Notes: generated by a model not told the origin, from the letters alone. A stretch of DNA of 64,000 nucleotides from an uncultured Alphaproteobacteria bacterium (GCA_963823605.1 CAWGMF010000007.1:639-64638); one strand, 5' to 3'; positions 1 through 64,000 are shown, counted from the first letter of the stretch. A program made the numbers and translations.

Positions 1-167
1 TCGAGGACGGCGTCGACATCCGCGTCATCCAGGTGCTGCTCGGCCACGCCAAGCTGGAGACCACCGCCTTCTACACCAAGGTCGCGACCCGGACGGTGCG
101 CGCCGTGACCAGCCCGCTCGACAGGCTCGGCATGTCGCTGCTCGAAGGCGAGACGCCCGACGGCTGA
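1..167 (+). CDS. Tyrosine recombinase/integrase, C-terminal end (5' part outside window)
   Basis: Frame from nt 3 reads EDGVDIRVIQVLLGHAKLETTAFYTKVATR...PDG*; LLGH...T..Y is the box II catalytic motif. Not in the ORF track. Confidence 0.9.
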   Translation, partial: EDGVDIRVIQVLLGHAKLETTAFYTKVATRTVRAVTSPLDRLGMSLLEGETPDG

Positions 168-172
168 GGCGC

Positions 173-1374
173 GTGCGCGCCTCGCTCGAGGTCGCCGACA
201 TCTTCCGCGCCGCGGGCCCCGCCTACCGGGCCGCCCATGCCGGGCATCTGAGCCTGCACCAGCTCAAGGTCATGTCGGCGATCGAGCACTGCCGCACCGC
301 CGCGCTCGGCGGTCACGTCGAGGCCTGCGACGACTGCGGGCACTGGCGGATCGCCTACAACAGCTGCCGCAACCGGCACTGCCCCAAGTGCCAGGGCGCG
401 GCCGCGCGCACCTGGCTCGCCGAGCGCGAGGCCGACCTGCTGCCGGTCGGCTACTTCCACGTCGTCTTCACGCTGCCCGCCGAGGTCGCCGACATCGCCT
501 TCCAGAACAAGGCGGTGGTCTACGATCTGCTGTTCCGGGCGGCGTCGGAGACGATGCTGACCATCGCCGCCGACCCGAAGCATCTCGGCGCCCGCATCGG
601 CATCACCGCCGTGCTCCACACCTGGGGCTCGGCGATGACCCATCATCCGCACGTCCACATGATCGTGCCGGGCGGCGGCATCGTCGCTCGACGGCACGCG
701 CTGGATATCGTCGCGCCCGGCGTTCCTGCTGCCGGTGCGCGTGCTGGGCAAGCTGTTCCGCCGCCTGTTCCTCACCCGGCTGATCGCGCTGCACGATGCC
801 GGGCGGCTCGCCTTCTTCGGCAGCATGGCGCATCTGGCCGACCGGCGCGCGTTCCTGCGCCACCTGTCGCCGGTCCGGAAGAAGCGCTGGGTGGTCTACG
901 CCAAGCCGCCGTTCGCCGGGCCCGAGGCGGTGCTCGCCTATCTGTCGCGCTACACCCACCGGGTCGCGATCTCGAACAGCCGGCTGATCGCGCTTCGACG
1001 AGCGCCGGCGTCACCTTCCGCTACAAGGACTATCGCCGCGACGGCGCCGACCGCCAGCAGGTCATGACGCTCGCCGCCGACGAGTTCATCCGCCGCTTCC
1101 TGCTCCACGTCCTGCCGCGCGGCTTCCACCGCATCCGCCACTACGGCCTGCTCGCCAGCGCCACCCGCAAGGCCAGTCTCGACCGCGCCCGCGAGCTGCT
1201 CGCCGTCGCGCCGCCGCGCCGACGACCGACGCGCCGGACGAACCGACCGATCATCCGCCCGCCATGCCCGTGCTGCGGCGGGCGCATGGTCGTCATCGAG
1301 ACCTTCGAGCGCTGGCGCCAGCCCCGCGCGCCGCCGCCGTCCTCAGCGCCGATCCGGGAGGACGTGCGCCGTGA
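173..1374 (+). CDS. IS91-family (HUH/Y2) transposase with N-terminal Zn-binding domain; frameshifted in this sequence
   Basis: CDDCGH..YNSCRNRHCPKC Zn domain, HTWG...HHPHVH HUH motif, YLSRY (YxxxY) in the 735..1067 frame, FLLHVLPRGFHRIRHYG, C-terminal CPCCGG. Indels near 685 and 1000. Stop placed at TGA 1372-1374 by inference; the track ORF runs to 1693. Confidence 0.85.
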
Positions 1375-1725
1375 CCCGGCACGCACCGCAACGACCTCAT
1401 GCCGCAGCTCCGACGCCGCGGCCAAGGCCCATGCTCGCGCCAATCACCATGGGGAGGGCCTCGCGGAGCCCGCAGGCCGCTCGTCAAGCCCCGGAACACC
1501 ACCCGATCAAGCCGTCATTGGGCCCAGCCGCCCCGATTGCCACGCCCGGCAAAGGCGCCCAAGCCCGCCTCGACGCCGGCCGCAGCCCAAAAACCCCATA
1601 GTCCGCCCTCGATCTCGCGGGTTCGTTCTTCGGCGACTTTCGTACGCCTCTCGGCGCCCGAAACTCTTCACGAAACCGGAAGAGCGGCTTTAGAGCGAGT
1701 TGGGCCTCAAAGAGGACATTGCAGC

Positions 1726-1851
1726 TATGGAGCGTCGATCGCCGCGCAGGGCCACAACGGGCACTTCTTCCCCTTGCCGGAACCGGTGTTCCAGGGCGAG
1801 GCCACCCGCGTCATGAGCCTGCGGGAAGGATCGAAGAAGATGTCGCAAAGC
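1726..1851 (+). pseudogene. trpS: Internal fragment of tryptophanyl-tRNA synthetase
   Basis: Reads [42 protein letters not shown], matching the alphaproteobacterial TrpRS segment FPLPEP...RVMSLRDG.KKMSKS. No start and no HIGH motif. Confidence 0.75.
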
Positions 1852-2450
1852 ACCTCGAAACCGAGGCAATCACGAGGGAGACCGCTCGCGGCAACGCACT
1901 GCTAGTCCTCAGGGAGAGCGGGAGGATCGACGACGACCTTGCCCATGACCCCGTTGGCGGAATTCGGGACGCGCGCCGGATCCTTGAACAACTCGTAGAG
2001 CCCGGTGGCGCCAGTCGGTCAATAGCGCCCTGCCCTTCGATTTCTCTTTCCCACGTCGACGCCGCAACTCCGCAACTCGCGTTCGGATCGTCGCCGGTGC
2101 AGCGGCGATGGAATGGCTCGGCGGACGGTGAATGGGTACGGTCTCGGCGATATGGCGCACAGGCTTCCTTCAATTGGATTCGCAGCTGGCCGCACTCACC
2201 GCTGGGCCGGCATCGGCCTTGGCCACGCTCGCTGAGGCGCTCTGGGAATTGTGTTGGAGAACTTTATTGAAGTCGCGCGACGGGCGCCTTCGCCGTCAAT
2301 CGTCGCGTTACTTTCGAACGGGGCGGCCTCGCCGAGGAGCGGGCCCACAAATATCCAGCCCTATAAGTTCTGGTGCATCAGTTTGCCCAGCGGTGTAACC
2401 TGACCATATGCCGCGATCGCGGGCGATTGACAAACTCGCGGGACTGCAGA

Positions 2451-5400
2451 GTGGAGCTACCTTCAGAGCCCAGCACGAGCCCACATGACAACATCGCCAC
2501 CCTTGCGGAGGACGGAGACGTCACATTCGGCAGAGGATGGCGCGAAGGCAAAGATGGCAGACGTGACGGCTTTCTGATCGTGCGCCCGACCTCCGCGCAA
2601 CGGGCACCGGCGACGCTCGACCGATTTGCCCACGAATACGCCTTGCGAGGTGACCTCGATAGCACCTGGGCGGTCCGCCCACTGCAGCTTTTGCACGAAG
2701 GCGATCGAACGTCTCTCATTCTTGAGGATCCCGGCGGCACGTTGCTAGGCTCCCTGATGGGCACGCCCATGGAGGTTGCAGCATTTCTGCGCATCGCCGT
2801 CGGTATTGCCGCGGTGCTCGGCAAGGCGCACCAGCGGGGCCTGGTCCACAAGGATGTCAAACCTGACAACATTTTGGTGAATACCCAGACAGGCGAGGTC
2901 CGGCTCACCGGCTTCGGGAACGCGACGCGACTGTCGCGCGAGAGACAATCGGTTAAGCCGCCTGAGTTCATCGGCGGAACCCTTGCCTATATGGCACCCG
3001 AGCAGACCGGGCGAATGAATCGATCCGTCGATTCCCGCAGTGACCTCTATTCGTTCGGCGTGACCCTGTACCAAATGGTGACGGGCGGCCTTCCGTTTTC
3101 AGCCTCGGACCCGATGGAATGGGTCCACTGCCACATCGCTCGAAAACCGGTGCCACCCGACGCCCAGCTCGATACGATCCCGACGGCGATTTCGGCGATC
3201 ATCATGAAGTTGCTCGCCAAGACAGCGGAGGAGCGCTACCAGACCGCGGCCGGCGTCGAGCACGACCTACGGCAGTGTCTCAAGAAGCTGGCACAGGGAC
3301 CTCTCGACGACTTCGCGCTTGGCCGTAAGGACACGCCGGATCGGCTGATGATCCCGGAAAAGCTGTACGGCCGCGAGGCCGAAGTCGAAACACTGCTGGG
3401 GTCGTTCGACCGCATGGTGACGAGCGGCGCGCCGGAACTGGTCCTCGTTTCCGGATATTCGGGGATCGGCAAATCGTCGGTTGTCAACGAGATGCACAAG
3501 GCGCTCGTGCCGCCGCGCGGGCTCTTCGCTGCGGGCAAGTTCGACCAGTACAAGCGCAACATCCCGTACGCCACGCTCGCCCAGGCCTTGCAAAGCCTGG
3601 TGCGTCTTCTGCTGGGCAGGAACAACGCCGAGCTGAACGGCTGGCGCGATGCGCTTGCGGCAGCGCTCAGCCCGAATGGCGGCCTGATGACCGACCTCGT
3701 TCCCGAACTGAAGCTCATTCTAGGGGAGCAGGAGCCTGTAGCTGAATTGCCGGCAAGCGACGCCCAGAGGCGATTCCAGCTGGTGTTGCGGCGCTTCATC
3801 GGTGTCTTCGCACGTGCCGAACATCCGCTGGCCCTCTTTCTCGACGACCTGCAATGGCTCGATGCGGCGACGCTACACCTGCTCGAAGACCTGTTCGTTC
3901 AGGAGGGCGGGGTTACGCATCTGCTTGTCATCGGGGCCTATCGCGACAATGAGGTCGACGCGTCTCATCCGCTCGCGCGCAGTCTCAGCAGAATCAGAGC
4001 AACGCGCCCTTCCTCTGTTCAGGAGATTAGGCTCAGCACGCTCGATGGGCGACATGTGTCGCAACTGCTGGCCGATGCCTTCTCGTGCGACACGCGCAGC
4101 GTGGGAGGCCTGGCCGAGCTGCTCCTGCAAAAGACAGACGGGAATCCGTTTTTCGTCAGCCAGTTCCTGTCCACCCTGACCGATGAAGGCCTGATCGCAT
4201 TCGATCCCGTGCAGTCCCGCTGGTCGTGGGATCTGAAGCGAATCGACGCCAAAGCTTACAGCGACAACGTAGCGGACCTGATGATCGGCAAACTGGTCCG
4301 GCTTTCTGCCGTAGCGCAGCAGGCTCTGCAGCACATGGCTTGCCTGGGTAACATCGCCACTGTCGCGACGCTGGCTACCGTTCGCGACACCACCGACGTG
4401 GAACTCCACGCCAGCCTCGCTGAGGCTCGGCGCCAGGAACTGGTCGTGCTCGTCGAGGGCTCCTACCGGTTCGCGCACGACCGCGTTCATGAAGCTGCTT
4501 ATGCGCTGATCCCGAGCGAACGGCGCGCCGCCTTGCACCTGGTGATCGGCAAGAAGCTGGTCGCGCATACGCCCCCTGAAGACGTGTCCGAGGCGGTCTT
4601 CGAGATCGTCAATCAACTCAATCGCGCGTCCTCGCTGATGACAGCGCAGGACGACCGCGAGCAACTGGCCGAATTCAATCTTCTTGCCGGCAGGCGCGCA
4701 CAGGCGTCCTCGGCCTATGTCTCCGCGTTGGGTTACCTGACCACGGGCGCAGCATTTCTCGCCGAGGACAGCTGGCACCGGCGTCGCGAGTTGGCCTTCG
4801 CCCTGGAACTTGCAACGGCGCACTGCGAATTCGCGTCCGGAATGATCGCCGAAGCCGAGAAGCGTCTGCGCCGTCTTTCCCTTCGCGCCGGCACGACCGA
4901 GGAGCGCGTCGCTATAGCCTCTCTGCAAATCGACCTTTACCAGGCGATGGATCGCAACGGCGATGCGGTCTCAGTCGGTTTGGAAGCGCTACAGCACCTC
5001 GGGATCAAAATTCCGGAGCATCCGACGGACGCCGATGCCCGACAGGCCTACGATCGCATCTGGACGGGGCTGGGCAGTCGCGCGATTGAAGATCTTGTCG
5101 ATCTGCCACTCGCAAGCAGCCCGGACGCTCTGGCCGCCCTGGATCTTCTCATCAGGGTCGGCGTTCCAGGGCATCATTTTCGGTCCATTCATCTCCTCGC
5201 AGTCGTTGTCTGCACAGCTGTCCGCCTGGGCCTTGAGCGAGGACATAGCGACGCGTCATGCATTGCCTACGCACAGATGGGCTTTCTGGCCGGGCCAGTT
5301 TTTGGCCAGTTCGATGCAGGCTACCGCTTCGGCCGACTGGGGTGCGACTTGGCCGAGCGGCCAGGGTTGCAGCGCTTTCAAGGCAGGGTGTTCGAGGCGT

Positions 5401-7934
5401 TCGGTTTCATCATGGGCTGGACCCAGCATGTCCGAAAAGGACGCCCCTTCCTGCTCCGTGCCTTCGAACTCGCCAGTCAAAGCGGTGAAGTCAGTTACGC
5501 GGGCTATGCCTGCGCCCAGATCAATACGAATTATCTCCTCGTCGGCGACCCGTTGGCCGACGCTCAGGAGCAAGCCGAAAATGGCTTGGCGTTCGCCCGC
5601 CGGGTCGGGCTTGGGACTGCCGAGGGCTGGATCGTCGGCCAACTCGGTCTCATCCGCAGCCTTGGGGGGCTGACGGCCCGATTCGGCGCCTTCGACGACG
5701 ATGATTTCCGAGAAGCCGATTTCGAGCACAATCTGGCGAGTAACTCAGCGCTTACTTTCCCAAGGTTCTGGTACTACATCCGCAAGCTTCAAGCGCGTTT
5801 TTACGCTGGTGAATACGAGGATGCGTTAGAGGCAGCCTCGGTCGCGCAACCCTTGCTTCAGAATTATGCCTTTGTGCTGGAGTGCGTCGAATACTATTTC
5901 TACGCTGCGCTCTGCCATGCAGCGGTTCACAATTCGGCGCCGCGGGATCGACAGAATTACCATCGCGAGATGGTAACAAAAGGTCTGGAAAAGCTCGAAG
6001 TTTGGGCGCGGCACTGTCCAGAGAACTTCACCAATCGCGCGGCGCTGGTCAGTGCAGAGCTTGCTCGGCTCGACGGGCGCGACGCCGATGCCATGACTCT
6101 GTACGAGTGGGCCATTCGCTCCGCCCGCGAGCAGGGTTTCGTGCAAAATGAAGGGCTGGCCCATGAGGTCGCCGCCCGCTTCTACAGCGCTCGCGGTGCT
6201 GAAACGTCCGCGAATGCTCACTTGCGTCGTGCTCGGCGGTGCTTCCTGCGATGGGGAGCTCACGGCAAGGTCAAGCAACTCGACCGGCTGTATCCCAATC
6301 TGACAGGTCCAGAGCTCCAAGATCCTGCCGCGGCACTTCCTTCCGCGTTGCAACGTCTGGATGTTGGAACCGTCGTCAAGGCATCTCAGGCCGTCTCCGG
6401 CGAGATTGAACTCCCAAAGCTGATCGATCGATTGATGACGATCGTGCTTGAGAACGCTGGCGCGGATCGCGGCCTTCTGATCCTGCCGAGAGGAGACGAG
6501 TACCTGGTTCGGGCAGAGGCGCGAACAACCGATGATCGGGCTGAAGTCACATTACGCCAGGAACCGCTCAAACCGGCCAGCGGTCCCGAATCGCTGATCC
6601 GCTATGTAATCCGTACGCATGAAAGCGTCATCCTCGATGATGTCTCGACACCGAATCTGTTCTCGGCGGATGACTATTTCGCGCTTCGGCAACCGAGGTC
6701 GATCTTGTGCTTCCCGCTGATCAAACAGCGGGAACTCATCGGGGTTCTGTATCTCGAGAATTCGTTGGCACCACACGTGTTCACAGCAGATCGATTAGCG
6801 ATCCTGGAATTGCTCGGGGCCCAGGCCGCGATTTCTCTGGAGAATGCTCGACTTTTCAGCGATCTCAGCGATCGCGAGGCGAAGGTGCGGCGCCTTGTCG
6901 ACTCCAACATCATCGGAATCCTGATCATTGATCTTGAGGGTCAGATCCTCGAAGCCAACGACGCCTTCCTGACGATGGTGGGATACGACCGCGAGGATCT
7001 CTCGACAGGCCGGATGCGCTGGACCGACTCGCCATCGGTATGGCGTGAGTCCGATCCAGAACGTGCGGAGCAGATCAGGACAACGGGTTCCCTCCCGCCA
7101 TTCGAGAAAGAGTATTTCCGGAAGGACGGCAGTCGCGTCCCGGTGCTGATCGGCGTGGCGCGAATTGGGGAAACCAATCAAGCGGTCGCTTTTGTGATCG
7201 ATCTGAGCGATCGGAAGCAGGCCGAGGCAGAATTGGCGCATGCAAACCGTATCGCGACAATGGGCCAGCTCACGGCGTCGATTGCCCATGAGGTCAACCA
7301 GCCCATCGCCGCCCTGCTTTTGAATGCAGGAACTGCTTTACGCTGGCTCGGCCGTCAGCCTCCCGACTTGGAACAAGCCCGACGATCGGTCGACCGGATC
7401 ATCGGAGATGGAAAGCGCGTGGCCGACATCGTGGGCCGAGTCCATGGCCTGTCGAAGAAGGCGCCTATGCAGAAGGCACCTCTGGACATCAACGAGGCGA
7501 TCCTGGAGGTCATAAGCCTGACCGGTGCCGTCGTTTCCAATCACGAAGCTTCGGTCAAGACACAGCTGGCCGAGGAACTGGCGACCATTTCAGGCGATAA
7601 GGTTCAATTTCAACAAGTCATCCTGAATTTGATTATGAATGCCATCGAAGCGATGAGTGAGACGCAAGACCGATCGCGCGAGTTGCTGATCAGGACCGAA
7701 ACGGCTGAGGTTGGTAGTATCCTCGTGGCAGTGAGCGATTCCGGCCCTGGACTGCTCCAAGTTGGCCCTGATCGCATCTTCGATGCGTTCTACACGACCA
7801 AAGCCAGCGGTCTTGGCATCGGTCTTTCGATCTGCCGCTCGATTGTCGAAGCTCACGGTGGACGACTTTGGGCAGAAGCAAACGAGCCCAAGGGACTCGT
7901 TTTCTACATCAAGCTGCCGGTTGCAGTCCTTTAG
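2451..7934 (+). CDS. Multi-domain sensor: Ser/Thr-kinase-like + AAA/STAND ATPase + helical region + GAF + PAS + histidine kinase
   Basis: HKDVKPDN and YMAPEQTGR kinase motifs, GYSGIGKS Walker A, LFLDDLQW Walker B, GAF (GVLYLEN), PAS, H-box IAHEVNQP, N-box NLIMNAIEA, G-boxes DSGPG and GLGIGL. Start GTG 2451 preferred; the ORF is open from 2373. Confidence 0.93.
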   Translation: MELPSEPSTSPHDNIATLAEDGDVTFGRGWREGKDGRRDGFLIVRPTSAQRAPATLDRFAHEYALRGDLDSTWAVRPLQLLHEGDRTSLILEDPGGTLLGSLMGTPMEVAAFLRIAVGIAAVLGKAHQRGLVHKDVKPDNILVNTQTGEVRLTGFGNATRLSRERQSVKPPEFIGGTLAYMAPEQTGRMNRSVDSRSDLYSFGVTLYQMVTGGLPFSASDPMEWVHCHIARKPVPPDAQLDTIPTAISAIIMKLLAKTAEERYQTAAGVEHDLRQCLKKLAQGPLDDFALGRKDTPDRLMIPEKLYGREAEVETLLGSFDRMVTSGAPELVLVSGYSGIGKSSVVNEMHKALVPPRGLFAAGKFDQYKRNIPYATLAQALQSLVRLLLGRNNAELNGWRDALAAALSPNGGLMTDLVPELKLILGEQEPVAELPASDAQRRFQLVLRRFIGVFARAEHPLALFLDDLQWLDAATLHLLEDLFVQEGGVTHLLVIGAYRDNEVDASHPLARSLSRIRATRPSSVQEIRLSTLDGRHVSQLLADAFSCDTRSVGGLAELLLQKTDGNPFFVSQFLSTLTDEGLIAFDPVQSRWSWDLKRIDAKAYSDNVADLMIGKLVRLSAVAQQALQHMACLGNIATVATLATVRDTTDVELHASLAEARRQELVVLVEGSYRFAHDRVHEAAYALIPSERRAALHLVIGKKLVAHTPPEDVSEAVFEIVNQLNRASSLMTAQDDREQLAEFNLLAGRRAQASSAYVSALGYLTTGAAFLAEDSWHRRRELAFALELATAHCEFASGMIAEAEKRLRRLSLRAGTTEERVAIASLQIDLYQAMDRNGDAVSVGLEALQHLGIKIPEHPTDADARQAYDRIWTGLGSRAIEDLVDLPLASSPDALAALDLLIRVGVPGHHFRSIHLLAVVVCTAVRLGLERGHSDASCIAYAQMGFLAGPVFGQFDAGYRFGRLGCDLAERPGLQRFQGRVFEAFGFIMGWTQHVRKGRPFLLRAFELASQSGEVSYAGYACAQINTNYLLVGDPLADAQEQAENGLAFARRVGLGTAEGWIVGQLGLIRSLGGLTARFGAFDDDDFREADFEHNLASNSALTFPRFWYYIRKLQARFYAGEYEDALEAASVAQPLLQNYAFVLECVEYYFYAALCHAAVHNSAPRDRQNYHREMVTKGLEKLEVWARHCPENFTNRAALVSAELARLDGRDADAMTLYEWAIRSAREQGFVQNEGLAHEVAARFYSARGAETSANAHLRRARRCFLRWGAHGKVKQLDRLYPNLTGPELQDPAAALPSALQRLDVGTVVKASQAVSGEIELPKLIDRLMTIVLENAGADRGLLILPRGDEYLVRAEARTTDDRAEVTLRQEPLKPASGPESLIRYVIRTHESVILDDVSTPNLFSADDYFALRQPRSILCFPLIKQRELIGVLYLENSLAPHVFTADRLAILELLGAQAAISLENARLFSDLSDREAKVRRLVDSNIIGILIIDLEGQILEANDAFLTMVGYDREDLSTGRMRWTDSPSVWRESDPERAEQIRTTGSLPPFEKEYFRKDGSRVPVLIGVARIGETNQAVAFVIDLSDRKQAEAELAHANRIATMGQLTASIAHEVNQPIAALLLNAGTALRWLGRQPPDLEQARRSVDRIIGDGKRVADIVGRVHGLSKKAPMQKAPLDINEAILEVISLTGAVVSNHEASVKTQLAEELATISGDKVQFQQVILNLIMNAIEAMSETQDRSRELLIRTETAEVGSILVAVSDSGPGLLQVGPDRIFDAFYTTKASGLGIGLSICRSIVEAHGGRLWAEANEPKGLVFYIKLPVAVL

Positions 7935-8029
7935 CCGGGCAAAAGCGGCATCGGGCCGCCATCGAGAGAGCGTCATCGACGTGGGGTTGAGCCGCTGACC
8001 TGTAGCGGCTGGTTCCTGCGAGGCTTCCG

Positions 8030-8878
8030 TCAGGCGCCAATCTGTCCGACGTAGAAGCCCAGCCGATTCTCGACGTCGCCCCAGCGGTGGAAGCCGCGGT
8101 CCATGAGGGCCTTGATGCGCTTCTGGCTGGCAGGACGGCGTAGCGAAGCCATGAAAGCGCCCCACTCCGGCCGGATCTCGTCGTCAGAGGGCAGGCTGGC
8201 GACATCAGCCAGATGCTTGGTGTTCGCGATCGCGTCCTTGTCGAAGGAGGCGATCCGCATCGCCAGGGCATCCACAAAGCTGTCCAACTCCGCATGCGGC
8301 AGCGATCGGTTGACGTAGCCGTAACGCTCTGCGAGTTCGCCATCGATATCGTCCGCGCCGAGCAGCACTTCGAGCGCGCGGCCCCGACCCATCAGGCGCG
8401 GCAGCCGGGCGATCGGTCCGCCGCCCGGCACGAGGCCCGCGCCAACCTCCCATTGGGAGAGGATGGCCTTCTCGCGGCTGGCGAACCGCATGTCGCACGC
8501 CAGGGCAAGCTCGCTTCCGACTCCGGTCGCCCGGCCTGCGATGGACGCAATGGAAACGACAGGTGCCCGGCTCAGGCGGGCAAACATGTCCGGCAGCGCC
8601 TCCAAGCCGGTCGCGCCCGGTGGGATTCGCGTCGAGTCCTCGAGCGGCACCAGAAAATCGTAGTGCGTGAGGAAGAAGCCCTCGATCACGCTGTCGAACA
8701 CGACGACTTTGACCTGCTCGTCTTTCTCGATGGTCGTGATGATCTCGCTGAGTTGCAGCGTCTCCTTTGGACCGAAGATATTTGTCGGCGGAAGGTCGAA
8801 GGTGACCCGCCAGTAGGTTGGCAGACGCTGCTCGACGACGATGCCGCCGGTCGCAAGTGTTCGTTCGGGAAAATTCAT
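8030..8878 (-). CDS. Enoyl-CoA hydratase/isomerase family protein
   Basis: AGRATGVGSELALACDMRFA and EVGAGLVPGGG crotonase motifs; GGAG RBS. Confidence 0.9.
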   Translation of the reverse strand: MNFPERTLATGGIVVEQRLPTYWRVTFDLPPTNIFGPKETLQLSEIITTIEKDEQVKVVVFDSVIEGFFLTHYDFLVPLEDSTRIPPGATGLEALPDMFARLSRAPVVSIASIAGRATGVGSELALACDMRFASREKAILSQWEVGAGLVPGGGPIARLPRLMGRGRALEVLLGADDIDGELAERYGYVNRSLPHAELDSFVDALAMRIASFDKDAIANTKHLADVASLPSDDEIRPEWGAFMASLRRPASQKRIKALMDRGFHRWGDVENRLGFYVGQIGA

Positions 8879-8931
8879 GTCGGGCTCCTGTGATTGTAGG
8901 TTCGTCCGCCGGCGAACGGCGGCGGTTCGGC

Positions 8932-10266
8932 TCAGGTCGCCTGTCGAAGCGAGCGAAAGGCGGCTCGGATTTCCGTGCTAAACAATGCAGGCTGCTCCCA
9001 GGCCGCGAAATGACCGCCCTTATCGAGCTTGTTGAAGTAGACGAGCTTGGGATAGGCCTGCTCAGCCCAGCTGCGTGGAGCAGCATAGATCTCGTCGGGA
9101 AAGACGCTCACTGCAACCGGGATGGACACGTGCTTGGGCTGGAAGAAGTCGAGCTTGTTTTCCCAGTACAGGCGGGCGGACGAGATCGCCGTGTTGGTCA
9201 ACCAGTAAAGCGTGATGTTGTCGAGGATGTCGTCCCGCGTGAGCCCTTCGGACTGGCCCGCAAACACGCGGGCGATAAGGTCCTGACTGCGCGCGTCGTG
9301 ATCCAGGATCCAGGCTGCGAGCCCTGCCGGCGAGTCGGCGATCCCATAGAGCGTTTGGGGCCGGTTGGTCATCTCGATCGCATAACCGAGGCCGTGCTTG
9401 TAGAAGTCCTCGAGCTGGTCATAAGCGCGCTGCTCGTCGGCCGCGAGGCCCGACGGCTTCGAGCCACCCGGTTGAAGTGCCTTCGCGATGTCGGCCGGAA
9501 CGGTGGCGGGCATGTTGGTGTGGATGCCGACGAGTTCGGGAGGGGCCAGCAGAGCCATCTGCTCGGTGACGGCGTTGCCCCAATCGCCGCCCTGCGCCAC
9601 ATATCGTGTGTAGCCGAGGCGCTTCATCAGCACGACCCAGGCGCGTGCAATGCGAACGGGATCCCATCCCGTCGTCGTCGGCTTTCCGGAGAACCCATAT
9701 CCCGGGAGCGACGGAATCACGAGATCGAAGGCATCCGAAGCCTCAGCGCCGTGAGCCGTGGGATTGGTCAGTGGATCGACGATCTTCAACTGCTCGACGA
9801 TCGAGCCGGGCCAGCCATGCGTGACGATGAGCGGGAGCGCATTGGCTTGCTTCGAGCGCACGTGAAGGAAATGGATGTCCACACCGTCGATCTTGGTGAC
9901 GAATTGGGGCCACGCGTTGAGCTTGGCCTCCAGCTTCCGCCGGTCGCACTGGGTCACCCAGTAGCGGACAAGCCGCTGCATCGTCTCGAGACGCACGCCT
10001 TGAGATTGGTCGCTGACGAGCTCCCGGTCCGGCCAGCGGGTCGCCTTGAGACGCGCTCTGAGATCCGCCAGGTCTTGCTCGCGGAGATCGACGCGGAACG
10101 GGAGTATCTCGTCTCCGGTGGACGCAGACGCGCTGGCGGTTCGCAGAAATCCCGCCGTGCCTGCCGCCACAAATGCGGAAGCGGTGCCGGCGAGGAACTG
10201 GCGGCGATCCCGCTGGTCGTCGTCAACTGTCGCCGTCCGATTTGAAACTCCGATTGGATCGTGCAT
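8932..10266 (-). CDS. Epoxide hydrolase (EHN N-terminal domain), Tat-like leader
   Basis: THGWPGS, QGGDWG nucleophile, GGHFAAWEQP; N-terminal RRQFLAG followed by a hydrophobic stretch. Confidence 0.9.
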   Translation of the reverse strand: MHDPIGVSNRTATVDDDQRDRRQFLAGTASAFVAAGTAGFLRTASASASTGDEILPFRVDLREQDLADLRARLKATRWPDRELVSDQSQGVRLETMQRLVRYWVTQCDRRKLEAKLNAWPQFVTKIDGVDIHFLHVRSKQANALPLIVTHGWPGSIVEQLKIVDPLTNPTAHGAEASDAFDLVIPSLPGYGFSGKPTTTGWDPVRIARAWVVLMKRLGYTRYVAQGGDWGNAVTEQMALLAPPELVGIHTNMPATVPADIAKALQPGGSKPSGLAADEQRAYDQLEDFYKHGLGYAIEMTNRPQTLYGIADSPAGLAAWILDHDARSQDLIARVFAGQSEGLTRDDILDNITLYWLTNTAISSARLYWENKLDFFQPKHVSIPVAVSVFPDEIYAAPRSWAEQAYPKLVYFNKLDKGGHFAAWEQPALFSTEIRAAFRSLRQAT

Positions 10267-10442
10267 GGCGCTTCCCGCATGGTCGAGCTTGCAATCGAAA
10301 CAGCAAGCGTTTGTTGAACCGGATGATGTGTCGCGCAGGACGCCTGATATTCGACCGGTTCATCCGATCCGATCGCGCCCCCTGCCCATTAATACTGGCG
10401 ATCGGCGGCGTATCAGGCCAGTCAACGTTGGCTGTATTCTGA

Positions 10443-10458
10443 TCATACACAGGTATAG
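10443..10458. promoter_or_regulatory. Palindromic candidate response-regulator box TCATAC-ACAG-GTATAG
   Basis: Perfect ATAC-N4-GTAT in the divergent intergenic region; similar boxes at 12030, 12919, 19986 and 20401. Confidence 0.5.
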
Positions 10459-10639
10459 GCTGCCGATGACCGACGGATAGGTGAAATGCGGGATGTTTTT
10501 TGGCACGAACCTGAGGTTCGCCTTCATCAACTGCCAAGACTGATCCGCCGAATTCTCGAGAAGGCGACGGACGGCGCGATGGGCTTGGCCGAGCTGTGAA
10601 CCACTCATTTCAGGTCGTCAGATCAAAGGAGACAACCTC

Positions 10640-11353
10640 ATGAAAGTCCTGATGGTAATCACGTCGCATGATCAATTAGGCAATACGGGCCGGAAAACCG
10701 GCTTCTGGCTCGAAGAGCTCGCAGCGCCCTACTATGTCTTCAAGGAGGCCGGCTTCGAGATCACGCTCGCATCTCCCAAAGGCGGGCGACCGCCGCTGGA
10801 TCCAAAGAGCAACGAACCCTCATCCCGCACAGATCTCACCTTGCGATTCGAGAAGGACGGCGCCGCGAATGCTCAGCTCGACCGGACGGTTCGTCTCGAC
10901 AGCGTCGACCAGAAAGACTTCGATACGGTCTTCTACCCGGGTGGCCACGGTCCAATGTGGGATCTTGCCGACGACCTGCATTCAGCCAGGTTGCTTGAGA
11001 ACTTCCTCGCCGCGGGCAAGCCGATCGCCGTCGTGTGTCATTCCACGGCCGCCTTGCGCCACGTCAAAACGCCCAATGGCAAGCTTCTCGTCGAAGGCAA
11101 GGAGGTGACCGGCTTCACCAATGGGGAGGAGGAGGATGTCGGGCTAACGAAGATCGTCCCGTTCCTGGTTGAGGACGACATGCTGGACAAAGGTGCGATC
11201 TTCTCGAAAAAGGCGAATTGGAAGGTCCACGTCGTCCAGGAAGGCCTCCTGATCACCGGGCAAAACCCGCAGTCGTCGGGGCCAGCCGCCAAAACTCTGA
11301 TTGCCGCACTGAGCCAGCTGAAGAGATCGGCGGCACCAGCAGTCGCTTCGTGA
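10640..11353 (+). CDS. DJ-1/PfpI (type 1 glutamine amidotransferase-like) protein
   Basis: GFWLEEL, PGGHGPMWDL, AVVCH nucleophile, ITGQNP; AAGGAG RBS. Confidence 0.92.
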   Translation: MKVLMVITSHDQLGNTGRKTGFWLEELAAPYYVFKEAGFEITLASPKGGRPPLDPKSNEPSSRTDLTLRFEKDGAANAQLDRTVRLDSVDQKDFDTVFYPGGHGPMWDLADDLHSARLLENFLAAGKPIAVVCHSTAALRHVKTPNGKLLVEGKEVTGFTNGEEEDVGLTKIVPFLVEDDMLDKGAIFSKKANWKVHVVQEGLLITGQNPQSSGPAAKTLIAALSQLKRSAAPAVAS

Positions 11354-11582
11354 TTGCATAATCTTCCAGCGTGCTGGGGGCGCGGCGGCTCAAGAAGGGC
11401 TGTCCGCGCTCCTCGTGCTTCTTGTGTTCGCCCCGCCGGTGATGGGGCGAGCCGTCGCTCCCAACTCGACAATATGCGGGCCGACGGCTCCCTCGCCATG
11501 GCGCTCCGCCCGGCTCAGGCAGGCATCGACCGTTTCCGGCCCGACGCTCTTCGTGGACGCCGATGACCAGGGCCAGTTTCGG

Positions 11583-11957
11583 TTATCTCGCACTTCCAGC
11601 GGTTGCTGTCTCCAGGCATCCAACCAGCTCGTCCAACTCGAAGGGCTTCGTAAGCAGGCAGACGGCCCCCGCGGCTCGCCCTCTTTCCGAGATGCCCGTT
11701 TCCGAGCGCGCCGTGATCAGCACCACAGGCGTCGGTGAGCCTCGTGCGGCAAGCTGTTCCGTCAGTTCGAGGCCGCTGATTCCAGGCATGTGAAGATCGG
11801 TGACGATGCAATCGTATGGCGCACCGGCCGACCGGCCCATGAACGCTTCACCTGTCGCGAAACCATCCGCCCGATAACCCAGGGACGACAAAGATTCGAG
11901 AAGCGCTGTTCGGAATGGTTCGTCATCGTCTATGACCGCGATGAAACTGTGTGGCAC
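11583..11957 (-). CDS. Single-domain response regulator receiver
   Basis: IDDD, TDLHMPG, LITA, LTKPF. Confidence 0.9.
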   Translation of the reverse strand: MPHSFIAVIDDDEPFRTALLESLSSLGYRADGFATGEAFMGRSAGAPYDCIVTDLHMPGISGLELTEQLAARGSPTPVVLITARSETGISERGRAAGAVCLLTKPFELDELVGCLETATAGSAR

Positions 11958-12029
11958 TCAGTGTTCTAGCCCCGGCAAGTCGCAGCACGGACATTCACAA
12001 CACTGACACACCTCTGCCGCCGTCAGGAA

Positions 12030-12045
12030 TTATACAAAAGTGTCA
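12030..12045. promoter_or_regulatory. Candidate box TTATAC-AAAA-GTGTCA
   Basis: Same motif as 10443; lies between the two divergent response regulator genes. Confidence 0.4.
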
Positions 12046-12170
12046 TAGCCCTTGACGCTCCGTCGTGAGACGGACAGCCGCCCTGGACGTCACATTTTGA
12101 TATCCGGTGCGGTTCAATCTGTATAAGAAGCTTCTGTTGACATGAGGTGGATGTCAGCCGCATGGGACCC

Positions 12171-12794
12171 ATGAGCAACGAGAGCCCCCTGGTGCACGTC
12201 GTCGACGATGACGCGGGCATGCGCAACGCGCTGGAGGGTCTGTTCAACTCGGTCGGGCTCTCGACACGCACCTATGCGAAGGCGGAAGAATTCCTCGAAG
12301 CCGGCCGGCCGAACAGGCTCGGCTGCATCGTGCTGGACGTCAGACTGCCGGACGCGAACGGTCTGGAATTCCAACACCGCCTGGCCGGAGCCGGCGTCGA
12401 AATGCCTGTGGTGATGATGACGGGCTTTGGGGACATCCCGATGTCGGTCCGCGCTATGAAGCACGGGGCCGTCGACTTTCTCGCCAAGCCTTTCCGTGAT
12501 CAAGACATGCTGGACGCTGTCATGGCTGCGATTGAGCGCGACCGGGCGCGACGGATCGTCGAGACCGACGCTATGCGGTTGAAGCAGCGCTTCGACACGC
12601 TGTCGCCACGCGAGCAGGAAGTTCTGCTGCACGTGACGACCGGGAAAATGAACAAACAAGTCGCCGGCGATCTCGGTATCAGCGAGATCACCGTCAAGGT
12701 CCACCGCGGTGCGGCGATGCACAAGATGGGTGCGCGGACTTATGCCGAACTGGTTCGAATGGCCGACGCGCTCAAGCGAGAAAAGCGGACCTGA
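12171..12794 (+). CDS. FixJ/NodW/TodT-like response regulator (REC + LuxR HTH)
   Basis: VDDD, LDVRLP, MTGFGDIPMSVRAMK, LSPREQEV, GISEITVKVHRG. Alternative GTG start at 12147. Confidence 0.92.
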   Translation: MSNESPLVHVVDDDAGMRNALEGLFNSVGLSTRTYAKAEEFLEAGRPNRLGCIVLDVRLPDANGLEFQHRLAGAGVEMPVVMMTGFGDIPMSVRAMKHGAVDFLAKPFRDQDMLDAVMAAIERDRARRIVETDAMRLKQRFDTLSPREQEVLLHVTTGKMNKQVAGDLGISEITVKVHRGAAMHKMGARTYAELVRMADALKREKRT

Positions 12795-12918
12795 GGCCTT
12801 TAGTTCGAATACCGAGTTGCCGGTCAGCGCTGCGATCTGAGGTTTTTCGAGTCCGATGAAGGCCGCTACTCCGACCTCGGACGCAACTTGAATATCCCGG
12901 CGCGCGAGCGAATCGCAA

Positions 12919-12934
12919 CTATACATTGGTCTAA
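12919..12934. promoter_or_regulatory. Candidate box CTATAC-ATTG-GTCTAA
   Basis: Same motif, upstream of the first efflux operon. Confidence 0.4.
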
Positions 12935-13214
12935 TGCTGGCCATTCCCTGGTTCATCTATCCAGGTCGATAGCTTTGCGTCACTATGAGCTTGGCTTGGG
13001 CAGCATGAGGCTCTGATCATAGCGGTAGGAACTCGAACACCTCTCGTGGGGTCTGCCCGGGCTAGACCATCAAACGTTCTGTCCATGATTGGAAGCGTCG
13101 CTCGACGTCGGGCTTAATCGTACAATAGAGCCGATACACAAACGGTTTATTTCGGCTGGGACAGGTAACTGTCACTTTCCACCGCTTTTCTCACCTCTGC
13201 AGACGGGTTCCGCC

Positions 13215-14753
13215 ATGGCTGAGCAGAACACTACGTCAGGTTCCAACGATGCGCGTCCGCCCGTAGACGAAAACGACTTGGTGGCACGTCAGGCGAGAAA
13301 CGGTCAGGCATCCTCGGCGGATCGCCCGGCGTCTCAACGGTCTCGGGCTGCTTGGCCGAAGCGAGGACTTCTGCTCGGAGTGCTCGGCATAGCCGTTCTG
13401 GCGGTTCTCTTCGGCTTCGGCACCCCATGGCTCAAGGAGAGGCTCAACACCGTTTCCACGGACGATGCCTTCGTGAATGGGCACGTGACCTTTGTCGCAC
13501 CGCGCGTCCCGGGGCAGATCTCCCGCGTTCTGATCGACGACAACAACCGCGTGCGCAAGGGCGATCTCCTCGCCGAGTTGGATCCGGAGCCTTATCGGGT
13601 TTCCGTTTCCGAGAAACAGGCAGCGGTCGACACCGCGAAAGCGGATCTGCAGGCAGCCCGCGCCTCGGTTCGCGCCATCGAAGCGCAGGCGAGGAGCCAA
13701 CGCTGGAACTTGCAGCGCGCGGTGGAGGCGGTCGACAGTCAAGTCGCGCTCCTGCACGCTCGGGTGGCCGGCGTCGACAAGAGCAAGGCCACGTTGGCAC
13801 TGGCGCAGCTTCAGTTCGATCGGGCACGGCAGCTCGTCGCCCATGCCGATGTGCCGCGGGAGGTATACGACCAGCGCGAAGCAGAGTTGACCGCTGCTGG
13901 TGCGGAACTCACCCAGGCCCGCGCCGAAGTCCATCAGATCCGGGCCTCGCTGGCGCTTCCGGCTCAACCTGATGACGGCGGGGATCTTGGCCAGGTCCCC
14001 CCCGATCTCGATGAAACCTTTTCGGCCGTCCTCGAGGCCCAGGCGCAACTGATTCAGAGTGCCGCGCAACTCGGCGTGGTGCACTCGTTCCAGCAGGGCC
14101 CCAAAGCGATGATCGACCAGTTCGAAAGTCTGGGAGATATCGACAGCGCGTTTGCCCAGTTCAGCACCGATGCGCCGGCCATCAAACAGGCCGAGGCGCG
14201 ACTCGAGGCCGCCGAACGTGACCTTGCCCAGGCAGAACTGAATCTTCGCTACTGCGAGATCAGAGCGGAGATCGACGGCGTCGTCACGCGGCGCAGTGTT
14301 AATCCCGGCAACAATGTTCAGGTTGGCCAGAACCTGATGGCGATACGTCCGATCGAGGAGATCTGGGTCGACGCCAATTTCAAGGAGACGCAACTGCGCG
14401 ACCTGAGGATCGGACAGCCGGTCGATCTCTACGTCGACATGTACGGCAGCAAGCACGTTCTCAAGGGTCGGGTTGCGGGTTTCACTATGGGGACAGGATC
14501 GACTTTGGCATTGCTGCCGCCCGAGAATGCGACGGGCAATTTCGTCAAAGTCGTCCAGCGCTTGCCGGTCCGGATCGACCTTGTCGATTATGACGCCGAT
14601 CAGACGTCGCTGTTCATTGGCACGTCTGTCATTCCCTACGTTCACATCGAAGCAGCGCCAACCGGACCCGATGCTGGACGCTTTTTCCAGACCTATGCGC
14701 CAGAACCCACGTATCCTGGTCCGGCCTTCAGTGCTTCGGGCAGCAGGCAGTGA
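13215..14753 (+). CDS. HlyD/EmrA-like membrane fusion protein (long coiled coil)
   Basis: Single TM, STDDAFV, ANFKETQL, LLPPENATGNFVKVVQRLPVRI. Confidence 0.92.
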   Translation: MAEQNTTSGSNDARPPVDENDLVARQARNGQASSADRPASQRSRAAWPKRGLLLGVLGIAVLAVLFGFGTPWLKERLNTVSTDDAFVNGHVTFVAPRVPGQISRVLIDDNNRVRKGDLLAELDPEPYRVSVSEKQAAVDTAKADLQAARASVRAIEAQARSQRWNLQRAVEAVDSQVALLHARVAGVDKSKATLALAQLQFDRARQLVAHADVPREVYDQREAELTAAGAELTQARAEVHQIRASLALPAQPDDGGDLGQVPPDLDETFSAVLEAQAQLIQSAAQLGVVHSFQQGPKAMIDQFESLGDIDSAFAQFSTDAPAIKQAEARLEAAERDLAQAELNLRYCEIRAEIDGVVTRRSVNPGNNVQVGQNLMAIRPIEEIWVDANFKETQLRDLRIGQPVDLYVDMYGSKHVLKGRVAGFTMGTGSTLALLPPENATGNFVKVVQRLPVRIDLVDYDADQTSLFIGTSVIPYVHIEAAPTGPDAGRFFQTYAPEPTYPGPAFSASGSRQ

Positions 14754-16369
14754 CGAACGCGGCGCTGTCGGCTCTACCTCTCAAGGCCGGATCCGGGCGC
14801 GCGACAAACCCGTGGGTGGTCGCGGCTGTCGTGGTGGTGCCGACCTTTATGGAAGTGCTGGACACCACCATCGCGGTCGTGGCGCTTCGCTACATTGCAG
14901 GTGGGCTGTCTGCCACGGTCGACGATGGCGAATGGGTGATCACCAGCTACCTTGCGGCAAACGCGATCATCTTGCCCATCACCGGATGGCTGATCGCGCA
15001 TCTTGGGCGCCGCAACTATTTCCTGCTGTCGATTGCGGTTTTCACCGTGGCCTCCGCACTCTGTGGAATGGCCACAAGTCTTACCCAGTTGATCGTGTTC
15101 AGGGTGCTGCAGGGTCTTGCCGGCGGCGGTCTTCAGCCCTCGAGCCAGGGTGTGCTGCTGGACGCCTTTCCTGTCGAGCGGCAAGGCATGGCGATGACCT
15201 TGTTCGGTTTGGCCGCGCTGATCGCGCCGGTGGTCGGCCCGACGCTCGGCGGTTGGATAACCGACAGCTATTCCTGGCGATGGGTGTTCTGGATCAATGT
15301 CCCCGTAGGCGTCTTGGCTTTCACAGCATGTGCGATCACGCTCCGCGATCCCGATTACCTCGCCGCGGAGCGCGTGGAATTGCGGAAGCAGCCCTTCAGC
15401 TTTGACGGCGTCGGCCTGGCGCTGTTGGTGATCGTTATCGTGTGTTGGGAGGTCGCGCTTAGCAAGGGTCAGGAATGGGACTGGCTTGGAGACCCGTTCT
15501 GGCGTGTGCAGACCTTGGTGATCTTGTTTGCAGTGGGATTGGTCGCACTGGTCTTATGGGAATTGCGTCACCCGAGTCCTGTCGTCAATTTTCGCCCGAT
15601 GCGCGAACGCAACTTCCTGGCCTGCTGCATCATCATCTTCTGTTGCTACGCGGTTTTGTATGCTTCCAGCACGTCACTGCCTGCCCTGCTGCAATCATTG
15701 TTCGGCTACGATGCCCTAAGCGCAGGACTGGTCATGTCGCCGGCCGGCCTTTTCGCGGTCATCGCCATGCCGCTTGTAGGGCGCACGTTGGGTCGTGGGA
15801 CCGATGCACGATGGGTGATTGCCGCTGGCCTGTTGACCATGGCGGGGGGCAGTTACTGGATGTCGCTGATGAATCTGGACATCAGCCCAGGGCAGGTTAT
15901 CTGGCCGCGCGTGGTCCTGATTGTCGGGCTCGCGATGTGCTTCGCGCCAGCAAATGTGGCCGCGTATCTCTACACGCCGATCGCGCTGCGTGGTGCTGCA
16001 GTGGGTCTGTTGAGCCTGCTGCGCAACGAAGGTGGCAGCGTTGGAACCTCGTTGGCCCAAACGACGCAGGAGCGTCGCGACCAGTTCCACAGCCTTCGTC
16101 TGGGCGAATCGCTGGATTCCTTTGACGCGGCGGCGCGCGCCTTCCTTGATCAGGCCTCTGGACGGTTCCTACAACAGACCGGCGATCCGGTCGTCGCGAA
16201 GCAGATGGCCTTGCAGGCGCTGGCCAATCTGCGTCAGCAACAGGCTTCCGCGCTCGCATACTTCGACGTATTCTGGCTCCTCGCATCCGTGATGATCGCA
16301 CTCGTGTTCGTTGTGCTGATGATGAAGCGCTCCGTCGCAGAGAAAGGTGCTCGGATCCAGCCCGAGTGA
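14750..16369 (+). CDS. DHA2-family MFS efflux permease (EmrB-like)
   Basis: FMEVLDTTI, WVITSYL, GPTLGGWI, WRWVFWINVP; 4-bp overlap with the MFP gene. Confidence 0.93.
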   Translation: MTNAALSALPLKAGSGRATNPWVVAAVVVVPTFMEVLDTTIAVVALRYIAGGLSATVDDGEWVITSYLAANAIILPITGWLIAHLGRRNYFLLSIAVFTVASALCGMATSLTQLIVFRVLQGLAGGGLQPSSQGVLLDAFPVERQGMAMTLFGLAALIAPVVGPTLGGWITDSYSWRWVFWINVPVGVLAFTACAITLRDPDYLAAERVELRKQPFSFDGVGLALLVIVIVCWEVALSKGQEWDWLGDPFWRVQTLVILFAVGLVALVLWELRHPSPVVNFRPMRERNFLACCIIIFCCYAVLYASSTSLPALLQSLFGYDALSAGLVMSPAGLFAVIAMPLVGRTLGRGTDARWVIAAGLLTMAGGSYWMSLMNLDISPGQVIWPRVVLIVGLAMCFAPANVAAYLYTPIALRGAAVGLLSLLRNEGGSVGTSLAQTTQERRDQFHSLRLGESLDSFDAAARAFLDQASGRFLQQTGDPVVAKQMALQALANLRQQQASALAYFDVFWLLASVMIALVFVVLMMKRSVAEKGARIQPE

Positions 16370-16449
16370 GGTGCTTCGACGCGGTCCCTTTCGCTCCGCG
16401 CTCCGATCTCATGCCACTCGGCCCGCCGAGCCCTCATCGCCTCGCCGGC

Positions 16450-16831
16450 TCACCGCATCGGTTCGACCCACTGAGCGCGTGATGGACCCGGCTCGAATGC
16501 GTCGCAAAAGTACTGCGTTTCGCGAGCCACTTCCCCGTGGTCGAACTCCATGATGCTCACGGTGTAGGACGGCACTCCATCATAGGTGAGGACGAACTCG
16601 GTGACCCAAAGATCGCCCCCGCCCACGATGCGCCGCACCTTGAAGCGCTTCGACGCTTGGCTGCGCAAAGCGCGAGGCCTGGATGTTGCGACGGCCTCGG
16701 ATGCGCTCCCCCGACTGCGGATAGTCCAGAACGGCATCCTCGCGATAGATGCGATGCTCCGCCTCGAAGTCGTTCGCGTCGGAGGCAGCCCAGTGGAGAT
16801 CCAAAGCCGCTCGGATTGCTGCGTCGTCCAT
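16450..16831 (-). CDS. SnoaL/NTF2-like protein (one frameshift near 16655)
   Basis: MDDAAIRAALDLHW...YPQSGERIRGRRNI joins KRFKVRRIVG...VARETQYF across the 16580 and 16450 ORFs. Confidence 0.8.
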
Positions 16832-17029
16832 GCTCACCTCCTCGCGTCATGCTGCGCCCAGCGTGCTGCCCGGGTGCAAGGCATGAACCTGAACGTCTGA
16901 GCCCCTAACTGACTCGTGAGCGTGACGGCGCGGCCGGGTCGCGAGCCGACATTCGGCAAGCGACGTGAGGCCTCGAGCATCCGCGCAACACCAAAGGCTG
17001 GCGCCCTTTGCGAACGGCACCCTGGCTGT

Positions 17030-18795
17030 TCACAAATCGATCACAAGATCCGTTCTGGGTCGCGAACAACAGATCAGCACGTTCCCGTCGGCAGGTGCGT
17101 CGATGGGCTCCGGCCGATACTCGATCGTTCCCGCGACGAGCCCGCTCTCGCACGTGTGGCAGACCCCGCTCCGGCACGACCACCGGGCAGGCACGTCGCA
17201 AGCCTCTGCGAGTTCGAGCAAGCTCTGGTACGCTGGGGCCCAGCGGACGCTGATCCCCGACCGTGCGAAGGAAACGAGCGGGCCTGCGCCTTGCGCCGCT
17301 GCGCGGGAGGTGGGGTGGGCCATGCGGTGAAGCGGCGATTCCCGGCGTGATGGACGGGCCCGTGCCGAACATCTCGGTGTGGATGCGATCCCGTGCGATA
17401 CTCGAACCCACAAGGCCCATGGTCATATCGCTCATGAACGCCGAAGGTCCGCAGATGTAGAAGTCGCCATCGTGGGGCAGGTGCAATTCGTCGAGCACCC
17501 GAGGGGTCAGGCGCCCAGGAGCATCGAAGTCGATCCCGGGCCGATCCTCGCGCTCCGGCGCGCTATAGCGGATGTGCTTGTGGCTGTGAGGCAGCGTCTT
17601 CAGCAGATCGAGCACCTCCTCGGCAAAGGGATGTTCGCGTCCGTTGCGGGTTCCGTAGAGCCACCAGACATCCCGCAGGGATGCTTCGGCGGCTAGAGCG
17701 TGAAGCATGGCGAGCAAGGGGGTCAGGCCGATCCCAGCGCCGACCAACACAACCGGCGCGGTGCCCGGGCGCAGGGTGAAGTTTCCCCGGGCGGCGCTTG
17801 CGTTCACGATGTCGCCGTCACGGAGCTGGTCGTCGATATAGGCGCTGGCCGCGCCGTGCGCCTCCCGCTTGACGCTGACACGATAGGCTGCTGCACCCGG
17901 CGCCCCCGAAAGCGAATAGCTCCGCAGCAGCGCGGGCGCGGGGGAAGCCTCAAGCCGAAGCACGACGAACTGCCCGGGAAGAGCCGGGGGAACAGGCTTT
18001 CCGTCCGCGGGCTCGAGCGTCAGCGAAACGACGCTGCCGCTTTCGCGCACCTTGCGCGACACGCGGAACGGGCGGAAGCCTTGCCACGCCGGGAGCGGTC
18101 CCGAGGGCGCGGTGAGCCCCGCGTTTCCTGCGCCCTCACCTTCCTTGCGATCCTGCGCGAGCAGCGCCTCGAACGACTTGCGCCAGCCCTCGCTCAGGGC
18201 CGGGATGCGCAGCGCGCGCTGCAACTGGTCTCGCGGGTGACCCGGCATGTAGAGCAGCGCATCGGCCTCGGTCACCTTCATGCCCTCGGGCCCAGACGCA
18301 ACCTGGGTGATGCTCGTCGCCGGCCTCGGCGTAGCCTTCCTCCAGCACACGGCAATAGAAGCCGGGTCTCCCGTGACTGACCAGCAAGGCAGCCATGGCC
18401 GGCTCGTTCATGCGGATGCCCACCCGATAACAGGTGACGCGGGGCTGCGTGACCTCGAGCAAGGCGCCACCGATCCGGTAGCGGTCCCCGATGCAAACCT
18501 CCGCATCGGGCAGACCCTCGACGGTGAAATTCTCTCCGAACTGCCCGTATTCGAAGCCGGCCCGACCCAATTTTTCCTGCCAAAACCGGTAGGATTCGAT
18601 TTGGTAGACCAGCACCGCCCGGTGTTCGCCGCCGTGACCGGTCAGGTCCCCTTGTCCGTCGCCGTCGATGTTCAGGCGTCGCACCATCCGCCGGCCTTGG
18701 ACCGGCGTCTTCCAAACAGCGGTATGAACGATCTTCCCCTGCCATGGAATGTCGCGCGGCAGGCCAACGTTGATCGAAAGCAAACGTGGCATCAC
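17030..18795 (-). CDS. MOSC + FAD/NAD-binding reductase + 2Fe-2S ferredoxin fusion (two frameshifts)
   Basis: GHGGEHRAV, GQFGENFT, QPRVTC (MOSC); RSYSLS, GAGIGLTP, YICGP (reductase); CRSGVCHTC...ICC (ferredoxin), spread over three ORFs. Confidence 0.88.
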
Positions 18796-18996
18796 ATCAA
18801 CCCACGGATAGAAGAATACGTGATAGAAGGGACCCAGGAGAACTCTACACGAATCGAGACTTGGCTCGAAATTGTATCAGTACTGGAAAATGAGGTTCGG
18901 TCGCTTCAGCAGAGAATCGCGACAGTCCCCCAACGATCCCAATGGAGATATTCAACATGGGCGACCCTTGAGGGCCGTCCAGCGAAGCACTGTGCC

Positions 18997-19903
18997 CTAT
19001 GCTGCTCGGTTGTTTGACGGGGACGTTCCTGACGCCATAGCAGAGATGTCGACTGCAGGCGGTCGTCGAGCGGAGGCCGTATGCTGTGGCGGAGGCGGGA
19101 GGTTGGCCGGCAAGTAGAGACGAACCTCGGTGCCGCGCCCCTCGTCGCTGCTCATTTCGAGGTGGCCGCCAAGATTTCGGACGAATTGGCTGACCGACGC
19201 GAGCCCCAATCCGCGCGGACGGCCGTGCGCGATGTCCTTGGTCGTGAACAAGGGCAGGCAGGCCCTCGCGAGATCCTGCCGGCTCATGCCTGTCCCCGTG
19301 TCGCGAACGGTGATGCAGACGCTGGCGTCACCGCTCGGAGAGATGCCCGACCCAGCCGCAGCCGTGACGATGAGCTGGCCGCCGCACGGCATGGCGTCGC
19401 GCGCGTTGACCGCGAGGTTCAGGACGGCGTTCTGAAGATCGCTGAATTCGCAGGTGACGAGGAGGCCTCCACTGGAGGGGATGACGAACAGGCTGATCTT
19501 GTCGCCGAGCGCAACCGAGAGGGCGGGCGCAAAGCTGCTCAGGGCATCGTCGATGTCGAGGCCGCCGGCGACTGGGACCAGGGCGGAAGGTGAGATCCCG
19601 GTCGTCATGGCCGACGCGGAGGCAAGCGACTGGGCCGCGACTTCGAACAATTCAGCGCTGCCCTCGGGAAGATCCCCATCGAGGTGCCTCCGGATGCAAT
19701 CGCATCGCACTGGCGACCGTCTGAAGATGGTTGCGGATGTCATGGAGAAGATAGGGGGTCGTCGCGCCTTCGGCTTGCGCACCCATCCGGTTGGTTGTTG
19801 CCAACACCGGGTGGCGCTCTGAGCCGTCAGTGTCGCAGCCAGCAACGGCGGCCTCCAGTCCATCGCGCCGCATGCGTGACGCCCGTGTCGCCGAAGCCAT
19901 CAT
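18997..19903 (-). CDS. Short sensor-less histidine kinase (one frameshift near 19700)
   Basis: LHDIRNHL H-box in the 19652 frame; NAVLNLAVNARDAM, DTGTGM, FTTK, GLGL in the 18997 frame; GGAGAGG RBS. Confidence 0.75.
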
Positions 19904-19985
19904 CCTCTCCTCAAGGTCACACTGCAATCGCCGGACGACCTCAATCCGCTGCTGTCACGATCTCGCATGGGCGCCGCAGTGACCA

Positions 19986-20001
19986 TTGAACTATAGTATG
20001 A
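19986..20001. promoter_or_regulatory. Candidate box TTGAAC-TATA-GTATGA
   Basis: Same motif, upstream of the short kinase. Confidence 0.35.
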
Positions 20002-20545
20002 TCCTGATCGCTTGCCCGGATGGCGGCAGTATCCGCCGATCGAAAACTGTTCTCGTCATACGTGGCAGACGATATCGCTCCAGAATGACAGTGCTATGGG
20101 CTGGTCTCCGTCATGTGGAGCATGGAGCGGGCGCTCACCGTCGCGCGTGGGGCCTCCGCCCCCGCACAGACGATGCAACTCAGATGCGGCAACCCGAATC
20201 GTTCTTCGCGGCTCGGTGCAGTTGAGCATAGGCGGCAACCAGGCGATCCAGCGTGAATGCCCGATTGCGACCGCTGGGATAACGGCGAGGGCTTTCTTGC
20301 GCACAGTCGAGTGAAGCCGGGGCGGCTCAAAGCCGAGCGGCTGAGCGGTACCTATGCGGTAGGCGATCTCCGACGATCTCTTATCCAGAGGGATCGTCAC
20401 CGATACCTTGGTGCAATGGCGCCGATGTTATCGCGGTGCCACTTTGGTACGAGCGGCGATGGTCGGGCCGCTTCGTTCCGGGAAGCTCATTGAGAGCTCG
20501 AGATGAAGTGGTGCGCTGCGGAAAGATCTGCAGCGAGCAAACGCC

Positions 20546-21763
20546 GTGAGCCTCTCCTCTTCACGTATGGTGGTGCAACGCGGACGGTTGCACCGCGACA
20601 AAATAGTATTGGAGGTTGACGTGATTACCGCAAGTACCGCGGTTGATGCGGCGGGCGTGAACTTTGACACGCAAACCGTTCGACCTGAGGTTCGGAGAAC
20701 AAAATCGCTGGCACAACGCCTTCGGCGGCCCTTGTTGCTGGCTTTCCCGATCGTGCTGGTGGCTTTTGGGGCTGGCCAATACGTTGCGCAGGCGCCTTAT
20801 GTTTCGACGGACGACGCGTTTGTTCGTGTCGCAAAGGAATCCGTGAATGCTCGGGTTTCCGGCCAGGTTGCGGAAATCGCTGTCAGGGACAATCAGCGCG
20901 TTCGAAGGGGTCAGCTCTTGTTCCGCATCGATCCGGAACCCTACCAGATCGCGGTGGAACAGGCCGAGGCGGCGCTGTCGGGCGCGCGCCTGCGCATTGA
21001 CTCACTGAAGACGAAATATCTCCAGCAGCAGGCCGAGCTTCAATCGGCCAAGGATTCCGCCGCCTTCGACGAGAGGGAATTCAACCGCAAGCGCGCGCTG
21101 GTGGCTTCCGACTACACGCCCCAGGCCGTGTACGAGCGCGCCGAGACCGAATTCAAGGTCGCGCGCCAAAACATCGTTTCCGTCGAACAGCAGATCGCCA
21201 ACACCGTCGCTGCCCTGAATGGCGATCCGAATATTCAGGTGGATCGGCATCCGGACGTGCGAGTCGCTCAAGCGCAACTCGACCACGCGCGGCTTAACCT
21301 GTCTTACGCCGAGGTGCTGGCGCCTGACGACGGCGTCGTGACCAAGGTGGACGACCTGCAGGTCGGCGACTTCGTCAATCCCGGCGCGGCGCTTTTTGCT
21401 CTGCTGGCAGACCAGCGGATCTGGATCGAGGCAAACTTCCGCGAGACGGACCTGACCCACATGCGGCCCAATCAGACGGCGGCGATCCATGTCGACGCCT
21501 ATCCGAACCGCAGCTTCAGGGCGCACGTGGTCAGCATGAGCCCCGGCACGGGTTCCGACTTCGCGGTTCTGCCTCCCGAGAATGCGACCGGCAATTGGGT
21601 TAAGGTGGTCCAGCGGCTCCCGGTGCGCCTCGAACTCGATGAGGCCGATCCGGACAATCCCCTTTTCTCCGGATTCAGCGTCACGGCACGGGTCGACACC
21701 GGATACCGGGCCACGGCGTGGCGTCTCCTCAGGGATGCGTTCACGGGGGCTTTAGGCCGATGA
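20546..21763 (+). CDS. HlyD/EmrA-like membrane fusion protein
   Basis: STDDAFV, ANFRETDL, LPPENATGNWVKVVQRLPVR. True start may be slightly downstream. Confidence 0.9.
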   Translation: MSLSSSRMVVQRGRLHRDKIVLEVDVITASTAVDAAGVNFDTQTVRPEVRRTKSLAQRLRRPLLLAFPIVLVAFGAGQYVAQAPYVSTDDAFVRVAKESVNARVSGQVAEIAVRDNQRVRRGQLLFRIDPEPYQIAVEQAEAALSGARLRIDSLKTKYLQQQAELQSAKDSAAFDEREFNRKRALVASDYTPQAVYERAETEFKVARQNIVSVEQQIANTVAALNGDPNIQVDRHPDVRVAQAQLDHARLNLSYAEVLAPDDGVVTKVDDLQVGDFVNPGAALFALLADQRIWIEANFRETDLTHMRPNQTAAIHVDAYPNRSFRAHVVSMSPGTGSDFAVLPPENATGNWVKVVQRLPVRLELDEADPDNPLFSGFSVTARVDTGYRATAWRLLRDAFTGALGR

Positions 21764-23274
21764 ACGCCGCACCCGTATCCCATGGATCGGAAGACAGCCA
21801 TCGCGCGATGACGGTTGCGGCGCTCATGGCGATCTATCTCCAGGCAGTCAACATCTCGATCCCCAATGCGGCTCTGCCCCACCTGCAGGGTGCGCTGTCG
21901 ATGGCGAACGACGAGGTCGGCTGGATCTTTACGTCCTATATCGCGGCGGGCGTGGTCGTCATGCCGACGGCGGGCTGGGTCGCGGACCGTTACGGCCGCA
22001 GGTTTGTCTACCTGCTTGCCCTTGCGTGCTTTGCGTCCGGCCTGGTGATGGCGACGCTCGCGACAACACCTCTTCAATTCGTGTTTGCACGGGTCGTCCA
22101 GGGGAGCGCCGGCGGGTTGATGGGCCCGTTGTCCGTGGTGATCATGCTCGGCCTGCTTCCGCCGGCCCGACACGCCCGGTTCGGCTTCCTTGCCACGATC
22201 ACCGTCATGATCGGCATTTGCACCGGGCCGGCCATTGGCGGATGGCTCAGCGAATATCATGGCTGGCGCTCGATCTTCTATCTCAGCCTGCCGCCGACCG
22301 CCTTCATCGCGCTGACGGTCGGTCTTTCGCTCCCTGCCACGACTACGAAAGGGAAGGCGCACCTGGACGTCTTCGGCGTGGCGACCTTCTCGCTCGGCAT
22401 CGCTGGTCTCCAGATGCTGCTGGATCGCGGCGAGCGCCTCGAATGGTTTGCCTCGGGCGAGATCTGGGCCGAGGCATCGATGGCCTTCCTGGGCTTCTCT
22501 CTCTTCCTCACGCACATCCTCACCGCGGATGTGCATTTCCTTCACAAGGCATTGTTCAGAGATCCGAATTTCGTTCTTTCGGCGATCATGTTCTTCGCCT
22601 GTGGCTTCGTTCTTCTGCCAACCCTGGCCTTTACGTCACCGATGCTGGAGGAGGTCCTCAACTACCCGGTCGATACCACCGGATATATGACGATCCCCCG
22701 CGGCGTGGCGCTTGTGGGAGCCATGGTGCTGATGCGTTTCGTTCCGGCGTGGATCGACAACCGCTGCTCCGCACTCCTCGGCATGGCTCTCGTTGCTTAT
22801 GCCAATTGGCGGATGCTCGCCTACTCGCCTGCGATGGATTGGGCGCCGGTGGCCGAAACGGGCCTGCTCCAAGGCGCCGGCCTTGGGCTCGTGATGGAGG
22901 CGCTGGCGAAAGAGGCATTCAGCACCCTCGATCCCCAATTCCGTGCGGAAGGCACAGCGCTCTTCAACCTTTCGAGGCTCTACGGCGCGGCGATCGGCGT
23001 CGGGGTGCTCCAGCTCGTTTTCTACAGCAACTTCCAGGCCACGCACCTGGCGCTGGCAAAGGCTCTCACGCCTTACCGCGCCGAGAGCCGGATGGTGGGG
23101 ACGATAGCCGGTCGCGGCTTGGCTGCCCTCGACCAAACGATCACCGGCCAAGCCGCGATGATCGCGACAATCGACGAGTTCAAAGTCCTGATGATCGTCA
23201 TGCTGGTTGCGAATCCTCTCGCCCTGTTTCTTCGCAAGCCGAGCAGTGCGGGACAAATCATCCCGCAGACGTAG
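21760..23274 (+). CDS. DHA2-family MFS efflux permease (EmrB-like)
   Basis: WIFTSYI, GPAIGGWL, QMLLDRGERLEWF; ATGA overlap with the MFP gene. Confidence 0.9.
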   Translation: MNAAPVSHGSEDSHRAMTVAALMAIYLQAVNISIPNAALPHLQGALSMANDEVGWIFTSYIAAGVVVMPTAGWVADRYGRRFVYLLALACFASGLVMATLATTPLQFVFARVVQGSAGGLMGPLSVVIMLGLLPPARHARFGFLATITVMIGICTGPAIGGWLSEYHGWRSIFYLSLPPTAFIALTVGLSLPATTTKGKAHLDVFGVATFSLGIAGLQMLLDRGERLEWFASGEIWAEASMAFLGFSLFLTHILTADVHFLHKALFRDPNFVLSAIMFFACGFVLLPTLAFTSPMLEEVLNYPVDTTGYMTIPRGVALVGAMVLMRFVPAWIDNRCSALLGMALVAYANWRMLAYSPAMDWAPVAETGLLQGAGLGLVMEALAKEAFSTLDPQFRAEGTALFNLSRLYGAAIGVGVLQLVFYSNFQATHLALAKALTPYRAESRMVGTIAGRGLAALDQTITGQAAMIATIDEFKVLMIVMLVANPLALFLRKPSSAGQIIPQT

Positions 23275-23390
23275 ACGTTTCGAGTTTAGGGCAAGTGCTT
23301 CGGCACGACAATACATCGATTGGACCGGCGCAGTGCCGATGGCCTGCATCGATCCCGGTGATCGCGGACCTCTAGCCAAGGATTACGACA

Positions 23391-24338
23391 ATGACAGCTC
23401 CCGATACACTTCGCTATCTGAGGATCCCTTTGGCGCATTCGCGCGGCGCCCTGCCGGCGGTTGGATTCGGAACCCTGATCCCGGATCATGCGAAGACCAG
23501 ACAGGCCACACGGACCGCTTTGGAGGTGGGATTTCGACACTTCGATTGCGCCGAGCGTTACCGCAACGAGGATGCCGTCGGTGACGCGATGGAGGACGCC
23601 TTCGAGGCCGGCGCCGCGCAGCGGAGCGACGTTTTCATCACGACCAAGCTTTGGAACACCAATCACCGGCCTGAGCGTGTGAAGCCCGCCTTCGAGGCAA
23701 GCTGCCGGCGACTGAAGATCGATTACGTCGACTGCTATGTCATCCACACGCCTTTCGCTTTCCAGCCCGGCGACGAACAGGATCCAAGGGACGCCAACGG
23801 GCATGTCATCTACGACAGCGGCGTCACACTAATCGACACATGGCGTGCGCTCGAGAGCCTCGTCGACGAGGGTCGATGCCGGTCGATCGGCCTGTCGGAC
23901 ATCAAACTGGAGAAGCTGCGAGAGATCGTTGCCGCGGCGCGCATCCCGCCCGCCGTCGTGCAGGTCGAATCGCATCCCTATCTGCCTGAATGGGATCTGC
24001 TCGCGTTCTGCCAAAGCAAGGGGATCGTCATCCAGGCGTTCGCTCCGCTCGGGCATTCCTCGGAGCCGCGGATCGTCGACGATCCGGTGATCGTCAGGAT
24101 CGCGCAGCGCGTGCACAAGACGCCCGCGCAAGTCGCGCTGGCCTGGGCTGTGCAGCGCGGCACCGCGTTCCTGACCACCTCGACCAATCCCGATCACATC
24201 CGGGAGAATTTCGAGATCTCGAGCATCCCCGAAGACGCGCTCCTGGAGATCAAGGATCACATCTCGACCAGCGTCCGGTTCAACCCGGTCGTGGAGACGG
24301 GCGTGCCGGGCTTCATCCCTCGGAAGCATGCTGGCTGA
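23391..24338 (+). CDS. Aldo/keto reductase
   Basis: GFGT, HFDCAERY, TTKLW, SIGLS, QVESHPY. Confidence 0.92.
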   Translation: MTAPDTLRYLRIPLAHSRGALPAVGFGTLIPDHAKTRQATRTALEVGFRHFDCAERYRNEDAVGDAMEDAFEAGAAQRSDVFITTKLWNTNHRPERVKPAFEASCRRLKIDYVDCYVIHTPFAFQPGDEQDPRDANGHVIYDSGVTLIDTWRALESLVDEGRCRSIGLSDIKLEKLREIVAAARIPPAVVQVESHPYLPEWDLLAFCQSKGIVIQAFAPLGHSSEPRIVDDPVIVRIAQRVHKTPAQVALAWAVQRGTAFLTTSTNPDHIRENFEISSIPEDALLEIKDHISTSVRFNPVVETGVPGFIPRKHAG

Positions 24339-24452
24339 ATTGGTGGATGGATTCATCCTCTCTGCACGCGTCCGCACGGATAGGCTTCAAGCAGCCGGAA
24401 GTGTTGCGTGACTGCAGTTTTGCATTCCAACGCTTTAGAAGGAAGTCTTACA

Positions 24453-24911
24453 ATGATTTATGGCCTCGCGATCATCATTGGAATAGTCGCTGGACTGCGC
24501 GCTTTTTCAGCACCCGCAGCCGTAAGCTGGGCGGCTCGCCTCGGTGCGCTGCATCTCGGCGGTACATGGTTGGCCTTCTTGGCCTATGAATGGACGCCCT
24601 GGGTCTTCACGATCCTGGCCCTCGTCGAATACGTCACCGACCAGCTGCCCTCGACCCCGAGCCGAACGGTACCGGTCCAATTGGGGGCCCGGCTGGTTAG
24701 CGGCGCGTTCTCGGGTGCTGCCGTCGGCGCTTCCGGCGGCTCGTGGATTGTGGGCCTTGTGGCAGGCCTCATCGGTGCAGTCATGGGAACTTACGGCGGA
24801 GCGGCTGCGCGGGGTTGGATGGCGGCGGCTTTCGGGCGCGACCTGCCGGCGGGCCTTGTCGAGGACGGGGCGGTCGTGCTGCTCGGTGCGGCGATCTTGG
24901 GAGCGCTGTGA
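24453..24911 (+). CDS. DUF4126-like membrane protein
   Basis: GIVAGLRAF, EYVTDQLPSTPSRT; hydrophobic and Gly-rich. Confidence 0.75.
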   Translation: MIYGLAIIIGIVAGLRAFSAPAAVSWAARLGALHLGGTWLAFLAYEWTPWVFTILALVEYVTDQLPSTPSRTVPVQLGARLVSGAFSGAAVGASGGSWIVGLVAGLIGAVMGTYGGAAARGWMAAAFGRDLPAGLVEDGAVVLLGAAILGAL

Positions 24912-26296
24912 TGGCGAGCCGCTACGACGCCATCATCATCGGCACGGGGCAGGCCGGCCCGCCTCTAGCCGGGCGGTTGTCGGCTGCTGGCATGAGCGTT
25001 GCCATCGTCGAGCGGCACCTCGTCGGCGGGACTTGCGTCAACACTGGTTGCAAGCCCACCAAGACGCTCGTGGCCTCCGCCTATGCGGCTCACATGGCTC
25101 GGCGCGGCGCCGATTTCGGCGTGATCACCGGGCCGGTGAGCGTCGACATGGCCCGGGTCCACGCCCGGTCGCAAAAGATATCGGCCGAGAGCCGGGCCGG
25201 CGAGGAGGCGTGGCTGCGCAGCCTCCCGAAGGTCACGCTGCTCTTCGGCCATGCTCGTTTCGACGATGCAACCACGGTCCGGGTCGGCGACGAGCGGCTT
25301 ACCGCGCCGCGCATCTTCATCAACGTCGGTGGACGGGCGCTGATCCCCGACATGCCCGGTGTCGGCACCGTGCCGCTGCTCACCAACTCTTCCTTGCTCG
25401 ATCTCGCGACAGTGCCGGAGCACCTGGTCATCATCGGGGGCAGCTATATCGGGCTGGAGTTCGGCCAGATGTATCGCCGCTTCGGCGCCACCGTGACGAT
25501 CGTCGAGAAGGGGCCGCGGTTGATCGGTCGCGAAGACGAGCACGTGTCGCAGACTGTACGCGACATCCTGGAGGCGGAGGGCATCACCATTCGCACCAGT
25601 GCGGAGTGCATCCGCTTCGCTCCTCGGGCCGATGGCATTTCGATCGGCCTCGACTGCACACAGGGAGCGCCCACCATCCTAGGAAGCCACGTGCTTCTCG
25701 CCGTCGGCCGCGTGCCCAACACCCACGACCTCGGCCTGGACTTGGCCGGAATCGCGACCGACTCGCGTGGCTTCATCGCCGTGGACGACCGGCTTGCGAC
25801 GAGCGTCCCCGGCGTGTGGGCGCTGGGCGACTGCAATGGGCGGGGCGCCTTCACGCACACCAGCTACAACGATTTCGAGATCGTGGCCGCCAACCTGCTG
25901 GACGGTGCGAACCGTAAGGTGAGCGACCGCATCCCATGTTACGCCCTTTATATCGACCCGCCGCTCGGGCGCGTGGGCCTCAGCGCGGCCCAGGCCAAAG
26001 CGGCGGGCCGCCAAATCAAGGTCGGGCACCGTCCGATGAGCCGGGTGGGCCGTGCCGTCGAGAAGGACGAGCAGGCCGGCTTTATGGAAATCGTCGTTGA
26101 TGCCGGCAACGATGCCATCCTGGGCGGAACCATCCTCGGCACGGGCGGGGATGAGGCGATTCACAGCATCCTCGACATGATGGCCAACGGCGCGACGGCG
26201 ACGCGGCTGCACGAGACGATGCACATTCACCCGACGGTCTCGGAGCTGATCCCGACGATTGCCGGCGAATTGACGGCCCAAGCGTCGGGCGCCTGA
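24911..26296 (+). CDS. Pyridine nucleotide-disulfide oxidoreductase (RclA/MerA-like fold, no MerA Cys pair)
   Basis: GTGQAG, GGTCVNTGCKPTK redox disulfide, GGSYIGLE, HIHPTVSE. Confidence 0.9.
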   Translation: MASRYDAIIIGTGQAGPPLAGRLSAAGMSVAIVERHLVGGTCVNTGCKPTKTLVASAYAAHMARRGADFGVITGPVSVDMARVHARSQKISAESRAGEEAWLRSLPKVTLLFGHARFDDATTVRVGDERLTAPRIFINVGGRALIPDMPGVGTVPLLTNSSLLDLATVPEHLVIIGGSYIGLEFGQMYRRFGATVTIVEKGPRLIGREDEHVSQTVRDILEAEGITIRTSAECIRFAPRADGISIGLDCTQGAPTILGSHVLLAVGRVPNTHDLGLDLAGIATDSRGFIAVDDRLATSVPGVWALGDCNGRGAFTHTSYNDFEIVAANLLDGANRKVSDRIPCYALYIDPPLGRVGLSAAQAKAAGRQIKVGHRPMSRVGRAVEKDEQAGFMEIVVDAGNDAILGGTILGTGGDEAIHSILDMMANGATATRLHETMHIHPTVSELIPTIAGELTAQASGA

Positions 26297-26385
26297 AGCA
26301 GTCCCCCCGCAATGCGGGCCGTGCCGCTCTGGATCGCCTCGCACCCGGCGCGCAGCTTGGAGCGGGGGAATGCACCCGAACTGAA

Positions 26386-26766
26386 ATGAGGGCCTCGATG
26401 ACATTGCCTGTTCCGTCGCAGAATCTGCGGCTCAAGCGCGTTTATCTGCCGGCCGGCCCGGAGGACGGCGCGCGCATCCTGGTGGACCGGCTATGGCCGA
26501 GGGGTGTCAGCAAGGTGCGGGCGGCGCTGGCCCTCTGGGACAAGGACGTGTCGCCGACAACCGGATTGCGGCAGTGGTTTGGGCATGATCCGGCCCGCTG
26601 GGGGGAGTTCGGCGCGAGGTATCGGGCGGAGCTGCACGCCAACCCGGAGGCGGTCGAGGCGCTTCGTGCCTGGGCGCGGCAGGGCCGGATTACCCTGGTG
26701 TTTGGTGCGCGAGACGAATGCCACAATGAAGCTGTCGTATTGCGGGAGGTTCTCCTGGGCCGTTAG
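26386..26766 (+). CDS. DUF488/YeaO-family protein
   Basis: LKRVY...DGARILVDRLWPRGVSK, LRQWFGHDP. Confidence 0.88.
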   Translation: MRASMTLPVPSQNLRLKRVYLPAGPEDGARILVDRLWPRGVSKVRAALALWDKDVSPTTGLRQWFGHDPARWGEFGARYRAELHANPEAVEALRAWARQGRITLVFGARDECHNEAVVLREVLLGR

Positions 26767-27067
26767 CGGCCATGGTCGGTTTCCCTCGAAGGCTGCTCGG
26801 GGCCACGGGTCAGAACAGGGCATCGCGTGCGCCTTGTAAGCAGGGATGACGTCGATCCCTCGACCCCACGTGGAGCATGCCTCAGGATGTTCTCAGCCAA
26901 GCTCGCGCCCTGGCGGCTACGCCCTGAGGAACCGCCAAGCTGCCAGAACCAAGAACGCGCTCTGGAAAGCGCTTGGCAGGCCGTTGGCCTCAGCCCGAGC
27001 GAGTGCCTAATCTCACTTGCCAAACTCAGGCCGCGAGGTGGATGTATCGCCAAACGCTCCAATTGGC

Positions 27068-27120
27068 TCGCTCCGCTTTGGACTACGGCTCAGTGTCAAT
27101 CCGACGCCCGGGTTGGGCGC
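27068..27120 (+). repeat. 53-bp bipartite repeat, degenerate copy D
   Basis: Ungapped match to 16 of the 22 positions invariant in copies A-C. Confidence 0.6.
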
Positions 27121-27237
27121 AATTTAAACGTCTTCTCGTCGTCAATCTCAGGTAAAAGCCGCCAGTCCGGATTGTGCCCTCCTCGGATATTTACACGCGA
27201 GCCGCTGCTCGTCCAAAGCAGTCCGCGCTATAGAGCC

Positions 27238-27752
27238 CTACTCCATCCCGGTTGCGTCCAATCGAGCTTTTCGACGCAAGCTCTGCGGCGGCTGGCCGAA
27301 TGTGCGGACAAAGGCGCGACGCATGCGTTCGCGATCGGCGAAGCCCGTTTCCTTTATGACCTCGTTCACTGAATGGCGCCCCTCCTCCATCATGAATCTG
27401 GCGGCCTCCAGCCGCAGCTGTTGAACCGCCTTCGCTGGCGGCTGGCCAGTTTCGGCAAGAAAAGCGCGGCTGAACTGTCGGGGGCTGAGTCGGGCGACTG
27501 CTGCGAGATCCTCAACCGACAGCGTGCTCTGCAGGTTCTGTCTGATGTGGGTCAATACGGCCTGGATCCGGTCGGACTTCGGGGTCAGGTCAAGAAGTGC
27601 GGAATGCTGCTTCTGTCCACCCAACCTGCGCTGACTTAAGACAAGGAGCCTAGCGACCGACTTTGCGGCCTCGCTGCCCAGGTCTTGATCGATCATAGCG
27701 AGAACCAAGTCGAATCCAGCGGTCATGCCGGCCGACGTCCAGATTGGGCCGC
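27238..27752 (-). pseudogene. 5'-truncated GlxA-family (DJ-1 + AraC) regulator
   Basis: Homology starts abruptly at GPIWTSAGMTAG; intact AraC C-terminus (LSPRQFSRAF, GFADRERMRRAF); N-terminal half missing. Confidence 0.8.
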
Positions 27753-27838
27753 GGGCCAGGATCCTTCGGTCTTGTGCTTGTTTCTGAACTGGCTTCCGAT
27801 CCCCAGTTTGATGTGGTCCGTGCGAAGAACAGGCAGCG

Positions 27839-28590
27839 TCAAACCTGCGCCGATCCGCCATCGGCGAAGAGCTCGCTTCCCGTCACGAAGCTGCTGTCGT
27901 CAGAGGCCAGGAACAGCGCCGCGCGGGCCACTTCGTCGGGGTCGCCGAGACGGCCCGAGCGGCGTGGTCGACTCGACGAAGCTGACCATCTGCTTGTGCG
28001 CTTCGTCCGATGCGGCGAGGTTGTGCCAGCCCGGCGTCGAGGTGGAGCCGGGTACGAGGACGTTCACGCGGATCTTTCGCGGCGCCAGATCGAGGATCCA
28101 GGTGCGGGCGAAGTTGCGGATCGCCGCCTTGCTGGCGCTGTAGACGCTGAAGGCGGGCGTGCCCGTCGTGCCGGCCGTCGAGCCTGTCAGGATGATGGAG
28201 CCGCCGTCCTTGAGCAGCGGCAGCGCCTTCTGAACCGTGAACAGCGTTCCTTTCACGTTGGTCGCGAAGGTCTTGTCGAAATGCTCTTCGGTGATGGCGC
28301 CGAGCGGCGCGAACTCGCCGCCGCCTGCGTTGGCAAACAGAACGTCGATCGTGCCGGCCTCCTCGCGCACGATCGCGAACAGGCGATCCAGATCGGCGAG
28401 GTTCGAGACGTCGCTCTGAATGCCCCTGGCGTTGTGGCCGACGGTCGGCGACGGCGGCGTCGAGCTCCGGTTTGCGACGCCCGGTCATGAAGACGCGCGC
28501 CCCCTCTGCCGCGAACAGCTTCGCGGACGCCAGACCGATCCCGCTGTTGGCGCCGGTGATCACGGCGACTTTGCCCTGCAAACGACCCAT
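27839..28590 (-). CDS. SDR family oxidoreductase (frameshifts)
   Basis: [34 protein letters not shown]. Confidence 0.88.
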
Positions 28591-28639
28591 GACGATTGTC
28601 CTTCCAGTTTTGAAAACACGTGCGCGAGGTCTGTCGCGG

Positions 28640-29577
28640 TCAGGCCGACCGGCGAAAATGAAAGGCGCCGCGGTGGTGCTCGGCGAAGCCCACGCCTGGG
28701 TAGGCCCAATGGTAGCCAAGCAGCCGCGTGCGATCCGTCGCGGCGCGATCGAGAAGCTTGCCGCGCGTGCGGATCCCGAGTTCGGGGTCGGTGTCGTAGC
28801 CGAACCGCCAGTCCGGATGTTCGAAGGACACGATCTCGTTGTTGGCGGCATCGACAGTGATCAGCAGCCCCTCGCCGCCCGCCACCTCGAAAGAGAGATG
28901 CCCGGGCGTGTGCCCCGGCGTGGCGAGGGCGCGGAGACCCGTGACGATCTCGTCACCGGCCTGCAGCATCACGGCACGGTCGCGGACGGCGCCGAGGTCG
29001 CGCTGGGCGCCTCGTGCGAAGTCGTGCAGTGCTGGAGGCATGGTGGTGAGGAAGTCCGGATCGGTCCAGAAATCCCACTCGGCCGCCCCGACGTAGTAGG
29101 TGGCGTTCGGGAAGCGCAGCCGGCCGTTCTCGTCCAGCGTGGCCCAGATGTGATCGGGATGGGCATGCGAGAAGACGATCTTGGTGACCGTGCCCGGGTC
29201 GATCGCGGCGGCCGCGAGATTGTCGGCCAGCCTTGCCGTCCGAGGGCTGGTATCGGTGCCCTGCGCCGATATCGATCAGGATCAGATCCGTGCCGCTCCG
29301 CAGGGCCGGGATGTTGGCTTTGGGCCTGACCCCATCGCCGATCGTGTCCAGGCGCGGCAGGAGCGCGGCGCGTTCGTCCGGCGCTTCGCCCGTGAGCAGG
29401 ATGTCCTGCGGGATCGTGATGAAGCCGTCGCTGAGGATGGTAATGTCGAAGGCGCCTTGCCGGAAGCTGTAGGGCGCCGCGACACGGACTGCAGCTCTGC
29501 GAAGTCGTGGTGCCCGGGGTCGGGAGCGTGCTCTGCCCAGCGCTTCGCCGGTCTAGGGGAGGGTTGCTCATCAGCAT
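28640..29577 (-). CDS. MBL-fold metallo-hydrolase (frameshifts)
   Basis: [34 protein letters not shown] over several frames. Confidence 0.82.
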
Positions 29578-29645
29578 CGGCCTGTCCTTGTGTTCGATTG
29601 AAAGTGTCGCGTCCGGCCGCTGGGCGTTCAGCTTTGGTCGGCGGC

Positions 29646-30200
29646 CTACCCGAAGGCGCGCGCGATCTCGTCTTCGGTGAACCGTGGCGTGATATGCTGC
29701 GGGCAGTTCCAGTCGAAGGCCTGCACCTTGATCAGCACGGCGCGCTCGAGCAGAGCCGGATAGTCCTCGACCGCGAGGTTCCGGACCTTGTCTGGATCTG
29801 TCTCCATGTCGACGAGGCGGGCGTGGCCGAACATTTTGAGGCGCCGCCTATTCGCGTAGTCCATCAGAAAGAGCGAGACACGATCGTTGGCGGCCAGGTT
29901 TCCTGTCGTCACGTATTGGCGGTTGCCGCGAAAGTCGGCGAAGCCGATCTCGTCGTCGCCAAGCACGCGAAGGAAGCCGGGCGGCCCGCCGCGGAATTGG
30001 ACATAAGGCCAGCCTGTCTCGGATACGGACCCGATGTAGAAGCCGTCGCGCTGCGCGATGAACTGGGTTTCGGCGGGCCCAAGCCGCGCATTGACGTCGG
30101 GACCGGTCTCGCGGCGCGCATAGGCGGCCCGGCTGCCCAGCGCCTGCTGTGCGGCCTTCACAGACCCGGTGAAGGCGATGTCGGCGTATTTGTCGCTCAT
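29646..30200 (-). CDS. Pyridoxamine 5'-phosphate oxidase-like FMN-binding protein
   Basis: WPYVQFRGGPPGFL, DFRGNRQY, AFDWNCPQHITPRF. Confidence 0.88.
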   Translation of the reverse strand: MSDKYADIAFTGSVKAAQQALGSRAAYARRETGPDVNARLGPAETQFIAQRDGFYIGSVSETGWPYVQFRGGPPGFLRVLGDDEIGFADFRGNRQYVTTGNLAANDRVSLFLMDYANRRRLKMFGHARLVDMETDPDKVRNLAVEDYPALLERAVLIKVQAFDWNCPQHITPRFTEDEIARAFG

Positions 30201-30219
30201 CCCGACGTGCCCTCGGAAG

Positions 30220-30753
30220 TCATGGTGCCTGGCGCGTGAACACGTCGTCGTGCTCGCGGACATTGGCGCTGTGACAGGCGAAGCAGGTGCGATGCTGCGC
30301 CTCGTCCACGGGCACGCCGCCGACGAAGCGACCGAAACCCCAGCCGCCCGTTGCTTGGTAGCGTTTCGCGTCCTTGACCATGACCTGGATGGTGGTCGGC
30401 GGCCCCGGGACGAAGGCCGGAGCGAACTCGGAGGATTGCTGCCGTTTCCACGCCAGCTTCACGAGGATTGTGCCGTCGGGAAAAGGCAGCGTGCCCGCCT
30501 GATAGGCTTGGAGGGCCTGCCCGTTCCCGACCACGGCGCGCAGCTCGTCCAGCGTGCCCGCTTCCTGCGCGACCGCGATGAGCTGCCACGTGCGGTACCC
30601 CTGCGGGATTGTCACGCCGTAGATGGGCGAGACTGCACCAGCCTTCGCGCTCGAATTGGCGGCCGCTGCCGCGGCCACTACCGAGCCTGCTGTGACGAAA
30701 CAGGCGGCGGTGGCGATCCGCAGCTGCATCATCTCGCGGTTCCCGGCCATCAC
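30220..30753 (-). CDS. Cytochrome P460 family protein
   Basis: Signal peptide, IPQGYRTW, FPDGTILVK, MVKD, GGWGFGRF, C-terminal CFACH. Confidence 0.85.
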   Translation of the reverse strand: MMAGNREMMQLRIATAACFVTAGSVVAAAAAANSSAKAGAVSPIYGVTIPQGYRTWQLIAVAQEAGTLDELRAVVGNGQALQAYQAGTLPFPDGTILVKLAWKRQQSSEFAPAFVPGPPTTIQVMVKDAKRYQATGGWGFGRFVGGVPVDEAQHRTCFACHSANVREHDDVFTRQAP

Positions 30754-31799
30754 GTGGCGCAGACATCGACGACTGCCTGGGCGAAGTCGCGCGGGGCCTC
30801 CTGCGGCAGGTCATGCCCGATGCCGCCGCGGATCAGCCGATGCTCGTACCTGCTCGTGAACTTGCCCGCATAGGACGCCGGCTCCGGATGCGGCGCGCCG
30901 TTCGCGTCTCCTTCGAGGGTGATCGTCGGCACAGTGATGACGGGCGTTGAGGCCAGACGGGATTCGAGCGCATCGTAGCGCCGCTCGCCATCCGCGAGGC
31001 CAAGCCGCCAGCGGTAGTTGTGGATCACAATGCCGACGTGGTCCGGGTTTTCGATGGCCTCGGCGCTCCGCGCGAAGGTGGCGTCGTCGAACCGCCACTG
31101 CGGCGACGCCGTCTGCCAGATCAGCCGGGCGAAGTCTCGCCGGTTGGCCTCGTAGCCGGCCTGTCCGCGCGGCGTCGCAAAATAGAACTGATACCACCAG
31201 CTCAACTCGGCGCGAGGCGGCAGCGGAGTCTTGCCCGCCTCCTGGTTTCCGATCAGGTAACCGCTCACCGAGACAAGGGCGCGGCAGCGCTCCGGCCACA
31301 GCGCCGCGACGATGCACGCGGTCCGCGCGCCCCAGTCGAAGCCGGCGAGAGTGGCGGTCTCGATGCCGAGCGCGTCCATCAGGGCGATCAGGTCGCTCGC
31401 GAGAGCGGCTTGCTGCCCGTTACGGGGCGTGTCCGGCGACAGAAAACGTGTGGTGCCGTAGCCGCGCAGGAAGGGCACGATCACCCGGAAACCCCTGGAC
31501 GCGAGGATCGGCACAACCTCGGCAAAGGCGTGGATGTCGTAGGGCCAGCCGTGCAGCAGGATGACGGCGGGAGCGGAGGCAACGCCAGCCTCGATATAGC
31601 CGACGTTGAGCAGGCCGGCGTCGATCTGCTTCAGCGGAACCGAGGCGCTGCCCGCTTCCGGCTTCGTCTCGCCCTCTGCGGGCCGGGCGAGCCCGAGCTC
31701 TGTCGCGGCGAGAGTCACGGCTGCGACGCCAAGAAGCGTGCGGCGCGTGTGAACCGCAGGGTTGGATGCGACCTGCGACGATGCCTGCCTGATCTGCAC
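30750..31799 (-). CDS. Alpha/beta hydrolase (epoxide hydrolase-like), Tat-like leader
   Basis: LHGWP, GFDWG, GHDLPQEAP; N-terminal RRTLLG. Confidence 0.88.
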   Translation of the reverse strand: MQIRQASSQVASNPAVHTRRTLLGVAAVTLAATELGLARPAEGETKPEAGSASVPLKQIDAGLLNVGYIEAGVASAPAVILLHGWPYDIHAFAEVVPILASRGFRVIVPFLRGYGTTRFLSPDTPRNGQQAALASDLIALMDALGIETATLAGFDWGARTACIVAALWPERCRALVSVSGYLIGNQEAGKTPLPPRAELSWWYQFYFATPRGQAGYEANRRDFARLIWQTASPQWRFDDATFARSAEAIENPDHVGIVIHNYRWRLGLADGERRYDALESRLASTPVITVPTITLEGDANGAPHPEPASYAGKFTSRYEHRLIRGGIGHDLPQEAPRDFAQAVVDVCAT

Positions 31800-31825
31800 T
31801 CGACTTCTCCCATGTCAAAGCCGCG

Positions 31826-32795
31826 TCAGACGCCTTCGTAGACAAGCTTCGTGAACAGCGCGGGGCTGATGACGAACTGGCCCCAAACCGCGTCGTAGGC
31901 TGCGGTCGGCTTGGCGGCGACGATCGCATCGAGCGACAAGTTGCTCTTCTTCAGCGCCGCCACATTGGCGCGGACGCCGACCAGCATGTCGCGGAAGGCC
32001 TGCAGTTCGGCGCGATTGCTCACCGGCTGGCCATGGCCGGGGATGATGATCGTGTGGTCGGTGACCCTGCGCCAGGTTGGTTTCGGCCGCCCGGATCGAG
32101 CCGTCGATGCTGCCGCCCGTGGAGTAGTCGATGAAGGGATAGACGCCGTTCCAGAAGGTGTCGCCCGTATGCAGGATGTCGGGCTCGACGAAGGTGACCC
32201 CGATGTCGCTGTCGGTATGCGCCGGGCCGAAGTAGCGCATGTTCAAGGTCGTGCCGTTGAGCTGCAGCCTGTGTTCATCGGCGAACAGCACGGTCGGGCA
32301 GCGCGGCCGCCGGCAAGGGGGCGAAATCATAGTCCCAGTCTTCCACCCGCTGCATGGTCATCAGGTGCTTGCGGGTGTTCTCGTGCGCCAGGATCTGCGG
32401 CCCGAGCTCGTGCAGCCACGCGTTGCCGTTGGCGTGGTCGAAATGCCAGTGCGTGTTGATGAGGTGCGTGACCGGTTCCGGGCCCAGTGTCGCCAGCGCC
32501 TTTTCCATTTGCGGCCGGGACACGGCGATGCCGGCCTCGACCATGACCTTGCCATCAGGGCCGGTGAGAACCGCGACATTGCCGCCCGAGCCCTCGAGAA
32601 CGGCAACGTTGCCGCGCAGGCGATGGATCGTGATGGGCGTCTTGGCCGCTTCGGCCTGGATGGTCTGGACGATGCCCAGCGCCTCGGCATAGGCTTGGCG
32701 CGGCGTGAGCCAGGGACCCAGCCCCGACAGGCCGGTGCCGAGAGGCAGCACAGGCAGAAGCCACGACGCGACAGACGGTGGGCGCTCTTGATCAT
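31826..32795 (-). CDS. MBL-fold metallo-hydrolase, Tat-like leader (frameshifts)
   Basis: SRRGFCLCC, GSGGN, NTHWHFDH, AHTDSD, HTGD over several frames. Confidence 0.82.
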
Positions 32796-32855
32796 GGAAG
32801 CCTCTCTGGGCCGGAGGGGCGATCGCGACCGGAGGGCGGTCGCGATCGGTCGGGG

Positions 32856-33677
32856 TCACGCGGACAGGAATTCCAGCAGCTCGGCGTTGACGCGATCCTT
32901 GAGGGTCGTGCACATGCCGTGCGGCGCGCCCTTGTAGACGACGAGCTTCGCGTCCCGGACGATCTTCGACGACAGCAGGGCGGCGGACTGGATCGGGACG
33001 ATCTGGTCGTCATCGCCGTGCAGGATCAGCGTCGGGACATCGAAGCGCTTCAGGTCCTCGGTGAGATCGGTCTCGGAGAACGCCTTGATGCAGAAGTAGG
33101 AGGCCGGGAAGCCGGCCATCATGCCCTGCAGCCAGAACGATTCCCGCACGCCTTCGGAGATCGTCGCGCCCGGGCGGTTGTAGCCGTAGAACGGCAGGCT
33201 CAGGTCCCGCCAGAATGCCGAGCGATCGGCCTGAACGGCGGCGCGAAGCTGATCGAAGGCTTCGATCGGCGTGCCGACCGGATTGGCCGGCGTCTTCAGC
33301 ATCAGCGGCGGAATCGCGCCGATCAGCACGGCTTTGGCGACGCGCTCGGTGCCGTGCCGCCCGATGTAGCGCGCGACTTCGCCGCCGCCGGTCGAGTGGC
33401 CGACGTGGATTGCGTTGCGAAGATCGAGCGCCTCGACCAGCGTCGCGAGATCGTCGGCATAGGTGTCGAGGTCGTTGCCGTCCCAGGACTGGCCCGACCG
33501 GCCATGGCCGCGGCGGTCATGGGCGATGCAGCGATAGCCGCGCGAGGCCAGAAAGAACATCTGGTCCTCGAAGGCGTCGGCGCTGAGCGGCCAGCCGTGG
33601 CTGAACACGACGGGTTGGCCGCTGCCCCAATCGTTGAAGTAGATGTCCGTGCCGTCCTTGGCTTTGATGGTGGCCAT
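32856..33677 (-). CDS. cpo: Non-heme chloroperoxidase/perhydrolase-type alpha/beta hydrolase
   Basis: [37 protein letters not shown]. Confidence 0.85.
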
Positions 33678-33801
33678 GATCTGAAATCTCCGGTTTCTGC
33701 GTGGACCCGCAGACTGCTGCAGGCGGGAGGGGGTGGATCGGTGAACGCGGAAGGCCTGCGGCCGAGCCGGCTGGCGGATGCGTCCACCAGTTCGAGGATG
33801 C

Positions 33802-34821
33802 TTAGGGGTTTGACGACGCGGTGCTCGCGGTCTGCGGAATGGCGCGATCGAGGAAGCCGTGGATCATCGGCGCCATGACGTCGAGCTTGTCCTCGAGCGC
33901 GAAATGCCCGGTATCGAGCATGTGGAGCTCGGCCTTGGGCAGATCGCGCAGATAGGGCGCGGCGCCATCGGCCGGGAAGATCTTGTCGTTCTTGCCCCAG
34001 ACGATCAGCGTCGGCGGCTTGCGTTCGCGGAAGAAGGCCTGGAATTGGGGATAGAGCGGGACATTGGTGCCGTAGTCGAGGAACAGGTCGAGCTGGATGT
34101 CCTTGTTGCCCGGCCGGTCGAGAAGCGCCTGGTCGTGGTGCCAGTTGTCGGGATCGATGCGCGACACGTCGCTCATCGCCATCGGTATACTGGAAGATGG
34201 TCGTGGCCGGGGCGACCAGGACGCCGATCGCCTCGCGATGCGCCTGCGAGCCATCCGCCCAGTAGGCCTTGATCGGGTCCCAGAAGGCCTTGAGACCCTC
34301 CTCATAGGCGTTGCCGTTCTGGACGACAGCGCGCTGACGCGCTCCGGATGCTTGAGCGCCAGCCGATAGCCCACCGGCGCCCCGTAATCCATGACGTACA
34401 TGGCGTAGCGCTTGGCCCCGAGCTGCGTCAGCAGGCCGTCGACGAGATCGGCGTAGTGGGCGAACGTGTAGGAGAAGGTCGTGTGGTCGGGCGCGGCGCT
34501 CTCGCCGAATCCCGGATAGTCCGGCGCGATCACATGGTAGCGGTCCGCCAGCAGCGGGATCAGATTGCGGAACATGTGGGACGAGGTCGGGAACCCGTGC
34601 AGCAGCAGCACGACCGGTGCATCGGCCGGACCCGCCTCGCGGTAGAACAGGCTGACCCCGTCGACCATCGCGGTGCGGTAATGCGTAACGGCAGGGGCGA
34701 TGGACGACACGGCGGCGGCCGTTTCGGCTCTCGCAAACGGCACCAGGGTCACGGCTGCGAGCGCGGCCGGCAGAACGAGATGTCTCAGAAAGCGCTGTGA
34801 TGCGGTGCGTGCGTCGATCAT
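33802..34821 (-). CDS. Secreted alpha/beta hydrolase (compensating frameshifts at ~34180-34330)
   Basis: [33 protein letters not shown]. Confidence 0.85.
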
Positions 34822-35004
34822 CGGGATGTCTCCTCGGACTCGGTGGCGGCAGGGGCACGATCGAGCGGTTCCGGAGCCGCTCGGGGCGGAATGGGAGGAT
34901 TGCGCGAGCGACTCCGGACCTAATGGATGGACGGTTCGGGCCCGCCGATCTTCTCGATTTGCTCGTTTGTTTCGGAAATGCAGGACGGCGGCGGGCGAAG
35001 GGGC

Positions 35005-35790
35005 TCAGGGCGCCGAAGCCGCGCGCTCGATGAGCGCCGCAACGTCGGCCGGATGGGAAATCATGACGACGTGGGAGGCGCCCTGTATCTCCACCGTCTG
35101 CTTGGACTTGGCGCGCTCGGCCATGAAGGCGTGCAGGGTGCGCGGGATGTTCTTGTCCAGCGAGCCGTAGATGAACCAGGAGGGGATCGTCCGCCAAGCC
35201 GGCGCACCCGACGGCTCGCTGAGCGCGGCCTTGGTGACCGGCCTTTGCGTCGCGGCCATCTGCGTGGCGTCGGCTTCCGGCACGTCGGCGGCAAACTGAG
35301 CCCAGTATCGGCCCGGCTGGATGTAGAGGTCCGCGCCGCCATCGGGTTGCGGCACCGGGGCGGCAAGCGTCTCGCCCAGCGTGCTGCCCGGAAAGCGGTC
35401 GCCGAGGCTCGAGGCGCTTTCGCCTGTGTCGGGCGCCACGCCGGCCACGAACACGAGCCCCTTCACCTTATCGGAGCCCACCGCGGCCGTGTTGATCACC
35501 TCGCCGCCGTAGGAATGACCGACCAGGACAACGGGTCCCTCGATGGATTTGAGGAGGCTCGACACGTAGGCCGCGTCGGATTTGACGCTGCGCAGGGGGT
35601 TTGCGGCCGCGATCACCTTGTAGCCGTCCGCCACGAGGTCGGTGACCACGCCGTTCCAACTCGAAGACCCGGCGAAGGCGCCGTGCACGAGCACGATCGT
35701 CGGCTTCGGATCAGATGGGCTGGCTGCCCTGGCCTGACCGGCGAAACAAAGCGCGCCGGCACAAACCGCTGCTGCGACTGCAATTCTCAT
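35005..35790 (-). CDS. Secreted alpha/beta hydrolase (Abhydrolase_6-like)
   Basis: Signal peptide, LVHGAF, GHSYGG, ASHVVMISHP. Confidence 0.88.
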   Translation of the reverse strand: MRIAVAAAVCAGALCFAGQARAASPSDPKPTIVLVHGAFAGSSSWNGVVTDLVADGYKVIAAANPLRSVKSDAAYVSSLLKSIEGPVVLVGHSYGGEVINTAAVGSDKVKGLVFVAGVAPDTGESASSLGDRFPGSTLGETLAAPVPQPDGGADLYIQPGRYWAQFAADVPEADATQMAATQRPVTKAALSEPSGAPAWRTIPSWFIYGSLDKNIPRTLHAFMAERAKSKQTVEIQGASHVVMISHPADVAALIERAASAP

Positions 35791-36135
35791 GATCATGACC
35801 TTTCAGCCTGGAACGTTCTTCGCAGCAGGACCGATCTCTTGAGATCAGACCGGGACCTATGAGGCCGCGTTCATGTGTTGGTTCCACACCATTTCGAATT
35901 CCTCGACCGAAGTTCTTCTCGAAACGCACGTCTTGATCTCGCGAGAACGGCCAGTTGAGACTGCAATGCGCCCACGAGTGCACGCGTCCGATGTTGCTCG
36001 CGAATTAAGTCGAATTCTTAGGTGTGCTGATTGAAAAAGACCGCCGTTCGGGACGACAACAAACATGCGGTCCTGCAAGACGTGATGTCACGTAAATCTA
36101 TTCTGCTCCGGCTCAACACAAAGCTGGAGCTTGTC

Positions 36136-36861
36136 ATGCACCATTTGAATCGTTTGCTGGGCTGGCTCGCAGAGGCGAACCACCTCGGCCTCGGCTTCAT
36201 GCGGATCGCCATCGCGGTCGTTTTCCTATGGATCGGCGCTGTCAAATTTGCGCCCTACGAGGCCGACAGCATCACGCCGTTCGTGGCCAACAACCCGGTC
36301 ATGTCGCTGTTCTATAAACATCCGGAGCAGTACAAGGCGCACCTCACACGCGAAGGCGAATTGGTTCCGGCTGAGCGCGAATGGCAGACGAGCAACGGCA
36401 CTTATGTATTTTCGAACGCGCTCGGCTCGGTGGAGATTGCGATCGGAGTGCTGGTTCTCGCCGGCCTCGTGTCAGTCCGCCTTGGCGCGCTCGGTGCGCT
36501 CCTGGCGTTCTTGACTTCGTGGGTGACGCTGTCGTTTCTGTTCACCACTCCCGAAGCCTGGGTTCCCGCCCTGGGTGACCGTGAACACGGCTTTCCCTAC
36601 CTATCGGGAGGGGGCCGGCTCGTGCTCAAGGATGTTATGCTCTGGGCAGGAAGCTTTCTGCTCCTCGTCGAGTCTGCCAAGGCGCTGCGGCTCAGATATG
36701 CAAGGGTGCTCGCTTCCGGCGCAGACCGATCGCGAGAGGCCGAATGGGAAAGTCCCGTATCCATCGCGTTCTCGCCCGAGCTCCTCCCGCCCGCCGATGT
36801 TGGTCCTGTCTCGTTTGGATTCGAGGTGATGCCCGGGCCGCGCCGCGAACGGCGCTTCTAG
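36136..36861 (+). CDS. YkgB/RclC (DUF417) membrane protein
   Basis: WIGAVKFAPYEADSITPFVANNP, TLSFLFTTPEAWV, GFPYLSG.GRLVLKD. Confidence 0.88.
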   Translation: MHHLNRLLGWLAEANHLGLGFMRIAIAVVFLWIGAVKFAPYEADSITPFVANNPVMSLFYKHPEQYKAHLTREGELVPAEREWQTSNGTYVFSNALGSVEIAIGVLVLAGLVSVRLGALGALLAFLTSWVTLSFLFTTPEAWVPALGDREHGFPYLSGGGRLVLKDVMLWAGSFLLLVESAKALRLRYARVLASGADRSREAEWESPVSIAFSPELLPPADVGPVSFGFEVMPGPRRERRF

Positions 36862-37152
36862 GCTACGCTTAGGAAGCCTGCCGGACCGGGGCAGGTCGAA
36901 GCTCACCGGCACGATGCGCTGGCGGTTTACAACTTTTAACCGAGTCACACGCTCATTAACTCGACCGGCCGCTCCGGATGATTAGCTTCGGGATCGCGCT
37001 TCGCGCCTTGACGGCGAGCGCATCACGAAGCTCAAGGGCCGGTGTCCCGCGCCACGCGCGGCCACGTTGGGGCGGCAATCGCCGGATCTCTTCGAGACCA
37101 GCGCTGCGCCCCACGTCGGGTAGGACGCCCGCCCAAACGATCTGGGGGCGAC

Positions 37153-38106
37153 ATGTTTCATCGAGATTGGAGCCGCGACGAGGGGAACACATCAACCGTC
37201 GCTAAGGTCGTGCACCTGGAACAGGTGTGGCGTCAGCGGCCCGGACGCGACGAGTTGGGTGCGCCCCAGGGGCAAGTCACGATCTCACGCTGGACCGACC
37301 CGGCCAACGCTCGTCGATCCCTGACCAGCGTGGCGGAAGCCGACTACCATGTCCTGAGCCTGGCGCTTCGCCCGACCGAGGCCATCTTCTCGACACAGGG
37401 GCGCATGCTCCATTCCGGCCGCCTTCGGAGCGGCGCGTTGCAGGTGTCCGGACCGGGACAGGAGCTTCGGGGAGAGTTCCTCGCGCCAAGCGATGCGCTG
37501 CATCTTTATATCCCAAACCGCGTCCTGACTGACTGCTATCGGGCGATGCACGGGGAGAAACACCCGGAACCGATCCGACTGATCGATCCCGGTTTTTCGC
37601 AGGACGGCGCGATCGAGCAGCTTGGGCGGCAGTTGCTTGCCTCGGACGAGTTGGCCGGCCCGCATGGGCGGCTTTGTGCCGATGGCCTCATCCTGGCGCT
37701 CGTGGCCCGGCTTCTCAACGCCCACGCAAATTGCGGCTCGGCACCGGCGAGCGCACGTGGCCTGTCGAAATGGCGCTTGAAGCGCGCCAGGGATTACATC
37801 GAGGCCAATTTGGGTGAGCCGCTTCACCTCTCCGATATCGCGGCCTCGACAGGCCTGAGCCGCATGCATTTCGCCGCGCAGTTCCGGACCGCAACGGGCA
37901 TGCGCCCGCACGAATTCGTGCTCCGCCGCCGCATCGAGCGCGCGCAGGAGCTGATCGCAGCTCCCAATACGACGCTGGTCGACATCGCACTGAGCGTCGG
38001 CTTTCAGACGCAAGCCCATTTCACCACCGTCTTCAAGCGGCTCGTCGGAGAAACGCCCTCGCGGTGGCGAGAGTATCAGGCGATGCCCCACCAGCTGGCC
38101 TCGTGA
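37153..38106 (+). CDS. AraC family transcriptional regulator
   Basis: GLSKWRLKRA, GLSRMHFAAQF, GFQTQAHFTTVFKR. Confidence 0.9.
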   Translation: MFHRDWSRDEGNTSTVAKVVHLEQVWRQRPGRDELGAPQGQVTISRWTDPANARRSLTSVAEADYHVLSLALRPTEAIFSTQGRMLHSGRLRSGALQVSGPGQELRGEFLAPSDALHLYIPNRVLTDCYRAMHGEKHPEPIRLIDPGFSQDGAIEQLGRQLLASDELAGPHGRLCADGLILALVARLLNAHANCGSAPASARGLSKWRLKRARDYIEANLGEPLHLSDIAASTGLSRMHFAAQFRTATGMRPHEFVLRRRIERAQELIAAPNTTLVDIALSVGFQTQAHFTTVFKRLVGETPSRWREYQAMPHQLAS

Positions 38107-38575
38107 GCTTCGAAACCCACTTCCCTTCGGCCGGGACTTCTGCTCGGCGGGGCAGCGGAGGAGCCGCCGGTAGCCCGACGCAATCCTACCTTGGCTGCTC
38201 GCACCCCTGTAGGCCCGCTGCCGGACGAAACACGTCGGCCTCAACCTGCTACCGTTGAGCCCTCGGTAATGTGGCCCGGCCCGGAAAAGCGCCTTGCTGC
38301 GGCGGGAGGGCTCGGGCAAGGGGAGCCGAGACCTATCCCTGAGCACCCACCGGGTTCATTTCGAGTTGTTCAACCGACCGACCCTCTGCTATGCTGCGCC
38401 GCGATCGTCATGTTGCGTGGCGAGAGGCCTTTTTGGCCGACGCAGGTTCGGGGGAGCCCATGCAGGCAGCAACATTGGCTGGTCCGGCCATCCTTTGCGG
38501 CTGGCGAGGCATGGCCCGAGCCCATCTGGGGGCCGCGAAAGGACGTCGCTCCAAGACGGCGGGCCTGTCCGCGGC

Positions 38576-41407
38576 GTGATCGAGTTCGGCCCCTTCCGCC
38601 TGCAGCCCGACCAGCAGCTTCTGCTGCGCGACGGGCAACCCGTTCGTGTGGGCAGTCGCGCGCTTCAGATCCTCGTGGAGCTGATCGCTCGTCCGGGCGA
38701 AGTGGTTAGCAAGGAACAGCTGATGGCCCGCGTCTGGCCCAATCAGTTCGTCGAGGACGGCAATCTCAAGGTCAATGTTGCGGCGCTCCGCAAAGCTCTC
38801 GGCGATGGTGATGGGGGTCGTCGCTACATCATCAATATTCCCGGCCGGGGCTACAGCTTCGTCGGCAAGCTCACATCGCCCGAAGAGACCCGCACCGAGG
38901 CATTCGACGGCTTCGAGGAGGCGATCGCGCTTTCCTCGCATCGCACGCCTGTCCTCGGCCGGTCGGCGGCAATCGAACACATCACCAACGAAGTGCAACA
39001 CCATCGCTTCGTCACGATCGTTGGCCCAGGGGGAATCGGCAAGACCACCGTAGCGTTGGCCGCCGCCGATCGGTTGAAGTCGACCATGCCTGACGGCATC
39101 CATTTCATCGATCTCGCGCCGCTCACCGATCCTTCGCTCGTGCCGAGCGCGCTCGCCTCCGCCCTGGGAGTGGCGGTCCGGTCGGAAGGCGCAAGCCGCA
39201 ATCTCGCGAGCTTTCTCGGTGACAAGCGTCTGTTGATTGTGCTCGACAATTGCGAACACGTCGTCGAAGCGGCAGCGGTCCTGGCCGAGGACGTAGCGGG
39301 TGCGCCGAACGCTCATATTCTAGCCACGAGCCGGGAGCCGCTGCGCGGCGCCGGCGAGCGGGTGTATCGGCTCCCGCCGCTTGAAATCCCATCGGCCGCC
39401 GAAGGTTTGACGGCCAGCGAAGCCCTGCGCTTTCCCGCCGTGCGGCTTTTCGTGGAACGTGCCGCTGCTTCGCTCGACGGCTTCGAACTCCGCGATCGGG
39501 ACGTGGTCGCGGTGACCGAAGCCTGCCGCAAGCTGGACGGTATCGCGCTGGCGATCGAGCTGACCGCAAGCCGCATCGCCGCGTTCGGGGTCAACGGCCT
39601 GGCGTCGCTGCTGGATGATCGCTTCAACCTGTCAGAGGGCCGACGAACCGCTCAGCCGCGGCACCAAACGCTCGGCGCAACACTCGACTGGAGCTACGCC
39701 CTGCTCTCCGAGCACGAGCGTGTCACGTTGCGCCGGGCCGCCGTGTTCGCAGGCGCATTCACGCTGGACGCAGGCCGCGCAATTCTGCCTGCAATCGACG
39801 GGCCGGCTTCGAACGTCGGCCGAAACATCGCCAACTTGGTCGCGAAGTCGCTCGTCGTTGCTTTCGTGGACCGGCCAAAGCCTGTCTATCGGCTCCTCGA
39901 TACGACCCGGGGCTACGCGCGCAACAAGCTTACGGAGGCCGGCGAAACCGACAGGGTGGCGCTGCGGCACGCGCAATATTTCGAGACGGTTCTGCGTCAG
40001 GCCGCAGCCGACTGGGAGGTTCAGCCGGCCGCTGTTTGGATCGACACTCATCGTGGGATGATTGACGACGTCCGGAGCGCACTGGACTGGGCCTTCGGCC
40101 CGAACGGCGATCTCGCCGTCGGAACAGCGCTTACGGTCGCAGCCCTTCCGCTCTGGTTTCAGCTTTCGCTCATCAGCGAATGTCTTGAACGGGTCGAGCG
40201 CGCATTGGCCGGGCCGGCCGAGAGCCGGGCCGCGGAGGCGGACCTCCGTCTCCATGCGGCGCTCGGCTGGTCCCTGATGCAAACTCGCGGATCGGTCATC
40301 AAAACGCGGGACGCCTGGACCCGCGTACTCGAGCTTGCCGAACAACTCGGCAGCATCGATTATCAGCTCCGTGCGCTTTGGGGACTTTGGGCGGGCTTGC
40401 TCAACCGGAGCGAGCTGCAGCCGGCCCTGCTGCTCGCGCAACGATTCCAGTCGGTTGCGGAGCGGCGACGGGACGCCGACGACCGCTATGTGGGCGACCG
40501 GATGATCGGCTACACCCAGCATCTGCTGGGCGATCAGGACATCGCTCGCTTCCATATCGAGCGTATGCTCGATCACTACCAAACCCCGGTCAGCGGCGCC
40601 GACATCATCCGGTATGTGTTCGACCAGCGCGTAACGGCGCGCTGCTTTCTGGCCCGAATTCTCTGGTTGCAGGGCTTTCCCGAACAGGCCGTCCGCCTGG
40701 CGGAAGACATCATCCGCGATACGCTTGCGGGCAACGACACGCTGTCGCTCTGCCAGGCGCTTGTTCAGGCCGCCTGTCCGGTCGCAGTCTTCGTTGGACG
40801 ACTCGATCTGCTGCAGACCTACGTGAAACTACTCCTGGATCACTCTGGCCGCAGCTCACTGGTGTTCTGGCAGACGTGGGGCCACTGCTTCGAAGCTTTG
40901 TTGAAGGTCAAGAGTGGAAAGGGTGAGACGGGGCTGGCGGAACTCCGCGAGGCTCTCGGCGGCTTGAGGAAAATCGATTATGGAGTTTACTACATCACCT
41001 TCCTTGGTGAGTTCGCCCAGGCTCTGTGCCGTTCGGGAAAGCCGGATCAGGGCCTGATCGTCATCGACGAAGCGCTGCACCGCTCCGAAGGCAACCACGA
41101 GCGCTGGTATTTGCCGGAACTGCTGCGGATCAGGGGTGAGATCATCCTGCGGCAGGGTGTCGGCCTAGCGGAGCAGTTGGCGGAGCGGGAGTACCTTCTG
41201 TCCCTCGACTGCTCCCGTGAACGCGGAACGCTGTCCTGGGAGCTCAGAACCTGCGTCAGCCTCCACCGCTTGTGGAGCCAGAGCGGCAGGGGCCATGAGG
41301 CGCGGGATCTGCTGTCGTCTGTCCTGGGCCGCTTCACCGAAGGGTTCGAGAGCGCAGACGTCCTGCATGCTGTCGCCCTTCTCAAGGTCGATAATCAGAG
41401 TGCTTGA
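38576..41407 (+). CDS. Winged-helix (OmpR-type) + NB-ARC-like ATPase + TPR regulator
   Basis: FGPFRL...NLKVNVAALRKAL...GRGY, GPGGIGKT, LDNCEH, TSREPL, C-terminal helical repeats. Start uncertain; the ORF is open from 38294. Confidence 0.9.
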   Translation: MIEFGPFRLQPDQQLLLRDGQPVRVGSRALQILVELIARPGEVVSKEQLMARVWPNQFVEDGNLKVNVAALRKALGDGDGGRRYIINIPGRGYSFVGKLTSPEETRTEAFDGFEEAIALSSHRTPVLGRSAAIEHITNEVQHHRFVTIVGPGGIGKTTVALAAADRLKSTMPDGIHFIDLAPLTDPSLVPSALASALGVAVRSEGASRNLASFLGDKRLLIVLDNCEHVVEAAAVLAEDVAGAPNAHILATSREPLRGAGERVYRLPPLEIPSAAEGLTASEALRFPAVRLFVERAAASLDGFELRDRDVVAVTEACRKLDGIALAIELTASRIAAFGVNGLASLLDDRFNLSEGRRTAQPRHQTLGATLDWSYALLSEHERVTLRRAAVFAGAFTLDAGRAILPAIDGPASNVGRNIANLVAKSLVVAFVDRPKPVYRLLDTTRGYARNKLTEAGETDRVALRHAQYFETVLRQAAADWEVQPAAVWIDTHRGMIDDVRSALDWAFGPNGDLAVGTALTVAALPLWFQLSLISECLERVERALAGPAESRAAEADLRLHAALGWSLMQTRGSVIKTRDAWTRVLELAEQLGSIDYQLRALWGLWAGLLNRSELQPALLLAQRFQSVAERRRDADDRYVGDRMIGYTQHLLGDQDIARFHIERMLDHYQTPVSGADIIRYVFDQRVTARCFLARILWLQGFPEQAVRLAEDIIRDTLAGNDTLSLCQALVQAACPVAVFVGRLDLLQTYVKLLLDHSGRSSLVFWQTWGHCFEALLKVKSGKGETGLAELREALGGLRKIDYGVYYITFLGEFAQALCRSGKPDQGLIVIDEALHRSEGNHERWYLPELLRIRGEIILRQGVGLAEQLAEREYLLSLDCSRERGTLSWELRTCVSLHRLWSQSGRGHEARDLLSSVLGRFTEGFESADVLHAVALLKVDNQSA

Positions 41408-41587
41408 CGAAGTCCTTCGTTACCGATCGTCAGCTGATTGCGCGACTTCGGCTGCAACCTACGGCGTGACCGCAGGTGCCCGCAAAGTCCGTTCGTTCTG
41501 GCAATACGGTTCACGCAACCACCGCTAAGCCGATCCAGGTGGCACCGAGGCGGAGTTGCCCAGGGCCGTATCCTAGGAGAGGGGCCG

Positions 41588-42538
41588 ATGCGAACCGCAC
41601 ACTCCGTCGACGAAACGCTCGGAATTCTGCCGTTTGAGTGCCGGTCGATCGAAAGGTTCGACGGCGGCTTTGGTGTTTCATCAGTCGCCGCCTCAGCTTG
41701 GCGAGCCCTCAGGTCTATAATATTCCGTGCGCGGCAAGTGAGCGGTCGAACGTGGGCGTCGACATCGAAGGACGGGAGGTCGGGCCGACAGGCAACGGGC
41801 AGCGCTCATGAGTTCGGCGAGGCTTTGCACCGAGCGCAGAAAATGGCGGCCGTCGGCCACATGGCGAGCGGGATCGCACATGACTTCAACAATTCGCTTC
41901 AGGTAGCCATGCTCGCGCTCGCGCTGGCCGACAAGCGCCTGGCTCAACAACGCTCCCTCGAATGCCAAGCCCTGCTCAGGGACGCTCACGCCTCCCTGCA
42001 GCGTGCCAGCACGCTAAGCCATCGGTTGCTCAACTTTGCACGTCCCAGGCAGGACAGCGCCAAACGCACCGACCTGAACGAGGTGATCGGAGGAATGCAA
42101 ACCCTTCTTCGGAGCGCGCTCGGAGGGCCCATTGCGCTTTCTCTGGCGTTGGATGAGCATGCGCTCCATGTCGTCTGTGACGTCCACGATCTCGAAAATG
42201 CGGTGCTGAACCTCGCGATCAATGCGCGGGACGCCATGTCGTCGGGCGGCCGCCTGACGATCTCGACCTACCGGGCTGACCTCCTCGCCCACGGCGCAGG
42301 ACTGGCCTGTGGCCCCTATGTCGGTCTCGACATCGCCGACACGGGATGTGGCATGGAGGCGAGAGTGGCAGAGCGCGCCTTCGACGCATTCTTCACGACC
42401 AAGTCACCAGGACAGGGAACGGGGTTGGGCCTAGCGATGGTCAAGACCTTTGTGGGCGAGCATCGGGGACATGTCGACATCGCCAGCGTTCCCGGACGCG
42501 GAACGACCATCCGGATCTATCTTCCGGCATCTGCATAG
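41588..42538 (+). CDS. Sensor-less histidine kinase
   Basis: GIAHDFNN, NAVLNLAINARDAM, DTGCGM, FFTTK, GTGLGL; AGGAGA RBS; no TM or PAS. Confidence 0.85.
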   Translation: MRTAHSVDETLGILPFECRSIERFDGGFGVSSVAASAWRALRSIIFRARQVSGRTWASTSKDGRSGRQATGSAHEFGEALHRAQKMAAVGHMASGIAHDFNNSLQVAMLALALADKRLAQQRSLECQALLRDAHASLQRASTLSHRLLNFARPRQDSAKRTDLNEVIGGMQTLLRSALGGPIALSLALDEHALHVVCDVHDLENAVLNLAINARDAMSSGGRLTISTYRADLLAHGAGLACGPYVGLDIADTGCGMEARVAERAFDAFFTTKSPGQGTGLGLAMVKTFVGEHRGHVDIASVPGRGTTIRIYLPASA

Positions 42539-42637
42539 CCAAGCCGTGCAGAACAAATCTGCAGCCGACCTGTCCCGCGGCGCGGCCAACTGATCGATCC
42601 GTCTTGATCCCTTTTTCTCTGGCTGGGTGAGCACAAG

Positions 42638-43042
42638 ATGGCCGACGTGGACAGCGATTTAATCGAGTTCGAATCCGATCGGGGCTTCCAAGAAGCCGTG
42701 GCGACACTGGTCGAGGTGATCGAGGGAGCGAACATGACCGTGTTCGCGACGATCGATCATAGCGAAGCCGCGCGGGAAGCCGGCTTGGCAATGCCGCCAA
42801 CAACCGTCCTGATCTACGGCAACGCGCGTGGCGGCACGCCCATTATGCTTGCGGCACCAGTTGCGGCGCTCGATCTACCCTTGCGTGTTCTGATCCGAGA
42901 AACGCCTGATGGACGCACCAAAGTTTCGTTCCGATCGAGCGACGTGTTTCTTCGCCGGGCAGGCGTGCCGAACGATCTCGCCGAGCGCCTGCTCCCTGCC
43001 CAGCATCTGCTTGCGACGGCGCTCGGACGCGAGGAAAGGTGA
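42638..43042 (+). CDS. DUF302 protein
   Basis: FATIDHS, YGNARGGTPIM, ALDLPLRVLI. Confidence 0.85.
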   Translation: MADVDSDLIEFESDRGFQEAVATLVEVIEGANMTVFATIDHSEAAREAGLAMPPTTVLIYGNARGGTPIMLAAPVAALDLPLRVLIRETPDGRTKVSFRSSDVFLRRAGVPNDLAERLLPAQHLLATALGREER

Positions 43043-43104
43043 TGTTCTCCGAGGTCAGGGGTGGGCCGCGTGGGTCACGGAGCCTCTCAGTGCCTCGGCA
43101 CTCT

Positions 43105-44334
43105 TCAGTTCTCGCTCTTCAGAACGCCGTCGATGCGCTTCGCGGCATCCTTCATCGTCGCTTCGATCGGGGCCTTACCCAGGTAGACGGTCTGGACGGC
43201 GTTGATGGTCGTCTGTGAGATCTCGTCCGTGCCCCGGATGACCGGTGCGAAATGCGCGTAGGGCAGGAGGGCCGTAAACACCTTGAGATCGGCATTGTCG
43301 GCAAAGTACGGATCGGCAGCTTCCTGGACGTTGACGGGCAGGAAACCTTCGATCTTGTCGAACTTGACCCTTTGCTCAGTGGTGAACAGAAAGTCCAGAA
43401 ACTGCCACGCTGCATCCTTGTGCTTCGAGTTCTGGAACAACACGATCGAGTCGGTCACGCCATAGGTGAACGGCTTGCCGCCAACCGCCGTCGGGATCGG
43501 TGCGATGCCGTATTGAAGGGTCGGAGCCTCGGCCTTGAGTTGGCTCGACAGGAACGGCGCCGTGATCACCGTCGCGACTTTGCCGACCTTGAACAGGTTC
43601 TGGACGTCTTCGCGGCTGTAGGAGGTGACGCCCGGCTCGGCCAGACTGTCCTCGATGAAACTCCGATAGAGTTTTGCAGCGCTGATGGACGCATCGGAGC
43701 CGATCCCCGATGCCCCATTCTGCACCATGTCTCCCCCGAAGGACCAAAGCCCATAATAGAAGTAGACGTCCGTCTCGATTTCCTTGCCCTGAAGACCGAA
43801 AGGAAACACGTCAGGATGACCGGCCTTGATCTTCTTGATGGCCGCTGTGAAGTCCGGCCATGTCGACGGGGGACCATCCAGGCCGATACTCTGAAACAGG
43901 TTCTTGTTGTAGTACATGGCTCGGGCCGAGGCCGCGATGGGCAGCCCATAGGTCTTGCCGTTCATCACCGACGGTGCCAGGAACGTGGACACGAACCGGC
44001 TCTTGAACTCAGGCGTTTCGTACTGATCGAGAGGCGCGACGATACCCTGCGAAACATAGTCAAGCAGCCAGCGCGTTCCCACGATTGCGAGATCCGCGTT
44101 CCGATCTGCGGAAATATCGGTCACGAGCTTCTGCTGAAGATTGTCCCACGGGACGACTTCGATCTGAACATTCACTCCAGGATGCTTTTCCTCGAAGCTT
44201 CGGGCAGCTTCGTTGAAGTAGGGCCCGGTCCCTTTGCTGTATTCCGCCACCGTGACACGCAGAACATCGGCGAAACCTAATGTCGAACTTAAAAAAATAG
44301 CAGCAAAGGAAATCGACCAGCGGAAGATTTGCAT
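43105..44334 (-). CDS. ABC sugar-binding protein (family 1), orphan
   Basis: Signal peptide, FEEKHPGV, YGLP, YYNK, AWQFLDFL. Confidence 0.88.
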   Translation of the reverse strand: MQIFRWSISFAAIFLSSTLGFADVLRVTVAEYSKGTGPYFNEAARSFEEKHPGVNVQIEVVPWDNLQQKLVTDISADRNADLAIVGTRWLLDYVSQGIVAPLDQYETPEFKSRFVSTFLAPSVMNGKTYGLPIAASARAMYYNKNLFQSIGLDGPPSTWPDFTAAIKKIKAGHPDVFPFGLQGKEIETDVYFYYGLWSFGGDMVQNGASGIGSDASISAAKLYRSFIEDSLAEPGVTSYSREDVQNLFKVGKVATVITAPFLSSQLKAEAPTLQYGIAPIPTAVGGKPFTYGVTDSIVLFQNSKHKDAAWQFLDFLFTTEQRVKFDKIEGFLPVNVQEAADPYFADNADLKVFTALLPYAHFAPVIRGTDEISQTTINAVQTVYLGKAPIEATMKDAAKRIDGVLKSEN

Positions 44335-44575
44335 AATATTAGCCCTCTACATTAGTCTCCAACAACGGCTCCGCGTCACAGGACGGCTGCTCACACCTCC
44401 TCATGGCCGCGAGGTCGCGCCTGATCATCATGCCGCGGTACGTCGCCCGAAGCGTCTCAGGACACGTTCTCTAGCCTCTTCGGTCCATTCTCTCATCGGT
44501 TCTTAGAGGTTTGCCAGGTCGCGGCATAGCTCTATGGACGGAAAACAGCTTCTCGGAATCCGGAAAGATCTGCTC

Positions 44576-45481
44576 ATGGACCGTTTCGAATCCATGTCGG
44601 TGGTCGTGAATGTTGCCGATTCGGGCAGCCTCTCCGCAGCATCGCGGCGGCTCGGCGTGCCGATTCCGACAATCAGTCGAAAGCTTTCGGACCTCGAGGC
44701 ACACCTGAAAGTCCAGCTGTTCCAGAGGTCGTCGCGGCGCATGTCGCTCACGAAGGCAGGCCGGTCTTATGTCGAAGCATGCAGACGCATCATCGAGCAG
44801 GTCGAGGACGCCGAACGGGAAGCGGTCGGAGAATATCGCAGGCCGACCGGCGATCTGACCGTGACCTCCCCTTGGGGAATCGGACATCTGCACCTGCTGC
44901 CGCTCGCCTGTGAGTTCCTCAACACCTATCCGGATATCAGCTTGCGTCTTTTGTTGAGCGACCAGGTTCTGAATCCACTGGACAACAACATCGATGTTGT
45001 CGTGCGGATCGGATCGCTGCCAGACAGCAGCATGGTGTCGACGCGCATCGCTTCTATTCGCGTGGTGGCTTGCGCCAGCCCCGACTATCTCGCGGTGCAC
45101 GGGACACCACAGTCCTTAGCCGAACTATCCGAGCATAAATGCATCACGATCGATGATATGGCCGCCCCGCGCGTCTGGAAGTTCGCAAAGGACGGCCTCG
45201 AGGTCACGACGCCTATTCGGTCGCGGCTCACCGTGAATACGTCGGAGGCCGCAGTCGCGGCTGCAGTCCAGGGTGCCGGAATTGCCCGTGTGATGTCCTA
45301 CAAGGTGGAGGCCGAACGGGTGGCCGGAACTCTCGTGGTCATCTTGGAGAAATATGAAAAGGATCCTCTTCCAGTCCACATCCTTTTCGCGGAGCGAAAG
45401 CCCATGCCGCTCAAACTTCGTGCTTTTTTAAACTGGCTGACACCACGCCTGAAGGCGCGATTGGAGCCGATTGTTGCCTAA
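44576..45481 (+). CDS. LysR family regulator
   Basis: MDRFESM, GSLSAASRRL, LFQRSSR, KLRAFL. Confidence 0.92.
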   Translation: MDRFESMSVVVNVADSGSLSAASRRLGVPIPTISRKLSDLEAHLKVQLFQRSSRRMSLTKAGRSYVEACRRIIEQVEDAEREAVGEYRRPTGDLTVTSPWGIGHLHLLPLACEFLNTYPDISLRLLLSDQVLNPLDNNIDVVVRIGSLPDSSMVSTRIASIRVVACASPDYLAVHGTPQSLAELSEHKCITIDDMAAPRVWKFAKDGLEVTTPIRSRLTVNTSEAAVAAAVQGAGIARVMSYKVEAERVAGTLVVILEKYEKDPLPVHILFAERKPMPLKLRAFLNWLTPRLKARLEPIVA

Positions 45482-45919
45482 CGAGCGTTGCTCGCGTGAA
45501 GCGAGGTCGGCCAATGACGTCGACGGCCTCATTCGCTGCTCGGTCTGGTGTTCAAGAACCTTGGTCGAGCTTGGCGCGGCCAGAGGGTAGATGCCTGACG
45601 CTGCTGCCGCGGTCGTAGTTTTTGCCGCGCCTTCGTCGAGCTTTCAACGGGTCACGTCCGGCGTTGTCCGGTCCACGGCTATTCCACTCCGAAGCAGCCA
45701 GTTCGCTTGCGGCCAGTCTGGGACGAAGAGCGGTCGAACGGGAGTGCGCCATTACGGTCGCTCAGCGTCTTAGCGACCGAGCCTCAAAGTGATCGGTCCC
45801 ATCATCGGTGGGCTACGCGACCCTTGGAATCCAAGTCCGCGAACCGCGTGCAAGTGCAAGCCTCGCACTGGGGCGCGTCGCTGTCGACGGTTTAGAAAAA
45901 CGGTACTCAGGCGTGATGC

Positions 45920-46616
45920 CTAGGCGGGGTTCTCGAAATCGCCGGGGCTGTTGTCCGTCGCATACCACTCCGGACTGCGCTTCTGGACGGCCTCGGACAG
46001 CGCCTTACGGACGCCGGCGGCATCGAAATCGTTGGTGTAGACGGGCGAGCCGGGTTGCTGGCGCCACGACTCGTCGAGGCCCCCCGCATCGACCGCATCG
46101 AAGCCGAGCTGATCGATCAGTTTCATCACAATGCCCTTGGCGCGGCTGTCGTCACCGGCAACCGGCAGGGCGACCCGTCCAGCTGTACCGGCGGGCTTAC
46201 CCTTCTCGAAAAGATGCTGGGCATAGATGTTGTTGAACGCCTTGATCACCGGCCGCCCGAGGTGCTTTTCGACCCAGCGGCTTTCGGGCAGGCCATTCTC
46301 GATGTCTTCGATCCGGCCATCCCGGTGGCGAGGATAGTAGTTCCCGGTGTCGATCACGACCGCGCTGTCCGTCCAAACCGGCCAGCAGATCACGAGGCAG
46401 GCGGGGTATCTCCTTTTCCGGGATCGTGACGACAACGAGGTCGACGTCACGGGCGGCGTCGGTTGCCGTCGTGGCCGTGGCTCCCGTCTCGGACGCCAGA
46501 GCGGCCAGGGTCTCCGGCCCGCGGGAGTTCGCGACCTTCACCTGATGGCCGAGCGCGCGAAGACGACGCGTCAGGGCGGCGCCGATGTTACCTGCGCCTA
46601 CAATACCAATCTTCAT
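45920..46616 (-). CDS. NADP oxidoreductase, F420-dependent family (frameshift near 46370)
   Basis: MKIGIVGAGNIG, NSRGP, IDTGNYYP, IKAFNNI. Confidence 0.85.
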
Positions 46617-46706
46617 AGCGGTTCCTTCGGTGTCGATCACGCGACGCGACGGCGCCACGAGATTTAGTTGGGCAGCATGTGGGACAAGCTCGCAATTTGG
46701 AAAGGC

Positions 46707-46831
46707 GAAGTTGACGCCCGCCACCTCCTGGGCAAGCCGGACATGGCCGTGACCCGGCTCGTAGACGTCGTAGGCTTCGTATGCAGGACTTCGGGACCTC
46801 CGGTTCGACGGATGCGGATGCGATGCGCCAC
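46707..46831 (-). pseudogene. N-terminal remnant of a quinone oxidoreductase (MDR/Qor-like)
   Basis: With one indel reads VAHRIRIRRTGGPEVL-YEAYDVYEPGHGHVRLAQEVAGVNF, then homology stops. Confidence 0.7.
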
Positions 46832-46883
46832 GGAGACCGTCCGAATTCATGGAAACCGCACCTCGCGATTCGGCGGGCGCCGC

Positions 46884-47175
46884 TCAGAACGCCCAGTCGA
46901 CGAGCTGCTCGCCGCCGGTGACGTCGAGAACAGTGCCGGTGACATAGGGATTGGTCATCAGGAACACGGCGGCGTGCCCGACGTCGGCGGCTTGGCCGAG
47001 GCGGCGCGCCGGGAACTTCGCTCGCACCTTCTCGCGGACGGCGGCGGCGTCGGCCTCGGAGAGGAAGGTCCAGAAATCGGTATCGATGAAGCCGGGCCGG
47101 ATGGTGTTCACCCGGATCGGGCCGAGTTCCAGCGCGAGCGAGCGCCCCAGCGCCTCTACCGCGGCGAAGGCCGAC
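46884..47175 (-). pseudogene. 5'-truncated SDR oxidoreductase
   Basis: AVEALGRSLALELGPIRVNTIRPG...VTGTVLDVTGG; no Rossmann N-terminus. Confidence 0.8.
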
Positions 47176-47619
47176 GTCGGCTATGCCGGGCTGCAGGTCA
47201 CCGACCGTGGCACGCTGCGATATTACATCGGGGACGCCAGGTGGTGCTGGGTGGATGCCGAGGACGTCGCAGATGTTGCGGCCGCTGTCCTGCGGGCACC
47301 CCATGTCCACGATGGCGATACCGATCGGCTCGGCTACGACGTCAAGAGTTTCGGAGAGGTTGCGGCTATCATCGCGGATGTGATTGGCCAGCCCTTCCGC
47401 GATGAGGCTCGTCCACCGAGTGAGTTCTTGGAGGCCATTCTCAATGCCGGGGCGAGCCTGGCCTATATGTCGTGTGTCCATGACAGTTTCTCGCGCCTGT
47501 CGCACGGAGATCTTCACGGGTCGGACCAGACATTCGACAACTTCACCGACATAACGGGGAAGTTGCCCACCACCATGAGAGACTTCGTGAGCAGGCACGC
47601 CGAATACTTTCGTTACTAA
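47176..47619 (+). pseudogene. 5'-truncated NmrA-like/extended SDR gene
   Basis: WVDAEDVADVAAAVL, EVAAIIADVIGQPF, ITGKLPTTMRDF; no start. Confidence 0.75.
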
Positions 47620-47792
47620 GGTTCGGCTTCGGCGTGAGCCAGGAATTTGCATTTGGTTGTTCGTGCAGGCCGCCATAATGGCTGGCCGGTGATAAGCGAC
47701 GCAGCCCCGCCGCTCTTTGCTCAAGCTGGCCGAGTTCGGCCAAGCTGTGTGTTCCCGCAATGGCCATAGACGTCCATCTCCATCGACGGATA

Positions 47793-47845
47793 AACGGCGG
47801 CTTTCGGGCGCCACGGCAAATCCGCTGAACGACGCTAGTGGGCGC
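47793..47845 (+). repeat. 53-bp bipartite repeat, copy A
   Basis: aacggcggctttcgggcgccacggcaaatccgctgaacgacgctagtgggcgc. Confidence 0.8.
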
Positions 47846-48526
47846 TAAGCCACGGTCGCGAGTGGCCGCTTGGTGTCGACGCCGGTGCGCTCGATAAGCG
47901 CATCCCAGCTGGTCGCGCGCATGCTGGGGCGCGATTTTATCCGATCGAGCCAGGCGGAAAGGTTCGGGTGCGCGGCGAGCAGGTCGCGGCCTTCCTGATA
48001 TTCAAGCAAGAAGGAGAGGTGGGCGCCACCATCAGGTCGCCGAGCGAGAGGTCTCGCCCGCAAAGAAGAGTTGGTCGCCCAGCAGCCGGCGAGTTCGGCC
48101 ATCACGACGCGCGCCGGCTCCATCCCATTCGCCACTGCCTCCTCGTCGGGCTCGAGACCCAGCAAAGGGACGATCCGTCGGTTGAAACTCAAAACCGCGC
48201 TCACCTGGCGCACGACATAGTCGTTGGTAAGGCTGATCATCTGGTCGACCCGCGCGGCCTGTCGTGGGTTTTCCGGGCACCAGTGCCGGACCCGCACAGA
48301 CCCGATCGAGATAGCGCAGGATCGCGTGCGTCTCGTAGAGGCGGAAGTCGCCATGATCGAGCGTTGGGATCTTCTGGAACGGGTGGATCGCGAGATAGTC
48401 GCGCGCGCGGTGCGCGCCCATCGGGATCGCCGCGAGCGTCCAGTCGGCGCCTTTTTCTTCCAGCGCGAGCGCGACCGCGCGGACATAGGGGCTGCCGGGA
48501 ATGCCGTGCAGCGTGAAGTCGGTCAT
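47845..48526 (-). CDS. Glutathione S-transferase family protein (frameshifts)
   Basis: GSPYVR, HPFQKIPTL, LYETHAILRYL, HPNLSAW...SRPSM. Confidence 0.85.
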
Positions 48527-48987
48527 CGTTCGTCTTCCTGATTGGCGAAATCGGCGAAGTCCTGGAGCCGGGTCGGCCAGCCGCCGGACAGCTGCGCGAC
48601 GACCCGCTCGGCGCTCGGACCGAATCGCTCGAGATGCCGGTGCTCCAGCGTCACACGCGTGCCCGTGCCTTCGGGCGCGAACGTCACGAGCACCTCGGTC
48701 TCACAGGCCGGATCGTGGCTGAAGCTTGCGTCCAGGTGCCAGGCAAGCAGAATCCGATGCGGCGGCTCCCACGCGATCACCTTGCCCCAGTCGCACTGCG
48801 TGCCAGCCTCGTCCTCCTCATACCAGCGACCCCCGGGCTGCGGCTCGAGTACGATGGCGCGGTGCGGGCTCTTGCCGATCGTCTTGCCCTTGCTCCACCA
48901 GTCGCCCATGCGGGCCGCGAAGAGCGCGAAGGCGCGGTCTGGCGGGAGCTTGACCGAAACGGTCTGAATGATCGGCGCGATGCTCAT
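48523..48987 (-). CDS. SRPBCC/AHSA1-like protein
   Basis: WGKVIAWEPPHRILLAW, GTRVTLEH, GGW; GAGGAG RBS. Confidence 0.85.
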   Translation of the reverse strand: MSIAPIIQTVSVKLPPDRAFALFAARMGDWWSKGKTIGKSPHRAIVLEPQPGGRWYEEDEAGTQCDWGKVIAWEPPHRILLAWHLDASFSHDPACETEVLVTFAPEGTGTRVTLEHRHLERFGPSAERVVAQLSGGWPTRLQDFADFANQEDER

Positions 48988-49303
48988 TGGCCTCCTCGGG
49001 CTGGGCGTTGGCGAAGTCCTCGAAGTCGGCGAGCGCGACGGCCCAGAAGCCTTCGAGCCACTCGCGCACCGCGGCGAGGCCGCGCGGATCGATGCTATAG
49101 ATGCGGCGCGTGCCAACGGCGCGTTCGATCACCAGCCCGGCTTCCTTCAGCACCTTCAGATGTTGCGAGACCGCAGGGCGGGAGACCGGCAGCGCCGCCG
49201 CGATTTCGCCGACGGGTGACGGGCGCGCCGCGACGTGCTCGAAGATCGAGCGACGGGTCGGATCGGCGAGGGCCTCGATGGCCGCAGCGACTCGGTTGGT
49301 CAT
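48984..49303 (-). CDS. ArsR/SmtB family regulator (3' end probably overlaps the SRPBCC start; likely indel)
   Basis: ALADPTRRSI, VSRPAVSQHLKVLKEAGLV. Confidence 0.88.
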
Positions 49304-49327
49304 GGCTTACAGTAAGCCATAACTTAC
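49302..49327. promoter_or_regulatory. Overlapping inverted repeats, probable ArsR operator
   Basis: ATGGCTTAC-A-GTAAGCCAT (49302-49320) and GTAAG-N6-CTTAC (49312-49327) abut the ArsR start codon. Confidence 0.65.
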
Positions 49328-49418
49328 GCTACAGTCAAGCGTCTGCCGAGACGCACTGGGACGAGCCCGCTCGTCATATGCTCGCGCAAGGGCATTGGAC
49401 GCACACGTTACCTGATCC

Positions 49419-49471
49419 AGCGGCAGCTTCTGAAGTCGCCCTGATGACCGTTGAGCGGCGGGAATGGGCGC
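49419..49471 (+). repeat. 53-bp bipartite repeat, copy B (diverged tandem copy at 49477-49529)
   Basis: agcggcagcttctgaagtcgccctgatgaccgttgagcggcgggaatgggcgc. Confidence 0.8.
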
Positions 49472-49869
49472 ATCCTTGCCGGAGCTATTCTGCCCGAAAC
49501 TGGATGCCGCCAAGGTCCGTATCGGGTCGACACTACGGTTTGAGTGCCGGCCAGCTAATGTCCGGAAAGTGGCAATCGGCCAACGGCAGCTTTTAAGCGT
49601 ATCCTGGGGGCGACCTGTCCGTTCCCTTAGGAGCGACGGACGGGACAAGGAGAATTGCCGCTGAGGTTACCGCTTGCACCCCTGCAGCTGCCCGTGGCAT
49701 TGGGCATCTTTGAGGCCGAGCCCTCGTTTTAGAGCGGTTTGCATACAGGGCTTTGCGGGAGCGCTTGTATGACTTTGGTGTTCACGGACTTGAATGTGTC
49801 AGTGAGAAACGGAGAGGCCCTTTTTCGGGAAGTTCGACCGTCAATGTCGGGTACGGCTTAGAAAGAGCG

Positions 49870-51515
49870 ATGCAGAGCGAGGCCAATACACACAGGGCAC
49901 GAGAGCTAACTGAGATTCTGGTCGGCTGGCCGAGCGTCACCGGAACAGCCGATGAGGCCAGCTTCCCTTCGAAGCTGGCCGAACTCCTGCTAAAGACACC
50001 GTACTTCCAGAACCATCCCGGCGATCTCCTGGTCGCGCCCATTCCAGGTGACCCGCTGGGCCGATCGAACCTTCTGGCGCTTGTCAGGGGCGGCGGGCGC
50101 CGGACCGTTCTCCTCACCGGCCATTTCGACGTCGTGCCTGAGGATAATTACGGGGACTTGGCCGGTCTCGCTCGCGCGCCAGATGCATTGCGGGCCGGCC
50201 TTATCGAGAGAACTCCAGCGGACGGGGACACACCCGCAGGCGCTCGCTGACTTGCAGTCGGGTCGCTTCGTCCCCGGCCGTGGCATGCTCGACATGAAGA
50301 GCGGCCTCGCGGCCGGTCTTTGCGCGCTGGAGACCTTCGCGGCTGATCCATTGGTCGGCAACGTGCTGTTCGTTACCACGCCGGACGAGGAGGACCGCTC
50401 GACCGGCATGCGGGCCGCCGCGGTCATGCTGCCCGGCTTTCTGCGCGACCGCGGAACTCGACCCCGTTCTCGCCATCAACCTCGACGCAATCTGTGACGA
50501 AGATGCCGGCGAGACAGGCCGGATGGTGGCGATGGGGTGTCTCGGCAAGCTGCTGCTCAGCGCCATGGTGGTCGGCAAGGAGGCGCATGCGGCCTATCCG
50601 TTCGCCGGCGTGAACGCGGCCTATCTTGCGGCCGAGTTGATCATCGAGATTGAATGCGCGCCCGCGCTGGCCGAGTTATCAGGCGCGGAGCTTGCGGCGC
50701 CGCCAACCGTGCTGGGCGCCAAGGACGGAAAAACGCTCTACAACGTCACAACGCCGGGCGACACTTGGTTGTTCTGGAACGTGCTCGTGCACCGCAGGAC
50801 GGCGGCCGAGGTGCTGGCCATCGCTCGCAGGAGCGCCGAAGCCGCCATCGCGCGCGGGTCGGCCCGGATGCGGGAGCGGGCCGGCGCCATTGGTCAGACG
50901 CTGACGGCGGCCGATGCCTGGTCGCGCACGACAGTGCTTTCGTTCGTCGAGCTGTTCGAGCGCGCCGGGCAGACGGATCCGGCCTTTGAAGCAACCTTCC
51001 GGGTCGAGGCGGAACGGCTCGCCAGCGAGGCCGCCCTGGACCTGCCGGAGCGTAGCCGGCGGCTGACCCGGCTCGCTTGGGAGGCGTCCGGCCTCGAAGG
51101 GCCTGCAATCGTGCTGGGTTTCGCGTCGACGACTTATCCGGCAATTCCATGGGCCGGTGCAGCCAAAACTGAGCAGGCCATCAAGGTCGCCGTTGCGGCC
51201 ATCGCGGACGAGCTCGGCGTGTCGATCCGCACGCAGGATTACTATCCGGCCATCGCCGACATGAGCTTCCTCGGCCCGGTGGACCGGGCCGACCTCCGGC
51301 ACGCCGCTGCCAACACGCCCGTGTGGGGGAGTAGCATCGCCTGGAACCTCGACGCTGAGGCAACGCCCGCCATTCCGTCCATCAACATTGGGCCCTGGGG
51401 GCGCGACTATCACCACTCGCTCGAACGGGCCGATGCCGATTACGCCTTCCGCGTGTTGCCCGAGCTTCTGTCGAGCGTCGTGCGAAGCGTGTTGGCGGCC
51501 GGAGCTGAACCATGA
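49870..51515 (+). CDS. RocB-like M20 metallo-hydrolase (frameshifts near 50210 and 50460)
   Basis: LTGHFDVV, GRGMLDMKSG, PDEEDRS.GM, GKLL...GKEAH, NIGPWGRDYH. Confidence 0.85.
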
Positions 51516-52195
51516 GCGGCGGCTCTCCGGTCGGCGCCGGGGCTGCCGAGAGCCACGCGGAACCGCCGCGGCTACACACGCGGCCCGAGTGGGAACCGGA
51601 GCACGGCGCTGCGGCCGACCTGATCGACCGCTCGGTCATTGCGAGCTTCGTGACAGCCGGTCCCGGCGGGCTGGCGGTGTCGCACCTGCCGTTCCTTCTC
51701 GACCGCAGCCGGGGCCCACATGGCTGCCTCGTGTCGCATCTCGCGGTCGCCAATGCGCATGCGGGGCTGGTCGCGGCCGGACTGCCGAGCGTCGCGATCT
51801 TCAAGGCCGAGCAGGGTTATATTTCCTCGTCCTGGTATCCGGCGGCACCCGTGCGCGACAGCGCGCCGACGTGGAACTTCGCCGTGGTCCATTGCCATGG
51901 GCGGCCGAAGGTGCTCGGTGCCGCAGCGCTCGCGCGACACCTTGCCGACCTCGTCGGGCACCTCGAGCGCGGCCGTGAGGGCGCATGGAGCCTGAGTGAG
52001 CTTGGGCCGGGCGGTATGGCGCGCCGCATGCCCCATATCGTCAGCTTCGAGTTGCCGATCGAGCGCCTCGATGCGAAGTTCAAGATGGGGCAAGACGAGC
52101 GCGCCGGCGACACCAAGGCTGCGATCGAGCGGCTGGCCGATACGGGTGAAGATGGGCTCGCGACGCTGATGCGGCGGTGCAATCCGGGGCTGTAG
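51512..52195 (+). CDS. PaiB-like FMN/heme-binding split-barrel protein
   Basis: SHLPF, SHLAVAN, YISSSWY, PTWNFAVVH, KFKMGQD. Confidence 0.85.
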   Translation: MSGGSPVGAGAAESHAEPPRLHTRPEWEPEHGAAADLIDRSVIASFVTAGPGGLAVSHLPFLLDRSRGPHGCLVSHLAVANAHAGLVAAGLPSVAIFKAEQGYISSSWYPAAPVRDSAPTWNFAVVHCHGRPKVLGAAALARHLADLVGHLERGREGAWSLSELGPGGMARRMPHIVSFELPIERLDAKFKMGQDERAGDTKAAIERLADTGEDGLATLMRRCNPGL

Positions 52196-52261
52196 TGTTT
52201 GGTCCTGGAGGGCGATGCGTCCTTGCTGTTCTGTTTGGCATGCGAAGCACCCCGCAACGGC

Positions 52262-53146
52262 TCACAACCTCACATCCAGCGAGTCCCGGATGCCGTCGCC
52301 GACGAAGTTGAAGCTCGTGACCGCGAGGGTGATGGCGAGGCCGGGGAAGATAGCGAGCCAGGGCGCGATCAGGAGATCGCTCTGCGCATTGGTCAGCATG
52401 TTGCCCCAGCTCGCGACCGGCGGCTGGATGCCATAGCCCAGGAAGCTGATGTAGACTTCGAGCAGGATCGCGTTGGCGGTGTTGAGCGTGGCCGCGACGA
52501 GGATCGGCGCCAGCGTATTCGGCAGCAGCTGGCGCAGGACGATGCGCCACGACGACGCCCCGAAAGCTGCGCCGCGAGCACGAAATCGGCCGCTTGAGCG
52601 ACAGCATCTGGCCGTAGACGATGCGCGCGATCTCCATCCAGCAGGTGAGCCCGATCATCAGCACAAGCGAGAGTAGGGTGGGGCGGACGAAGGCCGCGAC
52701 GAACAGCAGGAGAAAAATGTTGGGGAAGCACAGCATCATGTCGGTGAGCCGCATCAGCACGGTGTCCGACCCAGCCGCCGAGATAGGCCGCGAAGGCGCC
52801 GACGAGCGAAGCCGACCACCACCGTGACCAGCCATCGCGGCGATGCCGACCGACAGCGAGATCCGGCCCGCGTAAATGAGGCGGCTGAGCACGTCGCGGC
52901 CGAGGTCATCGGCGCCGAGGATGTGCCCCGGCGTCAGCGGCGGCGCATAGGCGGCGTCAATGTCGAGTCGCAAGCGGGTCGTAGGGGGCGAGCCAGGTGC
53001 GCAAAGACCGTGGCCAGGATGAGGAGAACCACGACGCCGGCACCCACCACCGCGAGGCGATGGCGGCCGAAGCGCCGCAGCGCGCGGCCGCGCGGGGCGA
53101 TATGCGCGACCTGCTCGAGATCGGCCGTGGCTGTCAGGTCCGTCAC
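52262..53146 (-). CDS. Peptide ABC permease (DppC/OppC-like; frameshifts)
   Basis: HILGADDLGRDVLSRL, EVYISFLGYGIQPP..SWG. Confidence 0.85.
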
Positions 53147-54108
53147 GGCATGCCCCCGAGCCTGATCCGCGGATCGATCCAGCGCGATCAGCAGTCGGCC
53201 AGCCAGATTGCCGAGCACGACCAGTGACGCGCCACCATCAGGATCGCCATCAGCACCGGATAGTCGCGCATCGAGAGCGAGTTGACGAAGAGCAGCCCCA
53301 TGCCCGGCCAGGTGAACACGGTCTCGGTCACCAGCGCGCCGCCGACCAGCAGGGGGAGTCTGCAGCCCGAGCAGCGTGACCAGCGGCACCAGGGCGGCGC
53401 GCAGCCCATGCCCGAACAGGACGCGCGCACGCCGACAGACCCTTGGCGCGGGCGGTCCGCATGAAGTCCTGGTTGAGGATGTCCAGCATCGCCGAGCGGG
53501 TGTAGCGGCTCCATTGCGCGACCAGCACCAGCGCCAGCACCAGCATCGGGCAGCACGAGATGCCAGAGCGCGTCGCGCAAGCCCCCCGCCGCCGAGCGGC
53601 ACGATGCCGCCGGCCGGAAGCCAGCCGAGCTCCTGCGCGAAAATGTAGATGGCCAGCAGGCCGAACCAGAACGTCGGCAGCGAAAGCGCCAGCATGGCCG
53701 CGGTCGTGGTCGCGTAGTCGAAGACGGAGTAGCGCCGCACCGCGCCAAGGATGCCGATCGCCACGCCGATCAGCAGCGCGAGGGTCAGGCTCGTTCCCAT
53801 CAGCAGGAGCGTCGCCGGGATCCGCTCCAGCACCAGCCCGGCCACGGGCCGCCCGCCGAAGAAGCTGAAGCCCCAGTTGCCGGCAAGCAGGTTGGACGGC
53901 CCATTTCAGGTATTGCACGTAGACCGGCTGATCGAGCCCGAAGATCACCTTGATGCGCTCGATGTCCTGCGCCGTGACGGTCGGGTTTAGCGTATAGACC
54001 GCGAGCGGGCCGCCGGGCGCAAGTTGCATCAGCGCAAAGCCGATGATCGAGACCCCGACGAGCAGGATCGACCGACTGGACAAGCCGTCCGAGAATGAAC
54101 CGAGCCAC
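53143..54108 (-). CDS. Peptide ABC permease (DppB/OppB-like; frameshifts)
   Basis: FGLDQP, LPTFW, QDFMRTARAKG, TETVFTWPGMG. Confidence 0.85.
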
Positions 54109-54138
54109 TTGCCCCGCCGCGCGTCAGAGCCGAACGCG

Positions 54139-55859
54139 TCAGCCGACCGCCCACTCGTTGCAGTTCCAGGAGTTGATCGGCCACGTAGGCGTTCGGCTTG
54201 TAGTTCGTGCACCGGTCTTGTCGGTTCCCATGATCAGCTGGTAGGCGAACATCGGCGCGAACGGCAGGTCGTCGAGCAGGATTTCCTGGATCCGGTCGTA
54301 GATCTCCTTGCGCTCGGCCTGTCGACCTCGGCCACCCCGTGCCGCAAAGCTCGTCGATCTCCGGGTTCTGGTACTGGACGTAGTTCGCGCCCGATGCCGC
54401 CCTTGGCCGGGATCTGGTTGCTCATGATGCGGGCGCTGTAGTCGGGGTCGGGGTAGAGCAGCGGATCCCAGGCGACCATCAGCGTGTCGAACTTTGCTCT
54501 TCACCGTGTAGTCGCCCCAGACCACCGACGCCGGCATGTTGTTGATCGTCATGTCGACGTTGATTTTCTTGAGGTTCTGCTGCACGAACTGCTGCGATTG
54601 CTCGCGCGACTTGTTGCCGGCCGTCGTCGACATGGTGAAGGACAGCTGCACGCCGTCCTTCTCGCGCACGCCGTCCGATCCGACCTTCCAGCCGGCTTCG
54701 TCCAGCATCGCGGCCGCCCTGGCGGGGTCGTAACCGGGATCCTTGAGGGCGCTGTTGTAGGCCCAGTGGTTCGGCGGCAGATAGCTCAAGGTTCGGCTTC
54801 GGCACGCCGTAGTAGAGCTTGTCGATCAAGCCTTTCTTGTCCATCGCCATGTAGAGGGCCTTGCGCACCCGCTTGTCGCTGAACTGCGGCTTGCCGCAGT
54901 TGAAATAGATGAACTCGACGAAGGACGTCGACATCGCTCAGCATCGATCTTGTTCGGCAGCTGCTTCGCGCGCGGAAGTAGCGGCGGGATGCCCTGCAGG
55001 TCGTAGATCTCGACCTGGCCGGTCTGGAACTGGGCGTACAGCGTCTGCTGGTCCGGCACATATTTCTGGACCAGCGTGCTCAGGTGCGGGCCGTCGCCGT
55101 GGTAGTTTGGATTCCGCTCGAATTCGATGTGGTCGCCCGCGACGCGCTTCTTGAATTTGAACGGGCCCGTGCCGACGGGCTGCGTGTTGAACGGCGCCGT
55201 GTTGATGTCGGGGATGTCGGCGAGCAGGTGCTTCGGCACGATGCTGGTCTTCTGCCAGGACACGAGGTACGGCGCGAAAGGCTCGCCGAGCGTCGCCTTG
55301 ATCGTGTGGTCGTCGACGGCCACTAGCTCCTTGACGTGGTCGTGGCCCGTTGCGGCTGCGGACCGCGATCTTCGGATTGATCATGGTCTGGTAGCGTGAA
55401 CACCACGTCCTTCGCGGTGAAGGGCGTGCCGTCATGCCACTTCACGTCGGGCCGAAGCTTGATCGTCCAGGTCAGCCCGTCGGCCGAAACGCCGCCGTTC
55501 TCCTTGGTCGGAATCTCGGTCGCGAGGTTCGGGATGAACTTGCCGGCTTCGTCGATCTTCCAGAGCGAGTCGAACACGGCGAACTCGACCGACGTCTCCA
55601 CGCCCGTGTTGACGTAGAGCAGCGGATTAAAGTTCACGGCCTCCTGCGTGTAGCCGACCACAAGCGTCCCGGCTTCCTGGCCTGCCACACGCTCGATCAG
55701 TCCGTCAGCGGTGGGCGCCTTCGCAGGCTTCGGGTCAGCCGAAAACGCCTTGGCGACCGAGCCCGCCCCGAGCGCCGTTCCGAACGCCGTGGCGCCGGCC
55801 AGCACTCTTCGGCGATCCAGCGTGTGCCCGCGTCCTGTTTCCTTGGTTCCGTTCGACAC
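54139..55859 (-). CDS. Peptide ABC substrate-binding protein (family 5), Tat leader; frameshifts
   Basis: RRRVLAG, KWHDGTPFTAKDV, PVGTGPFKF, FSDKRVRKAL. Confidence 0.88.
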
Positions 55860-55959
55860 GTAAGCCCCGCTGTTCCAAAGATTGGACGGTCGACCAGATC
55901 CAGCGCCTTGCGTGTGATCTGTCCCGTCCGTACCCTAATGTCCTCGACTGCAAATTTGC

Positions 55960-56970
55960 TTGTCAAGCGACCCAAGTGCCGGACACTCTTTGCTCGCCAT
56001 CCGAAATCTGACCGTAACCTTCCGCTCCGACACGGGCTCGACCCGCGCCGTGGATGGCATCGACCTCGACATCGCCCCTGGCGAGAGGCTCGGAATCGTC
56101 GGTGAAAGCGGATGCGGCAAATCGACTGTCGCGATGGCCGTGATGCGGCTTCTCCCGCCCCAGGCCACGCTCGACGGCAACGTTGAGTTTTTCGGTACCA
56201 GCCTGACCGACCTCGACGAGAAGGGCTTGCGGAGCATTCGGGGCCGTACGGTTTCGATCATCTTTCAAGATGCCATGTCTTCGCTCCACCCGATGCTGCC
56301 GGTCGGGCGGCAAATCGTGGAAGCCATCCAGGCGCACGAACGGATTTCGGCTAGGGCGGCCCGGCGGCGGGCGCTGGACCTGCTCGAGCGCGTCGGCATT
56401 CCCGCGCCCGAGCTGCGGATCGACGCCTACCCGCATGAGCTATCGGGCGGGATGTGTCAGCGGATCATGATTGCCATGGCGATCGCCTGCGAGCCGCAGC
56501 TCATCATCGCGGACGAGCCCACGACGGCGCTCGACGTCACGGTCCAGGCGCAGATCTTGGACCTGCTCGATGAGATCTGCCAGCGCAGCGGCGCCTCCGT
56601 CCTCTTGATCACGCATGACCTCGGGGTCGTGGCCGGCAAGACCGATCGCGTCGTCGTCATGTATGCGGGCCGCGTCGTCGAAGCGGCGACGACCGAGGAT
56701 CTCTTCGCTGGGGCGCGCCACCCTTACACGCAAGGGCTGCTGCGCTCTGTTCCCCGCATGGACGTCGGCATCGGCGAGGATCTGCCGACGATCCCCGGCA
56801 GCGTCAGCCAGATCGTAAATCCGGTCGGCTGCCGTTTCGCGCCGCGGTGTGGCTACGCCCAGGACATCTGCCGGGCGCAAGAGCCGCCCTTGGAGCCGGT
56901 CGAGGCCGCTCACCTGAGCGCGTGCTGGTTCAGCGCCACCATCGCCGAACGGCACGGCGTGGCGGCCTGA
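55960..56970 (+). CDS. Peptide ABC ATPase (DppD/OppD-like)
   Basis: GESGCGKS, YPHELSGGM, ADEPTTALD, GCRFAPRC. Confidence 0.92.
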   Translation: MSSDPSAGHSLLAIRNLTVTFRSDTGSTRAVDGIDLDIAPGERLGIVGESGCGKSTVAMAVMRLLPPQATLDGNVEFFGTSLTDLDEKGLRSIRGRTVSIIFQDAMSSLHPMLPVGRQIVEAIQAHERISARAARRRALDLLERVGIPAPELRIDAYPHELSGGMCQRIMIAMAIACEPQLIIADEPTTALDVTVQAQILDLLDEICQRSGASVLLITHDLGVVAGKTDRVVVMYAGRVVEAATTEDLFAGARHPYTQGLLRSVPRMDVGIGEDLPTIPGSVSQIVNPVGCRFAPRCGYAQDICRAQEPPLEPVEAAHLSACWFSATIAERHGVAA

Positions 56971-57965
56971 TGGACATCGCCGTCCGCCCCCTCGTCGAAG
57001 CCCGGAACCTCAGCATCGGCTTCGATCTCGGGCGTAAGAGCCTGTTGTCCCGTGAACGGCGCACGCTCTGGGCCGTCGACCGCGTATCGCTCGCGGTCGA
57101 TCCGGGCGAAACTTTGGGACTGATCGGTGAGAGCGGCTCGGGCAAGACGACGCTCGGACGGGCCATGCTCGGCATCTATACGCCCAGCGCCGGAGAGGTG
57201 CTGTTCGACGGTCAAGCCGTAAGGGGCATCTCGAGACCCGACCGCCGCCAGTTCCACCGCCGGGCGCAGCTCGTCTTCCAGGACCCCTACTCGTCCCTCA
57301 ACCCCCGCATGACGGTGAGTGGCAGCCTTACCGAGCACCTGCGCAACCAGGGTTATGCGAAGGAAGGAGCGATACCGGCGCGCGTCGATGAGGTGCTGGA
57401 CCTTGTCGGTCTCGGGCGACGGTTCGGGGCCCGTTATCCGCACGAATTGTCTGGTGGCCAACGACAGCGGGCCGTCATTGCGCGCGCAATCAGCACCCGC
57501 CCGGACTTCCTTGTGGCGGACGAGCCTGTCTCGGCCCTCGACGTGTCGATCCGCGCCCAGGTCATGAACCTGATCCGCGACCTGCAGGCCGGCATGGGGA
57601 TGACGCTCCTATTTATCTCCCACGACCTCAGCGTCGTGGCACACCTGTCACGCCGAATTGCGGTCATGTACCTCGGGCAGGTCATGGAGGTGGCGAGCCG
57701 CGAAGCCCTGTTTCGGCGCGCGCTGCACCCCTACACCCATGCGCTTCTGTCGGCGGCGCCCATCCCGGATCCCAAGCTCGAGAAGCATCGGCGACGGTTG
57801 TTGCTGACGGGCGAGATCCCCAACCCGACGGAGGCGCCGCCCGGGTGTCGGCTGCAAACCCGATGTCCACGCGTCAGCGATCGATGCCGGGTCGAGAAGC
57901 CGCCGCTGGCGGAAATCGAGCCAGGCCACCGCGTGGCCTGTTACCATCCTGGCCCGGCGGCTTGA
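56970..57965 (+). CDS. Peptide ABC ATPase (DppF/OppF-like)
   Basis: GESGSGKT, LSGGQRQR, ADEPVSALD, VACY. Confidence 0.92.
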   Translation: MDIAVRPLVEARNLSIGFDLGRKSLLSRERRTLWAVDRVSLAVDPGETLGLIGESGSGKTTLGRAMLGIYTPSAGEVLFDGQAVRGISRPDRRQFHRRAQLVFQDPYSSLNPRMTVSGSLTEHLRNQGYAKEGAIPARVDEVLDLVGLGRRFGARYPHELSGGQRQRAVIARAISTRPDFLVADEPVSALDVSIRAQVMNLIRDLQAGMGMTLLFISHDLSVVAHLSRRIAVMYLGQVMEVASREALFRRALHPYTHALLSAAPIPDPKLEKHRRRLLLTGEIPNPTEAPPGCRLQTRCPRVSDRCRVEKPPLAEIEPGHRVACYHPGPAA

Positions 57966-58029
57966 GCTTGGCTTTTCCAGAGAACGAAGCTTTTCCGAAA
58001 CGTTGACGGCGTTCTCGTTCGTCGGCTGT

Positions 58030-58082
58030 AATGTCCGCTTCGTGTGTTCGCCGCAGCTGTCCTGAACGGCTCAGATGGGCGC
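58030..58082 (+). repeat. 53-bp bipartite repeat, copy C (diverged tandem copy at ~58090-58143)
   Basis: aatgtccgcttcgtgtgttcgccgcagctgtcctgaacggctcagatgggcgc. Confidence 0.8.
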
Positions 58083-58257
58083 AGTGCCGTCCGGCTGCTC
58101 TTCGGCTGAACCTGGCCGTAAACGGAACGACGGCTTTGGCACCGGCGAGTGCGGACAACTGCCGTTCTTTCGTGTCGCGAACGTGGCTGCGTCGACACCT
58201 TTGCTGACGCTGGGTGACTTCAGCGATGCACCGATCGACAGCGATGGAGCGCTCGCG

Positions 58258-58979
58258 TTAGCCTGGCACGGGCCGCAGGAGAGTGCGCAGGCGTTGACCT
58301 GCAGCAACGAGGTGCGCCCGCATGGCCTCGCCAGCCGCGTCGGCGACGCCTGACGCGATCGCATCCGCGATGGCGCGGTGTTCAGCAAAATCCGGCCTTT
58401 GGTTTCGGGGATGTAATAGGTCTTCGGGTACCAGATTCGGACGATGGACTGGATCGTCGACCCGATGTTCTCGAAAATCGGGTTCTCAGCGCCATGGGCG
58501 ATGGCGAGATGAAAGCGCGTGTCGCTGTCCATGAAGGCGTCGTGGTTCATCGGCTCGGCCGTCATCTCGTCGAGCGACGATTTGAGCTGGGTGACGAGCG
58601 CGTCCGTGCGGTTGGTAGCGGCCCGACGGGCGCACTCCACTTCCACCAGCACTCGCACGTCGACGAGGTCGTCGAGGTTGCCTTCACTGAGCAGCAGGCC
58701 CCAGCGGAACGCGCCGGACAGCAGTTCGGATGTGGGCTCGCGGACGAACGATCCCTCGCCGGCGCGGGCCTCCAGCACGCCCAAGACCACGAGGCTTTTC
58801 ACGGCCTCGCGGATCGTGGAGCGGCCAACCTGGAAGCGAGCCGCCAATTCCTTCTCGGATGGAATGAGGTCGCCCGGCTTCCAGACCCGCCTCATGATCA
58901 GGTTGGTCAGGGACTTCACGATCTCCTGGGGGAGAGTGGCGCGGCTTACAGGCCTAATGAGGGTGCTGGCATCGTTCAT
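58258..58979 (-). CDS. FadR/GntR family regulator (frameshift near 58390)
   Basis: PSEKEL, VGRSTIREA, DTRFHLAIA; corrected tail EHRAIADAI...AMRAHL..*. Confidence 0.88.
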
Positions 58980-59063
58980 CGGACGATCCTGGACCGGAAC
59001 GGTCTTTCCCACCAGGATCAAACCTCGGCCGAGATCTGCATCGGAATGCTCCCCCTTTCGGCC

Positions 59064-59094
59064 TTGACAGCCAACGTCGTCTCGACTTCATAAT
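59064..59094 (+). promoter_or_regulatory. Possible sigma70-type promoter
   Basis: TTGACA...CATAAT, but the spacer is 19 bp. Confidence 0.3.
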
Positions 59095-59126
59095 ATCAGA
59101 CATTCAACAATAGAAGCGGGAGTGAC

Positions 59127-60538
59127 ATGTTCAAGCAGGCACTCGACCGCCGGGCCGAGCAGGGCAGGCCGATCCAAGTCGGTTTCGTCGGCGCAGGCCG
59201 TATGGGCACCGGCGCGATCTGCCAGATCGGGCTGATGAAGGGCATCCGCGATGCCATCATCGCGGACATCAGCACCGAGCGGGTGGTGCGTGCGTTCGAG
59301 CTCTCCGGGTGCCGGCGGGAAGACGTGTTGGTGCGAACACGGTGTGGCCGCGCGGACGCCATCCAGGCCGGCAAGCCGGTGGTGACGCAGGATGCGATCC
59401 TCTCCGAACTCCCAATCGATGCGGTCGTCGAGGCGACCGGCAATCCCGACTTCGGCGCGCGTGTGCTTTGCGCTCGATCAGGCCCGCAAGCACATCATGA
59501 TGCTCAATGTCGAGACCGACGTCGTGGTGGGCCCGATCCTGTACATAGATGGCCCAGGCCGCAGGCGTGGTCTACACGGTGTCGTCCGGTGATGAGCCGG
59601 GTCTGATCGCCGAATATTATGACCGCTATGCGGGGCTCGGCTTCGAAATCGTGGCGGTGGGCAAGGCGCCATCCAGCATCGGCCTGTTCGACCGTTACGC
59701 GACACCCGACAGCGTGGCCGAGGATGCGAAGCGCCTGGGCGTCAACCCGCATTTCCTCGTCACGTTCCGCGACGCCACCAAGACGATGATCGAGATGGCC
59801 TGCATCTCGAACTATACCGGGCTGGTGCCCGATATCCGCGGCATGCACGGCCCGGTCGCGGGCGTGAACGAGATCCCCGAACTGTTCCGGCCGAAGAGCG
59901 AGGGCGGCATCCTCAACCGGCGCGGGGTGGTCGACTACGCCCGTCCGCTGAAGCATTCGGATGGCTCGATCGACTTTGACCGCAGCGTGACGCCGGGCGT
60001 CTTCATCTGCGTCTATACGGACCACCCGCAGATCCACGAGGATCTGAACTACCTCGATGTTACAGGGTCGGACGGCTATTACAACATGTACACGCCCTAT
60101 CATCTCGTCACGAACGAGATCCCGCTGTCGATCGTCAATGCGGTGGAGTTCGCCCATCCGACGATCGTGCCCAAGCTGGGCCTGGTGACGGAAGTGTTCG
60201 GCGCCGCCAAGCGTCCTTCAAGGCTGGCGAGACCGTGGAGGGTGCCGGCGGATCCTCGGTCTACGCGCTGAACGATCTCTACGAGACGGCCAAGGCCGAA
60301 AATGTCGTGCCGCTCGGCTTGCTGACGGGTGCCAAGCTACTGTGCGATGGCCGAGCGAAGAGGCCATTACCTACGATATGGTCGATGTGGTCGCGACACG
60401 ACCCTGTACCATCTGCGCGCCATGCAGGATCCGATGGGCCGGCAACCTCGGCGCGCCCAGCCCGAAGGCGGCCGACAAAACCAGCCATCAAAAGATCGCG
60501 GCCGAGTAGTCTCGACCGAATTGCCGACGAAAAGGTAA
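59127..60538 (+). CDS. Homoserine-dehydrogenase-like NAD(P) oxidoreductase with C-terminal SAF domain (frameshifts; end uncertain)
   Basis: VGAGRMG, VEATG, NVETDVVVGP, GDEPG, TKTMIEM, PYHL, VPLGL. Confidence 0.8.
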
Positions 60539-60586
60539 ACAATCAAGCAACGAAGTGATCGAAACCAATCATCAGGAGGAAATGCC

Positions 60587-61765
60587 CATGTTGAAGGTCT
60601 ATCCACGATCAAGTCGGCTGGACCGCCGCGGCGCTTTGCCGCCCCGCGTCTCGGCGGGGCCGTTGTGGTCTCGCCGCCTGTGCCGAGACCCGCGCGACCC
60701 CTTCCCGGCCTGGCCGGAGCCGTCAGGTCAAGATATCGGTCGACCAGGCCAAGGCCATCGTGGCCGAGCGCACCAAGCCGCAGACCGAATGGAAGGGCCC
60801 GACCAGCGGACCGAAGGCGCCCGACGGGCAGCGTCACCATCGCCTGTGTGTCGCCCGACCAGTCCTACGCGCCCTATTCGGCTGGGGCCACGGCGTGGAG
60901 GAAGGCGGCAAGGCGCTCGGCTGGACGGTGCTGACCTTCAACGGCCAGGGCACCGTCAGCGGCCAGCTCGCCGCGATGCAGCAGGCGCTGGCCTCGCACC
61001 CGGCCGCCATCATCACGCCGGCCGACGCCAATGCGCTGCAAAAGCCGATCAAGGACGCGGTCGCGCGCCGCATCCCGGTCATCGGCATCCACGCCACGGC
61101 GTTCCCCGGCCCGAATCCGGAGCTCGGCCTGTACCAGAACATCGTCGTCGAACGCGGCCGAGATCGGCGGAACCGAGGCCGCCTACGTGATCGCCATGTC
61201 GGACGGCAAGGCGCGGGACATGCACATGGTGGACAACAGCTTCGCCATCGCCCGCTTCAAGGCGAAGGCGGCGACCGAGCCGGTGAAGAACTGCGCCGGC
61301 TGCAAGATGCTGGAGACCGTCAACATGCCGATCGGCGAGCCTCGCCCGCGTGGCGCCGCCGTCTCCGGCCTGCTGGCCCGCTACGGCGACGACTGGTGGA
61401 TGACGACGTGCTGCGACGACTACTACCCCTATGTCGCCGCCGCGCTGCGCGCGGCCGGCGTCTCGCCCGACAAGATGCATCTGGTCGGCGCCGACGCGCC
61501 GCCCGCGAACTACGACATGATCCGCAAGGGCAACTACGAGGTGGCGAGCGTGCCGGAGCCGAGCACGCTGTTCGGCTACGAGGCGATGGACGCCGTGGTG
61601 CGCGCGATGGCCGGCGAGCCGCCGGCGCAGTTCGTGCAGCCGACCTACATCATCACCAAGGACAATGTGGACGGCGAAGGCGGCAAGAACAACGAGTTCG
61701 TGCCGAGCAACAACTTCGCCTGCCATTACGTCAACATCTGGAAGGGCACGAACAATGCCTGCTGA
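60587..61765 (+). CDS. Sugar ABC substrate-binding protein (RbsB-like; frameshifts)
   Basis: WKGPTSGPKA, ALGW, IPVIGIH, VPEP..LFGY. Confidence 0.75.
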
Positions 61766-61881
61766 GCCTGGGCGCGTCGGACAGCCGACGGCCTCGCCAG
61801 CCGCGCGTGCGCGAACGGGACGGTGGCGATCTCACCCGCCGGACGGCGAGACGACATGCACTTCCGATAGGAACGAGCCTC

Positions 61882-63387
61882 ATGGCGACCGATGCGCCTC
61901 CGCGATCGAGATCAGCGGGCTGACCAAGCGGTTCTTCGGCACCCTGGCGCTCGACGATGTCGACCTGTCGGTCGGCGCGGGCGAGATCCATGCGCTGGTC
62001 GGCGAGAACGGCGCGGCAAGTCGACGCTGATCAAGATCCTGGCCGGCGTGTACCCGCCGGATGCCGGCGAGATCCGCGTCGCGGGCGAGGAGGTGCACCC
62101 GCATGCCGCACGCTGCCGCTCGCCTTCGTGCATCAGGATCTCGGGCTGGTGGACGATCTCAGCGTCGGCGAGAACGTGGCGCTGGTCGCCGGTTTCCCGC
62201 GCAAGGGCGGGCTGATCGACTGGCCGCAGGTCTGGCGGCGGGCCGAGAAGATCTACGCCGCCATGGAGGTCGAGCCGCCCGATCCGCGCCCGCCGGTCGG
62301 CGGGCTGTCGGCCGCCGGCAAGGCGATGCTGGGCATCGTGCGCGCGCTGTCGCGGGCAGGCGCGGATGGTCGTGCTGGACGAGCCGACCGCCTCGCTGCC
62401 GGAGCCCGATGCGCTGCATCTGTTCGAGGTGCTGCGGCGGCTGCGCGCGCACGGCACCGGCATCATCTACGTCACCCATCGGCTGAACGAGCTGTTCGGC
62501 CTCGCCGACCGCGTCACCGTGCTGCGCGACGGACGGCATGTGCGCAGCGGGCGACATCGGCGACGTGACGCCCGAAGCGTGGTGCAGGACATGCTGGGCC
62601 GCGAGCTCGAACTGCTTCATGCGACCGCAGCCGCGTCGGCCGAGCGACGCCGTGCTGGAGCGTCGCGGGGCTGCGCGCCGGCAGCCGGGCCCGCTTGACT
62701 TCCAGGTCGCGGCCGGCGAGATCGTCGGCCTGGTCGGGCTGCGCGGCGCCGGCCAGGAGATGATCGGGCGGGCCATCTTCGGCGCCCGTCCGCAGGCTGC
62801 CGGCACGATCCGGCTCGGGACGGCTCTGCCGCCGCGAGGCCGATCCCGGCGCGGATCGCCCGCGGCATCGCGCTGCTGGCGGGCGACCGGGGCGGGAGAG
62901 CGCGCTGCGCGGCATGTCGGTGCAGGAGAACCTGCTGCCCAACCCGGGATCGTGGCCGGCGGCGCTGTTCAGCCTCGCCGGGCGCGCGAGGAGCGGCGCA
63001 GCGCGCGACGTGCTGGAGCGGCTGGACGTGCGGCCGCGCGACCGGAGCGGCGCTGATCGAGTGGCTCAGCGGCGGCAACCAGCAGAAGGTGTTCGTCGCC
63101 CGCTGGCTGCGTCCGGCGCGCGGCTGTTCGTCATGGAGGAGCCGACGGCGGGCGTGGACATCGGCGCCAAGTTCGCCATCCACGCGCTGCTGCGCGACGT
63201 CGCGGCCGAGGGCGCGGCGATCCTGGTCGTGTCGTCGGATTTCGAGGAAGTGGCGACGCTGTGCGACCGCGCGCTGGTGATCGGCCGCGGCGCATCACGG
63301 GCGAATTGCCGGCGCCGGCCTGACCATGGACAGCCTGCTCGCGCGCGCCTCGCTGGCGGCTCGCAGCCGCCGGCGCAGGTGCACTGA
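61882..63387 (+). CDS. Sugar ABC ATPase (RbsA-like, two NBDs; many frameshifts)
   Basis: GENGA.KSTLIK, LDEPTASL, LSGGNQQK, EEPTAGVD, SSDFEE. Confidence 0.85.
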
Positions 63388-64000
63388 TGACGGAGAAGCA
63401 CGATGTCCGGCCCATCTCGGTCCAGCGCAGCGCCGCGCACTGCCGAGCGCCGCGCGCCGCGCCGGGCTGTCGGATCTCGCGGCGGTGTACGGGCTGGCGG
63501 TGGTGTTCGTGCTGGTGATGGTGCTGTTCGGCCTGCTGCGGCCGCAGACCTTCTTCAGCTCGATCAACATCAACACCGTGCTGGTCGGCCAGTCGGTGAC
63601 GGCGATGCTGGCGCTGGCCGAGATGGTGCCGCTGGCGACCAAGCAGTTCGATCTGTCGGTCGGCTTTCACCTCGGCATGGCGCAGATCCTGATCATCGGG
63701 CTGCAGGTCACAGGGCCTGCCCTGGCCGCTGCGGCGGCCCTGATCGTGCTGGCATCGCTGCTGGTCGGGCGCGTCAACGGCCTGCTGGTCACGCGCTTCG
63801 GGATCGACTCGTTCATCGCCACGATGGGCGTCGGCACGCTGCTGTACGGCGTTTCGAACTGGTACAGCGGCGGCGAGCAGATCGGCGGCATGGACCTGCC
63901 GGACAGCTTCACCGACCTGACGGAGATCGTCTGGCAGTCCCGCTGCCGGCGCGTCTACGTCGCGGTGGCCGCGATCGTGCTGTGGGTGGTGACGGAGCGG
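63387..64000 (+). CDS. Sugar ABC permease (RbsC-like), runs off window end
   Basis: QFDLSVG, NGLLVTRFGIDSFIATMG. Confidence 0.8.

Follow-up and report, generated by a model that had tools for sequence, protein, structure and literature searches.

A dispersed 53-bp intergenic repeat, probably the recombination site of a small plasmid-borne tyrosine recombinase in Alphaproteobacteria

A 53-bp sequence that recurs between genes in a 64,000-nucleotide stretch of DNA from an uncultured Alphaproteobacteria bacterium (the window) belongs to a dispersed intergenic repeat, and this repeat is probably, at a rough probability of 60% judged from sequence, the site at which a family of small, plasmid-borne tyrosine recombinases, here designated sTR, recombines DNA. 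Homology between paralogous segments breaks at TGGGCGC, the heptamer (or core) that ends the repeat, and the sTR gene is linked in position to the repeat across genera; together, these two observations make an sTR recombination site the most likely identity of the repeat. A sequence-only reading of the window had already proposed a recombination site, and both observations favor that proposal. If the repeat is indeed where sTR cuts and rejoins DNA, it would mark the joints between blocks of genes.

The sequence-only reading had described three copies, A, B, and C, as co-oriented, intergenic, alignable without gaps, and sharing the same boxes, and all of this proved accurate; A, B, and C genuinely belong to the dispersed repeat, and intergenic placement holds for the four good copies in the window, the fourth being site E, which was missed at first (Table 1). 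The original consensus has five exact matches in the 4.9-Mb genome (G000), against approximately 6e-4 expected by our own base-composition estimate. Scanning the genome and its relatives with an HMM and a covariance model derived from the known copies, as had been recommended, recovered a dispersed family: there were 15 matches at E<=1e-9 in G000, of which one (C18:169849) lies inside surE and was rejected as a false positive, leaving 14 strong copies. The covariance model carried no base pairs, as the copies showed no structure. Of the 24 same-genus genomes sampled at first (the genus is that of Lichenifustis flavocetrariae), 23 contain the repeat, which is also present on plasmids of Methylobacterium, Mesorhizobium, and Aminobacter. 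Genomes carry 7–27 sites in co-oriented clusters: G018 has a cluster of five (1.85–1.89 Mb), G011 has two clusters of three sites each, and A-B-C forms one in the window; many of the G018 sites lie on a 4.6-Mb contig that is presumably the chromosome.

The basic layout of a site is box1 (GAAYGKCCGCTTTYGG), approximately 18 nt, box2 (CTGAACGAC), 5 nt, and the core TGGGCGC, often followed by AAAG, and an alignment of 38 copies retains the conserved boxes GCTT, GAACG.C, and TGGGCGC. The 53-bp stretch from box1 to core, as first delimited, seems to be the basic unit, with partial units stacked behind it. The GAAYGNC/box1 copies in the arms of a site are direct and not inverted, positions +30 to +70 hold a second core-like motif more often than background (34% versus approximately 10%), and half copies, left-only or right-only, that break at the core are frequent. 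No description of the site was found in the literature on RIME, intergenic repeats, and small tyrosine recombinases, in a search with most subscription journals outside its reach, and a plasmid megablast with the window returned distant, gene-level matches only.

Table 1. Repeat copies, partial units, and intervals in the window (CM, covariance model).
Feature	Position	Strand	Details
Site A	47789–47884	+	CM 49.8 bits, E 4e-14; left-arm-plus-core HMM E 5e-11; unit 47793–47845; box1 AACGGCGGCTTTCGG, box2 CTGAACGAC, core TGGGCGC 47839–47845
Site B	49415–49509	+	CM 42.2 bits, E 1e-11; unit 49419–49471, core 49465–49471
Site C	58027–58119	+	CM 54.1 bits, E 2e-15; unit 58030–58082, core 58076–58082
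Site E	45708–45798	-	CM 52.6 bits, E 5e-15
Copy D	27068–27120	+	7.5 bits (E 0.004), 2-kb local search only
Weak copy facing D	27153–27223	-	9.3 bits, 2-kb local search only
Extra box1 behind site B (stacked partial unit)	49582–49604	+	5.1 bits, E 0.02, local search; pattern match
Extra box1 behind site C (stacked partial unit, weak)	58125–58143	+	pattern match GAACGACGGCTTTGGC; 1.7–3.5 bits
A-B interval, putative core-to-core module	47846–49418	-	213-aa ORF, SRPBCC (AHSA1), ArsR, all antisense to the sites
B-C interval, putative module	49472–58029		M20-like gene (RocB of the sequence-only reading), PaiB, Dpp transporter

Within the window, the core of site A is abutted by the stop codon (47845–47847) of the 213-aa minus-strand ORF, and site B is the most diverged of the four copies. 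Site C lies 62 nt downstream of a DppF-like ATPase gene, carries a second core-like motif, CTGGCCG, at 58112–58118, and has a right arm that is approximately 90% like copies in G005 and G024, with the likeness starting exactly at the core. Site E has a degenerate core (ATGGCGC, 45746–45752) and is orthologous to a site in G022 (L055 5651–5742); the 1.46-kb homology between the two ends at 45705, and a second core-like CTGGCCG, approximately 44 nt 3′ of the core, stands at that end. Copy D, also put forward at first, was not recovered genome-wide, where only the facing minus-strand copy surfaces (E 0.035–0.09), and the two are at best a doubtful, decayed inverted pair. Homologues of the A-B interval elsewhere in the genus reach 65–70% only, and none is on a contig with a listed repeat match. 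In G005, the genes of the B-C block keep the same order although neither end has a repeat, and mobility of the window's own modules thus finds no support. Genes were called from ORFs, GC3, and Pfam; Pfam confirms the names ArsR, SRPBCC (AHSA1), PaiB (FMN_bind_2), and Dpp ATPases, while the ORF first labeled GST (47845–48486) has no Pfam match.

The junctions between related segments are the first means by which the repeat points to recombination. In five independent pairs, a TGGGCGC or similar motif within the repeat is where paralogous segments start or stop; in within-genome pairs the common flank has its start at -13 to 0 or its end at +6 to +7 from the T of TGGGCGC, where BLAST HSP ends near the conserved core are accurate only to approximately +/-10 nt, and the remaining half of the repeat differs. 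For example, L034/L143 share -1 to +398 (89% identity), L148/L152 share -12 to +776 (93%), L045/L047 share -13 to +542 (94%), and L136/L140 share -371 to +7. Core junctions are also found in pairs free of sTR (L034/L143, L136/L140, and L053/L176). An exact 2055-bp duplicate in G011 starts at TGGCGCATCCTGGCCGAAAGC, 51 nt 3′ of a site core. Synteny breaks at the repeat, a check that had been proposed, are real for E, C, and the C17 copy, but in this genus synteny breaks at nearly every gene of these regions, so that a break at the repeat, taken alone, carries little weight. At 'site 3' of G011 the region is colinear with G021, and the site itself is too weak a match to count. The regions are rich in IS3, IS5, IS66, and IS91 elements and in gene fragments.

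The second line of evidence comes from sTR itself, a tyrosine recombinase of approximately 210 aa that consists of the catalytic domain only. It matches PF00589 (E 3.6e-21; 76 bits, cut-off 27), and all six catalytic residues (R, K, HxxR, H/W, Y) align with those of XerD, as predicted for a member of the tyrosine recombinase superfamily. Its best structural relatives by sequence, XerD and XerH, score only approximately 29 bits, and the match to the tyrosine-type DNA invertase model is weak (E 2e-4). In at least nine loci of the genus, an sTR gene or fragment has its stop codon or 3′ end 34–74 nt from a convergent left-arm-plus-core copy (among them C109, C96, and C91 in G024, 3555429 and 3559677 in G011, C32 in G005, C7 in G022, and C5 in G014); for comparison, site density is, by a rough estimate, approximately 2 per Mb. 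The same layout and distance recur in M. radiotolerans pMRAD01, Mesorhizobium AR07, and Aminobacter pAM01, and site matches stand at equal offsets in five loci: two of the genus, pMRAD01, Mesorhizobium AR07, and, more weakly, Agrobacterium RAC06. On pMRAD01, the sTR gene (WP_012329816.1) occupies 352204–352836, and sites were located near 339.8, 340.6, 342.6, 356.2, 434.4, 449.5, and 539.9 kb. Moreover, the likeness among six independent sTR insertions runs from ATGGGCGCGAAG to ...GGAGAGCaTGGCCG, with only family-level similarity beyond, and both ends are core-like motifs. The sTR cassette holds box1-like half-sites and a core of its own. In close relatives, a core-prime plus right arm can be made out by eye upstream of sTR, where a search with the right-arm model yielded nothing significant. 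Several sTR copies and fragments with cassette-like boundaries occur per genome. The family is common on alphaproteobacterial plasmids: sTR was found at 479 places in 409 PLSDB plasmid records, hence mostly one per plasmid, and the genes stand alone amid cargo genes.

Several observations run against an sTR site. The boxes are direct repeats and not the usual inverted binding arms around a 6-8-bp spacer. G000 (68% complete) holds sTR as two fragments only, and in G018 (98% complete, 13 sites) sTR was not found with the query used, so that sites can outlive the enzyme or serve another; other recombinase genes, namely serine resolvase fragments and a DUF6538-type integrase, abut sites as well. 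The site-free colinearity of the B-C block in G005 is a further observation of this kind.

Other partner enzymes fared poorly. The sequence-only reading had nominated the recombinase/HUH pair at the start of the window, but the IS91 Y2 transposase there is split over three frames in G000, and its family was not found in G018, G022, G011, G020, or G002, genomes with 7–13 repeat copies, so the suggested co-occurrence with int+IS91 elements did not materialize. IS110 (PF01548) is absent in G000, G018, and G022, and serine resolvase adjoins sites in one sub-lineage only, as truncated genes. An IntI-type integrase was likewise rejected, as sTR scores 19–24 bits against TIGR02249 (cut-off 265).

Structure and known families were also considered. 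The hairpin reported for the right box is present in B as an imperfect 8/11 stem but is not conserved, and an attC-like fold found no support, with RNAalifold placing 0 pairs on 15 copies. Fold z-scores of single sequences ranged from -2.6 to +0.6 for RNA, where a single copy fell under -1.3, and ssDNA folds of 8 copies gave -1.1 to +0.5. An integron attC site was rejected, as the GTTRRRY core is absent from the 38-copy alignment and there is no fold. The Rfam comparison that had been called for gave no match at gathering scores over the window, and at E-value thresholds over 45600–49800 only chance snoRNA matches (E>1). None of 13 terminator-like matches (45500–58400) falls on a site unit or core; a weak 5-pair minus-strand stem (58144–58128) overlaps the doubtful box1 copy behind site C. 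By eye, the box spacing does not fit a sigma-54 or ECF promoter, and inspection of the consensus shows no Xer dif or pdif dyad around TGGGCGC beyond CGRC...GCCG.

These tests bear on the first rival explanation, namely that the repeat is an older, independent intergenic element of the REP/RIME/BIME kind, and that sTR is a selfish, integrase-only element that targets TGGGCGC and moves no cargo, much as IS1111 targets attC and the 'res hunters' target res. This is conceivable, if unlikely. Solo sites are far more numerous than sTR genes, G018 has sites without sTR, core-to-core mobility has been shown only for a unit that holds sTR alone, and the B-C block stands without sites in G005; in addition, the sites mostly lie downstream of co-oriented genes between convergent genes, as REPs do. 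Like REP/BIME-RAYT systems, RIME, and MITEs, the repeat is short, intergenic, multi-copy, and mosaic, often lies between convergent genes, and has stacked partial units. However, it lacks a palindrome, a fold, inverted termini, and an Rfam family, and the Y1 (RAYT) transposase (PF01797) was not found in G000, G018, or G022, so that the REP/MITE alternative of the sequence-only reading finds no support. Moreover, core junctions in sTR-free pairs are at odds with an element that moves only itself, and the box1-like half-sites and core of the sTR cassette would be expected if the boxes were sTR binding motifs.

A second rival, which we regard as improbable, holds that sTR and one adjoining site serve plasmid multimer resolution, in the manner of ResD/rfsF, Cre/loxP, and XerS/difSL, and that solo copies are relics of replicon fusions or decayed plasmids with no ongoing cassette traffic. 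The prevalence of one sTR per plasmid, the position of the recombinase gene beside its own site, as in XerS/difSL, and the isolation of sTR genes among cargo genes would all be in keeping with such a role, but the several cassette-like copies per genome, the 7–27 sites in co-oriented clusters, and the many sites on the presumed G018 chromosome would not. Finally, a plain mosaic intergenic repeat that plays no part in recombination, its recombinases reflecting a mobile-element-rich setting and its breakpoints reflecting alignment decay around a conserved box, would suit the IS-laden regions and the pervasive synteny breaks but is very improbable, given that the distance and orientation of the sTR stop codon recur in four genera, that five independent long-flank junctions fall within ~13 nt of a 7-nt motif, and that six sTR insertions have both ends at core-like motifs.

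Returning to the preferred reading, sTR would act on the 53-bp site, with strand exchange in or beside the core, and DNA to the right of the core would then travel without the unit that lies to its left. The sTR gene itself occupies such a core-to-core segment, antisense to the site, in the order core, terminator hairpin, sTR gene, palindrome with box1 half-sites, and second core-like TGGCCG. Cargo blocks may move as well as the sTR cassette, and A, B, C, and E would be sites without a recombinase cassette, either junctions of joined accessory-gene blocks or empty targets. It is tempting to suggest, tentatively and as something possible rather than probable, that sTR drives an integron-like but unrelated cassette system on plasmids and islands of Hyphomicrobiales, perhaps of Alphaproteobacteria more widely, in which the recombinase, itself cassette-borne, swaps multi-gene blocks between 53-bp non-palindromic sites at TGGGCGC and assembles arrays of co-oriented sites, of which A-B-C would be one.

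In its workings the layout resembles integron or pdif modules; it does not belong to the integrons and probably not to the pdif family. As in the integron attC/IntI system, co-oriented sites part gene blocks, the putative exchange point is a short conserved box that ends each site, a cassette would run from core to core with its own site at the far end, and a neighboring ORF ends at the core (site A). In contrast to integrons, there is no R''-L''/L'-R' palindrome, ssDNA hairpin, or GTTRRRY box, the recombinase has only ~210 aa and is itself inside a cassette, and the blocks are multi-gene and in both orientations. Another parallel comes from ICESt1/ICESt3 of Streptococcus, where integrative elements and cis-mobilisable elements (CIMEs) accrete at a single att site: tandem direct att-like sites, integrase-less cargo between them, and half-sites at array ends are common to both, whereas CIME arrays lie at a single chromosomal attB, where the integrases are full-length and have arm-binding domains, and the present sites are dispersed, with an integrase cassette that holds the recombinase only. 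FimB/FimE, XerS/difSL, and XerH/difH resemble sTR in having ~200 aa without a core-binding domain and a recombinase gene that adjoins the site. Fim invertases, however, flip a promoter via 9-bp inverted repeats, and the sites here are direct and dispersed.

A pdif site is 28 bp long (11-6-11), is acted on by host XerCD, and alternates in orientation, whereas the 53-bp site has direct-repeat boxes and a core, is co-oriented, and is linked to a dedicated small recombinase. In Acinetobacter, pdif (XerC/XerD) sites are short and dispersed and bracket multi-gene accessory modules on plasmids and islands, with mosaic breakpoints at the sites (PMC9947245, PMC9455709). To that extent, site-bracketed multi-gene accessory modules and mosaics that break at sites are features of both systems. 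In plasmids of Rhizobium etli, the tyrosine recombinase IntA joins replicons via short att sites (attA-attD) in both directions, and attA is a 23-bp palindrome, TCCGATAAGCATTACTTATCGGA (PMC4928290). Here, too, a tyrosine recombinase of Hyphomicrobiales plasmids is concerned, but the attA palindrome is unlike the 53-bp site and has 0 matches in G000 at up to 4 mismatches.

If sTR does recombine these sites, large alphaproteobacterial plasmids and islands would have a simple, so far undescribed route for assembling and shuffling accessory genes, which in the window would include efflux, detoxification, and transport functions. This would be a third kind of site-bounded module system beside integrons and pdif modules, and it would give a function to a recombinase that occurs in 409 PLSDB records under no more specific label than 'tyrosine-type recombinase/integrase'. 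A compact recombinase/site pair could also conceivably serve genome engineering in rhizobia and methylobacteria. Both sTR and the site are present in a cultured type strain, Methylobacterium radiotolerans JCM 2831.

Judging from sequence, the 53-bp repeat (box 1, ~18 nt, box 2, five nucleotides and the core) is probably a recombination site of sTR, a ~210-aa tyrosine recombinase, and we place the probability of this reading at about 0.6. By analogy, the two would belong with the site-bounded modules run by tyrosine recombinases, working in a manner like that of integron cassettes, pdif modules and att-site accretion; no account of the repeat/sTR system was found in the searchable literature, whose coverage is incomplete.

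One line of evidence is the position of junctions. In paralogous pairs, long common flanks start or stop at TGGGCGC and the remaining half of the repeat differs (see table). Similarly, in relative G011 the start of an exact 2055-bp duplicate, TGGCGCATCCTGGCCGAAAGC, lies 51 nt past a site core, and window site E and relative G022 share a 1.46-kb homology that stops directly after CTGGCCGYAAGC. Right and left arms assort independently of each other, and the right arm of C is ~90% identical to copies in G005 and G024 from position 0 on. In G018, a LysR and ABC-transporter block over 4.6 kb long is duplicated at 99.8% identity, ending ~55 nt past a site core; one copy carries an IS3-family element (~1.28 kb) 78 nt upstream of the core, and the other an IS5-type transposase fragment just past the site.

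The general partner of the repeat is sTR; at nine or more loci of the genus, 34–74 nt separate its stop codon from a convergent left-arm-plus-core copy. The same layout recurs at equal offset on plasmids of M. radiotolerans, Mesorhizobium AR07 and Aminobacter MSH1, and site models score it at matching offsets in two of these, M. radiotolerans and Mesorhizobium AR07, as well as at two loci of the genus, with a weaker score in Agrobacterium RAC06. The protein matches PF00589, retains R, K, HxxR, H and Y, lacks a core-binding domain, and occurs, under generic names only, in 409 PLSDB plasmid records. The source genome G000 holds fragments of sTR only, and none was found with the query used in G018, which has 13 sites.

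Other enzymes fared less well. Serine resolvases occur only as fragments adjoining one sub-lineage of sites, and IS110 and Y1 transposases are both absent from G000, G018 and G022. The sequence-only reading had named the recombinase/IS91 pair at the window start as a candidate, a proposal that is not supported: the Y2 gene lies in three frames, and the repeat-rich genomes G018, G022, G011, G020 and G002 yielded no member of the IS91 family. Because its Y2 domain is split in this way, the IS91-type element, preceded by a tyrosine recombinase starting before the window, is probably a pseudogene; the pairing is intact in G024.

Six independent sTR insertions agree with one another between ATGGGCGCGAAG and GGAGAGCaTGGCCG, a stretch that takes in a hairpin, the gene and a box 1 half-site palindrome; beyond these points they keep only family-level similarity. 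The sTR gene thus forms a core-to-core cassette of its own, with a TGG(G)C(C)G..AAG direct repeat on either side. A conserved palindrome, TTCTCC..GGCCA(n3–5)TGGCC..GGAGAA, lies upstream of the sTR start (L148, L152, L155–L162), overlapping the ribosome-binding site; in genus copies its arms read as box 1 half-sites (ACGGCCG), and it may be an autoregulatory operator. A second sTR lineage, 73–80% identical (L166, L168, L171 and L172, in G007, G015 and G042), has a different conserved ~95-nt element 3' of the stop codon (..CTCTCCACCCGTCCTCGCCTGCC..AGCCGAGCCACCATCGGCCCTGGGTGAGGTAGG), which may be a second site family.

In a 38-copy alignment, the consensus reads GGAACGGCCGCTTTCG, ~18 nt, CCGCTGAACGAC, N5, (GA)TGGGCGC and AAAGCCGAAYGTCCGCTTTTGG, with GAAYGNC present as direct copies in the boxes. 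The 53-bp box 1-to-core stretch looks like the basic unit, and the 95-nt repeat like one unit plus a degenerate second, because box 1 is found again 3' of the core, often once more beyond, and a second core-like TGGCCG/TGGCGC is commoner 30–70 nt past the first core (34% vs. ~10% background). Sites of tyrosine recombinases usually have inverted arms; the repeat has no such arrangement. An imperfect hairpin had been described at its right box, and here no consensus structure was found, fold stability was not in excess as RNA or ssDNA, and the RNA fold z-score fell below -1.3 in one of 15 copies. The repeat fails the tests that define integron attC sites, as well as those for REP/RAYT and for MITEs; Rfam holds no matching family, a terminator scan found none on any site unit or core, and the genome lacks the IntA att site. 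Set beside Xer dif sites by eye, the consensus shows no dyad around TGGGCGC other than CGRC...GCCG.

A search with the sequence-only covariance model R1 placed the repeat in 23 of the 24 same-genus genomes first sampled, at 2–27 copies per genome, with weak matches beyond the genus within the order. Plasmids that carry the family include pMRAD01 of M. radiotolerans (at least seven copies) and others from Mesorhizobium and Aminobacter. Co-oriented clusters include five copies at 1.85–1.89 Mb in G018, two triplets in G011 and, in the window, A-B-C; fragmented assemblies often have copies at the ends of their contigs.

In the source assembly (26 contigs, 4.9 Mb, 68% complete; window at C7:639-64638), copies A, B and C were recovered as described, aligning without gaps, and the original consensus has five exact matches where ~6e-4 would be expected from base composition. 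The genome scan that had been proposed, by iterated nhmmer and R1, gave 15 matches at E<=1e-9. One of these, within conserved surE and with a degenerate core (TGGGCCA), is a false positive that was part of seed alignments A2 and A3. Copy D is not supported, being absent from the genome-wide matches and reaching 7.5 bits in a local search. Its region may represent a decayed form of the facing pairs seen on C8, C1 and C24, the first of which directly follows an IS66 transposase fragment.

Coordinates of repeat copies, junction pairs and neighboring features
Feature	Location	Strand	Observation
Copy A	window 47793-47845	plus	
Copy B	window 49419-49471	plus	
Copy C	window 58030-58082	plus	
Copy D	window 27068-27120	plus	
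Site E	window 45708-45798	minus	fourth window copy, covariance-model search
Inverted copy beside D	window 27153-27223		weak, 9.3 bits (local search)
Facing pair, L007 5945-6160	G000 C8 10944-11159		3' ends overlapping
Facing pair	C1 43676-43821		3' ends overlapping
Facing pair	C24 4001-4158		3' ends overlapping
surE match, L010 6050-6139	G000 C18 169849-169938		E 1e-10
L034/L143 common stretch	-1 to about +398 from core T		89% identity
L148/L152 common stretch	-12 to +776 from core T		93% identity
L045/L047 common stretch	-13 to +542 from core T		94% identity
L136/L140 common stretch	-371 to +7 from core T		78% identity
L049/L050 duplicated block	G018 C1 1.651 Mb, 0.912 Mb		
IS91-type element	window 2-1693 (contig C7:323-1806)		Zn_Tnp_IS91 + Y2_Tnp ORF
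Integrase + IS91 pair	G024 C142 8736-10316		intact
Two gene fragments	window 46706-47619		joined at 47177/47178
GntR/FCD ORF	window 58071-59021	minus	316 aa
176-aa protein	window 45920-46450	minus	no Pfam domain

Exchange of cargo blocks as cassettes, with A-B and B-C (the genes between the respective sites) as examples, is less likely than not. G005 has a colinear B-C block that lacks sites, A-B gene homologues elsewhere are only 65–70% identical, none of them sharing a contig with any listed repeat match, and synteny is broken at almost every gene in these regions. Between E and A, two gene fragments lie back to back. On the minus strand, a short-chain dehydrogenase that is intact in G022 is reduced to its C-terminal half, and on the plus strand an NmrA-like gene is present as a C-terminal fragment; both have a repeat copy after them, and a deletion or rearrangement therefore took both 5' halves. 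The GntR/FCD gene seems to have had its 3' end replaced, since its FCD match ends at profile position 81 of 125, homology to G016 and contig C8 starts only at ~58271-58309, and the last ~65 codons extend into site C and stacked units. Finally, the gene of the 176-aa protein is widely transferred, with relatives 65–77% identical in Acidobacteriota, Streptomyces, Caballeronia, Eremiobacterota and Verrucomicrobiota.
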